Notes under the pieces: model-generated
Told to the model about the DNA's origin: nothing
Database searches by the model: none
The model's input: only the letters and a program-made list of their open reading frames with translations
Translations under genes and position numbers: made by a program
DNA from: Pseudomonadota bacterium
GTDB lineage: Bacteria; Chloroflexota; Ktedonobacteria; Ktedonobacterales; JADMIN01
Length of the DNA: 64,000 nt
Assembly (NCBI GenBank): GCA_021324535.1
Contig: JAJPIU010000026.1
Location: 14,093-78,092 of the forward strand
Direction: 5' to 3'
In this document: positions 1 to 64,000 of the stretch, one piece after another
Layout: the number at the start of each line of letters is the position of its first letter
How positions within the stretch are numbered: position 1 is the first letter of the stretch

Positions 1-371
1 GTGAACGAGAGCGCGATGACGAAGAGATAGGCGGCAAGGGCAAGGAAGAGACTGAGCGCCTGGGGTTCGCGCCGCCAGAGGCGCGCCAGCCAGCCGCGCA
101 GATCGGCAAGCCCTGCGCGCAGGCCATCACGCTGCCAGAGTGTTCCCCAAAAGTAGCCGCGAATCTGCGGACGATAGCGCGCAAGCAGGCGCCCAAACAC
201 CAGTAATGCTAGCGCGCCTACCAGCAGATCGGTCGGCCCGGCATGGAGGCCATGGATGGTGAGGGTGAAGAGTGAGCCAAAGGCCACGGCCAGCGGCAGA
301 ATGCACAACACCAACAACGGCCACTCCGCCGCCAGCCAGCGCCTTATGGCAAGCGCGCGCTGCGTATGCAA
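1..371 (-). CDS. integral membrane protein, N-terminal part only (gene runs off the left edge)
   Basis: The minus-strand frame stays open from about 410 down through base 1. It is edge-truncated, so it is absent from the ORF track. My translation from TTG 371 is LHTQRALAIRRWLAAEWPLLVLCILPLAVAFGSLFTLTIHGLHAGPTDLLVGALALLVFGRLLARYRPQIRGYFWG...LSLFLALAAYLFVIALSF, i.e. hydrophobic helices with Arg-rich loops. The start codon is unresolved and no family is assigned. Confidence 0.35.
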   Translation of the reverse strand, partial: MHTQRALAIRRWLAAEWPLLVLCILPLAVAFGSLFTLTIHGLHAGPTDLLVGALALLVFGRLLARYRPQIRGYFWGTLWQRDGLRAGLADLRGWLARLWRREPQALSLFLALAAYLFVIALSF

Positions 372-403
372 GCCAGCGGAGAGCCTGGCGCTCAGCCCAC
401 CAG

Positions 404-1513
404 TTAGCGCGACGCCTCTGCGGCGGGAAGTTGTGGCGCGTGGCGTGGCGCGTCCGGGCGTTCCTGACGCTCCTGGTGTGCGCCGTTGAGTCTGCCGACC
501 TCGGTCTTGCTGCTCTGATTGTCCGTTTTGGCCGGGCTGGCCGGAGCGGCGATCTGCCATGTGCCCTCTCGTTCCATCTCGGCGCGGAACCAGGTGATGG
601 TGCGCGCCAAACCAGCCGCAGGCGTCACCTGGGGAATCCAGCCAAGCTGCGTGCGCGCCTTCTCGATGTCGGGCTTGCGGCGTTCCGGGTCGTCCTCACG
701 CTTTGCCTCAAACACCAGGCGTGACGACGAGCCACAGAGCGAGATGACCAACTCAGCCCAGGTACGCACGCTCTCTTCATCGGGATTGCCAAGATTATAC
801 ACCTCGCCAGTGGTTCCGGGAGTAAACATCGCGCGGATCAGGCCGTCCACCAGGTCGTCCACATAGCAGATGCTGCGCGTTTGCGCGCCGGTTCCGTGGA
901 TGCTGATTGGCCGGTTCTGCAACGCCTGGGTGATGAAGTTGGGGATCATACGTCCGTCGCGCAGTTGGCTGTTGGGGCCATAGGTGTTGAAGATGCGCAC
1001 GATACGCGCGTCAACGCCGCGACGCCGCTGAAACTCGATAGTGATCGTCTCGCCGAGGCGTTTGCTCTCGTCGTAGCAGGCGCGTACGCCAATCGGGTTG
1101 ACGTTGCCCCAGTAGTCCTCGCGCTGGGGATGCACCAGCGGATCGCCGTAGGCTTCGGAGGTGGAGGCCATCAGGAAGCGCGCATTCGCCCGTTCGGCAA
1201 GCTCCAGCAGGCGCATCGTTCCCTCGGTGTTCACCCGGATCGTCTCGAAGGGGAAGTTCCAGTAGCCAACCGGGCTGGCCGGGCTGGCAAGCTGGAAGAT
1301 CGCCTCGGCGTCCTGTGCGCGCGGATCGTCGAGCGGTAGGATGACATCGTGTCGCACGAAGGTGAACTGTGGATGATCGAGCAACGGCGCGATGTTGCGC
1401 TCAGCGCCCGTCAGCAGATTGTCCACACAGACCACGTCGTGCCCTTCGTTCAGCAGACGCGCACACAAATGGGAGCCAATAAACCCTGCTCCTCCAGCGA
1501 TGAGAACCTTCAC
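404..1513 (-). CDS. UDP-glucuronate decarboxylase / UDP-xylose synthase (extended SDR, NAD-dependent epimerase/dehydratase family)
   Basis: 369-aa ORF with the Rossmann motif [10 protein letters not shown] near the N-terminus and a catalytic YxxxK (YDESK). The overall sequence is UXS-like ([21 protein letters not shown]). A C-terminal low-complexity tail of about 50 aa is atypical. Confidence 0.85.
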
Positions 1514-1914
1514 ACAACCTCCACCACGCCAATGTTGCTCCTCTGATCCAACCTGGCCTCAGAGCATATGGGTACTTCTGTACATCTACCCGGTGTATGC
1601 AAGCGTATGATACCACACGGCGCATGGCAAACAGCGCCTCGCCGCAGATGATGGGCGTACACCACCTATGCGTTATGACGCACGAGCGCGGCCAGTGCAA
1701 CGCGCTGTGCCGTGAGCCAACCACTCTAAGCCCAACATATTTTACTGTAGGCCAGCCGTGCGCGCAACAACCTAAGCGTTGTGTCCTATCATGAGAATGG
1801 TTCGCCTTTCCTCATGAGAGAACTCCAAAGGTATATAATAAGAAAGCAGCCACCATTGCGTTCGTCTCAACTGAAAAGCAGTGTCCCTGTTTGCCCAGAA
1901 GGGTTGATCGAGCC

Positions 1915-1986
1915 ATGAAAAAGGTTATAGCGTTCGGCTGGTATGGAGGGAAGTACAGCCACCTCGATTGGCAAGTGGCTCCCTAG
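1915..1986 (+). pseudogene. 23-codon remnant of a D12-class (Dam-like) N6-adenine DNA methyltransferase
   Basis: ATG 1915 to TAG 1984-1986 reads MKKVIAFGWYGGKYSHLDWQVAP*. The xGGK(x5)W start resembles the N-terminus of Dam-like methylases (normally about 270 aa). It sits beside a locally AT-richer stretch (about 1790-1920). Confidence 0.3.
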
Positions 1987-2132
1987 CGTTTCCCAGAACA
2001 CTTCGCACGCTTCGCTTCATCTATAAGGACAGATGGCGCGACAGGGCATGCGACACCGCCATGACGCCATCACTCATTCAAGTCGTGAACACGTCGCATG
2101 CTCTGTCGTTTTTGGATGAAACGGGGAGGACG

Positions 2133-2753
2133 ATGCGAGAAGCCGACCACAATCCCTCTCCCGATGAAGACACGCGCTATGCCAGCTTCGTCGCGTTGCT
2201 CCCCCAGCACGGCGAGGCTATGCTACGGGTGGCTTCGGCGCTGGTAGGGCCAGCCGACGCCGAGGACGCCGCGCAGGAGGCCATCGTGCGGGCATGGCAG
2301 GCGTGGTCGTCCCTGCGCGACCCGGCTGCTGAGCGCGCCTGGCTGCTACGCATCACCGTCAATGTTTGCCGCGATTGGCGGCGCGGACGGCTGGGCACAC
2401 ACCAGCGGTTGACCACCTCGCTCGACGACTTCAGCGAAGAGGGCGCAGCAGGCAACGTCGCCACATCAGGGGATGACCCTGGGGCAAGCGACCACTCGAA
2501 CGCGCTCGACCTGCGCTGGGCCGTCAACACGCTTGGCGACGACCTGCGGATGATCGTGCTGCTGCGCTACTACGCAGGAATGGACACCACTGCGGTTGGC
2601 GCGGCGCTCGATCTGCCCCCGGCCACCGTGCGCACACGGCTCAAGCGCGCGTTGGGCATGCTGCGCGAGCGGCTTGCCGGGCCTGAAGAGCGTAGCGAAG
2701 GTTTGGCTTCGGATTCCCCGCACGAACGTCAGCAGTCGGAAGGGAGGCGCTAG
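2133..2753 (+). CDS. ECF-type RNA polymerase sigma-70 factor
   Basis: ORF 1968-2753. The best start is ATG 2133, preceded by GGAGGA (2125-2130). Region 2 is present (DAEDAAQEAIVRAWQAW, RITVNVCRDWRR), as is the region 4 HTH (LLRYYAGMDTTAVGAALDLPPATVRTRLKRAL). Confidence 0.85.
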   Translation: MREADHNPSPDEDTRYASFVALLPQHGEAMLRVASALVGPADAEDAAQEAIVRAWQAWSSLRDPAAERAWLLRITVNVCRDWRRGRLGTHQRLTTSLDDFSEEGAAGNVATSGDDPGASDHSNALDLRWAVNTLGDDLRMIVLLRYYAGMDTTAVGAALDLPPATVRTRLKRALGMLRERLAGPEERSEGLASDSPHERQQSEGRR

Positions 2754-4532
2754 ATGGCTGGATGGCCACATGATGAGGAGCAGAATGCGCTCACGCCTGC
2801 CGAGCAACAATTGCATCGCCACCTGCTGGCGGATGGCGCGGCATGGCGGCGGCGCGCCGAGCCAACGCTGCCTAGCCCTGGCGCGTTCGTCTCGCGGGCG
2901 CAGCAACGCCTGGATCGCGAGCGTGCACAATCTTCGGCAGTGTCCCCGACGGACGCCATGGTGACGCCAGACGCGCTGAATCACCATGATACACACACGC
3001 TTACCGAATACACCGAGCACTCGCGCGTCGGGCTGCCAGCCAATCGGCCGGTTGAGACCCAACGCGCTGACTCGCCGAAAGGTTTATATCGTATGTCTTC
3101 GACACAGACTATCCCACCACCAGCGACGCCACATCCCGCACGCAGACGCTTCGCGGGGGGGCTGGCGGGCGCAGTGGCGCTGGTCATTGTGGCGCTGCTG
3201 GCGGCCACGCTGGCCTATGCGCTGCACACCCGGCAGAACACGTCGGCGGCCACTACCCATCACACCGCGAAAGCGACACCAACTGTTGCGCCAACTGCTC
3301 TACCAACTCAGCCACCAGCGCCAACGAGCGTCAGGACGCCGTATAACCAACCGGGTGGGTTTGAGATCGCGCCAAGCGACCCGCAGATCGTCTACCTTAC
3401 AACGTATGCCAACTATTCGAACCCACAGTCCGGCGTCATTCTGCGGTCGAACGATGGCGGCCGAACATTTACGCAACTGCCTACGCCTCCCACTATCCTG
3501 GGCAGTGGGACACAGTTCACCGTCGCCGTCAGCCCGCTTGACGCCAACCATGTGTTCGCGATGGTCACAAACAGCCCCCTCGTTATCGGGACAAATTGCC
3601 CGCCAGGCACAGCCAGCGAAAACCGCGCCGATGGAGCTACCGGTTATTCCCAACTCACCGAACTTTCCGCCCCATCGTGTCTTCAAAGCTTTTACAGTTT
3701 GGATGGTGGTCAGTCGTGGAGTGTCCTCAATCTGCCCTATGGAGGAGGGCTTGGCAATGCTGAAAGCTCGTCGCAAGTAGACATAGGAACCATTCAGGCG
3801 CAAGGCTCTCGGTTGTACGCGCTGGGTGGGCTAGGCTTCAATAGCAGGTACACCAATAATATCATCCAACACCTGCTGACCAGCGCGGATGGCGGGGCAA
3901 GCTGGCAGGTGGCTGATGCCAAATTACCTGGCAGCATCTGTGACTTTGCCGCAACGCCAACCGGCAGCACGCTCTACGCCGTTGTGTATCCAGGGTTCGC
4001 TTCATTCAACGGAAACTGTGGGGGAAACATGAGTGGCCTGGTGTTGTCACTCTGGCGGAGCGACAATGCAGGCGTCAGTTGGGGTAAGATGTACACCTTC
4101 TCTGACCTGACTAAAACCGCCGAGTACGGCATGAGGGTAGCGGAAAATGGCACGCTGTACATCGATTGGCCTGAGAGTCCGCCAACTGGTAATCCTGCCA
4201 CGGTCAACGAGCTTATCGTCTCGCAGGACGATGGCCACTCATTTACACGCCTTCCTCTGAAGGGCCTGTCCGCTCACTATAACAATTTGTATCTGGCAGG
4301 GACACTCAGCGATGGCTCAGTGCTGATTGCAGATCAGGTCAATCCTATTAACTTTGGCCAGGGACAGGGTGAGTTTTACGCCTGGCGTCCAGGTGATACA
4401 TCCTTGCGGAAGGTAAGTCGCCTGTTCCCAAATCCTGCTGTCGCTGTGGTGGTTATCCCACATGATGCCAAAGATACCATCTACCTTGTGCAGTACAATG
4501 GGGTGATCAGCCACTTCACCATCAGCGCCTAG
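2754..4532 (+). CDS. putative anti-sigma factor: single-pass membrane protein with extracytoplasmic BNR/Asp-box beta-propeller
   Basis: ATG 2754 abuts the sigma stop (TAGATG). There is one TM (FAGGLAGAVALVIVALLAATLAYAL), then five Asp-box-like motifs (SNDGGRTF, SLDGGQSW, SADGGASW, SDNAGVSW, SQDDGHSF). Position and topology fit an anti-sigma factor, but no zinc-binding anti-sigma motif was seen. Confidence 0.65.
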   Translation: MAGWPHDEEQNALTPAEQQLHRHLLADGAAWRRRAEPTLPSPGAFVSRAQQRLDRERAQSSAVSPTDAMVTPDALNHHDTHTLTEYTEHSRVGLPANRPVETQRADSPKGLYRMSSTQTIPPPATPHPARRRFAGGLAGAVALVIVALLAATLAYALHTRQNTSAATTHHTAKATPTVAPTALPTQPPAPTSVRTPYNQPGGFEIAPSDPQIVYLTTYANYSNPQSGVILRSNDGGRTFTQLPTPPTILGSGTQFTVAVSPLDANHVFAMVTNSPLVIGTNCPPGTASENRADGATGYSQLTELSAPSCLQSFYSLDGGQSWSVLNLPYGGGLGNAESSSQVDIGTIQAQGSRLYALGGLGFNSRYTNNIIQHLLTSADGGASWQVADAKLPGSICDFAATPTGSTLYAVVYPGFASFNGNCGGNMSGLVLSLWRSDNAGVSWGKMYTFSDLTKTAEYGMRVAENGTLYIDWPESPPTGNPATVNELIVSQDDGHSFTRLPLKGLSAHYNNLYLAGTLSDGSVLIADQVNPINFGQGQGEFYAWRPGDTSLRKVSRLFPNPAVAVVVIPHDAKDTIYLVQYNGVISHFTISA

Positions 4533-4552
4533 CGGACAAACCTATCCCCCAC

Positions 4553-4594
4553 CCCCCTTCCTAATCTATGGGATCTATGGGAAGGGGGCTTTTG
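4553..4594 (+). terminator. hairpin plus T-rich tail after the anti-sigma gene (member of the C5TTCC/GGAAG5 hairpin family)
   Basis: The arms are CCCCCTTCC (4553-4561) and GGAAGGGGG (4580-4588). The 18-nt loop contains ATCTATGGG twice in tandem. It is followed by CTTTTGT and lies 21 nt after the stop at 4532. Confidence 0.5.
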
Positions 4595-4714
4595 TATGGC
4601 GCTCCGGTTGCAATTCTCCCGCTTCAAGCGTTTTACCGATGGGTAGCAAAACATGAGAACGGCGCTGGCGCCGGTGAGCCGGATCGGCAATCTCAGAGGA
4701 GAGGGAGAGAAGGT

Positions 4715-5204
4715 ATGGCAGACAACCAGGATACATCGAGCGAGGAGAACACTGGTGGCGCCCAGAGGGGCATGAGCGACATGCCCACTTCGCGCAGGCG
4801 TGTCTCGGGGCTGGTGAGTATAGCAATCATTCTCGTTCTTGTCGTGGCGATTGTCGCGACGTGTGTATTTGGCGCTGCCACGCTCTGAAGAGCCATGCGC
4901 CTCCTTTGCCAGGTGTATTACGCCAACCACGACCACCATCAGCAAAGCCGCCTCGCCAAATGGTGGCGGTATGTCTGGCCTGCTGGGGTTGCTTGACGAC
5001 GGCTCGATCCTCACGTCAACCACCAGCCATGCGATGACGGGCGACCACACGACGTTTTACGCCTGGCAGGCGGGTCAGACCTCCTGGCGGCAGGTGGGGC
5101 CGCAGATCAGGGGTGGCATCGTCTCGGTGGTAGTGGCGATCCACGGGCAGGCGAGTATCGTTTGGTATGGAGGAAGCGGCAGGATAAACCACTTCGCAGC
5201 GTGA
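4715..5204 (+). pseudogene. frameshifted mini-paralog of the upstream anti-sigma/propeller protein (TM segment plus last propeller blade only)
   Basis: Frame A (ATG 4715, SD GAGGGAGAGAAGG) gives MADNQ...RRRVSGLVSIAIILVLVVAIVATCVFGAATL* (stop 4886-4888). Frame B (to 5204) gives ...GLLDDGSILTSTTSHAMTGDHTTFYAWQAGQTSWRQVGPQIRGGIVSVVVAIHGQASIVWYGGSGRINHFAA. This aligns with the C-terminus of the 2754-4532 protein (GTLSDGSVLIAD...EFYAWRPGDTSLRKVSRLFPNPAVAVVVIPHDAKDTIYLVQYNGVISHFTISA). Confidence 0.45.
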
Positions 5205-5218
5205 TGAACATCCTGGAT

Positions 5219-5794
5219 TTAGAGCACGGCCATGACGGCTTTGCAGATCGCACGGAGTGTGGCGAAGACGCCCTCGCCAGTGGTGGCGCAGGCCGGAAAC
5301 GCCGGAACATGCCGCCGGTTGAGGTAGCGGTCGAGCGTCGCCACGGGTACGGCGTTGGGCAGGTCACGCTTGTTCCATTGCATCACAAACGGGAACGAGC
5401 CGAGGTCTTTGCCCATCCGTCGCATGTTCGTCTCAAGCTCGATGAGGTTCTGGAAGTTCTCTTCGAGTTTCTCCGGCGAGGAATCGGCGACAAAGACAAC
5501 GCCGTCCACGCCGTTGAGCACGGCGACGCGCGTGCGCTCATAGAGCACCTGCCCCGGCACGGTATAGAGCGCGAACTGAACTCGAAAGCCATGAACCGTT
5601 CCCAGGTCAATCGGCAGGAAGTCGAAAAAGAGCGTGCGCTCGTTCTCGGTAGCAATCGAGCGCATCGCTCCGTGCGCCCTGGCGGGCGCATGCCCGTAGA
5701 TGTAGTGCAGGTTCGTCGTTTTGCCACAGAAGCCCGTGCCATAGTAGACGATCTTGCATTGTATCTCACGGTTCGCGACGTTGATCAGGGCCAT
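5219..5794 (-). CDS. mglA: Ras-like small GTPase MglA
   Basis: Start ATG 5794 (MALINVANREIQCKIVYYGTGFCGKTTNL...). The sequence is near-colinear with Myxococcus MglA as I recall it: KIVYYGxGxCGKTTNL, RTLFFDFLP, LYTVPGQV, GVDGVVFVADS, QWNKRDLPNAV. Confidence 0.93.
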   Translation of the reverse strand: MALINVANREIQCKIVYYGTGFCGKTTNLHYIYGHAPARAHGAMRSIATENERTLFFDFLPIDLGTVHGFRVQFALYTVPGQVLYERTRVAVLNGVDGVVFVADSSPEKLEENFQNLIELETNMRRMGKDLGSFPFVMQWNKRDLPNAVPVATLDRYLNRRHVPAFPACATTGEGVFATLRAICKAVMAVL

Positions 5795-5813
5795 ATATCC
5801 GCCTCGCGTGTCT

Positions 5814-5846
5814 GCTTCGCCTGTATGCTTCGCCTGTATGCTTCGC
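5814..5846. repeat. 13-bp tandem repeat x2.5 (GCTTCGCCTGTAT) in the mglB-mglA spacer
   Basis: Read directly: gcttcgcctgtat gcttcgcctgtat gcttcgc. It lies between the mglB stop (5848-5850) and the mglA start (5794). Confidence 0.9.
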
Positions 5847-5847
5847 G

Positions 5848-6360
5848 TCAATCCTGGAAGAGCAGATCAATCGTGTTGGAGACGGAATCGCGGAATTGCA
5901 CGCTGACCACCTGCTCTCTGGCCTGCGCGCTGCCCTGACGCACCCGCTGAAGGATACGCTCAAGCTCCTCGGAGGCTTTGCGCGCCAGCACCTTCACCAG
6001 CCCCACATGTGTCTGCTTATCGAAGACGACCACCAATAGCCATTGCTCGCCGATCATCAGCGTATAGATGCTTTCATACGCTCCCTGCTGGTAGATCGCG
6101 CGGAAGTCGCGTTCGCCAAGAATCTCGGCGACCTGGCGCGAGGACGAGAACGCGCCCGCCAGCAACGCCCCCAACGCAATGAGATCGCGCTGGGGGCCTG
6201 ATCCCTGGGCGGAAATCAACTGGCCGCTTTTATCGAGCAGCAGGGTATGCCCGGCGTTTGTATCGAGCGCCAGGCGGCCCAATGTGCGCGCAATGTTTGT
6301 CAATTCGCCCTCGGCCACCACCAGGTTTGTCAGTTGCTCCATATCGCTCTCCCCGGACAT
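5848..6360 (-). CDS. mglB: Roadblock/LC7-domain protein MglB (MglA GAP)
   Basis: ORF 5848-6390; the start is probably ATG 6360 or 6342. The sequence is Roadblock/LC7-like (LALDTNAGHTLLLDKSGQLISAQG...ALLAGAFSSSRQVAEILGE...LLVVVFD) and sits immediately upstream of mglA, as in the classical mglBA operon. Confidence 0.8.
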   Translation of the reverse strand: MSGESDMEQLTNLVVAEGELTNIARTLGRLALDTNAGHTLLLDKSGQLISAQGSGPQRDLIALGALLAGAFSSSRQVAEILGERDFRAIYQQGAYESIYTLMIGEQWLLVVVFDKQTHVGLVKVLARKASEELERILQRVRQGSAQAREQVVSVQFRDSVSNTIDLLFQD

Positions 6361-6426
6361 AAGCGTCCACCGACCCGCTCTTGCGTCCATTATACGAACA
6401 TGCGCAACGGTCTGACCAGATGGCTA

Positions 6427-7887
6427 TCAATAGCTCCCAGGGATGGTGGGTGCGTCATCGCCGAAATTGGGCGCCACCGGCGGCGCCGCTGGCGAGGCTG
6501 GTGTTGTGGGCGTGACGCCAGCGCCAGGAAGGCCCGCCGTTTGTGAGCCATCCCAGGTAGGCAAGACACGCCAATCGGGCGGGGTATTCGCGCCTGTGGT
6601 TCCCGTGCCTGTGATGGGCGTATAGCCACCGGGAGGTGTGTAAGAGCCAGACGGGGTCGAGACCGGCGCGCCATAATTGCCATAATTGGCATAGGCCCCG
6701 TAGCCGCCAGAGCCGCCTTCAACGGCTGGCGGAGGGGCGCGTCGAGCGCCGGTTGGGCCGACTGCGCCACGACGACGTATCAGCATGTAGAGGCCTGCCG
6801 CCAGCGCGATGAGCAGCACAACCACTGCGACAACAATCCCGATGACATAAGGCGTGGTATCTGAGCCGCCAGTGTTTGTTCCTGTGGTGTTCGTTCCCGT
6901 CGTCGAACCGCCGCCCGTGGCTGTGGTTGGCTGCGTGGTCGCCGTCGCCGCCTGGGGGGTGTTTGTCGCGGGCGTCGTCGGGTTGGGTGTCGCGGTGGCT
7001 GGCGCGTTGACCGTCAGCGAGACAGCCCCACCGATGAGCCCAACATCGAGGACGCCGTTTTGCGTGAAGGCGGTCGCCACATATGTCCCAGGCGATGTAT
7101 TGCTAGGGAGATTGAGCGTCACCGAGAAATTGCCCGAGGCGTCGGAGTTTGTAGTGGTCATGACGAGCGGCGTCGCGCCACAGTTATGACAGGTGGCGAT
7201 CAGCACGTTGACCGTCTGTGTCGGGACAAAGTTCGAGCCGGTGATGGTGACGCTACCGCCGGGGTTGAGTTGTGTTGAGGAAAGCTGAATGGCGGGTGGA
7301 CTGGCGCTGAGCACAGAGAACGGGCCGCTATCCTGGTTGCTGACTACACTGCCGTTTGACGGATCGAGCGCGCACACGCTATACTGCCCGGAACTCGCGT
7401 CGCTGGGCCAGGTGAAGCCAAGCGCAAATGTGCCGTCACTCTGAATCACCACATCGTTTGCAATAGTGACATCGCCGCTGCTCTGACAAACCGACGCATC
7501 GGCGTTGGAATCGCCGGGGGCCAGCACAACATTCACGGTTGCGCCGGGGGTGAACCCAACGCCATTGACCTTCGACTGTTCGCCAACCGGCCCCTCTGGG
7601 TTGCCGTTGTTCTGCCCAGAGTAGATCATGCTGCTATCCCAGTTGATGGCAGGCCCATTGCCTGAGAGGTGGCTGGCGCTACGCTGCGAGGCTGCTTGCG
7701 CGACAGGAACCGAGAGGCTTGCCATGCCGAAAAGCCCCAGTAGCGCGCCAAGCGCGAACACAAGGCATGTCAGCGACCTGAGCGCAAGCCACTGACGCCT
7801 GAAACGAACGGGTGATGTCGTTGAATGCCGGAGGCGCGGCGCTCTGGCCAGCGTATTTGACGCCCTCGATGACCGATGAACAGGCAT
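6427..7887 (-). CDS. single-pass membrane protein: two Ig-like ectodomains, Thr/Pro linker, TM, Gly/Tyr/Pro-rich cytoplasmic tail
   Basis: Start ATG 7887 with SD AAGGAGGAATCATT. Features in order: signal-anchor (LTCLVFALGALLGLFGMASL), repeated beta-rich segments (GFTPGATVNVVLAPG / GGSVTITGSNFVPTQTVNVLIA), linker TATPNPTTPATNTPQAATATTQPTT, TM (YVIGIVVAVVVLLIALAAGLYML), and tail GGSGGYGAYANYGNYGAP.... It is co-directional with mglB, 66 nt upstream. Confidence 0.7.
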   Translation of the reverse strand: MPVHRSSRASNTLARAPRLRHSTTSPVRFRRQWLALRSLTCLVFALGALLGLFGMASLSVPVAQAASQRSASHLSGNGPAINWDSSMIYSGQNNGNPEGPVGEQSKVNGVGFTPGATVNVVLAPGDSNADASVCQSSGDVTIANDVVIQSDGTFALGFTWPSDASSGQYSVCALDPSNGSVVSNQDSGPFSVLSASPPAIQLSSTQLNPGGSVTITGSNFVPTQTVNVLIATCHNCGATPLVMTTTNSDASGNFSVTLNLPSNTSPGTYVATAFTQNGVLDVGLIGGAVSLTVNAPATATPNPTTPATNTPQAATATTQPTTATGGGSTTGTNTTGTNTGGSDTTPYVIGIVVAVVVLLIALAAGLYMLIRRRGAVGPTGARRAPPPAVEGGSGGYGAYANYGNYGAPVSTPSGSYTPPGGYTPITGTGTTGANTPPDWRVLPTWDGSQTAGLPGAGVTPTTPASPAAPPVAPNFGDDAPTIPGSY

Positions 7888-8159
7888 AATGATTCCTCCT
7901 TGGCTGTGCGCGATTGCTGCGCATAGCTTGCCCCGAAAAGCCCTATGAGTAGGTGGTATCGGAAGTATATGCGACGTGTCGCAAGGTGGCAATGGGTATT
8001 CTCGTGGAGTAGGTCACATTTGCGCCTCATCTACGCGAAAGAGGGTAATTGCTCACAATCCGGCGAGTTGATCGGCCAGAACTCTCATAGGTGTAGCCAG
8101 CTACGCTCTGAGGGAGTATACTGTGTAGTGAAGGCATTTATTCTTTTTATGGAGACCGT

Positions 8160-9047
8160 ATGACCACCGATTTTTCCGGCGACGCAACACCCTCACACGC
8201 CGTAGCGGTAGCGACGCTACCCGCCGTGTCCGCTCCCGCCATTCCTACTCCTTCTTCCCTGCCGCAATCTCCAAGCGCGGCGCGTGGCGTTCCAACAGCA
8301 TTGCCCACTGCGCTGCTGATCGATATGGATGACACGATCCTGGCCGACTCCGAGGGGCGCGCCGAGGCGTGGCGTATGACCTGCGAGCGGTACATCGCAC
8401 GCATCGCGCCTGTGAGCGTCGAGCGTTTGCTGCTGGCGTTCCATACGTATAGCGACTGGTATTGGAGCGACCCGGAGCGCCACCGTGAGGGCCGCCTTGA
8501 TATGACCGCTGCGCGCACGATCATTCTGATGGAGGCGCTGCGCCGGGTGGGCGCCTACGCCCGCACGCGGAACACGAAAAAGGCGGAGGCGAAGCGAGAG
8601 GCTTTGGCGCGTGAGATGGCGCTGACCTATCAACACATGCGCGACGAGAGATCGCGGCCTTTGCCGGGGGCAATCGAGGCGCTGCAAAAACTCCATGCGC
8701 ACGGCGTGCGGCTGGCGCTGATCACAAACGGCGGCGCGGCGATGCAGCGTCGCAAGATCGAGTATCACAAGCTGGCGCAATTCTTCGAGACGATCATCAT
8801 CGAGGGCGAGTTTGGCGTCGGCAAGCCCGATCCGGCAGTCTACCTGCATGCGCTGAAAACGCTTGACCTTGCGCCTGCGGATGTGTGGATGGTGGGCGAC
8901 AACCTGAAGTGGGAGGTCGCTGCGCCGCAGCAGTTGGGCATCACAGGAGTCTGGCTGGATGTACGTGGAACGGGCCTGCCCGCCGACGCGCCTGCCCAGC
9001 CCGACTACATCATTCGCTCGCTGGCGGAGCTTGCCGCGCTGACCTAA
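8160..9047 (+). CDS. HAD-superfamily hydrolase (subfamily IA-like)
   Basis: SD GGAGA lies 5 nt before ATG 8160. HAD motif I is DMDDT (LLIDMDDTIL), motif II is ITNG, and motif III/IV is GKPDP...WMVGDN. Confidence 0.8.
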   Translation: MTTDFSGDATPSHAVAVATLPAVSAPAIPTPSSLPQSPSAARGVPTALPTALLIDMDDTILADSEGRAEAWRMTCERYIARIAPVSVERLLLAFHTYSDWYWSDPERHREGRLDMTAARTIILMEALRRVGAYARTRNTKKAEAKREALAREMALTYQHMRDERSRPLPGAIEALQKLHAHGVRLALITNGGAAMQRRKIEYHKLAQFFETIIIEGEFGVGKPDPAVYLHALKTLDLAPADVWMVGDNLKWEVAAPQQLGITGVWLDVRGTGLPADAPAQPDYIIRSLAELAALT

Positions 9048-9055
9048 CCCCCTGG

Positions 9056-9090
9056 CCCCCTTCCCATTGATGGGAAGGGGGTAATTTTTA
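9056..9090 (+). terminator. Rho-independent terminator (perfect 11-bp stem, 4-nt loop, T-tract)
   Basis: CCCCCTTCCCA TTGA TGGGAAGGGGG (9056-9081) followed by TAATTTTTA. It lies 9 nt after the HAD stop, between convergent genes. Confidence 0.7.
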
Positions 9091-10554
9091 TCATTTGCCG
9101 TAGGGATACCACCAGGGCTTGGCGCCGCCTTCGAAGTCCCAGTGGAGGTGCTTCGTCTCGCGGAACTCGTCGAGGCCCTCCTCGCCAAGCTCGCGGCCCA
9201 TCCCGCTCATCTTCATCCCACCGAAGGGGCCTGCGTCGTTATCGGTCAGCGGATCGTTGACCCAAAGCGTACCCGCCTGCGCCTCTTCATAGAACTGCTT
9301 GACCTTGCGCGCGTCGCTGGTGTAGAGGTTCGCGCCCAGGCCAAAGGGGCTATCGTTCGCCAGATTGATCGCCTCGTCGAAGCTGCGATACGTCATGATG
9401 GGGATTGTCGGGCCAAACGTCTCTTCACGCATGATGCGCATCGCATGGTTGACATCCACCAGCACGGTTGGCTCGTAGAAGTAGCCGCGCGGGCGATCAG
9501 GCGGACGCCGGCCGCCCGCCAGAATGCGCGCCCCCTGCGCACGGGCCTCGTCCACATGCGCCTCCACCTTCGCGCGATAGCTTGCGCCTACCATCGGGCC
9601 AATATCGGTGGTTGGCTCAATGCCTGGGCCAAGGCGCAGGCTGCGTGTATAGTCAACGATGCGCTCGATGAAGGCCGGGGCGATGCTCTCATGCACGTAG
9701 ACCCGCTCAGTGGAGGTGCAGACCTGCCCAGTGTTGAGCAACGCTGCCCAGGCCACGCCAGGCACGGCCACATTCAGGTCGGCGTCTTCAGCCACAATGA
9801 AGGCATCTTTGCCGCCAAGCTCCAGATGCAGCTTCTTGATCTGCTCGGCGGCGGTGCGCGCGATGGCGCGACCGGTCTCCAGGCTGCCGGTGAAGGCGAT
9901 CACGCGCACACGCGGATCGCGCACGAGTGGCTCACCGGCCTCGCGTCCGTAGCCCGTCAGGATGTTGACCACACCGTTTGGCAGCCCGGCGAAGATGTCG
10001 GCAAGGGCAAGTGTGGAAAGCGGCGTCATCTCGGATGGCTTGATCACGACGGTATTGCCTGCCGCCAGCGCGGGCGCGACCTTCCACGCCATCAGCAGGA
10101 TGGGATAGTTCCAGGGGACAATCGCGCCGATCACGCCATACGGCTCCTTCAACACCAGATTAAGCTGCGACGACTCAACAGAGGGGATCACGCGCCCCCG
10201 GCTGTTGCGCCCCATCTCGGCGTAGTAGTGGAAGCACGCAGCAGACCACCCCATCTCGTCGCGATTCTCGACAAGCGGTTTGCCGCCTTCGCGGGTGAGC
10301 AACAACGCAAGCTCCTCGGCGGTGGCGGTGAGCTTGTTCGCTACCTCGTGCAGCAGTTCGGCGCGCTGCCCGGCGGGCGTACGTCGCCACTCTGCGAAGG
10401 CGGCCTGGGCGGCGTCAACTGCTGCGGTGGCGTCCTCGGCATTCCCGGCGGGAACCGTCTCGATCAGCTCTTCGGTCGCCGGATCATGTACCTCGATCAC
10501 CCGGCCTGATGCGCCGGTGGTGTATGCGCCATTGATCCACATCGGTCGGGTCAT
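9091..10554 (-). CDS. NAD(P)-dependent aldehyde dehydrogenase
   Basis: ORF 9091-10641; the likely start is ATG 10554 ([12 protein letters not shown]). ALDH hallmarks are present: [32 protein letters not shown] (catalytic Cys), EETFGP. Confidence 0.9.
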
Positions 10555-10805
10555 AACAAAAGCCAGCCTTTCTGCACGCTGATCTGTTTCGGACTGCATC
10601 CATGCTATGACGAAGCGGCGCATGCTGTCAAACGGCGCCAAATTGGCGAGACGCCAAATGTTCGATGTCTCTCTTAAAAATTGTGATGAATACGATAGGT
10701 TGATACCTATTTATACGCTATACTAGCTACCGCACGACTCAGATGGCGTGATTGCGCGCCAGCGATGTAGATGTGTAAGCGGCGTCCGCTCAACGGGGCG
10801 GATGA

Positions 10806-10832
10806 GGGAGAATAGGGAGAATAGGGAGAATA
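10806..10832 (+). repeat. 9-bp tandem repeat x3 (GGGAGAATA) in the 5' leader of the lipoprotein gene
   Basis: gggagaata gggagaata gggagaata, ending 8 nt before ATG 10840. Each unit carries an SD-like GGGAGA. Confidence 0.9.
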
Positions 10833-10839
10833 GAGCATA

Positions 10840-11790
10840 ATGGGGATTATCAATCCATTCAGAACAACCAGAAAATCAGCAATCTCTGTCGCGTTATGTG
10901 TGGGCGTGGCGCTGGCGCTGGCGCTGGCCGGTTGCAGCAGCACATCTGGCTCGAACACCACAGGGGGCACGAGCAGCGGCGCCAACGCCACGGCGACCGC
11001 CACCAGCGGCTCGGCCAATAGCGCGACCAGCACTCCTGGCAATTCCAATCCACAGAACTGCCAGCAGATTCAGGGATTCAGCGGCTCGACGCCGGTCTCG
11101 AACGATGGGCGGCTGGCAGCTGTGCCCTTCCCCTCGACGGCGGGATACATGACTCAGGCGGTGGATAACGCCCAGACAGGCTTGTACGAAATTCTGAAGT
11201 TCAATGTGTGTATGCCCAGCACGACGACCAGTGCTGTGTACAGCTACTATGCGAACAACTCGTCAAGCCAGGGGTGGACACAAAGTTCAACCTATCCCTA
11301 TGATGGCGGCTATCAGGCGGCGTGTGGCGATCCCTATTGCTGGAGCCATGCCGACGGCCCCGTCTGGGATTATCTCTCGCTCGAAAACGTGCAGGCGGCG
11401 GGCGGCGGCTTCGTGACGTATCGCCTCCGCCTGGCGTTCCCACCAACGCTGCCCAATTGCAGTAACATCCTGCCGCCAGGCAACTCGATTGCCTATAATT
11501 TCTTCTGGACAGATGCAAGTCCAAACGTCCCCGTGCCGCCGCTGACGGTCTTTGGGCTGGGCGATGGGCATGGTGTTGGGAACAAAACGGTCTATACACA
11601 GTTTATGTGCAGCCCCGGCACAGCGTCATCCATCAGCTCCTATATGAGCAAAGAGTTGGGCCAGCATGGGTGGTCGGCCACGTCGCAAAGCGAGTGTGGG
11701 ACGACGGGATGGATGATCAACAGCGCCGGACTGGCAATAAGCTGGCAGGTGAGCAATCCTACCCAATGGCAACTGAACTCCTGCCAGTGA
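10840..11790 (+). CDS. secreted lipoprotein, function unknown
   Basis: Signal peptide with lipobox (SVALCVGVALALALAGCSS) followed by a Ser/Thr/Gly-rich linker. The mature domain is Cys/Trp-rich. No family was recognised. Confidence 0.7.
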   Translation: MGIINPFRTTRKSAISVALCVGVALALALAGCSSTSGSNTTGGTSSGANATATATSGSANSATSTPGNSNPQNCQQIQGFSGSTPVSNDGRLAAVPFPSTAGYMTQAVDNAQTGLYEILKFNVCMPSTTTSAVYSYYANNSSSQGWTQSSTYPYDGGYQAACGDPYCWSHADGPVWDYLSLENVQAAGGGFVTYRLRLAFPPTLPNCSNILPPGNSIAYNFFWTDASPNVPVPPLTVFGLGDGHGVGNKTVYTQFMCSPGTASSISSYMSKELGQHGWSATSQSECGTTGWMINSAGLAISWQVSNPTQWQLNSCQ

Positions 11791-11817
11791 GGCGCAAGCG
11801 TTTACCAGCGTAGGTGT

Positions 11818-13158
11818 TTAGGGCAGGGCGACACGCGCCTCTTCAGCGGCGTCGTCCTGCTTGCCAGTGAGCCAGCGAACCAGCCCATCGCGGGCCAAGC
11901 CATCAACCAGTCCGCGCAACCAGGGCAGATCGTCGGGCGAGAAGTTGGGCTTGACCAGTAACCCCAACTCGGCCAGCGCGAGCGACTCGCCAGCGGCCAG
12001 TTCGCTCAGCGTGGCGATGATGCGTCCACGAAAGTAGCGCGTGGTGCTGGTGAAGGGCTGAGTCGCCTTCCTGGGCTTCGCGACAGTGGCAGTCGGCCTG
12101 CTGTTTCCATCTATCTCCGGCGTCTCACGTGTCGTGTTTGCGTCACTCGTAGAGGCTGCGCGTGTCTCAGCCACCTGTCCCATCTGAGGCTGGGGGTGCT
12201 CCGACGCTCCTGTATGTTCGGGGTGTTCAGAGAGCGCGGCGCGTTCGTCACGCAGGCGGGCAAGCGCCTCGCCGGATGGAAACAGCGTCAGCGCGGCCAC
12301 CTCGGCATAGGCGGCGCAAACCTCCGTGAGTGGGCACTGCTCACACGCGGGGCGGCGGCTCTGGCAGACTGTGGCGCCCAGATCCATGAGCGCCTGTTGC
12401 CAGTCATAGGCAGCCTGTGCGGCGTCAGATTGTTCGGATTGCGATGAGGGCTGTGTCGCGACTTCGACACGCGCCTGGTCGGTGTTCCGGCCAGGCAGCG
12501 CCCAGGCGGCCAGCGCCAACGCCTCACGTTCGTCAGACACGCCTGCTGGCCAGACGATTGGTTCGATGCCCCGAAAGACGCGCCAGAGGACACGGCGGAT
12601 GTTCGTGTCTACCGTGGCGACGGGCTGGTCAAAGGCGAAACAGGCGATGGCCCCTGCCGTGTAGCGTCCGACGCCTTTGAGCGAGAGCAATCCGTCGAGC
12701 GTATTGGGGAGCGCGCCAGCGTACCGAGCAATCGCCTCCTGTGCGATCTGTTGCAGGCGCACGGCGCGCATATTATAACCAAGTCCAGCCCAGGCTTTTA
12801 TCACCTCGCTTGTGGGCGCCTCAGCCAGCGCGGCCAGCGTGGGGAAACGTGCGAGAAACGCCTGATATTTCGGCAGCACGCGCTCAACCTGGGTTTGTTG
12901 CAGCATCACCTCTGAGACCAGGATGGCGTAGGGATCGCGCGTATGCCGCCAGGGGAGCGTATGGCGCCCGTATCGGCTATACCACGCCAGCAATAAACCG
13001 TGCGTCTGTGTGCGCCGCTCTTGTTGCGCAGGGGTATTCAACCAGTCGGGCGTCTCATTACGATGCTGCGTTTTCACCGGCGCTCTGCTCTCTGCCACTC
13101 TTTCACACAGGAAAAAGCGTCCTGCCAGCGTGCTCGTTGGCAGGACGCCGATACTCAT
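11818..13158 (-). CDS. mutY: A/G-specific adenine DNA glycosylase (MutY-like, HhH-GPD plus 4Fe-4S), non-canonical C-terminal domain
   Basis: LPWRHTRDPYAILVSEVMLQQTQV, the HhH motif LLSLKGVGRYTAGAIACFAF, DTNIRRVL, and the Fe-S cluster loop CQSRRPACEQCPLTEVC are all present. After the cluster there is a long low-complexity linker and a C-terminal domain (FTSTTRYFRGRIIATL...) that does not look like the usual NUDIX-type MutY C-domain. Confidence 0.75.
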   Translation of the reverse strand: MSIGVLPTSTLAGRFFLCERVAESRAPVKTQHRNETPDWLNTPAQQERRTQTHGLLLAWYSRYGRHTLPWRHTRDPYAILVSEVMLQQTQVERVLPKYQAFLARFPTLAALAEAPTSEVIKAWAGLGYNMRAVRLQQIAQEAIARYAGALPNTLDGLLSLKGVGRYTAGAIACFAFDQPVATVDTNIRRVLWRVFRGIEPIVWPAGVSDEREALALAAWALPGRNTDQARVEVATQPSSQSEQSDAAQAAYDWQQALMDLGATVCQSRRPACEQCPLTEVCAAYAEVAALTLFPSGEALARLRDERAALSEHPEHTGASEHPQPQMGQVAETRAASTSDANTTRETPEIDGNSRPTATVAKPRKATQPFTSTTRYFRGRIIATLSELAAGESLALAELGLLVKPNFSPDDLPWLRGLVDGLARDGLVRWLTGKQDDAAEEARVALP

Positions 13159-13176
13159 GCGCCAGGATACGCGCCA

Positions 13177-13749
13177 CTAATAGTCGCGGCGCTCACGGCG
13201 CTTGGGTTTCGTCTGCTTGGGCTTCCGACGGCTGCCCCAGTCGTCTTCCTCGTCTTCATCCTCATAGCCGAAGGTGTCCGTGTCGTCTGCTTCGGCCTCG
13301 GCCTCGGCTTCAGGGGACTCCTCGTCGGCGGTCTCGAACTGGAAGCTCGGTGTAGTGTCCTCATCAACACCCGGCGTCGCGGCGGCCTCGATGTCGGGTG
13401 TTACATCGTCGCCCAACTCCGCCGAGCTTTTCATCAGCATATCGATGTTGGCGATGTTGGCAAGGTCGGCAAACGAGGTAAGCGTGGAACGGCCAGCCGT
13501 CTCCGGCTTCTTTTCTGTGGGTTTCGCGGCAGGCTTCTTTGGCTCCGTGCGCTCGGTTCGCTCAAGGCGCGGCGTGATCTCATCCATCAGGAGATCGTCG
13601 GCGCCAGCCTCATCCACGTCTGCCTCGGTGGGCGCCGCGATGGCCGAGGCGGGGCGTCCTGACGACTTCTCCTCGCCCCGCGCCACGTCAATCCAAAACT
13701 GCGAATAGTAATGCGGACGATCCGCATCCTGGGTGATGTCTCTTCTCAC
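13177..13749 (-). CDS. highly acidic hypothetical protein with basic C-terminal tail
   Basis: ORF 13177-13839. The best start is GTG 13749 with SD GGGAGAG 5 nt upstream. The sequence is ...YYSQFWIDVARGEEK..., then long D/E-rich stretches, ending in RRKPKQTKPKRRERRDY. It lies 18 nt upstream of the mutY-like start. No family was recognised. Confidence 0.5.
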   Translation of the reverse strand: MRRDITQDADRPHYYSQFWIDVARGEEKSSGRPASAIAAPTEADVDEAGADDLLMDEITPRLERTERTEPKKPAAKPTEKKPETAGRSTLTSFADLANIANIDMLMKSSAELGDDVTPDIEAAATPGVDEDTTPSFQFETADEESPEAEAEAEADDTDTFGYEDEDEEDDWGSRRKPKQTKPKRRERRDY

Positions 13750-13946
13750 TCTGTCTCTCCCACGGGGAACATTGCCAGCGGGTCTGGCGCTCCGCCGGGC
13801 TGCCGCATATGCGACGTATATCTCAACGCCCCCGAACAAGCGGTATTCAAGGGCGTCTTCTCATATTGTCGCTAACCTTTTGATTGTATGTTACCGGCCC
13901 CGAAATGTCAAGCATGAGCAAGCCACCGTCAGCCATACGGCGCCAG

Positions 13947-14786
13947 TCAGACGCTACCAAAGGCTGAGAAGCCACCATCCACAGGAACAACAATGCCAGT
14001 GACGAAGGCCGAGGCTGGGCTGGCAAGCCAGAGCAGCGTGCCGATCAGATCATCCGGCGCGCCAAGCCGGCCCATTGGCGTATGCGCCAGGATGGTTTGC
14101 GCGCGTGGCGTTGGGGCGCCGCTCTCGCGATCCGTCAGCAGGTAGCGGTTTTGCTCGGTGAGAAAGAATCCCGGCGCGATGGCGTTCACGCGAATCTGTG
14201 GGCTATACCCCTGCGCAAGATAGGCAGCCAGCCATTGCGTGAAGTTGATCACGCCTGCCTTGGCCGCGCTATAGGCCGGAACGCGCGTCAGGGGGCGCAG
14301 CCCACTCATGGAGGCGATGTTGATGATCGAGCCGCGTCCAATCCTCGTCATCCCTTCGCCAAATACCTGGCAGCCGATCAGCGACGTCAGCAGATTGCCG
14401 TCCACCACACTCCGTAGCGCGACAGGATCGAGCGCGAAAAACGAACGCTCAGGAGTGGTGGTAGCCTCTGGCGAATTGCCGCCCGCCGCGTTTACAAGAA
14501 TGGTGACAGGGCCAAGCGTCTCGGCGATCTCGCGCGCCGTTGCTTCGAGCAGAGGGCGATCTTGCGCGTCGCAGGCGTAGGATCGGCCTACGCCGCCAGC
14601 CGAGGTGATGCGCGCAGCCACCTGTTGGGCGGCCTCGGCGCTCCGTCCGATCACCGCGACACGCGCGCCCGCCTCGCCCAGCGCATACGCCATCGCTCTG
14701 CCCAGCACGCCGCTTCCCCCGATGACCACCGCCGTCTCATCATGGATGTCGAAACGCCCCATCGCCGTTGTTCTCTCTTCGCCCAT
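13947..14786 (-). CDS. SDR-family oxidoreductase
   Basis: SD AGGAGG lies before ATG 14786. The cofactor motif is VIGGSGVLGRAM and the active site is YSAAK (YxxxK); NAAG and IASMSG are also present. Confidence 0.85.
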   Translation of the reverse strand: MGEERTTAMGRFDIHDETAVVIGGSGVLGRAMAYALGEAGARVAVIGRSAEAAQQVAARITSAGGVGRSYACDAQDRPLLEATAREIAETLGPVTILVNAAGGNSPEATTTPERSFFALDPVALRSVVDGNLLTSLIGCQVFGEGMTRIGRGSIINIASMSGLRPLTRVPAYSAAKAGVINFTQWLAAYLAQGYSPQIRVNAIAPGFFLTEQNRYLLTDRESGAPTPRAQTILAHTPMGRLGAPDDLIGTLLWLASPASAFVTGIVVPVDGGFSAFGSV

Positions 14787-14942
14787 TCCGCCTTGCCTCC
14801 TCTCTTGCTCTGGCTAGTGTGCTCTCATCATGCCATGTTGCCGCCTTGATCCGCCAGCCGCCAGGTGGTATGGTGCGCTGGATAACGAGGTGGCGAAAAG
14901 AGAAGGCGACAACGTGTGGTTGTCAAGAAAAGAAGGGCGATA

Positions 14943-16688
14943 ATGATAGAAACAACCGGCGACGCAAAACCCCCTGATAGTCTGGCAGGGCTGGGAGAGA
15001 GCCTGCGCACGCTGAGGCAGGAGTGGAAAGTACCAGGGATGGCGGTTGTCGTCCTCAAAGATGGCGCAGTGGCGTTCTCGGAGGGCCTGGGCAAACGCGA
15101 TGTGGAGCAGGATTTGGCGGTCACGCCACGGACGCTCTTTCCGATTGGCTCGGCCACCAAGGCGTTTACCACGCTGGCGCTCAGCATGCTGGTGGATGAG
15201 GGAAAGCTGGATTGGGATACGCCGATCAGGAACTACCTGCCGACGTTCAAACTCTATGACACGGTGGCGAGCGAGCGCATGACTCCGCGCGACCTGGTGA
15301 CACACCGCTCCGGTCTGCCACGCCATGACCTGATGTGGTATGGCTCACCGGCCACGCGCAAAGAACTCTTTGATCGGTTGCAATATCTTGAGCCAACAAA
15401 GGATTTGCGTACGGTTTGGCAATACCAAAACCTGATGTACATGACAGCAGGCTATCTGCTCGAAGTGGTTAGCGGACAGACCTGGGAAGACTTTGTACAG
15501 CAGCATATTTTCGACGCGCTGGGTATGAACGATACCTGTTTCTCAACGAGAAAAGCCCAGGAAACCGGCGACTTCGCGCTGCCCTACATGGAGCGCAAGG
15601 AGGTTGTGCGGCGCATTCCCTTCTATGAAGAGCAGTGGGCGGTTGGCCCGGCTGGCTCCATCGTCTCGTCTATCAACGATATGAGCGCATGGGTGGCTCT
15701 TCATCTGAACCACGGCAAGCACGACGGCAAACAGATCGTCTCGGAGGGGCAGATCAAACAACTGCATGCGCCACAGATGGTGATCGGCGGCGCGCAGCAG
15801 TACCCTGAACTACTGGCCGAAAGCTATGGCATGGGCTGGTTTGTGGTTCCCTATCGTGGGCACACCATGCTGCACCACGGCGGCAATATTGACGGCTTTA
15901 CCGCGCTAGTGACGCTGCTGCCAGCCGAGAATATCGGCATCGTCACGCTCTCCAACCTGGATGCTACTCCAGCGCCAACCATCGCGACATATAGTATCTG
16001 CGACTGGCTGCTTGGCTTGCCCGAAGCGCCGTGGCAGACGCGCTACAAATCCGTCTGGGCGACAATGAAGGCGGCGACCGAGAAAGGCGCGGAGCAGGCC
16101 GAACAGGATCGCATCCCCAACACATCGCCCTCCCACGATCTTGACGCCTATACGGGCGAGTATACGCATCCGGGCTATGGCGAACTCGCCATCAAGCGCG
16201 AGGGGGACGAACTGAGGATACACTACAACTCGCTAGTGGCGCCGCTCACACATTATCACTATGACATCTTCGAGCTTGTCGTCGAGCGATTTGACATTCG
16301 CATGAAGGTTTCCTTCACGACGAATGTGCGCGGCGACATCGAGAGCCTCAGCGCGCCCTTTGAGCAATCTGTCAAAGACATTGTGTTCACGCGCAAACCC
16401 AACCGCGAACTCACATCAAAAGACTTCCTCGAACAGTTCGTCGGCGTATATGAGTTGACAGGGATGGATATGCAGGCGCAGGTTGCGCTGAAGGGCGACT
16501 CAGCCCTCTCGGTGTCCGTTCCCGGCCAGCCTGAGTATGAGCTTGAACCCTATCGGGGAACCGAGTTCCGCATGAAGGGACTTTCCGGCTTCCGTGTGGA
16601 GTTTCAATGGAACGACGCTGGCGAGGTGGTGGAGGCGCGATTGATCCAGCCGACCGGTGTGTTCACATTAAAAAAGCGGGGCGCCTGA
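14943..16688 (+). CDS. serine hydrolase, class C beta-lactamase / penicillin-binding protein family
   Basis: ORF from GTG 14916; ATG 14943 has SD GAAGGG. The SxxK nucleophile motif is SATK (FPIGSATKAFTTLAL), and there is a downstream YQN (YxN-type motif). A C-terminal extension of about 150 aa is present. Confidence 0.85.
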   Translation: MIETTGDAKPPDSLAGLGESLRTLRQEWKVPGMAVVVLKDGAVAFSEGLGKRDVEQDLAVTPRTLFPIGSATKAFTTLALSMLVDEGKLDWDTPIRNYLPTFKLYDTVASERMTPRDLVTHRSGLPRHDLMWYGSPATRKELFDRLQYLEPTKDLRTVWQYQNLMYMTAGYLLEVVSGQTWEDFVQQHIFDALGMNDTCFSTRKAQETGDFALPYMERKEVVRRIPFYEEQWAVGPAGSIVSSINDMSAWVALHLNHGKHDGKQIVSEGQIKQLHAPQMVIGGAQQYPELLAESYGMGWFVVPYRGHTMLHHGGNIDGFTALVTLLPAENIGIVTLSNLDATPAPTIATYSICDWLLGLPEAPWQTRYKSVWATMKAATEKGAEQAEQDRIPNTSPSHDLDAYTGEYTHPGYGELAIKREGDELRIHYNSLVAPLTHYHYDIFELVVERFDIRMKVSFTTNVRGDIESLSAPFEQSVKDIVFTRKPNRELTSKDFLEQFVGVYELTGMDMQAQVALKGDSALSVSVPGQPEYELEPYRGTEFRMKGLSGFRVEFQWNDAGEVVEARLIQPTGVFTLKKRGA

Positions 16689-16782
16689 CCCGTTTGCCTG
16701 ACCCTCTGGGCGGAAAAGTGACGCCGTACCTTTCCTTACCGTGAACGTGCTCACACAGCCGATAAAATACGCCCGAAAAGCG

Positions 16783-16811
16783 TTGACAGGGCGAAAAGCG
16801 TAGGGTACGCT
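16783..16811 (+). promoter_or_regulatory. candidate sigma-70 promoter upstream of the WXG100 gene
   Basis: TTGACA (16783-16788), a 17-nt spacer, then TACGCT (16806-16811). It lies about 125 nt upstream of ATG 16935. Confidence 0.35.
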
Positions 16812-16934
16812 CTAGATGCGCCTGTGATCATTCCCTTTGCCTGGCAGTTCAGTTGACGGCCAGTTCTGAACGTTGAGTCAAGTCAGCAGCATTGTACACA
16901 ATGGCCTCTTTTGAAGGGCCAGGAGGAAGATCAC

Positions 16935-17228
16935 ATGGGCAGCATTCGTGTTACACCTGAAGAGATGCAGGCGACAGCCGCGCAGTTTGCCAATCGCGCC
17001 AGCGAGCTTGAGTCGCTGATGAGCCAGATTCAGAGCCAGATCGAGTCGCTAAGTAGCACCTGGCAGGGCGCCGCCGCCTCACAGTTCACCGAGCTGATGG
17101 CCAAATGGGGAACCGATACCCAGGGCATCCGCGAGGTGTTGGGCACGGTCAGCGATCACCTCAATCGTGCAGCGCAAGCCTACGCCGACGCCGAGAACGC
17201 GATTCGCCAGGGCTTCACGGCCCAATAG
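16935..17228 (+). CDS. WXG100-family (EsxA/ESAT-6-like) type VII secretion substrate
   Basis: SD AGGAGGAAGA lies before ATG 16935. The protein is 97 aa and helical. W-Q-G is at 17061-17069 (SSTWQGAAASQF). The C-terminal Y-A-D-A-E (17181-17195) fits the YxxxD/E secretion signal. Confidence 0.85.
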   Translation: MGSIRVTPEEMQATAAQFANRASELESLMSQIQSQIESLSSTWQGAAASQFTELMAKWGTDTQGIREVLGTVSDHLNRAAQAYADAENAIRQGFTAQ

Positions 17229-17547
17229 CCGGTTGCTTTTCACGGTTTCGAGTATCGCTTGTATCGCTTCTCCGGTTCGCCCGAAGAGACGCACATCCAG
17301 GGAGATGAGCGCACGACACGCCAGACGTGATCCCAGGCGCAAACGGGTTGTCATTCCGGTCGTCACAGTCGCACGCCCATTTCCCTGCTTAACCTTCTCA
17401 ATTTCTGTTTTTAACCCTTTTCACTGAACGCTCCTTCTCATGTTCGCAGAGGAAATATCCAGACGCAACCGGTATTTCTTTGACAAAGCCAGTCTCCAGT
17501 CTTTAGTGCGATGAATTCGTAGCAACACAACGAAAGCGAGGCCAGGT

Positions 17548-17844
17548 ATGAGCGGCGAGATGTCTTTTCCTGTTGAGCGGATGCGCGAGATCGCCCAGCG
17601 CATTCTCTCCTCAACCGATGAGCTGCTTGGGCAGACACAAAACCAGATGCAACAGGTGTTCGACACCACCAGTGGCGCGCCCAGCGTGATCCGCGCGATC
17701 CTCGACGAAGTGTTGAGCGATGTCTTTCGAGATGTGACGACCCTGCTTGAACAGCGCAGCCAGCTTGGGCAAAATCTGATGCAGGCGGCTGAGATGGCGG
17801 AGCAGACCGAACAGGACGTGATGCAGTCGTTCGAACAACAATAA
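17548..17844 (+). CDS. 98-aa helical protein, WXG100/PE-like (no WxG)
   Basis: SD GCGAGG lies before ATG 17548. The protein is all-helical and Q/E-rich, in the size class of Esx/PE proteins. It begins MSGEMSFPVERM. It lies 18 nt upstream of the next gene. Confidence 0.55.
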   Translation: MSGEMSFPVERMREIAQRILSSTDELLGQTQNQMQQVFDTTSGAPSVIRAILDEVLSDVFRDVTTLLEQRSQLGQNLMQAAEMAEQTEQDVMQSFEQQ

Positions 17845-17862
17845 CGCGAGGAGGAATATCCA

Positions 17863-18870
17863 ATGGGTATCAGCGATTTTACCGCGCCGCTCATCGATCC
17901 AATGCAGGGCGCGCAAAGCATTCTGAGCGATCTCGTGGGAGCGCATCGCAACGCTAACGACGAACTCAATGCGCTGATGAGCGAGTTGATAGATGGCGGT
18001 GGCGTCGAACAATTTCTTGGAACCGCAGCAGATGCGTTTGGCTCGGCGATCAATCAGCTCACCTCGCTCTCGGAGCAGCGCATGGGGGTATTTGATCAGA
18101 TCATCGGCGGGTTGGGATCATGCGCGGATGGCGCCTCGTCGGCGGTGGATAGCGTGCTGGGGGCCGGGCTTGACGAGGGGTTGCTGGGACGGCTGCTCGA
18201 ACACTTCGATCTGATTGATGTGATCCTGAACGGCGAGAGCGTCGTGCAGGCGGCGATCAGCGCGTTGGAACAGACGCTGATGGATGAGATCAGCAATCCC
18301 CTGGCGCTGCTGAGCGATCTGGTCAGCGCGGTGGCCGATATGTTGGGCGGCCTGCCAATCACCATGATAGAATGGGCCAGCGAGATTTATTCGGTGGCGC
18401 AGGAGGTCATGCAGGTCATCAACATGGTGTCGCAGGTGTTCAGCATGCTCAGCGATATTGGCAATCCCATTCAAGACCTTTTTGGCGCGCTGCCAGGCTT
18501 CGCCAACCTGCTACCGACCGGCGGCATCATGGGGGTAATTCTGAGCGTTGGCGACGGGGCGATTGGGGTGATCGAAGGAGCGGCCACCGACGCCGCCAGC
18601 CTGTTTGGAGGCGCAGCCAACGAGTTCGCCTCAGTACTTGAGGGCGCAGGCATGGGCGTGGTCAGCGATCTCGGCAGTATTGGGAACGATGTGCTCAGCG
18701 GAATCAGCGGGCTTGGCGACGCGCTCGATACCATCGCCGGGGGGGTCCTCAACGACCTGGGGAGTAATCCGCTGAACCCGCTCTCAGCCATCCCTATGCC
18801 CGGCAATCTGCTGAACGATGCGCTCGGCTCGATCCCTTCGATTGGCGACGCGCTTGGCAGTATCTTTTAG
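17863..18870 (+). CDS. 335-aa putative T7SS substrate: WXG100/PPE-like helical N-domain plus Gly/Leu/Asp-rich C-terminal region
   Basis: SD GAGGAGGAA lies before ATG 17863. The N-terminal helical region has EQFLGTAADAF (F-x-G in place of W-x-G). The C-terminal 150 aa or so consists of degenerate G-x-hydrophobic/Asp repeats (GGIMGVILSVGDGAIGVIEGAATDAASLFGGAANEF...GDALGSIF). Confidence 0.5.
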   Translation: MGISDFTAPLIDPMQGAQSILSDLVGAHRNANDELNALMSELIDGGGVEQFLGTAADAFGSAINQLTSLSEQRMGVFDQIIGGLGSCADGASSAVDSVLGAGLDEGLLGRLLEHFDLIDVILNGESVVQAAISALEQTLMDEISNPLALLSDLVSAVADMLGGLPITMIEWASEIYSVAQEVMQVINMVSQVFSMLSDIGNPIQDLFGALPGFANLLPTGGIMGVILSVGDGAIGVIEGAATDAASLFGGAANEFASVLEGAGMGVVSDLGSIGNDVLSGISGLGDALDTIAGGVLNDLGSNPLNPLSAIPMPGNLLNDALGSIPSIGDALGSIF

Positions 18871-18888
18871 CCACACTTTTAGCCACAC
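18865..18888 (+). repeat. 12-bp tandem repeat x2 (TTTTAGCCACAC) spanning the stop codon of the 335-aa gene
   Basis: ttttagccacac ttttagccacac. The first unit contains the stop TAG 18868-18870. Confidence 0.9.
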
Positions 18889-18909
18889 GTTCACTCGGAG
18901 GCAAAGCGT

Positions 18910-19827
18910 ATGTCTTCAAGTATGTCTCCCTCGCCGACGGCGGCTCAGACAGCCGCAACCAACACGGCCACGCCCGTGCATATCCAGTTCGCGCTCAGCC
19001 GTGATGAACTCTATGTGCTGGCGCGTGCGCTGAAGATCACACGGCTGCCGGGGTTTGATATGGCCTGGGCGCAGGCCCAGCCCGACGGCTCCGTGCCGCA
19101 TGAGATCGAGCGAAAGCTGCAAGGCGCAACCGACGCGCTAATGGCCCGTGGCTATCTCAAGTTACAGCCAGCGCAACAGCCTGGCCAGCCGCCACGGCTA
19201 CACGTCCCCTCGGCGATCATCTCCACTCTTGGCGCGTGCGCGTTCAGCCGCTATACCGTGCTACTGACGTTGTGCCGCCCGAAGGGCGTGTTACAAATCT
19301 ATCTCGGACAGTACCGCGAGGTGGGCGTCGCGCATAGCATCCCTACGCCAGAGGTACACGTTTTCGAGGCGCTTCGTGGGCGGCCTGGGATTGACGCCGC
19401 GCTGACGACACAACTGACGCTCGTCAACCAGCCGGACATGAACCTGGCGGGGGGAACGTTGACGCTTGCCCAGTTGAAACAAGGACGCGAGGCAGCCACC
19501 GCAGGGCGTGCGGAGGCAGCGACGACGCTGTTTATCAGTGGGGGATTGCCTGTCGCCACGGCGCAGGCGTTCAGCGCCGCCCTGCGTGACGCCACCGCAC
19601 GCGGCACAATCGCCATCGCCGGGCGGCTTGCGAATGGGCAGGAGGTAAATACCAACGCCGCTGTGATCATCTCATCCACAGCCTGTTTTTTCCTTCCCCA
19701 AAACGCCGCACAATCTGATATAGTAGATGTGCAACCGTCGTCGGCTGGCGCGCTGGGCGCCTGGCTCAAAAATGCGCTCGATCAATTTCCTTCGGTCGCT
19801 GTGCTCTCACCCACCACGCCAGGCTAA
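18910..19827 (+). CDS. EspG-like putative T7SS substrate chaperone
   Basis: SD GGAGGC lies before ATG 18910; the protein is 305 aa. The N-terminal pattern FALSRDELYVLARALKITRLPGF...ERKLQGATDALMARGYL and the overall beta/alpha-like layout match my recollection of the EspG family (ESX secretion-associated protein G). No HMM was run. Confidence 0.45.
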   Translation: MSSSMSPSPTAAQTAATNTATPVHIQFALSRDELYVLARALKITRLPGFDMAWAQAQPDGSVPHEIERKLQGATDALMARGYLKLQPAQQPGQPPRLHVPSAIISTLGACAFSRYTVLLTLCRPKGVLQIYLGQYREVGVAHSIPTPEVHVFEALRGRPGIDAALTTQLTLVNQPDMNLAGGTLTLAQLKQGREAATAGRAEAATTLFISGGLPVATAQAFSAALRDATARGTIAIAGRLANGQEVNTNAAVIISSTACFFLPQNAAQSDIVDVQPSSAGALGAWLKNALDQFPSVAVLSPTTPG

Positions 19828-19893
19828 CCAGGCATTGCGCATGCCTGCTTTTGGCTGAAGTGTAGGGGGTGTTCTCTGAACGGTGAACCGCCA

Positions 19894-20703
19894 TTGGCGC
19901 CGCAGCCTTTTCCGGGCGAACCAATCTGGTCTCAGGGAAATACCCCCTATGCCCCTTCGGGCGAAGTACCGGGGGGATTTGGCTCGTCCGGCGTCTATGG
20001 CGGGTTTGGGCGCAAGGCGCCACCGCCAGGCATTCGGCGCTATGTGGGGCGGTCGCCCCGCGGACTGATGTGGAGTTTGCTCGCGCTGGCGGCGTTGGTG
20101 GTCATCATCGCCAGCGCCGCGCTCTTCGCGCTGGCAAATGCCGACGGCTCAGGCGGCCAGAACAATGGTCGTGACGGGCATGGTGGCTATTTGGCAGGCA
20201 CAAGCACGGCTGGCGACGATACCCCTGGCGCCGGGCTGACCCCTACCCCAACGATAACACCCTCACCGACACCAACGCTCACTCCATCACCCTCGCCGAC
20301 CGCCACGCCGACGCTGAATCCTACCCCAACGGTGACGCCAACACCATCGCCGCCGTGCCTGCTGATTCTACCACCGACGCTGAGCTTCAGCGCCAATATC
20401 GGCAGTGGGAACGATCCTCCCTCGCAGAGCCTTTCCCTGCAAAATTGCAGCAACCAGATCAGCTCGTGGACGGGGAACGCCAGCACAACCGATGGCGCGC
20501 CCTGGCTCAACTTCGCCGGTTCGCCCGATACACAGAACGTCAGCTTCACCATGAATCCCGGCGATACACTCAGGTATGCGATTGACGCGCTGGTGATTGA
20601 AAACAACCTGTCCCCTGGTTCCTACTCAGGGACGCTTACCTTCACATCGTCTGACGGCTCGAAAACGGTGGTCATCAACGTCTCGCTGACCGTCAGCTCC
20701 TGA
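19894..20703 (+). CDS. single-pass membrane protein: P/G/Y-rich cytoplasmic N-terminus, TM, Pro/Thr linker, Ig-like ectodomain
   Basis: TTG start in the ORF track (weak SD). TM is LMWSLLALAALVVIIASAALFAL. The linker is TPTPTITPSPTPTLTPSPSPTATPTLNPTPTVTPTPSP. The C-terminal beta-rich domain spans PPTLSFSANIG...GSYSGTLTFTSSDGSKTVVINVSLTV. Confidence 0.6.
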   Translation: MAPQPFPGEPIWSQGNTPYAPSGEVPGGFGSSGVYGGFGRKAPPPGIRRYVGRSPRGLMWSLLALAALVVIIASAALFALANADGSGGQNNGRDGHGGYLAGTSTAGDDTPGAGLTPTPTITPSPTPTLTPSPSPTATPTLNPTPTVTPTPSPPCLLILPPTLSFSANIGSGNDPPSQSLSLQNCSNQISSWTGNASTTDGAPWLNFAGSPDTQNVSFTMNPGDTLRYAIDALVIENNLSPGSYSGTLTFTSSDGSKTVVINVSLTVSS

Positions 20704-20722
20704 GCATGAAGGGATCGAGGCG

Positions 20723-22096
20723 TCACCCGTTCAGGACGATCTCATTGGTCTTTGTGTCTACGGTGATGGAAAGGGGAGTGAGCGGCGTAGGCGCTGGCCC
20801 TGCCACAACATTTGCCCCCTGCGAAGGATCGAACTCGGCGCCGTGGCACGGACAGATGAGCAATTGGCTACTCGGATCATATTGCACGGTACAACCGGCA
20901 TGGGTGCAGGTGGCGTCGAACGCGACAAACTTTCCCGATTGCAAATGGACAAGCACTCCTGGGTCTTGGTTGCTGGGGATGGTAAATGTGGTGGCGCTGT
21001 TCGTCGGCACGGCGCTGATCTGGGCCAGGGTTGTACTGGAACCGCCGGACGATGCAGTGGATGTGGTCGTTCCGCCGCTTGCCGCGCCTGACGCGCCCGA
21101 TGACCCCGCTGCGCCGACGATGGCGTCGCGTAGCGCGCCGAACAGCCAGAAGACGCCCGCGACTGTCGCGCCACCGGCCACCGCGCCCCAGATGAAGTCG
21201 CGACGGGACTGCTGGGCATAGCGCGGAAGAGCTTGAGCGCGTCGCGCGCTTGCTCGGCGCTGTGAAGTAGAGATGGGTTCTTGCGTATCTCCCAGGCGCA
21301 CTCCCAGCAAAAACGTCGCAATCGTGGCGACCCATTTGCGGCGGTCGCTCCGACGGATACCCGCCAGCCACACTCGCGCGTAGCGCGCTGCCAGCCAGGC
21401 GTCTATTGTAGGCCATGCGGCGCCCTCTGGCCCCGCCAGGAGAATAGGAATCCAGGCGAAGAGAAACACGATGTCGGCCCCATAAAAATAAGGGTAGACA
21501 CGCCAGCTTGCCGAGAGGAAGAAGATAAGGCTGAGTAGCGCGCCAAAGAACGTAGCAGGCCGCATGAGAAAACCAACCAGAACGCCCAACCCGATGGCAA
21601 GTTCGCCATCGGCTACCAGCGCGCCAAAGAGCATCGCATGGGGTACGGCTATCCCAACCAGAAAGCCATGGAGCGGCGACTTCACCGCAAACCCGGCGAT
21701 CTGCTTGCCAATGTAGCCAACAGCATGTGGATTGAAGTATTGCGGATCGGTGAGTTTTTGCAGCCCGGCGTAGATGAACGTCACTGCCAGAAAGAGCCGC
21801 AACGGCGCCAACACCCAGGCAGGGATCGCCGCAAACCAGACTTGCCGCATGCTCTGCCCAAGCGTCGCTGAGGCGGCAGATTGGCTGGGCAGCATGCCTG
21901 TTTCAGGGGAAACCTCTTGGCGCTTCGCCACTTTCAGACTCCCTCCGCTTGTGGTACTCGCGCCTCTCCTGGGCGCAGTTTTGCCCCCCATCGTGGCGGT
22001 TCGCCCCGGCTGGCCGCCAGCGGCGCGCTCCTTGGGGCGTTGTGCTGAATGTATCATGGCGTCGCTTTTCCGCTCATCCTTCCGCTCGTCTGCCAT
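20723..22096 (-). CDS. DoxX/DoxD-like membrane domain fused to a Tat-signal-like segment and a Rieske [2Fe-2S] domain
   Basis: The DoxX-like TM region is LRLFLAVTFIYAGLQKLTDPQYF.... An internal twin-arginine segment is SRRDFIWGAVAGGATVAGVF. The C-terminal Rieske motifs are CTHAGC...CPCHG. Confidence 0.8.
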   Translation of the reverse strand: MADERKDERKSDAMIHSAQRPKERAAGGQPGRTATMGGKTAPRRGASTTSGGSLKVAKRQEVSPETGMLPSQSAASATLGQSMRQVWFAAIPAWVLAPLRLFLAVTFIYAGLQKLTDPQYFNPHAVGYIGKQIAGFAVKSPLHGFLVGIAVPHAMLFGALVADGELAIGLGVLVGFLMRPATFFGALLSLIFFLSASWRVYPYFYGADIVFLFAWIPILLAGPEGAAWPTIDAWLAARYARVWLAGIRRSDRRKWVATIATFLLGVRLGDTQEPISTSQRRASARRAQALPRYAQQSRRDFIWGAVAGGATVAGVFWLFGALRDAIVGAAGSSGASGAASGGTTTSTASSGGSSTTLAQISAVPTNSATTFTIPSNQDPGVLVHLQSGKFVAFDATCTHAGCTVQYDPSSQLLICPCHGAEFDPSQGANVVAGPAPTPLTPLSITVDTKTNEIVLNG

Positions 22097-22244
22097 AGAG
22101 TCTCTTCGTCTCCTATCTCATCCTACAGGACATAGCCTCCGGTAGGTGAGCCTACGCCATTCTACGTAGCGCACGTTCATCATACAGCATACTGGGTGGA
22201 TGTGAGAAAATCATTAAGAAAGGAGAGAGGGCGCTTTCTTTCCC

Positions 22245-23086
22245 ATGCCTCATACCCATAAGGCAGAGAACTATGCGCCGCAACGTTTGATGAAACATCC
22301 ATTTTTATACGGCGCGCATCACGCCGGGCGTTTCCAGGATCAAAGCGTGGTGGATCGCTATCATCTGCGCCCTGCCTATCCGCCGGAAACCTTCACCGTC
22401 CTCAATGAGTTGATTGCAGACGAGCCGCGCGTCATCCTCGATCTGGGCTGTGGGACGGGCAATATCGCTCGCCCCCTGGCCGCATATGAGACTGTTGAGC
22501 GCATTGACGCCGTAGACCTTTCGCTGCCGATGATTGAGCGGGGCAAGACGCTGCCGGGCGGCGATTCGCCGAAGATTCGCTGGCGGCATGGACGGGCCGA
22601 AGATGTGGAACTTAATCTGCCCTATGCCCTGGTGACGGCTGGCGAGAGTCTTCACTGGATGACATGGGATGTCGTCCTGCCCCGCCTCGCGCGAGTCCTG
22701 ACACCGCACGGTGTGCTAGCTATTGCCTATATGCACGAAAAGTCTATGCCTTGGAGCATGGGCGCTAAGCGGATCGAGCAGCGGTTCACGACAATCCTGC
22801 CTATCGGCCGTTTGATTGGATCTCCACATTGGAGCAAGCAGGCTTGTTCCAACGATTGGGCAAGCGTGAGACCGCGCCGGTGGTTGTCAAACAAGCGGTT
22901 GAGGACTACATCGCGGGCCAGCATGCGCGCAGCACGCTTTCGCTTGACACCATGACCGCCGAGCAGGCAACGCAGTTCGATAGGGAAATGCAGGCGCTTC
23001 TTTTCCCATTCGCGCAGGATGGCCTGCTCACCTACAGTGTGACCGGCGGGATCACCTGGGGCAAACCCCAAAGCGGCGAAAAATGA
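22245..23086 (+). pseudogene. class I SAM-dependent methyltransferase interrupted by a frameshift near 22790
   Basis: Frame 1 (22245-) has the SAM motif VILDLGCGTGN and reads sensibly to ...KRIEQRFTT, then turns into an Arg-rich nonsense tail. The +2 frame (open from 22769, ORF 22829-23086) continues sensibly: NPAYRPFDWISTLEQAGLFQRLGKRETAPVVVKQAVEDYIAGQHARSTLSLDTM.... A 1-nt indel near 22788-22795 explains this. Confidence 0.6.
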
Positions 23087-23114
23087 GACAACGAGACAAC
23101 GAGACAATGAGACC
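23085..23114 (+). repeat. 8-bp tandem repeat x3.75 (GAGACAAC) between the methyltransferase and hydrolase genes
   Basis: gagacaac gagacaac gagacaat gagacc. It starts inside the stop TGA 23084-23086 and ends 27 nt before ATG 23141. Confidence 0.9.
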
Positions 23115-23140
23115 ATAAAATTGCCAGGAGCAAGCAAGAA

Positions 23141-23851
23141 ATGCCATATATTCAAGCCAACGACATACAGGTGTACTACGAGATACATGGCGAAGGCGAG
23201 CCGCTGGCGCTGATCACCGGCCTGGGCAGCGACATCTCAGAGATGGAGTGGGACGCCATCATTCGCTCACTGGCGCAACGCTATCAGGTGATCGCCTTTG
23301 ACAATCGCGGAGCGGGCCGCACCGATAAGCCGGATCAGCCCTATACTATCGAGATGATGGCAAACGATGCCAATGAACTGTTGCGGGCGCTTGGCGCCGA
23401 GCGAGCCAACATTCTTGGCGTCTCGCTGGGTGGGCGTATTGCGCTGACGCTGGCTATCGAGCATCCAGAACGGGTGGAACGATTGATACTTGTCTCCACC
23501 TCCGCGCGGTTGACCAAACGGCCCTGGTGGTTTGGCCCGCTTAGCCTGCTCTCGAGCGGCCCCTTCTTCAGAAGCCCCTATCCGCAGCCACGCCACGCCT
23601 TTCGATGGCAGCTTCAAGCGTCGTCCGGCTTCAATTGCACTGATAAACTGGGCGCCATACATGCCCCCACGCTCATCCTGCACGGAAGAAACGACAAGCT
23701 CGCGCCAGCCGCGCTGGCCGAAGAAATGCACAACGGCATACCTGGCTCACAGCTGCGCTGGTTTACGGGAGGGCACATCTTCTTTTTCTTCAGGGAACGC
23801 CAGCAATTTCTTGAGGCGGTTGAGGCGTTTTTAGGAACACAGAATGAATAA
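23141..23851 (+). CDS. alpha/beta-fold hydrolase
   Basis: The oxyanion-hole region is HGEGEPLALITGLG. The nucleophile elbow is GVSLGG (GxSxG). A C-terminal His region is FTGGHIFFF. Confidence 0.85.
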   Translation: MPYIQANDIQVYYEIHGEGEPLALITGLGSDISEMEWDAIIRSLAQRYQVIAFDNRGAGRTDKPDQPYTIEMMANDANELLRALGAERANILGVSLGGRIALTLAIEHPERVERLILVSTSARLTKRPWWFGPLSLLSSGPFFRSPYPQPRHAFRWQLQASSGFNCTDKLGAIHAPTLILHGRNDKLAPAALAEEMHNGIPGSQLRWFTGGHIFFFFRERQQFLEAVEAFLGTQNE

Positions 23852-24848
23852 TAATTCAGTGAACCACAAGCATGCTCAAGATGCGCGATACATGGCGCTG
23901 GCTGGCGCATGCACATTTGGCGAGGCGCTCACGCTGGCAAGCGCATGGCTGCGCGAAGCGTTGCTGGCGCGCCATAGAACTCCCACCGAAGCAACGAGCG
24001 CCGAAGACGAACAGGCGCAAGAGAACGATTGGGGTGAGACGCCCGACCTCGACGCGCAGGTGTTGCTGGCGCATGTCGCCAGGGTGGCGCGCTTCGCTAC
24101 CCTGGCCTACCCTGAGCGGCTGCTCTCGCCGGAGCAGGCGGCAAGCTATGCCGAGCTTGTCAAGCGCCGCGCTGCCCGTGAGCCGATAGCCTATCTGATC
24201 GGTCATCAGGAGTTCATGGGACTTGACTTTCTCGTGGATCACCGCGTCTTGATCCCTAGGCCGGAGACTGAACTGCTGGCCGAGGCGACTCTCAACGAGG
24301 TTCGCAGCCGTTTGGATGTAGGGAAGGCTGGCGCAAAGCCGCCAGTTGTCGCCGATATTGGCACGGGCAGCGGCGCGCTGGCGCTCGCGTTGGCTGCGCT
24401 GGAACCACGCCTGCCGCGCGTCTACGCCACCGACATCTCGGCGGATGCGCTGGCCCTTGCGCGCGAAAACGCGGAGCGGCTTGGCGTCGCTCAGCGTGTA
24501 GTCTTCCTGCAGGGCGATCTGCTGGCTCCCCTGCCTGAGCGCGTGGATGTCTTGCTCGCCAATCTGCCCTATGTGTCCCCACGCGACGCCACGGCGCTAC
24601 CTCCAGATGTGGGAAGATACGAACCTGCCCTTGCGCTCTATGGCGCCGACGATGGGTTGGGCCATCTGCGGCGGTTGTTTGCCCAGGCGCCCAGTCATGT
24701 AAACGCCGACGCATCGCTCTACCTTGAGTTTGGCTACGACCAGCGCGCCGCCGTTGAGGCGCTGGCAAAAGCGACCTTCCCGGATGCGCGGCTGCGGGTG
24801 GTGGCTGACTACGCCGGATGGGATCGCTTCATCGAGATTGCGTTGTAG
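23844..24848 (+). CDS. prmC: release factor glutamine-N5 methyltransferase PrmC/HemK
   Basis: EPIAYLIGHQEFMGLDFLVDHRVLIPRPETE, the SAM motif VADIGTGSGALAL, and the substrate motif ANLPYV (NPPY-type) are present. The N-terminal extension makes the start uncertain. It overlaps the upstream gene by 8 nt. Confidence 0.85.
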   Translation: MNNNSVNHKHAQDARYMALAGACTFGEALTLASAWLREALLARHRTPTEATSAEDEQAQENDWGETPDLDAQVLLAHVARVARFATLAYPERLLSPEQAASYAELVKRRAAREPIAYLIGHQEFMGLDFLVDHRVLIPRPETELLAEATLNEVRSRLDVGKAGAKPPVVADIGTGSGALALALAALEPRLPRVYATDISADALALARENAERLGVAQRVVFLQGDLLAPLPERVDVLLANLPYVSPRDATALPPDVGRYEPALALYGADDGLGHLRRLFAQAPSHVNADASLYLEFGYDQRAAVEALAKATFPDARLRVVADYAGWDRFIEIAL

Positions 24849-24980
24849 GCGCATCTGGGGGTAGGGTGAAAGTCCCGTTTCATGCGTCTCTCATCAAAAT
24901 TGCGTATGATAGCACCAGTTTGGCGGATGTGTTTGTACGCCAAGCATGCAGCAGACAGGGAGCCAAGGAGGGAAAGCAGA

Positions 24981-26858
24981 GTGGCGACCGCATATCCACA
25001 CCAACAACGACGGCCTCATCCGGCTACAGCGGCTACCGGTGGCGCGCCACGTCCGATGGCAGGGCAGATCGAGGTGGAGGTGGTGGCGCGCAGGCAAGCC
25101 TCGCCTGACAGTATGACGTTTTGGCTGGCCATTCCCGGAACGCAGCGCGCGCCGATGGCCTATCGCGCCGGGCAATTCATTACACTGGCGCTACCCAATC
25201 CAGAGCAGCCGACGAAGCCCCTCTATCGCTCATACTCGCTCTGTGGCGACGGGCGCGCCGAGACGCCGTGGGAGATTACCGTCAAGCGGCAGGAGGGCGG
25301 GCGCGCCTCAAACTACCTCTTTTACGACGTGTGGCCAGGAATGATCCTGCATGCCAGCACGCCGCTTGGCCTGTTCACTTTGCCTTCCACTCTTGTGCCT
25401 GGCAGCGCGCTGATCTTCGTCGCCACCGGCAGCGGCATCTCACCCATCATGGGAATGCTTCGGGCGCTGGCGCGGGTAGCGCCGTCGCTAGGGCTGCGTG
25501 TTCACCTGCATTATGCCTACCATAGCCCGGAAGACGCCATCTATGGCCGCGCGCTCGATACGCTCGATCCACAGCAACGCTGGCTACGTCAGTGGCGCTA
25601 TATCTCGACGGAGGGCCATCGGCTGACGGTGGAGCAGGTGATCGCATGCGCAGGGGCACTTGCTGCCCACGCACAATGGTATATCTGCGGATCAGCGCGG
25701 CTCAGGCGCAAACTGGCGGCGTTGCTTGCGCAGGCAGGTCTGCCTCAGGCGCAGTTCCACGCAGAGAGTTTCAGTGATATGCGGCGGCTCAGTTCCGCGT
25801 CTCTGCCTGTGCCACAGGGCTTGCGTGCGGGCGTACAGGTTGGTGGAAGAATCAGGCTGGCTGAATCCGGTGCGGTTGTCACCGCCAGCGGGCATGAGAC
25901 GATTCTGCAAGCGTTGGAGCGCGAAGGGTATACGCCTTCGTTCAATTGTCGTGTGGGCGTCTGTGGGACGTGTCGGCTGCGGCTGCTGAACGGCGAGGTC
26001 ACACGCGGAGAAGAGAGCGGCCTGACGCCGGAGCAGCGCGCCCGTGGCGACGTGCTGGCCTGTGTCGCGCATCCGCTTGGCGACATTACGCTGGCAGGGT
26101 TGGCGACGCCGGGGGATGCGCCAGCCAGGGAAACCGAGGCAATCGGCAAGGGCGCTGTTCCCTGGATTGCGATTCTGGGCGTCTGCGCGCTGCTGGCGGG
26201 CGGCTGGTACTTCGCCCACGTCAGTCCGGTGTACTTTGTAGCGCGGCTCATCGAGATAGCCGCGCTGGGAATAGCCGATTTCGTCGGGCTGGCGGTGAGT
26301 TACTTCATGCTGCGTGCGTTGCGGCTTCCTGTGCGGCTGGCCGTCTGGGGTGTGGGATTGCTCATCGCACTGGTGAGCATCGCGCTCTGCGTGCGCGTGG
26401 CGCTGCAATCGCAGCCAGCGCGAGCAGTCAGCTTGACGCTTAGTAACGCGCTTGGCATTTTGGGTATTCTGATCGCTGTCTATGCGATCACCCAATGGCC
26501 AACACGCCAGACTTACATGCTCGCGCAGCAGCGTATGGGCGCCACTGCGGCGCGGCTGGCGCGGGATATGTTGCTCTTCCTGCGCGAGCACCACAAGTTC
26601 TTCGGCTGGCTTGTGTTGGTCGCGGGCGCGGCGCATGCTGTCTCGCTGCTCCCTGTGCTGGGGCAATTCACTACGGCAAAGGTAGTGACCGGCGCGCTCT
26701 CGTTGACCTTGCTGGCGCTGGTAGCAGGGTTGGGCGAGTGGATCGCCTACGCCGTGCGCAAGCGTCGCCTCTCACCCAACGTGCGGCTGATTCACGCGCT
26801 GCTCTCACTTGGCTTTCTGTTGGCGCTGGGGCTACACGCCTTTGTCTTCCCTGCATAG
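24981..26858 (+). CDS. FNR-type flavin reductase plus plant-type [2Fe-2S] ferredoxin domain, fused to a C-terminal polytopic membrane domain
   Basis: GTG 24981 has SD AAGGAGGG. The FAD motif is RSYSL and the NAD motif is IFVATGSGISPIMGML. The ferredoxin cysteines are CRVGVCGTCRLRLL...CV. About 240 aa follow with 6 or more hydrophobic helices containing paired His (REHHKFFGWLVLVAGAAHA, IHALLSLGFLLALGLHA). Confidence 0.75.
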   Translation: MATAYPHQQRRPHPATAATGGAPRPMAGQIEVEVVARRQASPDSMTFWLAIPGTQRAPMAYRAGQFITLALPNPEQPTKPLYRSYSLCGDGRAETPWEITVKRQEGGRASNYLFYDVWPGMILHASTPLGLFTLPSTLVPGSALIFVATGSGISPIMGMLRALARVAPSLGLRVHLHYAYHSPEDAIYGRALDTLDPQQRWLRQWRYISTEGHRLTVEQVIACAGALAAHAQWYICGSARLRRKLAALLAQAGLPQAQFHAESFSDMRRLSSASLPVPQGLRAGVQVGGRIRLAESGAVVTASGHETILQALEREGYTPSFNCRVGVCGTCRLRLLNGEVTRGEESGLTPEQRARGDVLACVAHPLGDITLAGLATPGDAPARETEAIGKGAVPWIAILGVCALLAGGWYFAHVSPVYFVARLIEIAALGIADFVGLAVSYFMLRALRLPVRLAVWGVGLLIALVSIALCVRVALQSQPARAVSLTLSNALGILGILIAVYAITQWPTRQTYMLAQQRMGATAARLARDMLLFLREHHKFFGWLVLVAGAAHAVSLLPVLGQFTTAKVVTGALSLTLLALVAGLGEWIAYAVRKRRLSPNVRLIHALLSLGFLLALGLHAFVFPA

Positions 26859-26870
26859 CAAAAGGAGCTC

Positions 26871-28991
26871 TCAGTCTTCCAGCAGTTCGCGGGCGAGGTC
26901 GCCCACCAGATCGTAACGGCCATACGATGTGACTAGATAGCAGCCCTGGATCAGGCCACGCTTTCGGGCAGCGGAGATCACCTCGTAGGCCATCGCGACG
27001 CCTTCCTCGCGGCCACGTTCGCCTGCTGCGCGCATGCGCGCCCGCGCCGCCTCGGGGATGGTGATCCCCGGCACCTCGTTGTGCAGGTATTCGGCGTGCT
27101 TCGAGCTATGCAGTGGAATCATCCCCAGAATGATGGGAACCTCCGGCTGGCCAAACCTTGCCAGGAAGCGTTCGAGCGGCTCGAGGTCGTAGATGGGCTG
27201 CGTCATGATGAACTGCGCGCCTGCGTTGAGCTTCTGGCGCAAGCGTTGCAACTCAAGCTCGGTCTCAGTCAGCGCGCCGTGCGCCTCACCTGTGGCCTCG
27301 CCCGACTCGACGGCGCCGAGATCGGTCAGCGCGCTGAGGGCGTCGAGCTTGCCACGTTCGCGTTCGCGCTCCACATCAATCAGGCTATCCTCCATGTTCA
27401 GATTGAGCGCGGCCCCCAAGAAGAAATGCGCAGGCGCGCCCAGCGGCGACCCTGCCGCGTCGCGTCCCTCGTTCAGCCCACTGAGGATGCGCAACAGACC
27501 CACCGAGTCTACATCCCACACGCCCGTCAGGTTGGGATAGTTGCCAGCATGCAGCGGATCGCCGGTCAGTGCGAGAATGTTATGGATGCCCAGCGCATGC
27601 GCACCCAACAGGTCGGATTGCAGCGCCATCAGGTTGCGGTCGCGTGTGGTCATGTGGACGATAGGCTCCATGCCAAGCTCGTCGTGAAGCAGCCGCGCCA
27701 TCGCCAGACAGCTCATGCGCACACGCGCCATCGGGCTATCAGCGATGTTGATGAACTCCACCCCAAGAGAACGCAACTGCGCCGCGCCATCGAGAATCTT
27801 GTGTGGATTTAGCCCCTTCGGCGGATCAAGCTCCACGCTGACGACGAACCGCCCGGCGCCGAGCGCCGCCTGTAGCCGTGTGTGCGGAGTATCCTCCACC
27901 TGAGCGGCAGAACGTTCGCTTATAACAAGCGCCTCAGGCGCGGGCCGAGGTATCGGATGAGAAACCGCCGTTGCGCTGTGGGCGCCATAGGTCGGCGTGA
28001 CCGGTAGCGCATCGGCAAGCGCAGCGCGCATCGCGGCGATATGCGCGGGCGTGGTACCACAGCAGCCGCCCACCAGCCGCACACCCGTCGCGACAAACTG
28101 GCGCGCGTAGTCAGCGAAGTAGGCTGGCGGCGCCATATACAAAAAGCGGTTTTCCACACGCGCGGGCATTCCGGCGTTGGGCTGCGCGGAGAGGAAAAGG
28201 TCGCCATCCAGTGCGACGCCAGCCGCGCGCAACGCCTGCGCCATCTCGCTGATTGCGTCGAGCGTGCCTGCCGGGCCAATGCTGCAATTGACGCCAATGC
28301 CATCCACATGCAACGCAGCCAGCGCCAGCGCCACTTCGGCGGGCGATTCACCGGCAAGCGTCTGGCCGTCCTCACTAAAGGTGATCTGCGCGATAACTGG
28401 CAGCGGGCCTGCCTCGCGCGCGGCCAGCGCCGCCTGGCGAAGCTCCGTCAGGCTGGGGATCGTCTCGAGGATGATCAGGTCGGCCCCACCCTCGATCAAT
28501 CCCTCGATCTGTTCACGGAAAAGCGCCCGCAGCGCGGCAAGCCGGCGCTCGGTCTCCATTGCTTCGTCACGCGCGGTCTGCCCCTTCGCGTGCCGCGCGC
28601 TCGATGCGCTGGGCATTGTAGTCGTCGGCAGATTGAGCAGACCTGAGGGGCCAACCGCGCCCGCCACGAAGACGGCCTGCCCGGCGACATCGCGCGCCTC
28701 GTAGGCCAGCTTTGCCGCGCGCCGGTTGATCTCACGCACGCGGTCGCCCAGGCCATACGCGCTGAGCTTTGCCTGGTTGGCGCCAAAGGTATTCGTCTCG
28801 ATCATCTGCGCGCCCGCCAGGATATATTCGTTGTGTATCTCCTGCACGAGATGGGGGCTGGTCAGTGTCAGCTCATCGAAGCAACGCCCGTGCATCTGGC
28901 TGGCGGCAGCGCGGGCGTAGAGCATGGTGCCCATCGCTCCATCGCACAAAAGTGGGCCTTGCCGCAAGCGTTCGAGCACGGGTTCTCGCAT
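26871..28991 (-). CDS. bifunctional homocysteine S-methyltransferase / 5,10-methylenetetrahydrofolate reductase
   Basis: ATG 28991 has SD AAAGGAAGG. The N-terminal Hcy-binding domain is LLCDGAMGTMLY...NTFGAN...GGCCGTTP. The C-terminal half is MetF-like (VSVELDPPKG, ADSPMARVRMS, LTGDP). Confidence 0.85.
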   Translation of the reverse strand: MREPVLERLRQGPLLCDGAMGTMLYARAAASQMHGRCFDELTLTSPHLVQEIHNEYILAGAQMIETNTFGANQAKLSAYGLGDRVREINRRAAKLAYEARDVAGQAVFVAGAVGPSGLLNLPTTTMPSASSARHAKGQTARDEAMETERRLAALRALFREQIEGLIEGGADLIILETIPSLTELRQAALAAREAGPLPVIAQITFSEDGQTLAGESPAEVALALAALHVDGIGVNCSIGPAGTLDAISEMAQALRAAGVALDGDLFLSAQPNAGMPARVENRFLYMAPPAYFADYARQFVATGVRLVGGCCGTTPAHIAAMRAALADALPVTPTYGAHSATAVSHPIPRPAPEALVISERSAAQVEDTPHTRLQAALGAGRFVVSVELDPPKGLNPHKILDGAAQLRSLGVEFINIADSPMARVRMSCLAMARLLHDELGMEPIVHMTTRDRNLMALQSDLLGAHALGIHNILALTGDPLHAGNYPNLTGVWDVDSVGLLRILSGLNEGRDAAGSPLGAPAHFFLGAALNLNMEDSLIDVERERERGKLDALSALTDLGAVESGEATGEAHGALTETELELQRLRQKLNAGAQFIMTQPIYDLEPLERFLARFGQPEVPIILGMIPLHSSKHAEYLHNEVPGITIPEAARARMRAAGERGREEGVAMAYEVISAARKRGLIQGCYLVTSYGRYDLVGDLARELLED

Positions 28992-29070
28992 GATGTGTCC
29001 TTCCTTTTGGAGGCTGGGAGTAATCGAAACAAAACAAGGGGGAGACACGACGCTGGGTTTCCTTCTGCCC

Positions 29071-29079
29071 ATTATAGCA
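29071..29079 (-). promoter_or_regulatory. candidate extended -10 promoter element (TGCTATAAT) for the methionine-cycle gene
   Basis: The minus strand reads TGCTATAAT about 80 nt upstream of ATG 28991. No good -35 was found. Confidence 0.3.
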
Positions 29080-29194
29080 AATACGCCAGGGAGAAGCGTA
29101 ATAAGTGTTTCCCCAGGCGGTCACACTACCTGGCCTTCATGCGATAACTATGCAGGCGGTGAATGCGCAGGGGAGCAGATGGAGCGGAGGACAC

Positions 29195-29563
29195 ATGGAG
29201 GAGGCAAGATCACCGGAGCAGGGCGCGTTGCCACTCAATCAGTTCGAGGAACTGCTGATCGGCGTGCGTGCGCCGCTGTATAGCTTCGCGCGTTCGCTGC
29301 TTGGCGTTGATCAGGCAGCGTTTGATGTCGTACAAGAGGCGCTCGTTGACGCCTGGCGGGCCACCCAGCGGCGCCAGCCACCCTTCACTGCCGAGGACAA
29401 TCAGGCGGCGTGTCGCCGCCGGCTGTTCAACGTCGCCTACCACAAATCGATCTCGCTACGCCGACACAATCGGCTGATCGCCTGGCAGTCATTTGACGAG
29501 GCGCCGGAGGTGGAGCGCACGTTGCTGGCCCAACAGCAAATTGGCCAACGCTACGGCGCCTGA
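29195..29563 (+). pseudogene. truncated ECF sigma factor (region 2 only, region 4 missing)
   Basis: ATG 29195 has SD GGAGCGGAGG. Region 2 is present (DVVQEALVDAWRA..., RRLFNVAYHKSISLRR), but the ORF stops at 122 aa with no region 4 HTH. Downstream frames (29493-29925) carry only short fragments (GPDGRLWVLY). Confidence 0.5.
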
Positions 29564-30059
29564 TGGAAGCGTCTGGTGTCTGCTGGCAACCTTGAATACT
29601 ATTAGGAACCAAGGCGTGTGGTTGGCGCGTATTGACCCGAAGACATTTGCTATCTCTACGCATTCTTTAGAGAAGACTCTTCCGTCTTACTCCCACAGGC
29701 GTTGTGACATCGTATGGCTGGTTTCCGCCCCTGCCCAAAGGGAGCTTCGGCGGTTGGCCAGGCGCGCTTGCCGCAGGGCCAGATGGACGGTTGTGGGTGC
29801 TCTACACGGTTGAAGTACCCAATGCCTTTCATGGTGGAGGTAGAGCCAGCGGTGGCGCAGAGCCAACGATGATCATGCGTATCACACTGCCAGGCAATTT
29901 GCCCCCAGGTACACCTACGAGATAGGCATAGCGACGCCCGCGCCCTCCGCTACCAGCACTCCTGCGCCACACCTATATCTACAAACGGCTCAACTCCTAC
30001 AGGGGGACAGTAGGCTGTCTGATCGTTCGCCCGTCTGTTAGCTTGCCTGGCTTATTACG

Positions 30060-30662
30060 TCACTCTTCCAACAGCTTGTGAAGGTACTGTAACTGTGTCG
30101 TGGTATACTCCGCAAGGGTGAGGCGCGAAGCGAAATACCAGGTTTTTTTCAGCGCCCAGAGATGCCCCAAACCGACGATATTTGCCGCAAGCAGGGGGAT
30201 GTTGGGAGCGTCAACTGAGAAGACCCCTGCCTGTTGCCCTTCCTGGATAAGTGTAGCAACATGGTTGACTGTATCATCTTCCAACGCAAAGATGCGTTGC
30301 CGCTCTTCACGGCTGAGCGATGAAATATCTTTGTAGAGGATGACAAAGACCTTTGAGACGCGATCAAAAGCCGCAAACAGATCACGCACAGCGGTATCTA
30401 ACCGCTCGCGAGGATCGGTAATGTTCTGCGGCCCTTCGAGCGCAGCAAGTCCAGCGGCGTGAAACTCTTCGACGATTGCCACGAGAAGCTCGGCCTTGTT
30501 GTCAAAATGATAATAGACTAAACCGACACTGGCGCCTGCGGCTTTGGCTATCTCAGGCATACTTGTCTTATGGTAGCCCTGGCGGCAAAACAGGTTCCGC
30601 GCCGCGTCCAAGATCGCCGTCTGGCGGGCATCACGTACCATCTCACGGATTGCTGAAGTCAT
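30060..30662 (-). CDS. TetR/AcrR-family transcriptional regulator
   Basis: The N-terminal HTH is ILDAARNLFCRQGYHKTSMPEIAKAAGASVGLVYYHFDNKAEL. The protein is 200 aa. Confidence 0.9.
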   Translation of the reverse strand: MTSAIREMVRDARQTAILDAARNLFCRQGYHKTSMPEIAKAAGASVGLVYYHFDNKAELLVAIVEEFHAAGLAALEGPQNITDPRERLDTAVRDLFAAFDRVSKVFVILYKDISSLSREERQRIFALEDDTVNHVATLIQEGQQAGVFSVDAPNIPLLAANIVGLGHLWALKKTWYFASRLTLAEYTTTQLQYLHKLLEE

Positions 30663-30737
30663 GCGGATTCTCCCAAGTTGTGACTGTCTATTTGCTTAGA
30701 ATATACCGTTCTTACATTATGCTCAGCATGTTCGGTT

Positions 30738-30768
30738 CCCTGTGATAGAGCGTTTCTCTATCACAGGG
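30738..30768. promoter_or_regulatory. perfect 13-bp inverted repeat (CCCTGTGATAGAG-N5-CTCTATCACAGGG): candidate TetR operator and/or liv operon terminator
   Basis: Read directly. It lies 76 nt upstream of the TetR start (30662) and 37 nt downstream of the binding-protein stop (30805). No T-tract is present on either side. Confidence 0.4.
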
Positions 30769-30804
30769 ATGCGGACAGCGCCTAGCGTGAGGAACTACCG
30801 CTGC

Positions 30805-32070
30805 TCAGAACTGCGATTGTTCCGCGCACGATCCGGTAAAATCGCCGCTCAGGCTCTTGAGGTTTCCCGCCACAGAGGAATCGATGCTATAGACGGTGTT
30901 GTCGCGTGAAGGGACGCGCTGGTTGGGAGCTGAACCGTAATGGAGCGTGGGATAGAGACCACCGACATCCACATTGTTCAGCGAATTGAAAGCGTTGAGC
31001 AAACCGGCGCGTGTCACGTCATGGTTATCGAACGCCTTCTTGAGGATTGCGTAGGTCACTTTCGCCTCGGTATAGCCGAACTCGAAGTAGCCATCAGGTT
31101 GCTGGCCGGGATCGTATTTCTGGATATTCTGGAGCATTTCCGCCATGCCCGGCACGCTTGTATCACCCCAGGCTGCCCCCTGCCCGACAACCCATGCTTC
31201 ATGCTCCAGCAAGGTATTCAAGCCTTTCACTTGCAGTAACCCGCTAGCAAACGCCGGGCTTTGCAGCACCCAATGTGGGTCATATCCGATGGCATGCGCT
31301 GTGCCGATGATGCCAGCGGCGGCGGTTGGTATAGCTGTCAAGAACACATACTGCGCGCCGGATGCTTTCAGTTGGGCTGCCTGCGCTGTAAATGTCGTAT
31401 CCGTCGCCTCATACGTCGCTTCGCCGACGTTCTTCAGGCCATAGCAGGCCATAGCCTCCTTATAGCCGGTGAGGCCATCCTGACCATAGCCGTCGTCCTG
31501 GTAGATGATCCCGGTTTTGGGATGTTGAACGCCGAGCTTTTTGACGATATAATCGAATGCGTTTTCGACCTGGAGCCTGTAGGGTGTGCCAATCAAGACC
31601 ATATATGGCTCGCGGGCGAGATACGAATCCAGTGTCGCGGCGCTGACCAGGATATGGTCATTGGCGCTGAGGGGGACGATAGCCTGTGTCGTGGGTGTTC
31701 CCAGGCTTTCCGCGAACATCGCGACCTGGTTCTTGATCTGCTGGTAGTCGCTGACTTCAACCTGAGGATCGTATTGTGTATCTCGCTCGATCAACTTCAC
31801 CTTATAGCCATCGATGCCTCCACTGGCGTTGACGGCGTCAAAATAGGTCTCGATGCCTTTGGTGAGCGGAATGCCAATTGGCGCAGCAACTGGACCCGAC
31901 AGTGGTGTGAGGATGCCAAGACTGATAGTTTTGGCGCTGGTATCGACTCCAAAGTCGGTTTTGAGTGAGCCGCCGCCGTTATTGGTACCGCACCCGACCA
32001 GGAATACGGCGAGGATCGCGAAGCAGGTGAGCGCGCCGATAGTCATACGGAGCGCTGGACGAATCGTCAT
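30805..32070 (-). CDS. ABC transporter substrate-binding lipoprotein, branched-chain amino acid (LivJ/LivK-type, type 1 periplasmic binding fold)
   Basis: ATG 32070 has SD AGGAGGAAACCC. The lipobox is FLVGCGT. The sequence is Leu/Ile/Val-binding-protein-like and it is the last gene of the liv-type operon. Confidence 0.8.
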   Translation of the reverse strand: MTIRPALRMTIGALTCFAILAVFLVGCGTNNGGGSLKTDFGVDTSAKTISLGILTPLSGPVAAPIGIPLTKGIETYFDAVNASGGIDGYKVKLIERDTQYDPQVEVSDYQQIKNQVAMFAESLGTPTTQAIVPLSANDHILVSAATLDSYLAREPYMVLIGTPYRLQVENAFDYIVKKLGVQHPKTGIIYQDDGYGQDGLTGYKEAMACYGLKNVGEATYEATDTTFTAQAAQLKASGAQYVFLTAIPTAAAGIIGTAHAIGYDPHWVLQSPAFASGLLQVKGLNTLLEHEAWVVGQGAAWGDTSVPGMAEMLQNIQKYDPGQQPDGYFEFGYTEAKVTYAILKKAFDNHDVTRAGLLNAFNSLNNVDVGGLYPTLHYGSAPNQRVPSRDNTVYSIDSSVAGNLKSLSGDFTGSCAEQSQF

Positions 32071-32157
32071 GGGTTTCCTCCTAAGCTCATAGCTAAGGCA
32101 CGGGATCAACACCAATCAATTCAGGTAGCCTTGTGAGAAGGCTAAAGATTGCTGCTT

Positions 32158-33339
32158 TCAGGACTCCAGTTCAACTGGTTCACTCGCGTTGGCCTTTACA
32201 CCTCCTTTCACCTTCGCGCGTTCGTCGAAGCGCTGAATCAAAGACGTCACGCGCCGGATGAAGCCAATGACGCCTGTCGGCTCGAAGAGCATGAAGAGAA
32301 TGATCAGCAAGCCATAGAGGATGGCGCTGAGATCGCCACTGGTAAGGCCAGTGTTACTCGTACTTTGAGGGATCAGCGAAAATGTATCGAGCGCCAACGG
32401 CAGCCCAAAGACAAACGCTGCGCCCAGGATCGATCCCCACACGCTGGCGACACCGCCAACCAGCATAGCCGCAACGAACTGAATGGCGAGGATGAGGTTC
32501 CAGGTATTTGGCTCGGCGTAGCCGCCAGGGTAAGAGGCCCAGAGCGCGCCGGCGATACCTGCCAGAAATGAGGAGAAGATGAAGGCGCTCATCTTCGCTT
32601 GAAAGAGGTTGACGCCGATGATCGCCGCGCCGGTCTCGTTATCGCGCACAGCCTGAAAAGCGCGCCCGGCTCGTGAACGCATGACATTGTGGACAAAGAG
32701 CGCCATCAGCGCAAGCAACGGCGTCAGCAGCAGGAAATACCACTGATTGGTTGTCAGCAAGACGCCAAAGACTGGTGTTGGGCTGGAGAATGAGAGATCG
32801 CCAAAACTCGGCGTGGGGAAAATGCGTCCCTGTGGGCCGCCGGTGATGGCGCGCGCATTCTTGAAGAGGTAGAGGCCGATAAAGACCAGCGCCAGCGTGA
32901 CGATGGCGAGATAGAACCCTTTCAGACGCAGGGCGGTCGGCCCAACGAGCGCGCCGGTCAGCGCGGCAACGACGCCTGCCGCAGGCAGCCAGATGAATAT
33001 TGAGAGATTCAATCCGACTGGGTCACCTGGGAAGAAGGGATGCGGGCCACCCAGCCAGGCTGCGGTGTAGGCGCCAATCCCCATGAAGAAGGTAATGCCC
33101 AGCGAGATGAGTCCCGTATAGCCGGAGAGGATATTCAGGCTCAGCGTGGCCATCGCAGCGATCATCACGACGTTGAGGATCAGCAGCTAGTTGTCACCCC
33201 CAAAGAGAAACACCAGGCACAGCGCAATAAGTCCTCCAAGCAACAAGACTCGGCCCCTGGCTGTTTGAAGGAGTCCCAGCGGCGTAGAGGGGAAGCCGCT
33301 TACCGCGCTTCTTGTCGTCTTGCTGGTCGCATTGCTCAT
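32158..33339 (-). pseudogene. livM: branched-chain amino acid ABC permease LivM with an in-frame TAG at codon 51
   Basis: ATG 33339 overlaps the livH stop (ATGA). My translation is MSNATSKTTRSAVSGFPSTPLGLLQTARGRVLLLGGLIALCLVFLFGGDN*LLILNVVMIAAMATLSLNILSGYTGLISLG.... The TAG is at 33187-33189. The ORF track restarts only at GTG 33168. Confidence 0.7.
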
Positions 33340-34235
33340 ACACGCTCTACCTTTCGTGTACCAAACAGCCCGTATGGGCGAACCAATAAGATGATGATCA
33401 TGAGCAGGTAGGGTGTAATCGTGTCGAATCCTATCCCCACGAAGTTAGCGATATGGCTCTCATAGCCTTGCGTCAACAATTGCACCAAACCAATGACAAC
33501 GCCGCCGACGACCGCGCCGGGGATAGAATCGAGGCCACCAAGAATAATGGCAGGGAAGGCGAACAGGGCAATGCTGCCAAGTGTAGAGTCGAATGTTGTT
33601 ACATTGATAGCCAGGAAGATACCGGCGATGGTGGCGACCGCCGCCGCAATGCCCCACGCCAGCGCATACACCAGGCGTATATTGACCCCCATCGCCAGGG
33701 CAGCCTCCTGGTCAATCGCTGCGGCGCGCATCGCCAGACCATAGCGGGTGTAGCGAAAGAAGATATAGAGCGCCACGCAACAGATCAGCGTGACGAGGAT
33801 AGTCCAAAGCGCATTTTCCCCAAAATGCACACCACCATAGTTGACGCCACTTGCGATTCCATAGGGCGTAGCAGGGGGACGTTCGTTGGCCTTCCCCGTC
33901 ATGACGACACCTGTGCGCAATAAGATGTCCAAGCCAATCGTGATCATGATGATTGCAAACGCGGGACGACCGATCATGTAGCGGAGCGCAAAACGTTCGA
34001 AGAGGACACCAATCAGAACGGTGATGAGCAGCGCAATGAATACAGCGAGAAAGAAATTGAGACCCCATTCGAAGGTGGCGACGGAGGCGATAAACGCGCC
34101 CACCAACAAGAATTCGCCCTGGGCAAAGTTGATAACGCCACTGGATTTGAAAATGATCGTGAATCCCAGCGCCACCAACGCATAGATACACCCCTGCGCG
34201 AGTCCGGCGAATGCCAGTTGGATGAAATAGGCCAT
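33336..34235 (-). CDS. livH: branched-chain amino acid ABC permease LivH
   Basis: ATG 34235 has SD GGAGCAGAAGG (MAYFIQLAFAGLAQGCIYALVALGFTIIFKSSGVINFAQGEF...). The longer ORF to 34556 overlaps livG and is not credible. Confidence 0.85.
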   Translation of the reverse strand: MAYFIQLAFAGLAQGCIYALVALGFTIIFKSSGVINFAQGEFLLVGAFIASVATFEWGLNFFLAVFIALLITVLIGVLFERFALRYMIGRPAFAIIMITIGLDILLRTGVVMTGKANERPPATPYGIASGVNYGGVHFGENALWTILVTLICCVALYIFFRYTRYGLAMRAAAIDQEAALAMGVNIRLVYALAWGIAAAVATIAGIFLAINVTTFDSTLGSIALFAFPAIILGGLDSIPGAVVGGVVIGLVQLLTQGYESHIANFVGIGFDTITPYLLMIIILLVRPYGLFGTRKVERV

Positions 34236-34323
34236 AGCCTTCTGCTCCAATCCATGTACGCGAACGTACTTGGGTGTCGTTGACAGGTTGACAAATCGTA
34301 CGGAGACGTTAGGAACGCCATGC

Positions 34324-35142
34324 TCAGCTGTGCGCCACACTGCCTGGGCTTGGCGCTCTCTGTACCTCCTGGCCCAGATAGGCAGTGATGACTGCGGGGT
34401 TGGCTTGAACCTCTGCTGGCTGGCCCTGGGCGATGACTCGACCAAAATCGAGCACGAGGACGCGGTCGGCGATTCCCATGACCATCGCCATATCGTGTTC
34501 GACGAGCACCTGCGTGATGCCGAGTTGCTCCTTGATGTCGAGCAGAACGGCCGCAAGATCGCGCGACTCTTCGAGGCTCATCCCCGCTACTGGCTCATCG
34601 AGCAGCAACAGGCGCGGCTGCATGGCGAGCGCACGAGCCAGATCCGCGCGCTTTTGCAGTCCGTAAGGAAGGCTACCCATTGGGAAATCGCGGTAGGGCG
34701 CCAATCCCATAAGATCGAGCAAATGTTGGCAGTATGCCCGATTCGCGCGCTCCTCTTTGAGTGCCGGGCCAAGATAGATTCCCCCCAGCACAATACCGCT
34801 CCGCATATGTATATGGCGGCCCAACAACAAATAATCCAGCACACTGGTAAGTGGGAACTGGCCCTGGTTCTGGAATGTTCGCGCGATGCCAGCTCTGGCA
34901 ATCTGGTGGGTTTTGAGCCGAAGCAAGTCGCGCCCCTCAAACAGGACACTGCCGTGTGATGGTTGATACACGCGTGAGAGGATATTCAGCAACGAGGTTT
35001 TTCCGGCGCCGTTGGGGCCGATGATCGCGAAAAGCTCGCCACGCTGCACATCGAAGGAGACATCATCCAGCGCTGTGATACCTTCGAAGCGAAGTGTTAT
35101 CCCAGCGACGGAGAGCTGGGGTAGCTGAGAGTGCACACTCAT
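34324..35142 (-). CDS. livG: branched-chain amino acid ABC ATP-binding protein LivG
   Basis: Walker A is GPNGAGKTS, the signature is LPYGLQKR, and Walker B is LLLLDEP. A LivG-type insert is present. It overlaps livF by 4 nt. Confidence 0.85.
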   Translation of the reverse strand: MSVHSQLPQLSVAGITLRFEGITALDDVSFDVQRGELFAIIGPNGAGKTSLLNILSRVYQPSHGSVLFEGRDLLRLKTHQIARAGIARTFQNQGQFPLTSVLDYLLLGRHIHMRSGIVLGGIYLGPALKEERANRAYCQHLLDLMGLAPYRDFPMGSLPYGLQKRADLARALAMQPRLLLLDEPVAGMSLEESRDLAAVLLDIKEQLGITQVLVEHDMAMVMGIADRVLVLDFGRVIAQGQPAEVQANPAVITAYLGQEVQRAPSPGSVAHS

Positions 35143-35936
35143 ATCCGCCAGTTCCTTTCCTGCCGCTGTTGGCGTAGCGTTGCGAATTGTGCGTGTTCGG
35201 TATCTTCGTGTAAACCGAGATAAAAGGTACGTACAGCTTCGTCCTGCATGAGTTCCGCAGCGGGCATCGCAAGCGCCACCTTACCAGTTTCAAGGACATA
35301 GCCATATGAGGCAAGAGAGAGCGCCATTCGGGCATTTTGTTCAACCAACAGCACAGCCGTTCCGCTGGCGCTGATGTCGGCAATGATGGCGCTGATTTGC
35401 TGAATCATCATGGGCGCCAGTCCCAGTGAAGGCTCGTCCAATAAGAGGAGCCTGGGGTTTGCCATCAATCCTCGGCCAATCGCCAGCATTTGCTGCTGAC
35501 CGCCGGAGAGATACCCGGCAATGCTGCGGCGGCGCTCACGCAGAACGGGGAAGAGATCCATGACACGAGTGTAGGCGCGCCGGATTGAGGCCTGGTCAGG
35601 ATTCGCGAGCGCGCCGGTGTGCAAATTCTCATCAACGGTCAGTTCTGCAAAAAGGCGACGGCCTTCGAGTACCTGGGCAATGCCACAGCGAACGATGTGT
35701 GTGGTATCGAGAGTATCGATGCGGCGACCATCGAAGGTGATGGAGCCGCTGGTGAGGCGTCCTCCGTGTATGCGGAGCAAACCGGTGATGGCGCGTAAGA
35801 TTGTTGTCTTGCCGGCGCCGTTGGCTCCCAATAACGCCACAACACCATGATCCGGCGCCTCAAGCGAGACGTCTTGAACGGCGAGAATCGTGGAGGCATA
35901 GGTGACTGTAATTCCCTGAAGCTGCAGCATTGCCAC
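35139..35936 (-). CDS. livF: branched-chain amino acid ABC ATP-binding protein LivF
   Basis: Walker A is GANGAGKTT, the signature is LSGGQQQML, and Walker B is LLLLDEPS. It is the first gene of the operon. Confidence 0.85.
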   Translation of the reverse strand: MAMLQLQGITVTYASTILAVQDVSLEAPDHGVVALLGANGAGKTTILRAITGLLRIHGGRLTSGSITFDGRRIDTLDTTHIVRCGIAQVLEGRRLFAELTVDENLHTGALANPDQASIRRAYTRVMDLFPVLRERRRSIAGYLSGGQQQMLAIGRGLMANPRLLLLDEPSLGLAPMMIQQISAIIADISASGTAVLLVEQNARMALSLASYGYVLETGKVALAMPAAELMQDEAVRTFYLGLHEDTEHAQFATLRQQRQERNWRI

Positions 35937-36104
35937 ACTCTCTTCGCTGCGTCAGCGCAACGATGGATTGCAGGACAGTAGGACAGAGCAGAAATAATCA
36001 AAGAACGGGAGAGCCGTCTCCCTGGCGTTAAGAAGACAATACCATACTTTGACTGAATGATCAATATCTTGACTGAACGCTCAGTTTGGAAGAGGAAGTG
36101 GCAG

Positions 36105-36130
36105 GGTTAGTCGTTGAGGTTAGTCGTTGA
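36105..36130. repeat. 13-bp tandem repeat x2 (GGTTAGTCGTTGA)
   Basis: ggttagtcgttga ggttagtcgttga, in the 490-bp spacer between the livF start and the end of the AAA+ gene. Confidence 0.9.
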
Positions 36131-36426
36131 CAATCTATGTCGCCTGCGTCGATAGACCCAGGTCTTCCTGAATGTCTTTTGGGCAGGCTATCTTGGCTCG
36201 CCCAGCAGGTAGTAGCGGTAGTAGCGCAGTTTTGCAGTCTGAGCGTCTTGCGTCAGATATGAAGAAACCCGCTGACTCGAGTACCTGTGATAGAGCGGCA
36301 GCTTCCCCTAGTCCTGAAATTATGGGCATTCGAGGCAATCTCACAGGGATGTGCGAGTGCCCTACTTTTGACCACAAAACCGCGACTACGCCAACCAGTA
36401 CACCAGTTCATGGCTTTCAGTTTGTT

Positions 36427-37671
36427 TTATCGCTCCGCTACCAATTGCATCTCAGGGGTGGGGGCAATGTTGGCGCAAGCCGTCTGCAACATTGCGACGG
36501 TGAGCGGCGCATGCGCCCAGATGGCCTCTTCGATGGCGCTGGGAATGATGCGTTGTGTCAAGTCCGAGTAGGTATAGCGGTGTGGATTTGGGCCATAACC
36601 GGGCAAAGGGCGCTCCCTTGTGGCCGCAACCAACCGCGCAAGATCTTCATGACTGAACGGAAGCCCCTGCAACACGCGCGTAAAGACTTGCAGGCGTTGC
36701 TCATCGGTGGGCCGGTCAAAGTGATAGGTGGCGATGGCGCGGCGCACAATCGCCGCATCGAGTGTTCGTGCTAGGTTGGTGGCAAAGAGTACCGCCATTG
36801 GCTTGCCTCGCAGTTGATCAATGCACTGGATGAGCGCATTGACACCCGCGTCATCCTCATGGTGGGTCTGGCGCCCCCCGCGCGCCTGCGCCAGAGAATC
36901 AGCCTCATCAATCAGAATCGCCACCGGAATTTGCTCACGCTCGTGCAAGCGAACCGCCTCTTTGAAGGCGCGCGCGATATTCTTGGTGAGTTCTCCGACG
37001 TGGCCGCCTCCGCGTAGTTGGGCGTTCAGTACAACCAGCGCCAATTCTATGTGCAGGTTGGTCGCTAGCGCCTGCCCTATGCTCCGGGCGAGGGCCGTCT
37101 TGCCTGAGCCAACTTGGCCTTCGAGGATCAACAAGGGATAGCGATCTCCGATGATCTGGGCCAGCTCATGGGGAGGATGCGCGCCATAGGCGTCCTGCGC
37201 CCAGGAGCGCATCGTCCAGGGTTGCAGGAGGAGGGCAAGTTTGCGAAACAGATCGGTCTGAATGGCTTCGAGACCAACCAATGAGGCGTATACCTGGCCC
37301 ATGTGCTCGTTGGGATATCGGATGGTCTCGGAGATGAACGTGGAAACATCCTGCCCCTCATCCTCTTTGCGAATTTGATATTGCGCATAGGTAGTGGTGG
37401 ACTGCGCCATCACGTTGGCTGTGACAGGGAGGAGATTGATCAGGCGCGCCTGCACAGTATAGCCTTGAATCCGCAAGAGCATCTCGCGGCCCACTCGCAG
37501 CGTCTCTCCGGCGCGCAGACGACGCACGATCGCCTCGCGCACCTCAGAGCTGAGCGCTATATAAAAAGCCTCTTCCGATGTGTCTTCGTTGACGCCGCGA
37601 TACTGCCACAGAGCCTCACGCGCAGGCACAGGTGTTTCGTGCGGCGCTTGCTGTGCGCCCGGTTGCCCCAT
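36427..37671 (-). CDS. AAA+ ATPase (classical clade), operon gene 10
   Basis: SD GGGGAGGAGG lies before ATG 37671. Walker A is GQVGSGKT (37096-37119), Walker B is ILIDEAD, sensor-1 is FATN, and RR follows. The N-terminal domain of about 170 aa is unassigned. Confidence 0.85.
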   Translation of the reverse strand: MGQPGAQQAPHETPVPAREALWQYRGVNEDTSEEAFYIALSSEVREAIVRRLRAGETLRVGREMLLRIQGYTVQARLINLLPVTANVMAQSTTTYAQYQIRKEDEGQDVSTFISETIRYPNEHMGQVYASLVGLEAIQTDLFRKLALLLQPWTMRSWAQDAYGAHPPHELAQIIGDRYPLLILEGQVGSGKTALARSIGQALATNLHIELALVVLNAQLRGGGHVGELTKNIARAFKEAVRLHEREQIPVAILIDEADSLAQARGGRQTHHEDDAGVNALIQCIDQLRGKPMAVLFATNLARTLDAAIVRRAIATYHFDRPTDEQRLQVFTRVLQGLPFSHEDLARLVAATRERPLPGYGPNPHRYTYSDLTQRIIPSAIEEAIWAHAPLTVAMLQTACANIAPTPEMQLVAER

Positions 37672-37705
37672 GAGGAACCTCCTCCCCTGTCGTGCGAACG
37701 CTCAG

Positions 37706-39565
37706 TTAATGCGACACCTGTTGCTGTGGCGCGACGTATCCCGTCTGCTGTTCATCAGCAGAATTCGAAATGAGCGTGTCGGCAATAGTAGACTGCGACA
37801 AGGCAGCCGCATCAACCACGGCATTGCCGGTATCGTGTGATATATCTTGTCCGTTCCAGGTGACGTTCACCTCGTCGAAAGCGTCAAGCGCAACGTGGTA
37901 GTACCCCAGTGAACCATTGCGTGCGTCGAGCTGGCGCACTCCACCGACTGAGGTTTCGACGATCTGATTGGCTTGATAGCCCATATGTTCAAGCGCCTGG
38001 CGCACCCGGTCAGCGACCAGCGCCTGCCGCTTATTGACATCAAATTCCGGCAGCGGCGCCGCTGTGACTTCCTGCGCGCTCATGGACGCAAGATCGTGCT
38101 CGTGCAACCAGCTTGGGCTCACGATCACAATGCCTTTGCGTCGTAGCGCCGCGAAGATACGTTGTGCGTCTTTTTTGCACGCTTCCCCGATATAGCCGCT
38201 AAAGTCATAATCTATCCGCCCATCGGCGAGCAGGGTAAACGTCACCAGCTTGTCGTCATGCCCCATGCCAGCGGGCGCGTCATTGCGCAAACCTGTCACG
38301 CGATAGACACCTTCATCCACCTCGACAACAATAGGTCGGTGGCTTGTTGCATCCTCCGCGCCGAAGCCCTCCTCGGCTAGCGTTTGGGCAATGACCTCGG
38401 CGACGGAATATTGCTGGCGCGCGTTGACTGCGGCAAACAGTCCATTTTTGAGATCTTCTATCTGCGTTTCAAGAGCGCCGAGCGCGGCGTCATCACTCGC
38501 CACCGCCATTTGTTTCAGGCGGGCAATGTTATTCGTGTAGACGTCGACCTCTTGTATGGGCAGCGTTTGGGTCTGTGCGGCTTCGCGGGCTAGCGTCTCC
38601 AACGCATTCAAGCGCCCCTGCAACAACGCGCGCCGCATCAGCAGATCATTATCTGGCGCGCTACAAGTGGCAACGATAGCCTTCACCTGATTCGCCGCCT
38701 CCGTGAGTTGCTGGCGCGCGTTTTCGAGCGCCAGTTTCGGGTCTTGCCCTAGGCGTCCCCAGGCAATATCCGCCTCGTTGGCCAGGGTGTCAAGCCGCTG
38801 GAGTTGCATCGTCAGTGAGGCTGACACTCGCCCTGCGCTCTGCGCGATAGCCCGAGCGGAGGCGATTTGGGTACGCACCTGGATGAGCAGCCCACGCGCC
38901 TCCTCACGAGCGCCAGCGAGCAGTGTGTTGGTCGCTGTGATCTGCGCCCAGGCGTTGTCGAGTGCGGTATTCGCCTGAACGATGGCCTGCGCATCGCCCT
39001 GTAAGGCATCGGTTGCCTGGGTGATCACAGCCGGGGCCAGGCCAATCTGCTTGGCTGCCTCAATGCGGGCTTCAAGTTGAATGCGGGGTAGCGCGAGGCG
39101 CGCCGCTTCTTCATGCGCACGCATCTTCTGCGGATCGCTCGCTGCTGCTTTGGCGTCGCGCTGGGCCTGTGCAATAGCTGCCTGGATCGCAGCAGTATCC
39201 TGGGCTGTTGTGAACGAGCCGGTTGGGCCTGCGCGCATTTGTTGTTGGCCGAGCTTTTGGACGGCATAGGTGACAAAATCCGACTGGCTTTGGAGGTTCT
39301 GCAGCGATGCCCTGTACGAAGCGTCTTGAGCTTGCCACCATGAATTCACCGCTGCTTCATAGTTCTCGCGCAGTTTCTCTCCGCACCAGGCGATACCCTT
39401 TGCCGTCAGGATGACAGTACCCCCAACGACAACCGCAGCGCCTGCGGCCAAAAGCAGCGGCAAGGCAACTACATCTCCCACACCTGTGGTACTCATTTGA
39501 TCTGCTCCGGTTTCTAAACTTGTGGACGGAATCGCGACGATTGTTGCTGTTGCGTTTGTGCTCAT
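37706..39565 (-). CDS. membrane-anchored long helical/coiled-coil protein with globular C-terminal domain, operon gene 9
   Basis: ATG 39565 has SD GGAGGCAGAGAC. TM is VVALPLLLAAGAAVVVGGTVILTA. About 350 aa of Ala/Gln/Leu-rich helix follow (AIQAAIAQAQRDAKAAASDPQKMRAHEEAARLALPRIQLEARIEAAKQ...), then about 200 aa of mixed alpha/beta. No family was recognised. Confidence 0.65.
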   Translation of the reverse strand: MSTNATATIVAIPSTSLETGADQMSTTGVGDVVALPLLLAAGAAVVVGGTVILTAKGIAWCGEKLRENYEAAVNSWWQAQDASYRASLQNLQSQSDFVTYAVQKLGQQQMRAGPTGSFTTAQDTAAIQAAIAQAQRDAKAAASDPQKMRAHEEAARLALPRIQLEARIEAAKQIGLAPAVITQATDALQGDAQAIVQANTALDNAWAQITATNTLLAGAREEARGLLIQVRTQIASARAIAQSAGRVSASLTMQLQRLDTLANEADIAWGRLGQDPKLALENARQQLTEAANQVKAIVATCSAPDNDLLMRRALLQGRLNALETLAREAAQTQTLPIQEVDVYTNNIARLKQMAVASDDAALGALETQIEDLKNGLFAAVNARQQYSVAEVIAQTLAEEGFGAEDATSHRPIVVEVDEGVYRVTGLRNDAPAGMGHDDKLVTFTLLADGRIDYDFSGYIGEACKKDAQRIFAALRRKGIVIVSPSWLHEHDLASMSAQEVTAAPLPEFDVNKRQALVADRVRQALEHMGYQANQIVETSVGGVRQLDARNGSLGYYHVALDAFDEVNVTWNGQDISHDTGNAVVDAAALSQSTIADTLISNSADEQQTGYVAPQQQVSH

Positions 39566-39587
39566 GTGTCTCTGCCTCCGGCCAGCG

Positions 39588-41972
39588 CTAGCTTTGCCAT
39601 CTGGTTGAGATGACCGGCGCATCGGCGTTTTTCCCTCTGGGCTGTGAGTGCCCGTCGCCGTTCCTATAGGAGGCAGCGCCTGTGGAACCATAGTGCGATG
39701 CGCCAGCGGTCAACCCCTGACTCACACGTAGGGCCAGTTCACGTATGGCGACGTCGAGTCGATCTGGATCCAGACGCCCGTCTGCGCCCATGATTCCCTC
39801 GAAGATCGGGCGATTGGGCAGGTGTTCGGGCAGCGTCGAGTAGAAGTTGCACGACCTGATAGCCAGCAGGCTCTGCAAATCGTACATATCAGGGTTGTGG
39901 TTCATCTTGAAGTCGGCCAATGCGGCGAAGAGGTGTTGCGAGGTGATTGGCGGCAGATCCGTGTCGCTCAGGGTTCCACGATCTTCCGCATCTTCGCAGG
40001 CCAGTTCCATCGCCCGTCTGACGACGATCTCGATTTCGGCGCCTGTCAGACCCATTGCTGCCGACCGCTCGGCAACGCTGGTGAACTTCGCCAGGTCTTC
40101 ACGTGTTGGATCCATCCGGTCGCCGATCTTGTGGCCACTTTGTTGCAGATCGCCACCATAGGTGATACTGAGCGTGTTTCCGCTCTGCTTGCGGATGGCG
40201 TCGGGCATCGTAGCAAAGATGCGACGCGACTCGTCGCCATCGGGGGCAAGCAACGGCACGACGCGATCAAATCGCCGCAGGAGCGCGTCATCGAGATAGT
40301 CTGAGCGATTGGTCGCAGCGACCCACATGATGCGCCCACGATTCGACGCCTTTGACATCTCTTCGAGGATGCGCGCGAACATGCGTGCGCTGACGCCACT
40401 GTCGCCATTCTGGCCAGAGTCGCGCCGCCCCATCGCTTGATCGATCTCGTCAATGAAGACAATCACAGGATGCAGATCATGCAACAGGCCCAACACCATA
40501 TCGAGGTTGCGCTCAGAACTGCCGACCCAACGATCTTGAATGTTACGCATTTTGACGAGATTGAAGCCGCCCTCAAACGCCAATGCTTCAGCGATGATCG
40601 TCTTTCCGGTTCCTGGAGGCCCGGCCAGCAGCAACCCACTGGGGATGAGGGGTGAGTGACGACCTTGCAACATCAACGCTGTGCGCCTGCGCAAAAACTG
40701 CTTGAGTTTTTCCAGACCGCCGATCTCGTTGAAGCCACGCTCCGGTGGGACAATCTCCAGGAGTTGTGAGCTTTGCGACTGAATAACCTCGGCTTTTTCG
40801 CTACGGACATCTAGCGGCGTGAGAACCTCCAGCCGATTTTGTTGACGGCATTGCATGATGATACGACGATTCAGGTTGTCAATGTCCATCAGGCGCATCC
40901 CCTGTGTAGAGCGTGCAAGGATTCGCTGGAGAGCTGGCCCATCGGCCAATTGCCCCTTGGCAAAATCAGGCGACAGCGCAGCCAGCCGATACCGGTTGTC
41001 AGGGTGTTGCGCCTTATGGCGGATATAGGCGAGTCGCTCATCATCGTTGGGAAGCGGCACACGGATGCTGCGACAACCGCTGCCCTCGGCGCTGATGCTC
41101 GCAGGAAGCTGGCCGATGTTAGTTGTCAGCAAGACGATCACATTGTTCGTCATACGGATCACCGGGTCGAGCGCCCAACTTTGCAACACTTCCAGCGCCT
41201 GCAATTGCTCTGTTGTTCCCTGCCCTTCCCCTACATGAAAAGGTGTCAGCTTCTCGGCGTAATCGAGAATGACTGCGATGGGAGCCTGAACGGGGGGATA
41301 TGGCGCGCTCCGTTGAAAGGCTTGCTGCTCGCTTATGCCATCGGGGTAGTATTGCTGGCGTAAGAGATGACCCAGAATCTTCAGATGATCAGGCACACTA
41401 CGGGGCAGATCAATCTCTTGTCCTTCGACCCGCTGGCCGGGTGGACGCACCCCTTGTTGTCCTTGTTGTCCTTGTTGCCCTTGCTCCGCTGGGCGCCGCT
41501 GAAGTCCCAATGATTCCATCGCCGTGCGCAGAAAGCGGCCCGCCGATGTTTGCGCGCCTAACTCGGTAGCGAGTGGTTGACCGATCCCCAGATGCTGACG
41601 ATCTTCGGCGAGCAGCCCGCTCGCCAGTGTATAGGTGTAGGTGGCCTGACAATTCAGCTCTTCGTAGAGCAAATCATGCAGGTACTCACGGAAAACACGC
41701 GGCTGTGTTTGCACGCCAACCACATCCCACAAGGGAAGGTGTCTACTATTCTTTTCCTGTTCTTCCTGGCGGCTGAGGTTAAGGACGAAGTCATTGATGT
41801 TGAAATGAATGACGAATTGCCGGGCGATGCGCCCGCGATAGAGCGTCACAAACTCTTGCGCCCACAACGGGCGTCTGAATGGAGGAACCTGTGGATGAAC
41901 CTGCTGACCACCTTGAGCCATCGCTTGCCCCGGCTGCGGCGGATAGGGATACTGTGGAGGTGGGTACACCAT
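39588..41972 (-). CDS. two-module AAA+ ATPase (degenerate D1, canonical Cdc48/Vps4-like D2), operon gene 8
   Basis: ATG 41972 has SD AAAGGAGC. The N-terminus is P/Q/Y-rich. The D1-like region has no P-loop (IAVILDYAEKL, VIVLLTTNIGQL, RSIRVPLPNDDER). D2 has GPPGTGKT (40599-40622), VIVFIDEID, VAATN, and DDALLRRFD. A QGQQGQQGQQG insert is encoded by a 9-bp tandem repeat at 41452-41478. Confidence 0.85.
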   Translation of the reverse strand: MVYPPPQYPYPPQPGQAMAQGGQQVHPQVPPFRRPLWAQEFVTLYRGRIARQFVIHFNINDFVLNLSRQEEQEKNSRHLPLWDVVGVQTQPRVFREYLHDLLYEELNCQATYTYTLASGLLAEDRQHLGIGQPLATELGAQTSAGRFLRTAMESLGLQRRPAEQGQQGQQGQQGVRPPGQRVEGQEIDLPRSVPDHLKILGHLLRQQYYPDGISEQQAFQRSAPYPPVQAPIAVILDYAEKLTPFHVGEGQGTTEQLQALEVLQSWALDPVIRMTNNVIVLLTTNIGQLPASISAEGSGCRSIRVPLPNDDERLAYIRHKAQHPDNRYRLAALSPDFAKGQLADGPALQRILARSTQGMRLMDIDNLNRRIIMQCRQQNRLEVLTPLDVRSEKAEVIQSQSSQLLEIVPPERGFNEIGGLEKLKQFLRRRTALMLQGRHSPLIPSGLLLAGPPGTGKTIIAEALAFEGGFNLVKMRNIQDRWVGSSERNLDMVLGLLHDLHPVIVFIDEIDQAMGRRDSGQNGDSGVSARMFARILEEMSKASNRGRIMWVAATNRSDYLDDALLRRFDRVVPLLAPDGDESRRIFATMPDAIRKQSGNTLSITYGGDLQQSGHKIGDRMDPTREDLAKFTSVAERSAAMGLTGAEIEIVVRRAMELACEDAEDRGTLSDTDLPPITSQHLFAALADFKMNHNPDMYDLQSLLAIRSCNFYSTLPEHLPNRPIFEGIMGADGRLDPDRLDVAIRELALRVSQGLTAGASHYGSTGAASYRNGDGHSQPRGKNADAPVISTRWQS

Positions 41973-41992
41973 GATGTGCTCCTTTCTGAAGA

Positions 41993-42274
41993 TCAGCCAC
42001 AAAGCGCGATCTGATTGACTCGTACTTCTAGCCCAACCTCGGCGCAGGCAGCCAGGAAGGCTTCTATCTGCTTCCGTGCGCCCTTGAAATAGATGCTGCC
42101 ATCGGGTAATATCCGCACGACAAAGCGGTCTATCTCCTCCGGCTCGTCGACGAACGGCCCCCTTGGCAGCGGCGGGATCAATCGCCCTGTGGCGGACGCT
42201 TCATCGGATGGCGCGGCTTGTGGCGCTGGTGTGGTGATGGCCGTTGTTTGCCTTACTCTGGTACGTTTACCCAT
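41993..42274 (-). CDS. 93-aa hypothetical protein, operon gene 7
   Basis: ATG 42274 has a weak SD. The N-half is disordered (TTPAPQAAPSDEASATG) and the C-half is compact (DRFVVRILPDGSIYFKGARKQIEAFLAACAEVGLEVRVNQIALCG), ending in Gly. No family was recognised. Confidence 0.5.
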   Translation of the reverse strand: MGKRTRVRQTTAITTPAPQAAPSDEASATGRLIPPLPRGPFVDEPEEIDRFVVRILPDGSIYFKGARKQIEAFLAACAEVGLEVRVNQIALCG

Positions 42275-42355
42275 AATGTCGTTCTCTTTCTGCTTGCCAA
42301 ACCAAGCGCATAGGCGCACATCTAGCCAGACACCAGCTTTACTACCTGGAGCTGC

Positions 42356-43219
42356 CTAGAGCATTGGAATCGGCTCATGCGACTGCTCACCAGTGTTCGC
42401 CATTCCGCTCGTCTGCGCGGCGAAACGCGCCTTCAATTCACTATTTTCTCGCCGCAGCCTGTCATTCTCCTGTTTGAGCGTGCCCAAATCGCGCTGCGAC
42501 GAGGTTTGGTGCGTTCTGAGCCGGGCAATATCCTCCTGGGCAGCCGTCAGTTGGCTTTGTAGCTGGCTCTTCTCGAATTGCTCATGTGTCAGGGCGGTGT
42601 TCATGTCAGCGAGTTCGTCTTGCATTTTCTGCTGTGTACGTTGCAGCGCGTCACTCATTGTGGCGAGTTGCGCTTTTGCGACGTCTCGCTCGCCGGTCAG
42701 TGTGCTCACCTGCCGGTTCAACGACGAGATTTGCTGTTGGTATTGCTGGATCGCCGCGCTTGGCTTGGCTGCGCTATTGGCCTGCATCTGCCTGATTTGG
42801 GCGTTATAGGCGTCTCGCTCGCGCTGAAAACTGGCTCGTTCGTTTTCTAGTTGCGCTTTCCAGGCATCGTTCACGCGCTGAATATCCTGCGTGGCGACGC
42901 TATCTGCGCCACTATCGCCTGGTATTGCGCCAGGGATGTGAACAGCTACGCCAAGCACATCAGGCGCAATGTTGCGCAGTGTCCCCAGATGTGGCATCGC
43001 CGCGCGAAGATTGTAGCGCGCTGTCGGGCTATCAAAGTCGAGGCGCTGGAACCGTTGGTCAGCAGACAACTGTCTCACAACCTCGCTCACTCCCTCGTCG
43101 TTATCAATTTGCCTGCTTGCCTGCACCAGATCGGCGTTGATGACCGCCTCAGTGATTGGCCCACTATCAGGATGAATATACAAGCGAAACTGCCGCGTCA
43201 GCGCCTGACCGCGTATCAT
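42356..43219 (-). CDS. globular N-domain plus ~170-aa coiled-coil protein, operon gene 6
   Basis: A strong SD AAGGAGGGG lies before ATG 43219. The C-terminal two-thirds is heptad-like and Q/E/R/L-rich (NAQIRQMQAN...ISSLNRQVSTLTGERDVAKAQLATMSDALQRTQQKMQDELADMNTALTHEQFEKSQLQSQLTAAQEDIARLR...). Confidence 0.7.
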   Translation of the reverse strand: MIRGQALTRQFRLYIHPDSGPITEAVINADLVQASRQIDNDEGVSEVVRQLSADQRFQRLDFDSPTARYNLRAAMPHLGTLRNIAPDVLGVAVHIPGAIPGDSGADSVATQDIQRVNDAWKAQLENERASFQRERDAYNAQIRQMQANSAAKPSAAIQQYQQQISSLNRQVSTLTGERDVAKAQLATMSDALQRTQQKMQDELADMNTALTHEQFEKSQLQSQLTAAQEDIARLRTHQTSSQRDLGTLKQENDRLRRENSELKARFAAQTSGMANTGEQSHEPIPML

Positions 43220-43260
43220 CGCATCCCCTCCTTATGTGGGTCTGTCACAGACCCACCCCG

Positions 43261-43914
43261 CTACGGATTGCCGACATTTTGCGCATTGCCATATTCAATG
43301 CGCGCAACGCGAATGTCGGTTGTGTTGTACCCGCCAAAGCGAAACGTGACAAGATCGCGTCCATCATAGGTGACACCCTCTGGAAGCCAGTCAAACAAAT
43401 ACAATGGGCGTTGAATATCGTTTTGGAACGCATTAGGGCGAAAACGCACGCCAAACGCGAAACGCGCATTTGGATACGCCTGACGTAGACCTGCGATCTC
43501 ACCTCCCCAGCGCCCAAGCTGACTTGTCGCAGTGGGATTCAATGTTGGCTGGGTCGAGATCTCATAGCTCACGCGGTAGCGCAGCATATAGGCGCCGTTT
43601 GGCCCTGGATTCGGGTCACTCAGCAGTATCTCAGCCCCATCGATCAGCCTGTGTCGGAGCATCTGCTCGATGTCGGAGCAAATCATCGCGATCAGATCCT
43701 CTTGATCTCTGCCATAATCATCGGGAACATCGAGCGCGGCGAAGAGGTCAATGCCTGCCTCTGTCACGAGCTTCAGTAAATCTTCGTGCAGATACATAGC
43801 GGCCTGCTCGGTATTGGTGAGGGCGCTAACCGCCACACCTACCTTCGCGTTCACTGCGTTATAGACATTTACTTTGATGCCTACACCTGCGCCACCTCCG
43901 CCTGGACTTGTCAT
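43261..43914 (-). CDS. 217-aa soluble hypothetical protein, operon gene 5
   Basis: SD AAGGGAGAA lies before ATG 43914. The composition is coding-like and there is no TM. I recognise no motif. Confidence 0.65.
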   Translation of the reverse strand: MTSPGGGGAGVGIKVNVYNAVNAKVGVAVSALTNTEQAAMYLHEDLLKLVTEAGIDLFAALDVPDDYGRDQEDLIAMICSDIEQMLRHRLIDGAEILLSDPNPGPNGAYMLRYRVSYEISTQPTLNPTATSQLGRWGGEIAGLRQAYPNARFAFGVRFRPNAFQNDIQRPLYLFDWLPEGVTYDGRDLVTFRFGGYNTTDIRVARIEYGNAQNVGNP

Positions 43915-43960
43915 AGCCGTTCTCCCTTGCTATCGTTCACTGCCGTTCGCTGGCGCTTCG

Positions 43961-43996
43961 AGATGTTCAAGATGTTCAAGATGTTCAAGATGTCAA
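43961..43996. repeat. 9-bp tandem repeat x4 (AGATGTTCA; last unit degenerate) inside the largest intergenic gap of the operon
   Basis: agatgttca agatgttca agatgttca agatgtcaa. On the operon strand this is TGAACATCT x3, 47-82 nt upstream of the gene-5 start (43914). Confidence 0.9.
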
Positions 43997-44032
43997 ACTG
44001 CACAACTACTCCTGCTCCCTTCAGGGAAGCGA

Positions 44033-44776
44033 TCAGGGCTGCTGTTGTCCTCCCTGGTTTCTCTGATTCGGCGTATTTTGTGGGTTGTTTGCGCGTGGGT
44101 GGAAGAACCAGGACAGTGGCGGGATGCTACGTAGCACCCCCAAGAAACTGCTCGCTTGTCGCACATTAACCGCATACTGATCCGCCGGAACGACTGCTTG
44201 CGGCGGGCGATCCCGGTAGAGCGCGCCAGTGATGGTCATCGCCAGCCCGATCCCGCCAAATGCGAGTGAGGGCACATCCAGGCGCTGGCGCAACACCGCC
44301 AGCGCCATCAGCGCGGCCACCGTCGAGCCGACAATGACCAGAAACCAGCGGATGGTCTCGACCTGTGTTATCATGTTCAGCCAGGTGAGCGAACGAGGTG
44401 TAACGATGGTGTTGCCGCCGATGCCCTGCGAGACCCCAAACGCCAGCATAATGACCCACAAGAACAGATACACAAGCCAGATGAGTATCACCTGCAACAC
44501 GCCAGGGAGGGAATCGAGCGAGCACAGCGCGCCAAACCTGCACGCATAGTGGTCAAAGTAGATTTCCAGTCCATAGCCCAGCGCGACAAATGGCGTGAGG
44601 GAAACCGCCGCCAGCAACGGCCAGCGCGGATACAAAAAGCCATGTCGCTGGAGAACTTGTTGGTTCGGTCTCGCAGGTTGCTGCTGTCGCTGTTGCTGCT
44701 GGTATTGCTGTTGTGCTTGTGCGCCAAAGCCGCCGGGCAAGGGCTGATTTGGAGGCTGTTGCATGCTTTCCCCCAT
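44033..44776 (-). CDS. polytopic membrane protein with Gln-rich N-terminus, operon gene 4
   Basis: Start ATG 44776 or 44764 (the latter has GGGGGA upstream). The N-terminus is QQPPNQPLPGGFGAQAQQQYQQQQRQQQPARPNQQ, followed by 4-5 hydrophobic helices. It lies 10 nt after the gene-3 stop. Confidence 0.7.
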   Translation of the reverse strand: MGESMQQPPNQPLPGGFGAQAQQQYQQQQRQQQPARPNQQVLQRHGFLYPRWPLLAAVSLTPFVALGYGLEIYFDHYACRFGALCSLDSLPGVLQVILIWLVYLFLWVIMLAFGVSQGIGGNTIVTPRSLTWLNMITQVETIRWFLVIVGSTVAALMALAVLRQRLDVPSLAFGGIGLAMTITGALYRDRPPQAVVPADQYAVNVRQASSFLGVLRSIPPLSWFFHPRANNPQNTPNQRNQGGQQQP

Positions 44777-44786
44777 TTCGTGATAA

Positions 44787-47660
44787 CTACTCGTGCCTCA
44801 GGAATGCGATTAGCGCCCACTCATCACTCTGGCTGAGCAGGCGAGTCGCGCCACCGGCCATTCCCAGCCGATCTATCGCGTGCAAATTGGCGGCATCAGC
44901 GCCAACGAATGCGAAATCGTGTCCCGGAGAGCCATACATTGGCGTCGCATGCTTGGCGACTTCCTCCCACATCTCGCGGGCGTTGGCGTTCTGCTGCGGA
45001 TCGAGCGCTGGGCCAATCGCGGCGACTTCCCGATCCAGATAGCACAGGAACGATTGGAGCCAAAACTGGTGGATTGCCTCTAAGAATTGGTCGTTGCTCA
45101 TCAAAAGCACGCCCCCTCCAGCGTGATGGAAATACTGGCGCAGGCGTTCGTTGATCTGCTGGTAGTTGGTGTGCCATCCCTCACGTGGCCGAGTAACTCG
45201 CCGGTTCGCAAATGTGGCATACACCGGTTCAAGCTCGTGTCCGCGTGGCAATGGCGGACGACGCAACTGTGCGCCGTTCGCGACGATAATGTCGTGAACA
45301 CCAACCGGGCCGTCGAACAGTTTCTCGCTGGTGGTGTGGGCGCGCTCGTCCGCTTCATCGCTTGCGCGTCGCAGCCGCTCCGCCCAATGTTCCAAGGTGT
45401 TGCGCATCTGGCGAATCGCGTAGCGCAGGCGTGTGATGACGGCGGCGCGAAGTTGACTCTCACGCTGGATGGACTGCGCCCGAATGCGAAGCGCCAGAAA
45501 CTCGACCTGATCACGTCGCGCTCTTTCAAGTTGTTTGAGTCCGACTTTGTAGTAGAAAGCGCTTCCCGCGCCCAATATGCCTACTGCCCCTGCAATTGAG
45601 AGGGCTGCGCCGATAGGCGTATTGGTCAACTCTGCCGGAAGTTCGACATTGGTCAGACTTGCCAGGGCTGGGACGCTTGCCACGGAAGCAGTCGCGAGCG
45701 TCGCCAATGACGGCAGATGCGTGCGATAATATCTCACGCGATTGGCCAGGCGCCTGCTGGTGCGCTCCAGATTCGCAAGACGTGGATCGACACGACGCGG
45801 CGTCTGGTTATTCCCCGATCCACCAGGCTGATTTCCCCCAGGTAGGGGAGACGCCGGATTCATACCTGGCGCAGGCGTAGCGCCAGGCGCATTTCCTGCG
45901 GCCTGTCCTTGGGCGGTGTTGGCTCCGCCTGGAGGAGCGCCCCGAACGGTCGGGCCGACAATTTGTTGTGCGCCATTCTGATCAACCACAGTCTGGTTGA
46001 CATTTTCCCAGCGTTGGTCGTTTGCCAATCGTTCAAATTCGGCAATGCGATATCTGATTTCGTCGTCCGCTTCTTTGCGCCAGTAGCTCGCAGTGTCACC
46101 AAGTTCGCCAATGGCGTCGTCGAGCGCCTGCACATAGGCGCGCGCCTCAACCCAGGAGTTGCGATCTCGCAGCAATAGCTCATTGGAGATCAAACCGATC
46201 TGCCGCCTGATCTCCGCCTCGGCCTGGCGCCATGCCTCCTGTGCGGCGGCGGCCCATAGTTCAAAGCGATCATTGGCAGTTTCAAACGCGACCTCCACTT
46301 GATCATGCCAGATAAGCTCAGGATCTATCCGGGGCGCGGCGCGCTGAAGTCGTCGCACGCGCTCCTGAATGACGCCGTAGTCGAGTATGCCCTGCATGCG
46401 CTTTTGCGCCACTTCTACTGCCTGAAGAGCATTGCGCGCCGCCTCTGGTAGACGCCGTGGATCGGGCCAGGGTTGCATGCCACTGAGCGGGACAGTCGCG
46501 GTGGGGCGGGTGGGAAAATGCTGCAACCAGGGGATGATGGTATGCTCCATCAACTGCAGGGCGGAGTGTTGGCGATCCCGCACATTGCGCATGGCTCCAT
46601 CCAGGTCCTGTGTTTGTTGCGCCCAATCTCTGAGCAACTCTGCAATGTCGTGTGAGGAGCAATAGAGTTCGGCCTGCGCGCGCGGAAAACGCACCATCGC
46701 TACCCCCAGCGTTCCATCCGATGTCTCTCGCCTCCCCATCGTTGCTTGTCCAGCAATCTGCTGAAATACTGGTGTCTCTGTTATGCCCGTCGCTATCAAC
46801 GCAAAAACCGCCTCCGCCATAAGATAGCGTATACGTGGCTCCTCGTATATACCACCGGTTTGCTGTGCTTGCGCAAAGAAGAGCTGAAGCACCCTCGGTG
46901 GCATGGGTGGCGCGCCAGGGGAAGCTGGGAGCGCCTGCACCCAGGCGTCATACAGGGCATCCTGCAACTGCGGGGTAATTGCCGGAGCCGTGGCGACTAA
47001 CGTGGCGGGGTTCATCCCCGGAAGAGCTTCCTGGCCTTGCAGTTGGCCTAGATTTGGATTGAATTGGTTCGGGGGAGCAGGATCGCTCAAGACATAGGTA
47101 ATCAGCGTGTCACCAGTTGCGCGCGCTCCAAGTGTGCTCAGGAAGGTCGCCAGCGTGGCTTGAACCTGAGACGACACAGACACCAAAAAAGGATCGGTGG
47201 CGCTCCCCACGACGATAATTTGTGCGCGTTGGGTCGGAACCATATACCCGGCAAGTTCGATGTTTTCCTTGACTTCACGAGCATTTTGCACTCGTATGAG
47301 CGCACGTCTCAGCGTATCATGTAGTGGTTCTTGTGCCCTGGCATTGCCAGCGTTGCCTGCATTGCCTGCATTGCCTGCATTGCCTGCATTGGCCGCATTC
47401 CCGCCTATATTCGCATGGCTCATTGCGCCAGCGTTCGCGATTCTGGCAGGCAATTCGCGAATCTGCGCCGATCCGCCAGTGGCGTCTACCTGAATCGCAA
47501 CGACGCCTTCGAGCAGGCGCACGTCGAGGTTGGCCATCAGGTCTTCGAATGAGCCTATGACATGATCTGCTTGATAGACGCGCCCGCTATGATCGCCCAA
47601 AAAGATGACGATGGTTGGGCGAAAGGACGGGGCTGGAAGTGGCGCTTGCGCGTGATTCAT
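44787..47660 (-). CDS. 957-aa divergent paralog of the tubulin-like protein lacking the GGGTGSG signature; hydrophobic hairpin; operon gene 3
   Basis: SD AAGGGG lies before ATG 47660. The N-terminus PTIVIFLGDHSGRV...VVAIQVDATGG parallels PAVVITLGTTSS...VAIVMIDTDIS of gene 2. AQIIVVGSATDPFLVSVSSQVQATL replaces AQVYVVSFLGGGTGSGIVSDIAVMI. A (GNA)n insert is present. The hydrophobic region LATLATASVASVPALASL...IGAALSIAGAVGILGAGSAFYY lies at about 45545-45725. Confidence 0.75.
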   Translation of the reverse strand: MNHAQAPLPAPSFRPTIVIFLGDHSGRVYQADHVIGSFEDLMANLDVRLLEGVVAIQVDATGGSAQIRELPARIANAGAMSHANIGGNAANAGNAGNAGNAGNAGNARAQEPLHDTLRRALIRVQNAREVKENIELAGYMVPTQRAQIIVVGSATDPFLVSVSSQVQATLATFLSTLGARATGDTLITYVLSDPAPPNQFNPNLGQLQGQEALPGMNPATLVATAPAITPQLQDALYDAWVQALPASPGAPPMPPRVLQLFFAQAQQTGGIYEEPRIRYLMAEAVFALIATGITETPVFQQIAGQATMGRRETSDGTLGVAMVRFPRAQAELYCSSHDIAELLRDWAQQTQDLDGAMRNVRDRQHSALQLMEHTIIPWLQHFPTRPTATVPLSGMQPWPDPRRLPEAARNALQAVEVAQKRMQGILDYGVIQERVRRLQRAAPRIDPELIWHDQVEVAFETANDRFELWAAAAQEAWRQAEAEIRRQIGLISNELLLRDRNSWVEARAYVQALDDAIGELGDTASYWRKEADDEIRYRIAEFERLANDQRWENVNQTVVDQNGAQQIVGPTVRGAPPGGANTAQGQAAGNAPGATPAPGMNPASPLPGGNQPGGSGNNQTPRRVDPRLANLERTSRRLANRVRYYRTHLPSLATLATASVASVPALASLTNVELPAELTNTPIGAALSIAGAVGILGAGSAFYYKVGLKQLERARRDQVEFLALRIRAQSIQRESQLRAAVITRLRYAIRQMRNTLEHWAERLRRASDEADERAHTTSEKLFDGPVGVHDIIVANGAQLRRPPLPRGHELEPVYATFANRRVTRPREGWHTNYQQINERLRQYFHHAGGGVLLMSNDQFLEAIHQFWLQSFLCYLDREVAAIGPALDPQQNANAREMWEEVAKHATPMYGSPGHDFAFVGADAANLHAIDRLGMAGGATRLLSQSDEWALIAFLRHE
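47341..47403 (-). repeat. imperfect 9-bp tandem repeat x7 (GCATTGCCT) encoding (GNA)n within gene 3
   Basis: gcattgcca gcgttgcct gcattgcct gcattgcct gcattgcct gcattggcc gcattcccg. The translated sequence is NIGGNAANAGNAGNAGNAGNAGNAR. Confidence 0.9.
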
Positions 47661-47704
47661 AGCAACCCCTTTGAATAACCTTGTATTTCTGGTGAATGAG
47701 AGTT

Positions 47705-50689
47705 CTAGAGATCAGACCCATTGGGGCCATAGCCACCCTGCGGCCCTGGCTGCGCCCAATTGGGAGAATTAGGCGCGTTTTGCGTATTAGGCGGAGGCGT
47801 GTTCTGGCGCGCAGCGCCTCCTGGCGGGAAATAGCCGCCCTGTGGCCCAGATTGTGGCCCAGATTGTGGCTGAAAGCCACCTGCTGGCCCTCGCGGCATG
47901 CCGGGTGGTGGCGCCCAGCCAGGCTCGTTTGCTCGCTGAAACTGTGGCCGGATGACACGTAAAACCACTGATGTGTTTCCACTGACATCTCTGCCAAAGA
48001 CCAGTCGCTCCATCTCGCCCGAGCTATGCACAGGCGCCTTATTCATGCCATAGCTGCCCGGTTGGCCATCACCATACCAGGCGTATTGGTGGCGTAAATA
48101 TTCGGCCATCGCACTGTTCGCGGAACTAAAAAAATCAGGAATGGTGCGAATGCTGATGCCATGTTGCGCATAGTTGACCTGCAGACGATGCGGATCGCTT
48201 TCGACGATGACACGCGCCTGCGGCACACGCTGCGTCAGTGGGACTGCCGCATTGAGCGCGCTCTCCAAGATGGGCCTTTGCCCCGCAGAGTCGCGCCAGT
48301 TCATGCCCAGGTAGAGGGTAGGCAACAGCGCGCTCGAGCCAGCCAGCCACAGCCCTGGCTCATACGTGACCAACTCCCCTAAAACGCCTTTGAGGTTCAC
48401 GATGTGTCGCTCGAGGTAAGGCTGTGATTTGCGTTGCGCTGCGCTCACCGCGATATTTTCTTCGGCGGCGATACCTAGTTCCAGGAGGTCGAAAAGATTC
48501 TTACGCTTCAGCCAGGCGTTATACATCATTTCGAAGTATTCCACCACCTTTTGCGGCACCTGCGCGGCGCGTTCTTGGGCGAGGTCTTGCTCGGTAGCTG
48601 CGCCGTCAGCGTCACGGCGGGCGGCATTGACAAAGGCAATGCACTCTGCAACCTTACTCCGTAGCGCGTTGGCGACATCAAAGGTATCCCGATGTGTACA
48701 ATCGCCCAGAGCCAGATTCTCATTGGCAGTTGTCGCCTCGCCTGGTGGGATGACGTCGGCGATGGCGATGTCCATATTGAGAATGCCAATCGTGGCGGCG
48801 CGGAAGACCCCTTCCATCGCAGGAATAAAGGCCAGACCTTGCGCCTTCGCTTTATCGGTGAACTTGCCCAGGTCAAAGAGATGACGTTGGTGTTGGTGGG
48901 GGCGCTCAAGCTTGCCAAGCCAGGCGGCGCGCGCATAGCCACGCTCGCGTAACTCTGCGGCGCGTTCCGAAGCACGCGCGCCCGCCAGCCAATCGCCTTC
49001 CGCCTGCAAAAGGCTCGCCACCTCAGCTATCAGTCGGTCGAACAACTGCGCGAGTTGTGTTGCGCGCGTGTGTTGGTAATTGGCTCGCTGAGTTGTGTTA
49101 TACGCTTCTGCGACGGCGGCAGGGATATCGCGCTTGAATATTCCTGGGATTTTGTCCTCAAGAAATGTAGGCAGCAGGCTATGGTCGAGTCCATGCTCCA
49201 GTTCAACCGGTCTTCCTGGCACGCCTTGTGTCAACTCCCGGCCAGCGCGCAGGCGATCACGTGCCTCTTGATACTCAGCAAGCAGCCGCTCATAATGGAG
49301 AATCTTGCGCCCTTGCATGCCCAATGGGATGTTGAGACCTAATTGCTGCGCTTCGGGAATGGTGCGAATGCGCGCCTCTTCGCGGTCGCCCGCGCGATTA
49401 ACCACCTGAACAATCTGCTGGTTCGTGTCGCCAAGTGATCGTTGCAGTTGTTGCCACAGATAGTCTCGCTGTCGCGGGGGGGCATCCTCAAACTCGCTCG
49501 CCTGATACTGGCGTGGCTGACTAATCGTCAGGTCGTTGGGAGCGGGTGTTCCCTGAACGACCGCCGCTATGCCTCTCCATTTGTTTACCCACTCATTGCG
49601 TTGAGCGTCGGATATTGGGAGTGAAGGAGGCCGCTGCCCGATGAACTCCGGAAGTCCCAGCATATATGAGGCGGCTATCTCGGCGAAGGCGCGCCGAGCC
49701 TCTTCGATGGGGAAACGCACCTCATACGGGCACGAAGCGCTAAAGTTGGTTGGCAGGTATTGATCATCGCTGCCCGCCAATACCGTGCGGTCGGGCGCTT
49801 CGGATCGCTCGATGTCGCCCACGCCAGAGGCGTCGGTGATGCGCTGGAAGAGGTCGAGTCCGACGATGCGCGCGTTCTCCTCAACACTATTGAGATTGGT
49901 GCGCCCCAACAGATAGATTTCATTGAAGATCGGCGCGTCTGGCACAAAGTATGAATGCGCCAGCAAATATTTCTCATATGGGCCGCTGACGCCACTGATG
50001 ATCTGCGTTGCCTGTCCATGCGCCATGATTTCGAGCAAAGCGGCGGTGGCGTTGCTCTTGCGCCAGCTTTCTGTGTTGGCGTTGACACCAGGCATGCTGT
50101 CGCCCGGCAAAATGCCGAAGAGCACCAGGCGCTGCTGGCGCTGTTCCCCGATCAACATCTGGCGAATCATCACGGCAATATCGGAGACAATGCCGCTGCC
50201 TGTGCCACCCCCCAGGAACGACACCACATAGACCTGCGCGCCCAGGGAACGCACCTCATTCTCTCGCCCGGTCAGTTGCGAAACAGACGCCAGCGCCGCA
50301 CGCAATTCCTTTTCCACTTTATCGCGGTCATAACACAGCGCGACATGCCCATTGTTGCGGATGCCACCAGCGCCATAATCAAAATATTGGGGCAACTTGG
50401 TGGGAATAAAGGTATGATTGGCGATAGCGCGTGGCAGTTCGTCGGTGTAGGTGGCCCCAGCGGGGACTGCGATCTGCGCCTTGTAGATGTGAAACGCGCC
50501 ACTGTGCTGATCAAGAAAATCCTGAAATCGTGGGCGTGATATGTCAGTATCAATCATCACAATCGCCACAGCGTCGCGGTCATCTTGCTCCAACCCCAGC
50601 AGGTGGTAGCACAGTTCATTTGCCGCTATCGAAGATGTGGTGCCCAGCGTGATGACGACCGCTGGCGTCCGAATCGCTTTGGATCGCAT
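47705..50689 (-). CDS. 994-aa tubulin/FtsZ-superfamily GTPase-like protein (Tubulin_2-type), operon gene 2
   Basis: SD GAAGGG lies before ATG 50689. The tubulin signature GGGTGSG is at aa 160-166 (nt 50192-50212, verified codon by codon). YGAGGIRNNG at aa 105-114 is T3-loop-like. About 700 aa of helical extension follow, then a P/G/Q/Y-rich tail (partly a 12-bp tandem repeat at 47841-47870). Confidence 0.8.
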   Translation of the reverse strand: MRSKAIRTPAVVITLGTTSSIAANELCYHLLGLEQDDRDAVAIVMIDTDISRPRFQDFLDQHSGAFHIYKAQIAVPAGATYTDELPRAIANHTFIPTKLPQYFDYGAGGIRNNGHVALCYDRDKVEKELRAALASVSQLTGRENEVRSLGAQVYVVSFLGGGTGSGIVSDIAVMIRQMLIGEQRQQRLVLFGILPGDSMPGVNANTESWRKSNATAALLEIMAHGQATQIISGVSGPYEKYLLAHSYFVPDAPIFNEIYLLGRTNLNSVEENARIVGLDLFQRITDASGVGDIERSEAPDRTVLAGSDDQYLPTNFSASCPYEVRFPIEEARRAFAEIAASYMLGLPEFIGQRPPSLPISDAQRNEWVNKWRGIAAVVQGTPAPNDLTISQPRQYQASEFEDAPPRQRDYLWQQLQRSLGDTNQQIVQVVNRAGDREEARIRTIPEAQQLGLNIPLGMQGRKILHYERLLAEYQEARDRLRAGRELTQGVPGRPVELEHGLDHSLLPTFLEDKIPGIFKRDIPAAVAEAYNTTQRANYQHTRATQLAQLFDRLIAEVASLLQAEGDWLAGARASERAAELRERGYARAAWLGKLERPHQHQRHLFDLGKFTDKAKAQGLAFIPAMEGVFRAATIGILNMDIAIADVIPPGEATTANENLALGDCTHRDTFDVANALRSKVAECIAFVNAARRDADGAATEQDLAQERAAQVPQKVVEYFEMMYNAWLKRKNLFDLLELGIAAEENIAVSAAQRKSQPYLERHIVNLKGVLGELVTYEPGLWLAGSSALLPTLYLGMNWRDSAGQRPILESALNAAVPLTQRVPQARVIVESDPHRLQVNYAQHGISIRTIPDFFSSANSAMAEYLRHQYAWYGDGQPGSYGMNKAPVHSSGEMERLVFGRDVSGNTSVVLRVIRPQFQRANEPGWAPPPGMPRGPAGGFQPQSGPQSGPQGGYFPPGGAARQNTPPPNTQNAPNSPNWAQPGPQGGYGPNGSDL

Positions 50690-50736
50690 CGTTCAACCCT
50701 TCTATTTTCCAGTGTGTCCACTCGTTGACAGGTCAT

Positions 50737-53247
50737 CTAAACTGACCAGCTAGACCAGGAATCTGGCGACGCCTCTGTGTTGGTTTTCTTGTGTCGTTTT
50801 TTCTTCTGGCTGGGGATATTCACTGGCGGGTCACCCCAATCTGCGTCCAATGACGAATTGGCCGAGCCTCCTTGGCTTGGCTTTCCGCCCGACCCAGTAG
50901 AAGAGAAGGTATACTCACTGCGATCGTTGTTCAGCCCGTTTGTGGGGAGTGGCTTCTTGGGCAAGGGATCACCCGTCAACATGCGCCAGAACTGATGGTT
51001 GCGGCGATTTCTACGCACCTTGATGGTGTGGCGCCCAAAGATCAACATCGCGCCGTCTTCATCACCAAAGGCTTCGCGCGAGGTGCGCCAGTCGGGATGC
51101 AGGAACCAGCGCAGGATGCTCCGTGAGCGCGCCCTTTTGAAGTCGCCGGTTGCCTCTGAGTCAGACGGGTCTCTGGGAATGCGCTGCCATTGACCCTGTG
51201 GGCGCGGGGTCAGGGGACGTCCGATGAATAGGAAATAGATCAGCCAGGCGAGGAACGGATAGACGACAACTGTCCAGAACCAGGCCTTGACCTCCTGCAC
51301 AGGCGTCGCAGGCAATACCGTCAGATGAACCTGGCGTGTGGTGACACCGAAATCGCCGTGACTATCAGCGAATGTTCCTTGCGTCTGGAAGGTAATGGTA
51401 TAATCGCCGCTCACCGGCGCCGGGAAAATCAAGACGAAGTGGCCTGAGCCTTCATCAGTGATCTGCACGGGGACGCTTTTATTCGTACCCTTGCGCGTGG
51501 CCACGCCTGCTACCGTCGCATTGGCATACAACTGATTGTGCAGCGTCACCTCGCCCTCAAGGGCGGCCGAGGGGCGCGGCGGCTGGTTGCCCAACGGCCA
51601 ACCACTCAACCATGAGAGCAACGGCAGACTATAGAGGAATTGCAAGCCGGGATCCCAGGAAGTGACTGTTGCGTTGACTGTACTTGTCGTTGGCGCAGGC
51701 GGTCGCCCACTCAGCAGCAGCGGTGTGGGGAACAGTTCCAGCCGGATATTGCGGTCGGCGCTGGAGATCGGCACTCCGCTGACCTGGGTCACGTCTATCG
51801 CGATGCGATACACACCCGGCGGCGCGCTCTGGGGGATATTGACGTTGACCTGATAGACCCCTGGGCTGACCTGTGTGAAATTCAGCCCGATCGTGTAAGG
51901 CGCGCCGTTGGACGTCTGTCCTGTAAAACTCAGCGTGCCAGCGATAGTATATTGTGTGCCGATGACCGTTGCGCCATTGGCCGTCAGCGCCGCCGTGATG
52001 CTAAACGGCTGGCCCAGGGGCAACGCGGCGACGCTCGATGTTGGCTGCGTGATGGTCAGTTGTAACGTTGAAAGGATCAGGCTGTCTACGAGATACCGTC
52101 CCTCACCGGTCACATTGATTGTCCAGGCGCCCGCCTGCACACCCAATGAGCCACCATCAATCGAGAAGATGGCATAGTGGGGGTCGTTGGCGACGAAGAC
52201 CCCCGCGACCGCCGGAGGGATCACTTCCCCGGAGGGTGTGGTCAGCGTCACGCGTGTCGCCACCTGATCTTTCACAACGATCACATCCAGATGTTGCACA
52301 TAGGACGGCACAATCAGGTCTTGCGAGTCGGTTGCCCCGCTTAGTGTCGTGGGCGCCACAGTCGGGCCGAGTGTACGATGATTGCGAAGGGCGAAGATGT
52401 CCACGAAGAACGGCGCAATATTGAGCGCATCGGGGGCGCCGCTCACCGGCCCCTGGCTGTCATCGTAGAAGTTGCCTGATGTCGCAGCAGAGAGATTTTG
52501 CAAAAAAGGGTGAAACGTCTGATCGGCGCCGAGCGCGATAGTATCGATAGGGAAATGCGCCTGTTGAAACTTTGGCAGCAATTCCTGCTGGATGGCGTTG
52601 ATCTGGTCGGTGGTATCTGGATCGGGAGTTCCATCGGTGAGCAGAATCACCGAGCCAGTGCGCCCATTTCCGGCGGTGGCCGCTGTGAGCATGCTGAGCG
52701 CCTGGTTGAGCGCATCATAGGTTGGTGTGGCAGCATCGGGCGCACAGTCGTGTGAGTCGCTGGTGATGGTCTCTTCCAGATGGGCGCGCGCGGAGAGGGT
52801 GGCCATATCAGCGGGTTGCGCCCAGACCTGGGCAGTCTGGAAGTTGTGTGGGCCACCCCGAGCGCCGGTACTATTGTCCAGCCCGATCACTCCAATATAA
52901 TCGTTGGGGCCACTCAGGGCAATATAGGCGTTCGCCGCAGAGCATCGCAACCCGTCGGGATCATTGACACTCATGGATCCCGACATATCGAGCACGATTA
53001 CTGTCACCAACCCCGCCGTGGCCCGGCTCGTTCGTTGTTGATGCGCGCTCGTGGCCACCTGCTTCGCGAGGGAAGGCAAGGGCGCTGCGGACACCTGTGG
53101 GGCGAACACTGTCTGTGCGCCCAGCAGACAGATACACAACAACGTAATAGTCAAGGTTCCCGCCAGGGAGGCGCTTGCCCACGATGCGTGCGGCGCTCGC
53201 TCGTCAGAAGGCGCCAACACATTCCATCTGTAAGATGATCGCGCCAT
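50737..53247 (-). CDS. bitopic surface protein: extracytoplasmic vWA (MIDAS) domain plus Ig-like repeats, TM, basic cytoplasmic tail; operon gene 1
   Basis: ORF to 53307; the likely start is ATG 53247 (SD AAAGGA). The signal-anchor is LAGTLTITLLCICLLGAQTVFA. The vWA domain has VIVLDMSGSMS (DMSGS = nt 52975-52989), GSVILLTDG and TIALG. Several beta-rich repeats follow. TM is AWFWTVVVYPFLAWLIYFLFIG, and a ~200-aa K/R/S-rich tail completes the protein. Confidence 0.8.
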   Translation of the reverse strand: MARSSYRWNVLAPSDERAPHASWASASLAGTLTITLLCICLLGAQTVFAPQVSAAPLPSLAKQVATSAHQQRTSRATAGLVTVIVLDMSGSMSVNDPDGLRCSAANAYIALSGPNDYIGVIGLDNSTGARGGPHNFQTAQVWAQPADMATLSARAHLEETITSDSHDCAPDAATPTYDALNQALSMLTAATAGNGRTGSVILLTDGTPDPDTTDQINAIQQELLPKFQQAHFPIDTIALGADQTFHPFLQNLSAATSGNFYDDSQGPVSGAPDALNIAPFFVDIFALRNHRTLGPTVAPTTLSGATDSQDLIVPSYVQHLDVIVVKDQVATRVTLTTPSGEVIPPAVAGVFVANDPHYAIFSIDGGSLGVQAGAWTINVTGEGRYLVDSLILSTLQLTITQPTSSVAALPLGQPFSITAALTANGATVIGTQYTIAGTLSFTGQTSNGAPYTIGLNFTQVSPGVYQVNVNIPQSAPPGVYRIAIDVTQVSGVPISSADRNIRLELFPTPLLLSGRPPAPTTSTVNATVTSWDPGLQFLYSLPLLSWLSGWPLGNQPPRPSAALEGEVTLHNQLYANATVAGVATRKGTNKSVPVQITDEGSGHFVLIFPAPVSGDYTITFQTQGTFADSHGDFGVTTRQVHLTVLPATPVQEVKAWFWTVVVYPFLAWLIYFLFIGRPLTPRPQGQWQRIPRDPSDSEATGDFKRARSRSILRWFLHPDWRTSREAFGDEDGAMLIFGRHTIKVRRNRRNHQFWRMLTGDPLPKKPLPTNGLNNDRSEYTFSSTGSGGKPSQGGSANSSLDADWGDPPVNIPSQKKKRHKKTNTEASPDSWSSWSV

Positions 53248-53355
53248 CGAATCCAATCCTTTCAATAGACTGCGACGAGCAGTTCTTTCAGTGGATACTG
53301 CTTTCAATATAAAATACGATTCAGATAATGCAGGTGTTACAAATCGATTAGACGG

Positions 53356-54531
53356 CTAAATTGACGCATATGTGTGTTCGGTCGCAGGCGCCATACGAAT
53401 CCCCAATGGCTCACCGCACGCGGCGCAAGCGCCGGTTGGCGTAAGCGCACCGATCACAACCCGGCTCTGGGTGCGCTCGATGGCTAGTGCGCCGCACCGT
53501 GGGCAGCGCGTATTGGCGCTATCGGGGTCGGTAAGGCTATCCGTATAGACAAAGCGCAAACCCTCCCGCTGGCCGATGGTCTTCGTGCGCGCCAATGTTT
53601 CAGGCTTCGTTGGAGGAATATGCGTCATGAAGGCATAGGGTACATAGGTCGTCAGATGCCATGGTGTGTCAGCGCCCAGCGTCTCAACGATGCGCCCTGC
53701 CAGCCGAGCGAGATGCTCATCACTATCGTTCATAGTCTCCATGATGTTGGTCACTGTCTCGACGTGTATGCCGAACTCGTGTTGTGCACGCCGGGCAAGG
53801 GGCAACACCTCACTGATGCGATCCAGCCCACCGACCTGGCGATAGAAGCCCGTATCCAGGCTCTTGACATCCACACGATAGACATCGAGCCAGGGGCCAA
53901 GCAGGGTCAATGCCTCATGAGTGATGAGGCCATTTGTGACATACACAGTAAAGAGACCAGCCGCTCGCGCCGCTCGCGCGCTCTCCAGCGTATAGGCAGG
54001 TGTGATGCTCGGCTCGTTATGCGACCAAGCAAGCGCCTGGCAGTTCTGATCGAGCGCGAGGGCAACGGCGGCGTCAGGTGTGAGGTTTGGCTCCGTCAGA
54101 CCAGCGGCGTCACGCGCATCGCGAAAAGCAATCTCCCAGTTTTGACAGAACGAGCAACGCAGGTTGCACCCCAAGCCGCCCAGCGAGAGGGTGCGCGCGC
54201 CGGGATTATAATGAAAAACCGGTTTGGATTCCATTGTGTTGACGCTTGCCTCGGCAATCACGCCGAAAGCCGTGTTGTAGAGCGTGCCGCCGTGATTGAT
54301 TACGGCAGTGCAATAGCCAACCGCGCCATCACGCAAGAGGCATCGCCGCACGCACGCCAGACAGCGCACGCCACCCTGGGCATACCCCCCCCCCAACCGA
54401 ACAGCAGGGCGTGTGAGTTCCGTCGGCAAAGGGCGCAATGGCGTGTCTTTTTGTGAGCTGGCGCTCTGCCTGCCTGGATCGCTAGTAGGTTGCGCCGAAA
54501 ATGTAGACTTCACCACACCCCCCTTAAGCAT
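53356..54531 (-). CDS. radical SAM enzyme, AmmeMemoRadiSam-system type (PFL-activase-related)
   Basis: An N-terminal Cys-rich segment (RCLACVRRCLLRDGAVGYC) is followed by the radical SAM cluster CNLRCSFCQNW. The C-terminal zinc-ribbon-like pairs are CPRCG...CAACG. No AMMECR1 or Memo partner is adjacent. Confidence 0.75.
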   Translation of the reverse strand: MLKGGVVKSTFSAQPTSDPGRQSASSQKDTPLRPLPTELTRPAVRLGGGYAQGGVRCLACVRRCLLRDGAVGYCTAVINHGGTLYNTAFGVIAEASVNTMESKPVFHYNPGARTLSLGGLGCNLRCSFCQNWEIAFRDARDAAGLTEPNLTPDAAVALALDQNCQALAWSHNEPSITPAYTLESARAARAAGLFTVYVTNGLITHEALTLLGPWLDVYRVDVKSLDTGFYRQVGGLDRISEVLPLARRAQHEFGIHVETVTNIMETMNDSDEHLARLAGRIVETLGADTPWHLTTYVPYAFMTHIPPTKPETLARTKTIGQREGLRFVYTDSLTDPDSANTRCPRCGALAIERTQSRVVIGALTPTGACAACGEPLGIRMAPATEHTYASI

Positions 54532-54846
54532 AACCGGATGTATTTGCTCTCATGCGGCGATGGTTGGCATTATATCATATAGGTCTTCTTATCGCAAGTC
54601 GAATGGCGCATCTTCTTACCAAGTATGCCAACGGCTTTGCACATTGTCATTTTGTTCGCCATGCGATGGCCTTCAGTTAAGAGCGTTTGATGCATGGGAA
54701 ATATGTCTCCTGATGTCTCTTTCGTGTTGACCATTTTACAAAGCTCGTGGTAAACTCATTTCAGATACAAGAGAACTGAAACCATATGAACAGAAAGGCG
54801 CCCCGCTGCTTTCCATCGAATATTTAGAAAAGTGAAGGGTATAAGC

Positions 54847-57435
54847 ATGCTGGCAAGCGCAACTCTCGCGAACACACTGACGCAATGGCTGCCGCAAGGC
54901 GCCGAGACAATGTTCTATTTCAGCGTCATTATGGCGATTCTGCTGGGCGCGATCTCCCTTGTCATGGTAGGTGTAGGTATCGCTTATAGCAGAACCGAGC
55001 GCGCCAGACTAACGCTCTTGTTATTCCTTTTGACACTCCTTTTGAGCCTTGCCATCATCCCTCTGTATGGGGATACGATGGGAGCCGAGATGTCTGCTGT
55101 CCCAACTTGGTTCGCTGTCCCTGCGCATGCCCCGCTCTACCAGCTTTTTCACGATCTCGTCGCTCTGGTCTATGCGGTGACTGGGTTTGTCGTTCTGCAG
55201 GCGCTAGGCGCTCTCTGGGTCAGGTTTGGGGGCGCCAACGACAACTCTCGCGTCACAGCTTCGGTATCGCTGATCGTGCTTCTAGCAGCCTTCGCCATGT
55301 GGATCGCACAGAATCCGCCGCAGTGGTTGCAAGTGTATGCTTCGTTCGTGGTCATCGCCGCCGGGAGCGACCTGTTCATTGAACTTCTCTCAATGGTGAT
55401 TCCAAACTTTGGATTGATACCGCCTATCCCGCTTTTTCGGGCGAGCGTTCGCGCACGCGATCTCTTCTCGCTGCTCATCTGTGCGCTTGCCCTATCGGTC
55501 GCATGGATGATCTGGGGCTTGCCCTTGTCGTTGAATACGTTTGGCATGATGACACGCCAGGACAACCCACTGCTCTACGAGCTGATGCTTGCCTGCGCCA
55601 CCATCAGCGCCATACTGGCAATTGCGGCGTTAGTTCGCTTTGTGCGTGATAGGCCCAGCAAGGAGATTGCTGATGTTCACAATACCGCTAACAGCGATCT
55701 GGTTCTGAAGGTTTTCTGTGTTGAAATCCCCCTCGTGTATTTCATGTGGCTATCCCTTACCACACCTCCTACCGTGTGGCCATTTTCCTCAGGGGATCTG
55801 GAGATAGGCGGTTTCTCGGTGACTACTACAGCGGCTGTTGTGTTCCATGGTCTGGCGTCACTCTTTTGCGCTACTGCGTTGCTATGTGTCTGGCTGGGTG
55901 AGTGGCGCAAGCGTGAAGGCTTGAAAACGCTCTTGGCGCTTGTCACACTTCCTGTGACACCATTCTGGGATTGGTTGAGGCAACCCCCGGCACACGATAA
56001 TCAAGACAGGAATGTCTTGCGACGAGCGTTTCGCAAAAGCGGCACTATCTCCTGGCGATGGTGGCTCCCGGTTTATCTGTGGATCGACAGGGGGCCAGGG
56101 GATGATTACGGCCTGGGATTCCTGGCTTCAGCCGGAGGCGCATCTAGCCTGCTACTTGGATCAGTAGGAATGGCGCTGGCCTGGGAATACATGGGCTGGC
56201 CAATGGCGTTTACCGTTCTAGCAGAAATCACCCTGGCGGCGTCGGAGTACGCTCTTGTTCGATACGCGACGGAGAAGAGCAGCGCCGGGGACTACTTATG
56301 GTGCTTCTTGGGGATGGTTGCCGCTAGCGCGCTGATGGCTGCCCTGACGCTGATCCTCATTGGGCATGAGATCGCTGCGATCCCCGGTGTTTGGGGACTC
56401 TCTATCAACTTGCTACTGATATACACGCTCGTCGCATTGATCGATACCCTTTGGGGAACTACCCTCCATCTACTTGTGGATGCCCATAACCAAAACTTTA
56501 TTGGAGATCCACTCCGGTGGATACTCACTCTCGCCATCTCCGCCCTTTTGGTTCTTGTCATCTCAACCGGCGTGCTAGCTGCTACTACGGAAAATACAGG
56601 GTTGAATGGCACAACTTGCGCGGAAGCCGGAATCGCAGCAATGGTGTACCTGTTTTTCACCCCTCTGGTTGAGCTGGCAAGTTATATCAAGCGTCACTTC
56701 TTCAATCAGGAAGAGGCGAGGATCATCAAGATTCAAGAAGATATTGATAACATCAGGGCAGGTGTTGACACAACCAACAAGCTACTCAGAGAACTCATTC
56801 AGCTTATGCGCCTTCTCGTTGCGGGGAGGGCTGACCCGGATCATGTCGTTGATCAGACGTCCACCTCGCGCACTTCACAGCCAGAGGCTGAGACGGCGCA
56901 AGCGGGCGTCCATGAGGCTCTCCTTGACGGTGGGAGCAAGCAGGCAAAACAAGCAAAATCACTCCGCTCCCCTGTGGGAATCTTCGTTGGCGTCTGTTTT
57001 TTTGCCTGCCTCCTGACTTTCCATTGGGTTGTCATTGTCTTGCATTTCAATTATCTCGGAAATAACGCGAACCTCATCGTGAGTAGCCTCGTCGGCGTAG
57101 CGGTTGCCTTGATTGCGGTCGTAACAGATAAGATAACACATGCTGAAAGGATCAATCTCATCCTCTTCTTCATTATCCTCATTTTCTTCGCCATTAGCTT
57201 GCCTGTGATAGGTAATTCTGCTGGCGCATTGAGCGTGCAAACAGGGAGCATATGGCCTGCTGTGCTCTCCAGCAGAGAGTTTTATCGTTCGGGTTTGCGT
57301 CTGCTGATTCAAGAGGGGCTGTTTATGATGGCTGGCGGATTATTGGGGTACCTGACCACCATCGTACTCTCGGGTGTTGTAGAAAACTACAAGCAAGTGA
57401 GTACGAAAACTACCAAATCAGCAGACCCAGACTAA
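54847..57435 (+). CDS. 862-aa polytopic membrane protein (about 20 TM helices) with a central charged coiled-coil loop; unknown function
   Basis: ORF from GTG 54832; ATG 54847 has GAAGGG upstream. The sequence is almost entirely hydrophobic helices, except FFNQEEARIIKIQEDIDNIRAGVDTTNKLLRELIQLMRLL...QAKQAKSLR. GC is visibly lower than elsewhere: I counted 27/60 and 24/60 GC on lines 55381 and 56701. Confidence 0.7.
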   Translation: MLASATLANTLTQWLPQGAETMFYFSVIMAILLGAISLVMVGVGIAYSRTERARLTLLLFLLTLLLSLAIIPLYGDTMGAEMSAVPTWFAVPAHAPLYQLFHDLVALVYAVTGFVVLQALGALWVRFGGANDNSRVTASVSLIVLLAAFAMWIAQNPPQWLQVYASFVVIAAGSDLFIELLSMVIPNFGLIPPIPLFRASVRARDLFSLLICALALSVAWMIWGLPLSLNTFGMMTRQDNPLLYELMLACATISAILAIAALVRFVRDRPSKEIADVHNTANSDLVLKVFCVEIPLVYFMWLSLTTPPTVWPFSSGDLEIGGFSVTTTAAVVFHGLASLFCATALLCVWLGEWRKREGLKTLLALVTLPVTPFWDWLRQPPAHDNQDRNVLRRAFRKSGTISWRWWLPVYLWIDRGPGDDYGLGFLASAGGASSLLLGSVGMALAWEYMGWPMAFTVLAEITLAASEYALVRYATEKSSAGDYLWCFLGMVAASALMAALTLILIGHEIAAIPGVWGLSINLLLIYTLVALIDTLWGTTLHLLVDAHNQNFIGDPLRWILTLAISALLVLVISTGVLAATTENTGLNGTTCAEAGIAAMVYLFFTPLVELASYIKRHFFNQEEARIIKIQEDIDNIRAGVDTTNKLLRELIQLMRLLVAGRADPDHVVDQTSTSRTSQPEAETAQAGVHEALLDGGSKQAKQAKSLRSPVGIFVGVCFFACLLTFHWVVIVLHFNYLGNNANLIVSSLVGVAVALIAVVTDKITHAERINLILFFIILIFFAISLPVIGNSAGALSVQTGSIWPAVLSSREFYRSGLRLLIQEGLFMMAGGLLGYLTTIVLSGVVENYKQVSTKTTKSADPD

Positions 57436-57693
57436 AGCACCGCTTACCCCTCCTCCGCCCACTGTGCCTTTAGCGCCAGAGCGCCTGTTTCTGGCCGCTG
57501 CGCCGGAGCAGGGCATGTCAGTAGATCTAGATGAGGATGCGCCGTAAGCATGCCACGCCCTCGTCTACCAAAGCGCCTATGAAACCTTGAGGGGCTGATG
57601 ATCATTCTGGATTGAATGAGATCAAGGGCAAAACAGGAATCCATCGGAACTATTATCCCGAACTGACGATATATAGCTTGAGGTTGGCGCCAT

Positions 57694-58605
57694 CTACTCC
57701 ACGCCAAGCGCCTTGAGCGCGGCGGCAAGCGGCTCGCTATAAAAGATTGGATCGACGCGCTCGACGACATCGCCCGCCACCTCTAAAAACGAGCGCTTGT
57801 TCTCAACGGGAATGAGCGCTCGCTTGGCGCCGTTATCCATCGCCACCTGCAACGGTTCGGTGAGGGAGCGCATGGGCAGGATGTTGCCCTGGATGGTTAG
57901 ATCACCGAGGACAATCAACGCTGCGCATGGCGGACGTTCTTTGATGGCTGAATACATGGCAACAAAGAATGCGACGCCCGCCCGGGCGGATTGGCCAGAA
58001 CCGGTGAGATCAACCGCTTGCACATGGTAGTCGTAGCGATGGAGTTCGTTCTCGATGCCCAGCTCGCGACTGCGGGCGCGCATATAATCATAGGCGGTAG
58101 TTATCGCCATCTTTGTCGCGCTGTCAGGGAGACCTGTCGTCCGCAGTTTGCCCGTCCCATTGGCGATTTTACTGACCTCGATGCGATGCAGCGCGACCTT
58201 ATCCTCTTCGGTGAACGTTGCGGTATAGACACTCCCCGCAGGCAACGGATCGGCGGAGATCAGATCACGTCCACCCTCCTCAGGGACGCCGACAAAGTGT
58301 TCGTGCATCGTTTCGTGGTCGAGATACGAGAAACTGGTCTGGTAATATTCAAACGAACCAAGTTTCTTCAGTTGCTCTTTGACGCGCCGACGCCCTTCGA
58401 GGGCAAACTCCAGATAGCCGCGTAGTTCGTCGCGCGTGACTTCGCCGTGTGGATGAAGCAGCTTGACCAGCCCGCTGATGGTCTTGCGCACGGCTTTGGC
58501 GTCGCGCGAATTGAGATGGGCGCCAAGCGAGAAGTGCGCGTCAATGGCGTCGGTGTGGTTGTGTTTGTGCAACTCACGAAACGCCTCGGCCAGGTAATCT
58601 ACCAC
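57694..58605 (-). pseudogene. brxL: 3' half of brxL (BREX Lon-like protease); ATPase half missing
   Basis: The 303-aa ORF starts at GTG with VVDYLAEAFRELHK. The C-terminal Lon-protease-like domain is GSGQSARAGVAFFVAMYSAIKERPPCAALIVLGDLTIQGNILPMRSLTEPLQVAMDNGAKRALIPVENK. Full-length BrxL is about 680 aa as I recall. There is no SD or independent start context. Confidence 0.6.
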
Positions 58606-59770
58606 GAATCCATAGCCAGCGCCCCGCGGTCGGGCATATCCATATAGCCCAGGCCAACCGTCACTTCGAGCGAGCCGGGATAACAGAGAATCGTGGGGAC
58701 GCGCGTGCGCCCCTGCATTTCATCGAGCAGCCGCGACATCTGATAGATTGCGGGGGCCATCGCCGAGGCGCGTAGCAGAAAGGCGACCGAGCGGGTAGGG
58801 TCGAGCGGACGCAGGCGCGCCTCGAGCGAATCAGGCAGCGGCGCCCACTCAGGGTCATCCAGATAGGTCGTCACCTGATCCTGCGCGACGAGAAAGCCGC
58901 GATCTCGCTCCAACTGCGCGATGGCGTCAAGCCCCTCCGTATGCGCTTCCAAAAATCGCCGTTCTACGCCAGCCTGATCGAGAAAGAATAAGCGCCACTC
59001 ATCGGCGTGGAGCAGCCGCTCACCCGTGGTGTACTCGCGGCTGAGAGAGAACGCCAGCAGCGCAAACGCCCGCACGGAAAGATAGCGCGGCCCCAGCCGT
59101 TTGATGATCTTCCCCTCCAACACGCCGAAATCTCGCAGCGCCGAGAGCAATCCCTGCGCCAGCTGTGTGATGGTATCGGGCGACCAGACGCCCTGGGTAC
59201 GTCCCGCCGCCGATTGTGCGCTCAGCCACCACGCCAGATCATCAGTTGTCACAATGGGCTGTTCCTGGCTGCGCAGCGGCGCCAGGAACAGCGTCGCGCT
59301 GTCATAGAGCAGTGGGTTCGCGCGTGCGGCCAGAAGATAGAGCAACGGATCGAGCAGCGAGGATGGCGCGTCGTCATGCGCGAGCGCCACCAGGGCAGCC
59401 AGCGTCTCAGGATCGGTCAGATACCGTTTGCGGAAGAGAGCCAGCATGCGGGGCAGGCGCGCGAGGTTTTGCCGAAGACGTTCTCCTCCTGCATGCGCGC
59501 CAGATTGGCCGAGACGTCGGCGTTCATATCCCAGTGCGCCAGCATGATCCTGGTATCCAGCAACGGCGCGCCAACTTTGATGATCTCGACGGAGTAGCGA
59601 AGCTGTGGCGGGGAGTCATCGGCATTGCCAGCCGACTCTACGGTGCGCTTCCGGGCGCCTGGCTTTTTGGCGTTCCTCGTCGTTTTAGCGTCTGCCACTT
59701 CCATAACGAATCCCCCTCCACAGCGCGAACACCCAAGACCAGTCGCCCGCCATCGGTTGTAGCGCGCCAC
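58599..59770 (-). pseudogene. brxA: frameshifted brxA (DUF1819-like) fused to a brxB-like (DUF1788) C-terminal fragment
   Basis: Frame 1 (59417-59770) reads ...LRYSVEIIKVGAPLLDTRIMLAHWDMNADVSANLARMQEENVFGKTSRA, then nonsense. The protein continues in the next frame (ORF 58599-59447) as ARLPRMLALFRKRYLTDPETLAAL.... The indel lies in the CGCGCGCC run at about 59455-59468. The last ~100 aa (RSVAFLLRASAMAPAIYQMSRLLDEMQGRTRVPTILCYPGSLE...) resemble the BrxB C-terminus. Family assignments are from memory. Confidence 0.5.
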
Positions 59771-60453
59771 AACGCCAGTTCCCGGAGCATCATCTTAACG
59801 TAGCATGAGGAATTGGGGCGTCTGGAAGAGAAAATATGCCCACTTTAGAGTGAAGAAGGCAAATACACACGCCAGTATAACAGGTTTGGCTCTGCTGTCA
59901 AGAAATAGAGTCCGTCTGGCATACAGCCTAGTGGGCAAAGCATCTGTTTCCTGGCTTCCCCCTGGCGAACCAGCAGATGCTGGGTCTACCCAGCAGTATA
60001 CGGCCTTTGTCCTGGCGCTGTCACGCGCATGAGGAAATAGGAGATGATCCGTATACACCCACCAGCGGGCGTGAACGTTGTCTCAACGTATCTCTTATCG
60101 CTCCTCCATCCCCAAGGCTCCATCACATCGGCAGTGGTTGAACGGCTTCAGCGGTATGGCCTGCGCACACTGGGTCACATCGCGCGGCTGACGGAGGCAC
60201 AGTTGCGCCGCCATAGCTTTATCTGGCGCGGGTGGACGCAGATCGTCGCTGAGCTACTAGGCGCCTGGCATTTGCAACTCCTACAGGCTCCTACTGGTCG
60301 TCTGCTCTTGCTATCACCAGCGGATGGAGTACACTACCATGTGTTCGTTGCTTGTTGTGTGTGCAGGCCCATGCGGCGGTCTGCACAAGGGAGAAGCAGC
60401 AGGGCAAAAAGAAAACCTGGAAAATTTCCGGGTTGGTGGATGATTGGGAGAGG

Positions 60454-60543
60454 CGGAAGGGGTGGGATTCGAACCCACGGGCGAGGAAACCCCCGCCAGC
60501 GGTTTAGCAAACCGCCGCACTAGACCGACTATGCGACCCTTCC
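60454..60543 (-). tRNA. tRNA-Ser (anticodon GCT)
   Basis: The reverse complement folds as a class II cloverleaf: acceptor GGAAGGG/CCCTTCC, anticodon stem GCGGT/ACCGC with loop TTGCTAA, a long variable arm, and T-arm GTGGG-TTCGAAT-CCCAC. CCA is not encoded. Confidence 0.9.
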
Positions 60544-60589
60544 AAAGATAACGGCTGCCAGCGCCACTTGCTGTGTGGCGCAATCGCCG

Positions 60590-60676
60590 TGGTGCCAAAA
60601 GGGGGACTCGAACCCCCACGAGCGTACGCTCACAACGCCCTGAACGTTGCGTGTCTACCAATTCCACCATTTTGGC
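60590..60676 (-). tRNA. tRNA-Leu (anticodon CAG)
   Basis: The reverse complement is GCCAAAATGGTGGAATTGGTAGACACGCAACGTTCAGGGCGTTGTGAGCGTACGCTCGTGGGGGTTCGAGTCCCCCTTTTGGCACCA. The acceptor is GCCAAAA/TTTTGGC, the anticodon loop is TTCAGGG, a variable arm is present, and CCA is encoded. Confidence 0.9.
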
Positions 60677-60767
60677 TTGGTTGTTTGACTTCCCTCGCGG
60701 GTCGTCAGGGACGTATCTATGATACGCCATCCACAGCCCAATGTCAAGCGTTGCAATGACGAATATC

Positions 60768-61598
60768 TCACCTGCCTGCGATTCCTCTCCAATCGGCGGC
60801 CATCTCCTCCGCGTGCGGCATGCCGCTGGCAAGATACGCCGCAATCACCGCCTCCACATCATAGGGAACACGCCGTAGCTCGATGCGCAATCCTGGCTGT
60901 CCCTCCCTATAGGTCAGGATTGCGTATTCCGCGCAGGGTAGCAGCCGGAACTCGCCCTGCGCTGTCTCTATCAATGGCAGGCCAACACTGCCGGGATTGA
61001 GCAGTGTCAGATTGCGATAGCGCCGCAGCATTTGCAGGTGGGTGTGCCCGCTTGCCACCACTGCTACTCGCTTCTCATCTACCTCCGCAAGCCACGTCTC
61101 CAGCTTCTCGGCGGGCGTCGTCGCCTCCGTGCGGTCGTTATACGAGCGCGGCGAACCATGACAGCACAGCAGCATGCGCCTGCCTTCAGCGCCACCCAGG
61201 CTTACCTCCAGTGTTGGGACGAACCCGCGTAGGTAGGCCAGGTCATCCGGCATCATCTGGCGCGCCGTCCACTGGTTCACCTCGCGCGAACGCTGTTTCT
61301 CTTCGGATGGCGCCTCCTCGCCCAGCTTGCCCGACGCATCGGCCAGCGTGTCGGCGTTAGGTTGCGCCAGGCGTGCGGCGCGCTTGATGAGCTTATCATC
61401 GGTGTTGCCCATGATGACCGGGCAACCCAGCTCACGCAGACGGGCAATCGTCTCATGCGGCTGCGGCCCTTCCTGCGCCACATCGCCCAGGCAGACGATG
61501 TGTTCCGGCTCACCCTCCTGCGTCGCACGCATGTCCGCCAGCACAGCGTCGAGCGCGGTCAGGTTGCCGTGCACGTCCGAGATAATCGCCAGCCGCAT
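60768..61598 (-). CDS. calcineurin-like metallophosphoesterase
   Basis: The motifs are ISDVHGN, CLGDV, GNTD and ASGHTH. The protein is 276 aa. Confidence 0.85.
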   Translation of the reverse strand: MRLAIISDVHGNLTALDAVLADMRATQEGEPEHIVCLGDVAQEGPQPHETIARLRELGCPVIMGNTDDKLIKRAARLAQPNADTLADASGKLGEEAPSEEKQRSREVNQWTARQMMPDDLAYLRGFVPTLEVSLGGAEGRRMLLCCHGSPRSYNDRTEATTPAEKLETWLAEVDEKRVAVVASGHTHLQMLRRYRNLTLLNPGSVGLPLIETAQGEFRLLPCAEYAILTYREGQPGLRIELRRVPYDVEAVIAAYLASGMPHAEEMAADWRGIAGR

Positions 61599-61795
61599 AA
61601 GTGGCCTCCTACCCTACCCGTCTTGAAACCAATCGTTTCTCATTTTGCTCCACTATTGCAGCATACCACAGGCGAGATAGCGAGAGCAGGGCCACACTTC
61701 CCCTTACCCCCAGCCGTCGCGCTTCGCTATGCTATGAGCAATGTGATCGGCAGAACGAGGCGAAAAGACAAGACAAGACAAAAGGGGTGGCAAAG

Positions 61796-63028
61796 ATGTT
61801 GACCGTCGAAGAGGCGCGCGAGCGCATTCTGGCGCAGATGAAGCCGCTGGACAGCGAGGATGTTCCGCTGACCGAGGCGTTGGGGCGCGTTGTTGCGCAT
61901 GTTGTGGTCTCCCAGGAGGCCGTGCCGCCGTTCGCCAACTCCGCGATGGATGGCTATGCGATCCGCGCCGCCGATACCGAGGGGGCCAGCAAGACCGCGC
62001 CAATTGATCTGCGGCTGGTGGGTGAGGTTCCCGCTGGGCGTCTCTACGCGGGCGAGATGCACGTCGGCGAGGCGGTACGCATTCTCACGGGTGCTGCCGT
62101 TCCCGATGGCGCCGACGCAGTGATCCAGCAGGAGCTGGTGACGGTGAAGGATGGGATCGTCACGCTTACTCAGCCGGTTGCGCCGAATACAAATATCCGT
62201 CCGGCGGGCGGCGATGTGCGCCCCGGCGTGACGCTCGTGCGCGCGGGAACTGAGCTTGGCCCCTCGGAGATCGCCCTGCTTGCGGCGGTGGGCGCGCACC
62301 CTATCACCGTCACGCGGCGGCCCAGGGTGGCTCTGCTCACCACTGGCGACGAGCTTGCGCCATTGGGGACGGCGCCACAGCCGGGACAGATTCACGAGAG
62401 CAACATGCCCTATCTTATCGCAGCGATCCGGCGGGCGGGCGGCGATCCCTGGTGGCTGGGCATCGCGCCCGACCGCATCGAGACCCTGCGCGCCATGCTC
62501 GATCAGGCGCGTGAGGCTGACCTGATCCTCACGTCAGGCGGCGTCTCGGTAGGCGATTACGATCTTGTCAAGCAGGTACTATCCGAGGCCGGGAACATTG
62601 GCTTCTGGCGCGTGCGGATGCGCCCTGGGAAGCCGGTAGCGTTTGGTCTGCTAGGGACGACGCCGCTGCTTGGCCTTCCAGGGAATCCCGTCTCGGCGGC
62701 TGTCACATTCGAGTTGTTCGGGCGGCCCGCAATTCGGCGGATGCTTGGCGCGGCGCAGGTGGAGCGCCCGCAGATCATCGTGGAGTATGAGGGCGAGGCT
62801 ATCCCCCAGGGCGACCGTCGCCACTTTGTGCGCGCCCGTCTGCATACACACGGCGCCCGCTTGATTGCCCGCACAACCGGCGCACAGGACTCGCATCTGA
62901 TCTCATCGTTGCAGGGGGCGTCCGCGCTGCTGGACATCCCCGAAGGCGATGGCGCCATCCACAGCGGCGACCTCGTACCGGCTCTATTGCTCAACGACGC
63001 GCTTCCCTGGGATATAGAAGTGGGCTGA
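61796..63028 (+). CDS. moeA: molybdopterin molybdenumtransferase MoeA
   Basis: ATG 61796 has AAAGGGGTGG upstream (the ORF opens at 61601). The sequence is MLTVEEARERIL..., PPFANSAMDGYA, ILTGAAVPDGADAV, SGGVSVGDYD, GLPGNPVSA. Confidence 0.9.
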   Translation: MLTVEEARERILAQMKPLDSEDVPLTEALGRVVAHVVVSQEAVPPFANSAMDGYAIRAADTEGASKTAPIDLRLVGEVPAGRLYAGEMHVGEAVRILTGAAVPDGADAVIQQELVTVKDGIVTLTQPVAPNTNIRPAGGDVRPGVTLVRAGTELGPSEIALLAAVGAHPITVTRRPRVALLTTGDELAPLGTAPQPGQIHESNMPYLIAAIRRAGGDPWWLGIAPDRIETLRAMLDQAREADLILTSGGVSVGDYDLVKQVLSEAGNIGFWRVRMRPGKPVAFGLLGTTPLLGLPGNPVSAAVTFELFGRPAIRRMLGAAQVERPQIIVEYEGEAIPQGDRRHFVRARLHTHGARLIARTTGAQDSHLISSLQGASALLDIPEGDGAIHSGDLVPALLLNDALPWDIEVG

Positions 63029-63090
63029 CTCATCAATGGCATGTGGCCAAGGCGCGCTGGATACCCGCCCGCTTCAGTATCCGCTCTTCC

Positions 63091-63112
63091 CCCCTCCCAT
63101 CTATGGGAGGGG
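63091..63112. terminator. 9-bp-stem hairpin (CCCCTCCCA TCTA TGGGAGGGG) between convergent moeA and the DUF4388 gene
   Basis: Read directly. It is related in sequence to the hairpins at 4553 and 9056. There is no flanking T-tract, so terminator function is uncertain. Confidence 0.35.
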
Positions 63113-63123
63113 CCGGGAGTAGG

Positions 63124-63885
63124 TCACGCCTTCACGGCAGGTTGTGGGCCTGAGCCTTCCATGGTTCCGGCCACAAGCAACACGCCGCTGGCGATCAACT
63201 CGTTCGCGATCTGGAGGGAACGGCGCTCGTTCTGCTGGAGTTTCTCGCTGACCTCCATCAGCGTACCTTGGCCATCCACCGCCGTGAGGAACTTCCATTG
63301 CTCGCGCGTCAGCCTGATGCGCTCGACCCCCGGCTCAAGCTCGGCGAAGTCAATCACCGTTTCGGGGGTGAGCGGAGGCGCCTGGCGTGGCGCGCTGGGA
63401 CTTTGGGTGAGGCGTTGCGCCTGCGCCAAGAGTTGTCCTGTTGGCAATGGGATTGCCACGCGCCCCTGAGGAATCACCACGCCCTCCTCGAAGAAAAACT
63501 CGCCCTCAGGCCAGCTCAGGATGACCCCCAACAGCGCCACCGCGTCGTCAACCGCCCACGCGCGCAGCCGCTCCTGCGTGAGAAATCGCGCGCTGATCAG
63601 CATACGTACCGTCTGCACATCGGTGATGTCGCCAACATGCTCTGGCGCCACTCCCGTCGCGCGCTCGAACTGGGCAGGTGTGATCACGCCCGCGCGTGCC
63701 AGTTGTTGGGCAAGCGTCAGGTTCTGGCCGATGCGCTCCGCAAGCAACCATTGGCCACCTGAGAAAAAGACAGCCGCACGACGGACGCCGTTTTCCACGT
63801 ACAGGCAGCCGGTCATCTGGCGACTCTCAATCACCTGGATGACATCGGCGAGCGCAAACTGTGTTAGACTCCCGGCAAGCGGCAT
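63124..63885 (-). CDS. DUF4388 (PatA-N-like) domain protein
   Basis: The N-terminus GSLTQFALADVIQVIESRQMTGCLYVENGVRRAAVFFSGGQWLLAE matches the DUF4388 pattern (G-L-x4-L-x-D-hhQ...G-x-L). A second similar module follows. Confidence 0.65.
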   Translation of the reverse strand: MPLAGSLTQFALADVIQVIESRQMTGCLYVENGVRRAAVFFSGGQWLLAERIGQNLTLAQQLARAGVITPAQFERATGVAPEHVGDITDVQTVRMLISARFLTQERLRAWAVDDAVALLGVILSWPEGEFFFEEGVVIPQGRVAIPLPTGQLLAQAQRLTQSPSAPRQAPPLTPETVIDFAELEPGVERIRLTREQWKFLTAVDGQGTLMEVSEKLQQNERRSLQIANELIASGVLLVAGTMEGSGPQPAVKA

Positions 63886-64000
63886 ATGTCGTCTCCTTTG
63901 GTCTCCGTTGTCTGTGGAATCAATCTATAGGCTAGCGCAAAACAGCGCATCTAGCAAGTGTCTCTTTTCGCTTCTTGGCTTCTCCCTGGTTGGTTCTGAC

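Follow-up and report, generated by a model that had tools for sequence, protein, structure and literature searches.

A conserved eleven-gene locus of Ktedonobacterales combining a tubulin-like/vWA core with a probable HORMA-TRIP13 module

In this study, we analyzed a gene cluster on the minus strand of a 64,000-nt stretch of DNA (the window, whose numbering is used throughout), in which an earlier note had described ten genes between positions 36427 and 53247. All ten open reading frames (g1 to g10; Table 1) were present at these coordinates, and an independent pipeline recovered the same ten genes on a near-identical metagenome contig. The listed intergenic gaps (47, 44, 10, 118, 41, 81, 20, 22 and 34 nt; range 10-118 nt, with the largest between g4 and g5) were reproduced exactly; g9 homologs start at an MSTxG motif corresponding to position 39496 rather than 39565, and the g8-g9 gap is therefore 91 nt and not 22. 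The quoted purine-rich Shine-Dalgarno sites were located ahead of the starts, as were DMSGS of g1 at 52975-52989, GGGTGSG of g2 from residue 160, and GPPGTGKT, DEID and ATN of g8 from residues 451, 508 and 553 at their expected places, and the topologies suggested for g1, g3, g4 and g9 agreed with predicted transmembrane (TM) segments. Omitted from the earlier description was a radical-SAM gene directly upstream (g0), separated from g1 by 108 nt, which matched NCBIfam TIGR04337 (233 bits, cutoff 220) and Pfam Radical_SAM (1.2e-11). A candidate promoter lies 38 nt upstream of the g0 start, a position that fits g0 as the first gene of an operon. The remaining window is mostly housekeeping, with a WXG100 gene 20 kb off and a decayed BREX locus 4 kb upstream.

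Table 1. Features of the locus in window coordinates
Feature	Coordinates	Strand	Basis
Candidate sigma-70-like promoter (best match)	54569..54597	-	TTGCGA-17-TATAAT with TG; consensus match only
g0, AmmeMemoRadiSam / PFL-activase-like radical-SAM enzyme, 391 aa	53356..54531	-	NCBIfam and Pfam
g1, bitopic membrane vWA protein, 836 aa	50737..53247	-	VWA_3 match, MIDAS DMSGS, TM prediction
g2, FtsZl1/Tubulin_2 family, 994 aa	47705..50689	-	Pfam PF13809, GGGTGSG
g3, predicted degenerate tubulin-like paralog, 957 aa	44787..47660	-	hhalign against g2 family; GTP-binding signature missing
g4, four-TM membrane protein with Q-rich termini, 247 aa	44033..44776	-	TM scan
g5, probable HORMA-domain protein with Gly-rich disordered N-terminal tail, 217 aa	43261..43914	-	Foldseek, hhalign, Pfam
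g6, N-terminal domain (~100 aa) then coiled coil (~170 aa), 287 aa	42356..43219	-	Alignment
g7, small protein, 93 aa here, typically 72 aa	41993..42274	-	Family alignments
g8, Cdc48/VAT-like AAA+ unfoldase, 794 aa	39588..41972	-	Pfam AAA, PDB
g9, TM anchor plus helical plus alpha/beta protein, 596 aa	37706..39496	-	Alignment, homolog gene call
g10, bacterial Pch2/TRIP13 AAA+ ATPase, 414 aa	36427..37671	-	PADLOC, PDB, Cap6 identity

The upstream half of the locus is built around a tubulin-like pair and a surface protein. The reading of g1 as a membrane vWA protein was upheld by its VWA_3 match (1.6e-7, 31.9 bits, cutoff 27), its MIDAS motif and its predicted topology. A signal/TM segment at residues 23-41 leads into an extracytoplasmic part that holds the vWA domain and a beta-rich region, and a second TM segment (655-673) is followed by ~160 aa of basic cytoplasmic tail. 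The Ig-like repeats that had also been proposed gave only weak matches (Filamin, E 0.038). The membership of g2 in the tubulin/FtsZ superfamily, on which the earlier interpretation depended, follows from its match to Pfam Tubulin_2 (7.4e-23 over residues 22-287; 81.8 bits, cutoff 27), from its T4 motif and from published work. In PDB, no FtsZ or tubulin sequence was matched significantly by the g2 protein or by its family profile. The N-terminal GTPase domain of g2 is followed by a long helical region, then by a C-terminal domain that is conserved and a tail rich in P, Q and G, and the invariant motifs were present in the family alignment. Among 159 g2 homologs, every named one came from Ktedonobacterales, and three carried an N-terminal TIR domain, one of these adjoining an integrase and a Tn3-type gene. 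BLASTP detected no similarity between g2 and g3, whereas hhalign aligned the two family profiles over S1 to H4 of the N-terminal GTPase core (89% probability, E 2e-6), with VGSATDPF in the g3 family where the g2 family has GGGTGSG; judged from this alignment, g3 is a degenerate tubulin-like paralog of g2, as had been suspected. One hydrophobic segment was scored in g3 (predicted, ~683-701). At every locus with sequence there, g3 is directly downstream of g2, and a vWA homolog is found upstream of the g2 homolog at every locus with upstream sequence except three TIR-tubulin fusion contigs. A protein of similar size fills the g4 position in both short and long loci (see below), with tblastn matches in about a dozen.

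The downstream half begins with g5, formerly listed as unknown, which is most likely a HORMA-domain protein. All of the top 50 Foldseek matches of its low-confidence model (pLDDT 45.7) were HORMA proteins, including 6P8O, 6P8V_H, Mad2 and Rev7 (best E 9e-3); hhalign against CBASS Cap7 gave E 7e-5 over 129 columns at 63% probability, with control genes in the same comparison reaching 0.1-0.2%; and the top Pfam family among g5 family members was bacHORMA_1 (best E 0.0065). The last gene, g10, is an AAA+ ATPase as first described, but its assignment to the Cdc48/Vps4 type gave way to a more specific one. It matched PADLOC TRIP13 (3.6e-83, 293/302 profile positions) and the PDB entries 6PB3 (2.5e-48) and 6P8V (2.3e-46), shares 37-40% identity with proteins annotated as CBASS Cap6, and contains GSGKT from residue 188 and DEAD from residue 255; its closest relatives are located in CBASS operons. 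From these matches, g10 is a bacterial Pch2/TRIP13 and not a generic AAA+ protein, with g5 as its most likely HORMA partner, so that the downstream half would be a recognizable conformational-switch module and not just a set of remodelling unfoldases.

The other four downstream genes are less familiar. The one canonical ATPase module of g8 (classic clade, residues ~440-600) matched Pfam AAA (1.7e-29) and the VAT/Cdc48 D2 in PDB (6.5e-50), in agreement with the canonical D2 previously read there; its conserved N-terminal half shows an AAA-like motif order without a P-loop, no homology of this half was detected in sequence and profile searches, and its description as a dead D1, which comes from the motif order, was not confirmed. 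The g7 family (144 members) has a 63-aa conserved core with an invariant L-C-G C-terminus (a Cys-Gly end); in an AF2 model (pLDDT 73.6), a beta-hairpin and a helix precede an extended C-terminal tail, and no match was found for the family in Pfam or for g7 in PDB by fold or sequence. Family and profile searches with g6, which is restricted to long-form loci, yielded nothing beyond coiled-coil type matches. In g9, the TM segment and helical region of the previous reading (~350 aa there, ~370 aa here) stood, together with an invariant WCGxKxxENY motif and a duplicated alpha/beta C-terminal domain of ~190 aa that had been overlooked; searches against families and PDB gave no match.

The full set was syntenic in every contig long enough to judge, at 14 loci including the window (the others being L002, L004 (cut), L005, L006, L008, L009, L014/L046, L024, L047, L048, L056, L057 and L058), all from Ktedonobacterales, which are filamentous, spore-forming Chloroflexota. 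The synteny that the earlier note had made a test of its proposal was thus found in other genomes: the order g1 to g9 was kept at these 14 loci, as was the presence of g10 or g0 wherever the contig reaches, and three g7-bearing contigs chosen for having no listed g2 match contained the full set in 3/3 cases. The flanks of these long-form loci varied (ABC transporter, WXG100/FtsK, RHS/NurA, CHAT, IS elements, kinase), and Ser/Thr kinases were attached at L056 and L058. Short loci comprised vWA, tubulin, g3 and g4 without the rest, and in seven of them a HORMA-like gene was added while no TRIP13 gene lay closer than 10 kb. Altogether there were three locus classes, and long and short copies occurred in one metagenome-assembled genome (L014 and L033). 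A g0 homolog was directly upstream of the vWA gene in 8/8 other long-form loci with a visible upstream region and in none of the short-form loci; g0 is a conserved eleventh member of the unit. Two layers can be distinguished: an FtsZl1-vWA core (g1-g4), which exists alone in many genomes, and an add-on (g5-g10 plus g0). Identity among loci was 20-35% for g3-g6 and g9, which evolve fast, compared with ~52% for g8, the best-conserved large protein of the set. Gene order was conserved across an order-level clade at ~35% identity, and no viral copies of the system were found.

Our preferred interpretation is a tubulin-like assembly, anchored in the membrane and under the control of HORMA-TRIP13 and a Cdc48-like unfoldase, that would probably serve in conflict or containment; the whole explanation, including a single eleven-gene operon confined to Ktedonobacterales, has in our judgement about an even chance of being right. 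The trans-envelope polymer remodelled by AAA+ proteins, as originally envisaged, remains reasonable, although the HORMA-TRIP13 switch had been missed. In this scheme, g1 would be the extracellular trigger of assembly, and g2 and g3 may form a membrane-tethered hetero-polymer in which one nucleotide site is active and the other degenerate, in parallel to alpha/beta-tubulin or BtubA/B. The HORMA protein g5 could act as a licensing adaptor, as in CBASS, and in its closed state would hold a peptide and favor assembly or activity; g10 would reset it by pulling its disordered Gly-rich N-terminus, thereby setting a threshold, and g8, with g7 as cofactor or tag, might extract or disassemble the polymer. 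Such an assembly would most likely serve conflict or containment in a multicellular filament (abortive infection, membrane disruption or compartment sealing), and housekeeping cytokinesis is less likely. Several observations point to a conflict role: bacterial HORMA and TRIP13 proteins are so far known from CBASS immunity (PMC7159879), where the closest g10 relatives also reside; TIR domains are fused to g2 homologs, one of them near mobile genes; related tubulin, vWA and GTPase sets are predicted conflict systems enriched in multicellular bacteria (Kaur et al., 2020; PMC7159879); the BREX remnant lies close by; and g3-g6 and g9 evolve fast relative to g8. On the other hand, no enzymatic effector (nuclease, NADase or CD-NTase) was recognizable in the window's version, and the mostly housekeeping surroundings also count against conflict.

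The order-level synteny would equally be expected of a vertically inherited developmental machine, in which the tubulin pair remodels membranes during hyphal growth, septation or sporulation and HORMA-TRIP13 and the Cdc48-like protein are assembly checkpoints, with no part in conflict. This reading is possible, if somewhat unlikely. It agrees with the membrane-remodelling role originally predicted for FtsZl1-vWA operons (Makarova and Koonin, 2010; PMC2875224), with the confinement of the family to a morphologically complex clade, with the housekeeping neighborhood and with the lack of a toxin-like effector or viral copies among those sought; yet the distribution of the system is patchy and its make-up modular (three locus classes), one genome has paralogous copies, the variable flanks include IS elements, the TIR fusions are on mobile-looking contigs, the accessory proteins evolve fast, and HORMA-TRIP13 pairs elsewhere in bacteria are known from immunity. 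An apparatus for surface adhesion, motility or export, in which a cytoplasmic polymer and ATPases move or present the vWA adhesin in analogy to CglB, appears improbable. The extracellular MIDAS domain and beta-rich repeats of g1 would suit it, as would the WXG100/FtsK-type secretion genes beside one homologous locus and the WXG100 gene of the window, but flanking secretion genes are not a constant feature of the loci, the unit has no secretion-channel or motor homologs, and no role of HORMA-TRIP13 in machinery of this kind is known. CglB is a vWA adhesin of Myxococcus gliding, and the weak NCBIfam match of g1 to it (E 0.009) reached 15 bits against a cutoff of 200. That two adjacent but functionally unrelated systems (g1-g4 and g5-g10) are present is likewise improbable: the core does occur without g6-g10 in many genomes and the biggest internal gap is at g4/g5, but wherever a contig was long enough for a judgement, homologs of g6, g7 and g9 lay beside the tubulin/vWA core and nowhere else, the upstream-most gene, g0, is present or absent in step with the downstream module, HORMA-like genes follow the core in the seven short loci too, and the g5 family has just 58 representatives among 1.84 billion proteins.

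We favor the gated, conflict-related assembly, and compared it with known systems. PADLOC recognized only g10, with weaker matches for g8, and called no system in the window's set; in line with the earlier claim, we found no experimentally characterized match. The proposal of the note passed all three tests that it had set for itself (a tubulin-superfamily hit for g2, synteny in other genomes and the absence of a characterized equivalent). The closest relatives are the FtsZl1-vWA operons, a published computational prediction (PMC2875224), which share the ~1000-aa protein with an N-terminal divergent FtsZ-like GTPase (GGGTGSG), long helical region and alpha-helical C-terminus, the adjoining vWA protein, in which TM segments accompany an intact MIDAS, lineage-specific membrane proteins and, sometimes, Ser/Thr kinases. 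However, their P-loop GTPase and OmpA-like proteins are absent here, and the published description does not include HORMA, TRIP13, a Cdc48-like ATPase, a radical-SAM enzyme or a second, degenerate tubulin-like paralog. The predicted GAP1-N2 'GTPase-centric' tubulin/vWA conflict systems (Kaur, Burroughs, Iyer and Aravind, 2020; PMC7159879) resemble the locus in having tubulin-domain proteins (one or two) that end in a coiled-coil or helical domain and a TM protein with extracellular vWA, in their enrichment in multicellular bacteria including Chloroflexi, and in the regulated assembly of cytoskeleton-like complexes proposed as an immune threshold mechanism. They are defined by DO-GTPase/GAP1 and FNIII, neither of which was found here by Pfam, PADLOC or NCBIfam, and NTPase thresholding would fall here to HORMA-TRIP13 and the Cdc48-like AAA+ protein.

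In type III CBASS (Cap7/Cap8 with Cap6; Ye et al., 2020; PDB 6P8V, 6PB3), Cap6 is the counterpart of g10, which has all the ATPase motifs, and g5 matches Cap7/HORMA2 folds and profiles, with a disordered N-terminal tail that an AAA+ protein could engage. Unlike CBASS, the locus has neither a CD-NTase nor a cyclic-nucleotide effector, its HORMA and TRIP13 genes have four genes between them, g10 has an extra ~110-aa N-terminal region, and the seven short loci have HORMA without TRIP13. The C-terminal module of g8 is nearest VAT/Cdc48 D2 when compared with Cdc48/p97/VAT and Mpa/ARC, with Walker motifs, sensor-1 and a W-V-G pore loop, whereas the protein scored 106 bits against a CDC48 cutoff of 803, has no double-psi-barrel N domain and no detectable P-loop or homology in its N-half, and, in place of ubiquitin, Pup or UBX cofactors, would have a novel 72-aa protein as its partner. 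By analogy, adjacent paralogous genes with one degenerate nucleotide site recall alpha/beta-tubulin and BtubA/B, and HORMA, TRIP13 and a predicted tubulin-superfamily polymer encoded together recall the eukaryotic Mad2-TRIP13 spindle checkpoint; g2 and g3 are however ~1000 aa and membrane-linked, there are no kinetochore-like components, orthology to tubulins is not implied, and the HORMA-polymer link is drawn from gene linkage only. In the literature, we found no description of a tubulin-like/vWA system combined with HORMA-TRIP13. The vWA and FtsZl1 core is already known as a prediction, and its union with the predicted HORMA-TRIP13 switch is the new part, the additions to the core being TRIP13 (g10), the HORMA-like g5, the radical-SAM g0 and the g7 family.

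The earlier note had described ten consecutive ORFs on the minus strand, which were borne out by an ORF listing. A scripted check returned exactly the intergenic gaps that had been claimed (47, 44, 10, 118, 41, 81, 20, 22 and 34 nt), together with the purine-rich (SD) sites preceding starts, the predicted transmembrane (TM) segments and the named motifs, namely DMSGS in the vWA membrane protein (g1), GGGTGSG in the tubulin-like protein (g2), GPPGTGKT, DEID and ATN in the Cdc48-like AAA+ protein (g8), and GSGKT and DEAD in the last gene product (g10). The same ten genes were called by an independent gene caller on a near-identical metagenome contig. Gene coordinates stood as described except for the start of g9, a TM-anchored helical protein, for which the MSTxG start common to all g9 homologs gave a length of 596 aa. 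On the minus strand, the top-ranking promoter-like site, judged by consensus match only, was located just upstream of the start of a radical-SAM gene (g0), which is treated here as the eleventh member of the unit. Coordinates are listed in the table.

Features of the window and of loci in other genomes (each in the coordinates of its own sequence)
Sequence	Position	Strand	Feature
Window	16932-17225	+	WXG100/ESAT-6-like gene
Window	17863-20703	+	three ORFs without family matches
Window	53247-36427	minus	g1 to g10
Window	39496	minus	revised start of g9
Window	41451-41483	minus	QGQQGQQGQQG run, g8 residues 164-174
Window	47340-47405	minus	(N-A-G)n repeat, g3 residues 86-107
Window	52975-52989	minus	MIDAS motif DMSGS, g1
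Window	53356-54531	minus	radical-SAM gene, g0
Window	54832-57435	+	867-aa ORF divergent from g0
Window	57697-59447	minus	decayed BREX locus
Window	60452-60676	minus	adjacent tRNA-Ser(GCT) and tRNA-Leu(CAG)
L002	1063-6246		CHAT (caspase-like) protein, 1727 aa
L047	18221-20651		WXG100 and FtsK/SpoIIIE ATPase
L049	2802-6098		TIR-tubulin protein
L052 (Nostoc plasmid)	3144-4427		CBASS TRIP13 homolog, 427 aa
L056	15893-19207		Ser/Thr kinase
L058	15642-18686		Ser/Thr kinase
L059	1131-4466		TIR-tubulin protein
L060	229-3477		TIR-tubulin protein

First, we analyzed the core of the unit (g1-g4, the last being a four-TM protein). The proposed membership of g2 in the tubulin/FtsZ superfamily was supported by a match to PF13809 (Tubulin_2; 81.8 bits, cutoff 27; E 7.4e-23, residues 22-287), and its T4 GTP-binding loop GGGTGSG, which starts at residue 160, was invariant across 25 homologs. 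Pfam Tubulin_2 is the family named FtsZl1 by Makarova and Koonin (PMC2875224). Neither the g2 protein nor the g2 family profile had a significant match among PDB sequences, and sequence or profile searches of the PDB with g3, g5 and g9 gave nothing significant. The g1 protein matched VWA_3 (31.9 bits, cutoff 27) and carried the MIDAS motif; except on three TIR-tubulin fusion contigs, every locus with upstream sequence had a vWA homolog upstream of its g2 homolog. For g3, which lacks the GGGTGSG loop and has a hydrophobic segment at ~683-701, BLASTP revealed no similarity to g2. A profile alignment of ten g3 orthologs with 25 g2 orthologs extended from S1/T1 to S4/T4/H4 (89% probability, E 2e-6), with the g3 motif VGSATDPF occupying the position of GGGTGSG in g2. 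This family-profile alignment lends support of moderate strength to the earlier idea that the two proteins are paralogous, and g3 is, with moderate confidence, a degenerate tubulin-like paralog. The short (N-A-G)n repeat in g3 was absent from all aligned homologs, and P/Q/G-rich low-complexity stretches, including the glutamine-rich run in g8, were observed in g2, g4 and g8. The three TIR-tubulin proteins, in which TIR is N-terminal, were full-length g2-like sequences with 33% identity across about 900 aa; on the short contig stretches examined, they had neither an upstream vWA gene nor a downstream g3, and one of them (in L049) adjoined a phage-type integrase and a DUF4158 (Tn3-type) gene.

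Second, a more specific identity emerged for g10, which had been described as an AAA+ ATPase and indeed is one. It matched the PADLOC TRIP13 profile over 293 of 302 positions (E 3.6e-83) as well as the CBASS Pch2/Trip13 crystal structures 6PB3 (E 2.5e-48) and 6P8V (E 2.3e-46), and was 37-40% identical to plasmid genes annotated as Cap6 within CD-NTase-HORMA-TRIP13-effector operons. Thus, judged from sequence, g10 is a bacterial Pch2/TRIP13. The CBASS TRIP13 homolog of the Nostoc plasmid resembles g10 in having ~110 aa beyond the usual ~310-aa Cap6.

Where there is a TRIP13 homolog, a HORMA partner is expected, and g5 is the candidate favoured by several lines of evidence. Its family is very small: among 1.84 billion proteins we found 58 representatives, each of about 215 aa, and a homolog search by shared words recovered three proteins only. 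Because the alignment consisted of these three sequences, the AF2 model of g5 had low confidence (pLDDT 45.7, and below 50 in the C-terminal part). When this model was compared with the PDB by Foldseek, all of the top 50 matches were HORMA proteins, among them P. aeruginosa HORMA2 (E 8.8e-3), Mad2, Rev7 and the HORMA chain of the E. coli MS115-1 CdnC:HORMA:Trip13 complex (probability 0.93). A Pfam scan of 42 family members gave bacHORMA_1 as the top family, matched weakly by two members (best E 0.0065), and hhalign of the g5 family with six HORMA sequences (Cap7) taken from CBASS operons covered 129 columns (E 7e-5, 63% probability). The N-terminus of g5 is Gly-rich and disordered, and a disordered N-terminus is the kind of handle pulled by TRIP13. 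It is therefore very probable that g5 is a HORMA protein. The coiled-coil protein g6 and g9 were rejected as HORMA partners, since the same comparison with Cap7, run as a control, gave 0.2% and 0.1%, respectively.

The g8 protein was a classic AAA+ ATPase nearest to the VAT/Cdc48 D2 module (Pfam 1.7e-29, PDB 6.5e-50). Its score against TIGR01243 was 106 bits with a cutoff of 803, the C-terminal module alone matching, and the architecture of a full two-ring Cdc48/VAT type II AAA+ with an N-terminal substrate/cofactor domain was not found. The N-terminal 400 residues were conserved; they had no PDB match and no detectable homology to the D2 of the same protein by profile comparison (hhalign, 0.1%). 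The dead D1 of the earlier note was not confirmed by these searches, and an AAA-like fold of this half is suggested by motif order only (hhhhDYAE, LLTTN and R-x-I-x-x-PLP). The small protein g7 is encoded 20 nt upstream of g8, and these two were the best-conserved proteins of the set. The g7 family comprised 144 members, typically of 72 aa. All of them came from Ktedonobacterales, and none matched Pfam; their 63-aa core was 45-65% identical and ended in an invariant C-terminal Leu-Cys-Gly. An AF2 model built from 63 sequences (pLDDT 73.6) predicted a beta-hairpin, a helix and an extended C-terminal tail, with neither a fold nor a sequence match in the PDB. We infer that g7 may serve as a cofactor or tag dedicated to the unfoldase g8. 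The possibilities that g7 is a modifier resembling ubiquitin, Pup or ThiS, or a glycyl-radical peptide, were rejected, since it lacks a beta-grasp fold, a PDB match and ligase genes; although its C-terminal Gly is invariant, no ligase, E1, E2 or JAB was present in the unit.

The g0 protein belonged to the AmmeMemoRadiSam family (TIGR04337, 233 bits, cutoff 220), which fitted better than a viperin-like identity (26 bits against a cutoff of 180); the latter was rejected. In all eight other long loci with a visible upstream side, a g0 homolog immediately preceded the vWA gene; none of the short loci, which have the core but not g6-g10, had one. No AMMECR1 or MEMO1 partners were found in the window ORFs scanned or in the called genes of homologous loci, and a literature search on AmmeMemoRadiSam returned nothing informative. 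Since g0 co-varies with g6-g10, its substrate is probably one of those proteins; at a guess, based on linkage alone, the invariant Cys-Gly end of g7 would be the obvious candidate.

At E <=1e-5, we found 159 homologs of g2, and every named one was from Ktedonobacterales. A genome scan gave 40 loci, whose neighbours were tallied by tblastn and HMMs, plus contig look-ups. The expected synteny across genomes was evident, as the order of the long form recurred. Three classes could be distinguished. Class I, the long form, contained radical-SAM, vWA, tubulin, g3, g4, g5, g6, g7, g8, g9 and TRIP13 in this order (the window, L002 from Dictyobacter sp. S3.2.2.5, L004, which is cut, L005, L006, L008, L009, L014/L046, L024, L047, L048, L056, L057 and L058). 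In class II (L003, L011, L027 and L029-L032), vWA, tubulin, g3 and g4 were joined by a HORMA-like gene, and TRIP13 was not present within 10 kb; class III had vWA, tubulin, g3, sometimes g4, and nothing more (e.g. Ktedonobacter racemifer). Three contigs bearing g7, picked for having no listed g2 match, all carried the full arrangement, and in a single MAG a long locus (L014) coexisted with a short one (L033). The flanks beyond radical-SAM and TRIP13 varied between loci, which fixes the boundaries of the unit. In two of the three contigs picked for g7 (L056 and L058), TRIP13 was followed on the same strand by a Ser/Thr kinase of ~1000-1100 aa, a gene that the window lacks. In L002, the gene for the CHAT protein immediately preceded the radical-SAM gene in the same orientation, an arrangement not conserved in other loci, and the tubulin locus of L047 was flanked by the WXG100 and FtsK/SpoIIIE genes.

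Outside the operon, the ORFs scanned in the window were otherwise housekeeping genes. The decayed BREX locus, 4 kb upstream of the operon, comprised one ORF whose match to BrxL was confined to the C-terminal half (positions 379-680 of the 680 in the PADLOC profile, E 5e-104) and a neighbouring ORF combining partial BrxA and BrxB matches; no brxC, pglX or pglZ was seen among the window ORFs scanned. The 867-aa ORF had no Pfam, NCBIfam or PADLOC match, the two tRNA genes were the sole Rfam matches in the window, and the WXG100/ESAT-6-like gene (Pfam 1.1e-21) was followed by the three ORFs without family matches.

Based on the domain identities, linkage and modular distribution observed, we infer a mechanism in which g2 and g3 would form a membrane-tethered hetero-polymer, coupled to an extracytoplasmic signal by the MIDAS vWA domain and the 160-aa cytoplasmic tail of g1. 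The HORMA protein would license assembly or activity and, by analogy with CBASS, TRIP13 would reset it; the Cdc48-like g8, together with g7, may disassemble or extract components, and g6 and g9 could be scaffolds.

A conflict or containment role with this architecture appears to us to have about an even chance. The bacterial precedent of HORMA-TRIP13 is immunity, TIR is fused to three g2 homologs of which one lies beside integrase and Tn3-type genes, the unit is modular and has paralogous copies with variable, IS-rich flanks, the accessory proteins evolve fast, and a decayed BREX locus is nearby. However, the unit has neither an enzymatic effector nor a PADLOC system, the remainder of the window is housekeeping, and gene order is deeply conserved within one morphologically complex order. 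The main rival is a developmental role in membrane remodelling, which we consider possible and somewhat unlikely. A viral origin was rejected, as no relatives of g2 were found in IMG/VR.

The fullest version of the conflict or containment role is tentative as a joint statement, with its licensing, reset and precedent parts taken together: the unit might contain the first HORMA-TRIP13 switch in bacteria that is coupled to a polymer of the tubulin superfamily, not to a cGAS-like enzyme, and multicellular bacteria would use it for immunity or containment based on assembly. A membrane-bound hetero-polymer of active and pseudo-GTPase tubulin-like proteins would be licensed by a vWA sensor outside the cell and reset by TRIP13 and the Cdc48-like unfoldase with its novel Cys-Gly-terminated 72-aa cofactor, possibly modified by the linked radical-SAM enzyme. 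If true, prokaryotes would offer a precedent for a pathway that unites HORMA, TRIP13, a Cdc48-like ATPase and a tubulin-like protein.

No branch of the tubulin superfamily is more divergent than the FtsZl1/Tubulin_2 proteins, and fifteen years after their description we know of no experimental function for them. The biochemistry of the HORMA-TRIP13 switch is known from CBASS, and the locus gives FtsZl1 proteins a concrete and testable regulatory context, so that the question of their function becomes experimentally approachable. Moreover, the degenerate second paralog g3 suggests a heterodimeric polymer, and the unfoldase would have its own dedicated small partner. If the link is functional, bacterial HORMA-TRIP13 would reach beyond cyclic-nucleotide signalling, regulated polymer assembly would gain support as an immune or containment mechanism in multicellular bacteria, and four families that work together in chromosome segregation and quality control in eukaryotes would share one bacterial operon.

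Finally, we compared the unit with known systems. Consistent with the earlier impression that no named or characterised system matches, PADLOC recognised g10 (TRIP13) and gave weaker matches for g8 (IetA/TRIP13-type) and g6 (coiled-coil noise), with nothing for g1-g5, g7 and g9 and no system for the whole unit, and a named defence system was rejected on this basis. The TRIP13 (Cap6) of CBASS type III has its counterpart in g10 and the HORMA (Cap7/Cap8), with moderate strength, in g5, whereas the CD-NTase and effector of that system are absent from the Ktedonobacterales unit: g0 and the ten proteins had no match to CD-NTase models (PADLOC, Pfam), and no domain of a cyclic-nucleotide-activated effector (NucC, SAVED and similar) was found in the unit by Pfam and PADLOC. 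CBASS was therefore rejected. FtsZl1 proteins of ~1000 aa have been described in operons with vWA, P-loop GTPase and OmpA-like proteins and kinases, and FtsZl1-vWA operons were predicted to be a membrane-remodelling machine (Makarova and Koonin, 2010; PMC2875224); the kinase after TRIP13 in L056 and L058 echoes this association, and the descriptions of these operons in that paper include no HORMA, TRIP13 or Cdc48 partners. Tubulin, TM-vWA and DO-GTPase/GAP1 genes were also assigned to 'GTPase-centric' conflict systems of multicellular bacteria (Kaur et al., 2020; PMC7159879), where term searches located HORMA/TRIP13 only in the introduction and references, not in connection with tubulin systems, and gave nothing for Cdc48. 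The defining GTPase of these GAP1-N2 systems is not in the unit, as no DO-GTPase, GAP1, FNIII or any P-loop GTPase was found among the eleven proteins. A literature search found no paper tying HORMA/TRIP13 to tubulin-like or vWA systems. We conclude that the core of the locus places it in the FtsZl1-vWA kind, that it also carries a module taken from CBASS-type systems, and that it is not CBASS itself; both of its halves belong to known kinds, and their combination is undescribed and tightly conserved.

Follow-up and report, generated by a model that had tools for sequence, protein, structure and literature searches.

A tubulin-like protein of the FtsZl1 family in Ktedonobacteria, its conserved operon and an apparently degenerate partner

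TubL, a 994-aa protein encoded at 47705..50689 of the window (the 64-kb stretch of DNA that was analysed; all genes and protein regions described here lie on the reverse strand), is related to tubulin and FtsZ, though very divergent, and is a Ktedonobacteria-clade member of the FtsZl1 family (Pfam Tubulin_2). The family was already described in 2010 (Makarova & Koonin, PMC2875224) and is thus not new. What is new here is the apparent paralogy of a partner protein, a clade signature in the T1 loop, an operon conserved in Ktedonobacteria, the candidate residue E294 and the existence of TIR-bearing relatives. The picture as a whole, which joins FtsZl1 membership, the conserved operon and the degenerate partner to a putative mechanism, has in our estimate a probability of about 60%.

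Fold and family of TubL

The TubL ORF starts with ATG, and its product matches Pfam Tubulin_2 (PF13809) with 81.8 bits against a cut-off of 27 (E 7.4e-23, aa 22-287). The classical Tubulin/FtsZ model (PF00091) reaches only 14.2 bits against a cut-off of 33, with a local alignment at aa 150-179. Pfam finds no further domain besides Tubulin_2, and FtsZ_C and Tubulin_C are absent, as is the case in FtsZl1. There is no NCBIfam match, and so none to the FtsZ models, and sequence and profile searches gave no sequence-level match to any PDB chain, with FtsZ chains at E 0.5 or worse. The 159 homologs are mostly from Ktedonobacteria, and PF13809 is found in all of the best 120 of the 159. Several carry tubulin-like names at NCBI and UniRef, and the relatives include a Ktedonobacter racemifer protein annotated “tubulin-like domain-containing protein”, as for FtsZl1. 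The 73 homologs compared for conservation share only 33-73% identity.

The AlphaFold (AF2) model of TubL (pLDDT 85.4, pTM 0.79) gave 106 PDB matches in Foldseek at E <= 1e-3, and each of the best 50 of the 106 is a chain of the tubulin/FtsZ superfamily or an assembly that includes one. Among the matches listed are CetZ2, FtsZ, α-, β- and γ-tubulin, OdinTubulin, TubZ and BtubA. The alignments span 320-390 columns against FtsZ/tubulin chains of 286-453 residues, and the matches run past the GTPase domain. CetZ2 (4b45_A) matches with an E of 8e-7 and a TM-score by target of 0.49 (0.51 for SaFtsZ), and β-tubulin (9c6r_B) with an rmsd of 4.7 Å over 370 columns, while sequence identity to the characterised superfamily structures is 10-15%.

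DSSP on the model, Foldseek and Pfam delimit an N-terminal tubulin/FtsZ-like domain at aa 1-345 (49655..50689), and these roughly 345 residues take the tubulin/FtsZ fold in the model. The domain consists of S1 (10-15), H1, S2 (41-47), S3 (67-72), H3 (111-137), S4 (150-158), H4 (163-182), S5 (185-193), a long helix (204-230), a strand (257-261), helices at 269-284 and 289-296, a strand (316-325) and a final helix (328-344). The element names follow FtsZ and are deduced from element order, which is also the sole basis for the putative T7 and C-domain. S2 ends with DTD, which resembles the NTD motif of FtsZ.

The sequence-only reading had proposed a superfamily member outside FtsZ, TubZ and BtubAB, and the profile scores for PF13809 and PF00091 agree with it, as do the superfamily matches in Foldseek. 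Since PF13809 matches and the best Foldseek matches all belong to the superfamily, the opposing possibility, a different fold for aa 1-350, is not borne out. [quoted passage not shown] According to the model, H7, T7 and a portion of a C-domain may also be there, elements that had escaped the sequence analysis of 2010. From the characterised superfamily, TubL differs by about 650 additional residues and the lack of FtsZ_C or Tubulin_C.

TubL as a bona fide FtsZ-type cell-division protein is effectively refuted. In its favour are only the common fold and the signature in T4, whereas the PF00091 score, the absence of FtsZ_C and the silence of the NCBIfam and PDB searches all speak against it. Division and cell-wall genes are absent from its context, and FtsZl1 proteins typically coexist with a canonical FtsZ.

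Nucleotide-pocket motifs and C-terminal regions

The T4 tubulin signature GGGTGSG (aa 160-166, 50192..50212) lies between S4 and H4, as indicated by conservation, the model and the local alignment to PF00091. Across all six translated frames of the window its pattern, [SAG]GGTG[SAT]G, occurs a single time, with a chance expectation of about 0.01 by a rough estimate. The T3-like loop YGAGGIRNNG (aa 105-114, 50348..50377) comes directly before H3 in the model. A third motif, WRKSNATAxLLE (aa 209-220, 50030..50065), lies on the long helix after S5, and R210, S212, N213, A216 and E220 in it are invariant. The positions originally read for the T4 and T3 motifs, for the first strand (VVITLGTTSSIAANE, aa 11-25) and for SNATAALLEIM (aa 212-222) were all confirmed on the ORF. 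These motifs are not due to chance, since 73 homologs all share G160-G164, G106, R111, N112, G114, H115, S212, N213 and E220. As T3 and T4 are invariant at 33-73% identity, the nucleotide pocket appears to be under selection, and from this conservation we infer that TubL binds GTP.

The T1-equivalent loop, LGTTSSI (aa 15-21, 50627..50647), keeps one of the four glycines of the family. It had been read as a non-glycine T1, which is correct in that the Gly-rich loop is lacking, but G16 is nearly invariant within a clade consensus of LG[ST]T[PS][SA]. This one-glycine T1 is clade-wide and departs from the glycine-rich loop of most published FtsZl1 members, GxGGTG, such as GLGGTG (PMC2875224, supplement 2). 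Some published FtsZl1 members deviate as well, with GLGSTG or LGHTG (PMC2875224, supplement 2), and the TubL loop is therefore a variant feature that still allows membership. The affinity for nucleotide could be altered, since three of the four family glycines are lost.

If the loss of these glycines, together with the low PF00091 score, were taken to mean degeneration, TubL would be a catalytically dead structural module. This is very improbable. T3 and T4 are invariant across the 73 sequences, and the T1 of tubulins themselves, GQCGNQ, also has just two glycines (PMC2875224, supplement 2). The truly degenerate state is that of the partner protein, which has lost both T3 and T4, and the contrast argues that TubL is the active one.

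In canonical FtsZ, the T7 loop (NxDxxD) completes the active site of the neighbouring subunit. The sole T7 candidate in TubL is DASGVGxxExS, positioned by element order, in the candidate T7/H8 segment DASGVGDIERSE (aa 285-296, 49802..49837), where G291 and E294 are invariant. In the model, this segment comes after the helix at 269-284 (ARIVGLDLFQRIT), as T7 comes after H7. E294 is thus a possible candidate for the T7 catalytic acid, an assignment made by element order and not by superposition.

The rest of the protein, about 650 aa, had been described as helical. This holds for aa ~405-780 but not for the α/β module that follows at ~781-930. The largely helical region, about aa 350-780 by model and conservation (48350..49642), has long helices at 405-442, 458-482, 522-570 and 672-727 in the model and a conserved PHxHQRHxFDL motif at aa 596-607. 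The C-terminal α/β module (about aa 781-930, 47900..48349) has modelled strands at 789-796, 826-829 and 835-845 and the conserved motifs DPHRLQ..Y.QH.IS and PVHSSGE.ERLV. The tail (aa 931-994, 47708..47899) is P/G/Q/Y-rich, as had been observed, and is predicted to be disordered (pLDDT 33-41, below 50). It had also been likened to the partner-binding tail of FtsZ. Disorder and a biased composition are indeed traits of the linker of FtsZ as well, but among relatives the tail is hypervariable, its length ranges from 0 to 193 aa and its end shows no conserved peptide, and the analogy is a weak one. A 12-nt tandem repeat lies within the tail coding sequence at 47841-47870.

The partner protein and the operon

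The partner gene (957 aa, 44787..47660) begins 44 nt downstream of TubL, and the relationship of the two is indicated by hhalign and synteny. The N-domains align in register from S1 to S5 with a probability of 94% and an E of 1.4e-7, and full-length profiles give 86-91%; E values across runs are 1.4e-7 to 4.8e-6, and reversed controls reach 0.3-0.6% probability. The paralogy covers aa 14-192 with confidence and possibly extends to about 350. The order of secondary-structure elements is identical in the two models, both proteins have an RFP motif after the long strand, and RPTIVIFLG in the partner resembles the canonical FtsZl1 sequence RPTxVIGLGGTG. However, T3 and T4 are both absent, and none of 68 partner-family members has the [SAG]GGTG[SAT]G signature. 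The best-conserved partner loop is AEAxFALxATGIT.

Foldseek with the partner model found no tubulin match, BLASTP gave no matches, and Pfam does not recognise the protein as a tubulin. Since Foldseek and BLASTP are silent, the paralogy rests on profile comparison and topology, from which the N-domain appears to be a degenerate paralog of the TubL domain. No such nucleotide-dead paralog was recognised among families B1-B9 in the 2010 study. The pairing of an active and an altered subunit recalls the logic of α/β-tubulin and BtubA/B, although α-tubulin still binds GTP, whereas the partner would have no nucleotide site at all.

Beyond its N-domain, the partner is made up of long helical hairpins, and aa 650-701 are hydrophobic. 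The best Foldseek matches are weak helical ones (E 7e-3), to the α-pore-forming toxins SmhB, AhlB and MakA (E 7e-3 to 0.2, probability at most 0.66) and to bacterial dynamin-like proteins (E 0.26). With TM-scores of 0.08-0.24 and rmsd values above 30 Å, the toxin matches may reflect only helical content. BDLP, SynDLP and the ClyA-family toxins resemble only the helical part of the partner, in their long hairpins with a hydrophobic tip (E 7e-3 to 0.35, TM 0.08-0.24, rmsd above 20 Å). The partner lacks a dynamin GTPase domain, so the likeness to dynamins is at most one of helical architecture.

Upstream of TubL, at a distance of 47 nt, is a gene for a membrane vWA protein (856 aa, 50737..53307), identified by VWA_3, VWA_2 and VWA matches. 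An N-terminal anchor (aa 46-64) precedes a vWA domain with a MIDAS DxSxS at aa 107 and β-rich repeats; a second TM helix follows at aa 677-695, and the last 160 aa form a tail that is probably cytosolic. The only Ig-like matches of the protein are sub-threshold (Filamin, Ribophorin_II_2nd). Another 48 nt upstream is a radical SAM enzyme of the AmmeMemoRadiSam type (53356..54531; TIGR04337, 233 bits against a cut-off of 220), which is upstream of vWA in six loci. A promoter-like site lies at 54597-54569, and this gene is possibly the first of the transcription unit. The partner is followed after 10 nt by p247, a membrane protein (247 aa, 44033..44776) with a Q/P-rich N-terminus and 3-4 predicted TM helices, and then by two accessory members: p217 (217 aa, 43261..43914), which keeps its position in 17 loci and has no Pfam, NCBIfam or PADLOC match, and cc287 (287 aa, 42356..43219), a coiled-coil protein with coiled-coil-type matches only, present in eight loci. 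Gaps within the operon are 10-118 nt.

A gap of 353 nt separates the operon from a downstream accessory block (36427..42002) that encodes an 804-aa AAA+ ATPase, a 661-aa TM/helical protein and a 414-aa TRIP13-like AAA+ protein (PADLOC TRIP13 model, E 3.6e-83). Nine loci encode a homolog of the 804-aa ATPase, which in eight of them comes after the operon; the 661-aa protein does so in four. Over 52 related loci fetched, vWA is present in 42, TubL in 47, the partner in 39 and p247 in 32, and the order of vWA, tubulin-like protein, ~900-aa partner and small membrane protein is found in about 50 Ktedonobacteria loci. The wider flanks are housekeeping genes. An upstream vWA gene and membrane proteins are features shared with FtsZl1 operons (PMC2875224), but the P-loop GTPase, OmpA and kinase genes are absent. 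A Walker A motif was found in none of the radical SAM, vWA, TubL, partner, p247, p217 and cc287 proteins; P-loops occur only in the two AAA+ ATPases. In PADLOC-DB 2.0, the downstream AAA+ proteins match the TRIP13 and IetA models, while vWA, TubL, the partner, p247 and p217 match none.

Relatives elsewhere have other settings. Three clusters of TubL homologs have a TIR domain at the N-terminus, a hint of an immune role, and one of these adjoins an integrase and a Tn3-like gene. The TIR-TubL fusions stand without vWA or partner genes. Several MAGs carry two TubL loci, and some genomes have several copies.

Possible mechanism and role

The literature searched contains no biochemical data for any FtsZl1/Tubulin_2 member, and both polymerisation and the biological role are putative. 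The original proposal was a filament with a role in membrane remodelling (PMC2875224), and TubL might accordingly be a cytoskeletal GTPase that self-polymerises like FtsZ or TubZ, with the vWA and membrane proteins as its anchors. These bacteria are filamentous, and it might serve them, for example, when hyphae grow and branch or when spores form. The fold, the structural matches past the GTPase domain and the invariant acidic residue where T7/H8 would fall agree with this, as do the abundance of membrane proteins in the operon, its conservation across Ktedonobacteria and the weak dynamin-like matches of the partner (E 0.26); moreover, the characterised superfamily members all polymerise (PMC2875224). 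However, FtsZ_C and Tubulin_C are unrecognised, the ~650 additional residues could get in the way of lateral or longitudinal contacts, and an obligatory nucleotide-dead paralog favours hetero-assembly over a homopolymer. In relatives, the fusion to TIR and the proximity of mobile elements suit a housekeeping cytoskeleton poorly, and the several copies in some genomes also count against it. A self-polymerising cytoskeleton of this kind is on the unlikely side.

The solitary TIR-TubL fusions would fit a different protein, a non-polymerising, nucleotide-dependent switch or scaffold that oligomerises once, like a STAND NTPase, with TIR or the partner as effector. To our knowledge, a tubulin-fold switch of this kind has no experimental precedent. 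The hydrophobic-tipped hairpins of the partner, with their weak matches to SmhB, AhlB and MakA, point the same way, and in the view of Kaur et al. tubulins of this kind multimerise in an NTP-dependent manner as parts of conflict systems (PMC7159879). The toxin matches may come from helical content alone, however, and there is no match in the defence library; a switch without polymerisation is unlikely.

Operons that combine a tubulin with an extracellular vWA protein are predicted conflict systems, which in firmicutes contain two tubulin genes (PMC7159879). These DO-GTPase/GAP1-N2 systems resemble the TubL operon in the C-terminal helical extension of the tubulin, in the membrane vWA protein with its vWA domain outside, in their filamentous, multicellular hosts, in the TIR effector fusions seen in TubL relatives and, in the firmicute versions, in having two tubulin-type genes. 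They differ in that the second tubulin-type gene is here degenerate beyond Pfam recognition and the DO-GTPase is absent, as the lack of Walker A motifs in the operon genes indicates. GAP1 and FNIII gave no Pfam matches at the locus, but the Pfam library may not include GAP1 models. The tubulin theme was restricted to firmicutes and actinobacteria, with Chloroflexi listed for GAP1-N2 generally (PMC7159879). These predictions, the TIR-bearing homologs, the MAGs with two loci, the downstream TRIP13-like AAA+ protein and the 804-aa ATPase in eight loci together make a conflict system the leading possibility. The silence of PADLOC-DB on vWA, TubL, the partner, p247 and p217, the missing DO-GTPase and the housekeeping flanks count against it.

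In the mechanism that we propose, TubL would bind and hydrolyse GTP in a tubulin-type pocket and pair head-to-tail with its nucleotide-dead partner, as a one-site heterodimer or a short alternating polymer. The active site might be completed by the AEAxFALxATGIT loop of the partner or by E294 of TubL. The hydrophobic hairpin of the partner, the 247-aa protein and the vWA tail would hold the assembly at the cytoplasmic face of the membrane, while the MIDAS-vWA and β-rich part of the vWA protein would face outward. Given an outward vWA part and a membrane-held assembly, events outside would be coupled to GTP-gated assembly inside.

A sensor/effector conflict system, of the type that tubulin-vWA operons of multicellular bacteria are predicted to form, has odds a little short of even as the role of this operon; membrane remodelling or morphogenesis is a credible but less probable one. 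The most specific version, an obligate tubulin-fold pair of GTP-competent TubL and a pseudo-GTPase with a membrane-inserting hairpin, wired to an extracellular vWA sensor, is improbable. If true, TubL and its partner would represent the α/β-tubulin principle in bacteria, one site being exchangeable and the other dead. They would act as an effector at the membrane, gated by GTP, in immunity or cell-cell conflict, and the tubulin fold would be used as an immune switch rather than a cytoskeleton.

TubL and the FtsZl1/Tubulin_2 family

The tubulin-like protein TubL is encoded on the minus strand by an ORF of 994 codons (47705..50689) with an ATG start preceded by a GAAGGG purine tract. Its translation contains VVITLGTTSSIAANE (aa 11-25), the T3 loop motif YGAGGIRNNG (aa 105-114), the T4 signature GGGTGSG (aa 160-166, nt 50192-50212) and SNATAALLEIM (aa 212-222); every motif quoted in the sequence-only reading was thus located at its residues and nucleotides. 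The tubulin signature pattern occurs a single time in the six-frame translation of the whole window. In an alignment of 73 homologs with 33-73% identity to the query, G160-G164, F158, G106, R111, N112, G114, H115, R210, S212, N213, A216 and E220 are invariant, which argues for selection on the motifs and against chance matches.

At T1 the clade departs from the rest of the family. Published FtsZl1 sequences read RPTxVIGxGGTG across S1/T1, and tubulins have GQCGNQ at the T1 position (alignment in PMC2875224, supplement 2). TubL reads TPAVVITLGTTSS and keeps one of the four FtsZl1 glycines. Throughout the clade T1 follows LG[ST]T[PS][SA], including loci at only 26-30% identity (IGTKAS there). 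The loop described earlier as non-glycine is therefore glycine-poor, but not glycine-free. Since T3 and T4 are invariant, TubL is probably still able to bind nucleotide.

The Pfam model PF13809 ("Tubulin like") matches aa 22-287 of TubL with an E-value of 7.4e-23 (81.8 bits; gathering score, 27). With PF00091, the classical Tubulin/FtsZ GTPase model, TubL scores just 14.2 bits, around the signature, and no NCBIfam model matches it. A protein database search returned 159 homologs, the nearest at 70% identity, with PF13809 on all those listed; where a source is named, it almost always belongs to the Ktedonobacteria (Chloroflexota). The names "tubulin-like domain-containing protein" and "Tubulin like protein" are already in use for several of the homologs, among them the Ktedonobacter racemifer ortholog.

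PF13809 (Tubulin_2) corresponds to the FtsZl1 family of Makarova and Koonin (2010), whose members are proteins of ~1000 aa with a coiled-coil or helical middle part and an α-helical C-terminal domain, encoded in operons that include a vWA protein and membrane proteins (PMC2875224). Santana-Molina et al. (2023) likewise treated FtsZl1 and Tubulin_2 as equivalent, and the family serves as an outgroup in their work (PMC9871819). The divergence from FtsZ, TubZ and BtubAB proposed from the sequence is real, but the lineage was already known and annotated: TubL is a new member, in a glycine-poor-T1 clade, of the FtsZl1/Tubulin_2 family and not a new branch of the superfamily. Within the tubulin/FtsZ superfamily, few branches are as divergent as FtsZl1/Tubulin_2. 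It was described sixteen years ago, and the literature searched contained no structure, biochemistry or phenotype for the family; a search for experiments or a link to defence returned only two comparative-genomics papers and one outgroup phylogeny.

Predicted fold of TubL

AlphaFold2, run with the 73-sequence alignment, gave a model of full-length TubL with a mean pLDDT of 85.4 and a pTM of 0.79, in which pLDDT falls below 50 only at aa 931-994. Foldseek found 106 matches to this model in the PDB at E <= 1e-3, and the 50 listed were all tubulin/FtsZ-superfamily chains or assemblies with such chains. These included CetZ2 (4b45_A, E 8.4e-7, TM by target 0.49), S. aureus and B. subtilis FtsZ (TM 0.50-0.51), alpha-, beta- and gamma-tubulins (e.g. 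9c6r_B, rmsd 4.7 Å over 370 columns), OdinTubulin, TubZ and BtubA. Together with the PF13809 match, they support the proposed membership of the tubulin/FtsZ superfamily. Identity in the structural matches is 10-15%, which fits the finding that the PDB, searched with TubL by sequence and by profile, gave nothing significant.

The structural alignments span 320-390 columns on targets of 286-453 residues and so exceed the ~190-residue GTPase domain. In the model, S1 (aa 10-15), H1 (17-30), S2 (41-47), H2 (53-61) and S3 (67-72) lead to the T3 loop and H3 (111-137), followed by S4 (150-158), T4, H4 (163-182) and S5 (185-193). Beyond these come a long helix (204-230) bearing WRKSNATAxLLE, a hairpin (238-249), a strand (257-261, NEvYLxG) and another helix (269-284, ARIVGLDLFQRIT). 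Next is the segment DASGVGxxExS (285-296), in which G291 and E294 are invariant, and after it a long strand (316-325) and a further helix (328-344). By element order only, the later elements would correspond to H5, S6, H7, T7/H8, S7 and H9. The 2010 paper left open whether FtsZl1 has the elements that polymerisation requires (H7, T7 and those of the C-domain), and that they are present but diverged was option (i) in its authors' reply to a reviewer (PMC2875224). The TubL model suggests that the elements not detected in 2010 are present, highly diverged, and that the tubulin fold runs on past the GTPase domain. The same element order suggests that the invariant acidic residue E294 occupies the expected catalytic T7/H8 position. 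A displaced C-domain was also considered, as aa 735-774 weakly match the start of the S. aureus FtsZ C-terminal domain (E 0.5), and was rejected because the model has these residues as helices.

The ~700-aa helical extension proposed earlier is right only in outline: long helices fill ~aa 405-780 of the model, but an alpha/beta module follows (~aa 781-930), and then the disordered tail. Three motifs in this part are strongly conserved: PHxHQRHxFDL (aa 596-607, window 48869-48904), DPHRLQxxYxQHxIS (aa 832-846, window 48152-48196) and PVHSSGExERLV (aa 885-896, window 48002-48037), all on the minus strand. They match no known family and are missing from the most divergent subclade (L043-L050). 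Jointly they contribute at least five conserved histidines, possibly as part of a metal or catalytic site.

Homologs extend 0-193 residues (median 49) past the last conserved residue, R914, and these tails consist of 56% P/G/Q/N/S/Y, vs 31% over the whole proteins. The P/G/Q/Y-rich tail of TubL behaves like an intrinsically disordered linker. An FtsZ-like docking peptide is unsupported, no conserved terminal peptide of that kind having been found among the homologs. An exact 12-nt tandem repeat (x 2.5, window 47841-47870) encodes SGPQSGPQ in the disordered tail, consistent with repeat slippage as a route of tail-length evolution.

A conserved operon and a putative pseudo-GTPase partner

The TubL gene lies within a tightly packed minus-strand cluster. 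A radical SAM gene of the AmmeMemoRadiSam type (53356-54531; TIGR04337, 233 bits vs 220) is followed after 48 nt by the gene for a vWA membrane protein (50737-53307), after 47 nt by TubL and after 44 nt by a gene for a 957-aa partner protein (44787-47660). Next come p247, a 247-aa protein with 3-4 TM helices (44033-44776, 10 nt from the partner gene), the 217-aa p217 (43261-43914, after 118 nt) and the 287-aa coiled-coil protein cc287 (42356-43219, after 41 nt). A near-perfect 9-nt tandem repeat, TTCAAGATG (x 4.1, window 43957-43993), sits in the p247-p217 gap. Past a further gap of 353 nt, the same strand encodes the 804-aa AAA+ ATPase AAA804, the 661-aa TM/helical protein p661 and a 414-aa TRIP13-like AAA+ protein (36427-42002).

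The comparison covered 52 related loci, of which 47 belong to one-per-species genomes and five lie on metagenome contigs. Iterated HMM searches within these loci show homologs in the same order for the vWA protein in 42 of the 52, TubL in 47, the partner in 39 and p247 in 32. The accessory genes are rarer (p217, 17; cc287, 8; AAA804, 9; p661, 4; radical SAM, 6). By these counts, the core is a four-gene module of vWA protein, TubL, partner and small membrane protein. The radical SAM gene is directly upstream of the vWA gene in the window and in six related loci. In the vWA protein, an N-terminal anchor (aa 46-64) precedes a vWA domain whose MIDAS is intact (DxSxS at aa 107); beta-rich repeats, a second TM helix (aa 677-695) and a C-terminal tail of 160 aa follow. 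The vWA domain would face outward and the tail would be cytoplasmic.

The partner has no Pfam or NCBIfam match. Word-indexed searches with the single sequence and with a 35-sequence profile each found two proteins, probably because low-complexity words crowded the candidates; an exhaustive HMMER search revealed a small family, for which 1.84 billion proteins yielded 115 representatives at the 50% identity level. Because BLASTP showed no similarity between TubL and the partner, profile-profile comparison was needed. With hhalign, 35 syntenic partner orthologs aligned to the TubL alignment with a probability of 64% (E 6.6e-5), 68 representatives with 86-91% (E 1e-6 to 5e-6) and the N-terminal 400 residues alone with 94% (E 1.4e-7), whereas column-reversed controls gave 0.3-0.6% (E 0.1-0.18). 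Partner aa 14-192 align in register with TubL aa 8-195, including the partner/TubL pairs RPTIVIFLGDHSG/TPAVVITLGTTSS, VAIQVDA/VAIVMIDTD and AQIIVVGSATDPFLVSVSSQVQATL/AQVYVVSFLGGGTGSGIVSDIAVMIRQML. The AlphaFold2 model of the partner (pLDDT 83.7, pTM 0.78) has the same element order as TubL over the first 350 residues, and an RFP motif after the long strand is common to both. The C-terminal halves show no similarity by hhalign, so the paralogy is confined to the N-terminal domain.

None of the 68 partner sequences carries the tubulin signature, and a disordered insert takes the place of the T3 motif. The best-conserved motif of the partner, AEAxFALxATGIT, lies at the expected H7/T7 position. 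A 9-nt tandem repeat in the partner gene, GCATTGCCT (x 6.6, 90% matches, window 47341-47399), encodes the (NAG)n run GNAGNAGNAGNAGNAGNA (aa ~88-106), in a predicted disordered segment (pLDDT 41-52) opposite the T3 loop region of TubL. Two results weigh against paralogy or fail to confirm it: the unrelated C-terminal halves, and Foldseek on the partner model, which returned no tubulin or FtsZ. The best Foldseek matches were long-helix proteins with very low TM-scores (SmhB, E 7e-3; BDLP, E 0.26), too weak to make an alpha-pore-forming toxin or dynamin-like identity anything but a lead at most. On balance, the N-terminal domain of the partner is likely, with a probability of about 0.8, to be a degenerate paralog of the TubL tubulin-like domain without the T3 and T4 motifs. 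To judge from its sequence, this obligatory neighbour of TubL appears to be nucleotide-dead. The 2010 paper gave large neighbours only as uncharacterised families B1-B9 (PMC2875224); firmicute versions with two tubulin-domain genes were described by Kaur et al. (2020, PMC7159879).

Possible roles of the TubL system

Two frameworks have been proposed. The first is membrane remodelling by FtsZl1 (PMC2875224). The second places such tubulins in NTP-dependent conflict systems of multicellular bacteria, with an extracellular-vWA membrane protein, DO-GTPases and GAP1-N2 (PMC7159879). Unlike those systems, the window operon has no P-loop GTPase and, among the Pfam hits, no GAP1 match, and thus falls outside the conflict system as defined.

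Several observations favour a role in conflict or sensing. Three TubL-homolog clusters (P0093, P0098, P0106; L051:2802-6098, L052:1131-4466) have an N-terminal TIR domain. The two TIR-fused loci inspected (P0098 and P0106, on two short contigs) are without vWA and partner genes, and in L051 a phage-type integrase and a Tn3-like DUF4158 gene are immediately upstream of the TIR-TubL gene. Several MAGs have two loci each, and the partner has changed much more quickly than TubL, most homologs being 16-27% identical to the query for the partner vs 33-41% for TubL. The downstream block points the same way: its 414-aa protein matches the PADLOC TRIP13 model (E 3.6e-83), and AAA804, with a CDC48/PAN-like AAA domain and IetA-like by PADLOC, has a homolog after the tubulin operon in eight of the nine related loci that have one (p661 in four). 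No HORMA or CBASS cyclase was seen with this block (36427-42002). On the other side, PADLOC gave nothing for the core proteins, the operon has no obvious effector, and the wider flanks carry housekeeping genes. NCBIfam had no match for the core proteins.

Two other loci lie in the flanks. BREX remnants at 57694-59447 (minus strand) comprise a 303-aa ORF in which BrxL is represented by its C-terminal half alone (model positions 373-674 of 675) and an overlapping 282-aa ORF with BrxA-like and weak BrxB-like matches. PglZ, PglX and BrxC were not seen among the ORFs scanned nearby, and the region has the look of a defence locus that has decayed or been rearranged. An 867-aa protein with ~18 predicted TM segments is encoded in divergent orientation (54832-57435, plus strand); it has no Pfam or NCBIfam match and no homolog among the related loci.

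In the mechanism proposed here, GTP-competent TubL and its nucleotide-dead paralog would form a hetero-assembly, which would be tethered to the membrane and coupled to the extracellular vWA sensor. The data show the fold, the motifs, the operon and, at the probability given above, the paralogy; we infer the GTPase activity, the pairing, the tethering and the biological role.

To the family, this analysis adds a confident fold model, a conserved four-gene module and a putative pseudo-GTPase partner. TubL and its apparently nucleotide-dead partner offer a concrete two-protein system for hetero-assembly, and the TIR-fused relatives make it possible to test whether a tubulin-fold GTPase is connected with bacterial immunity.
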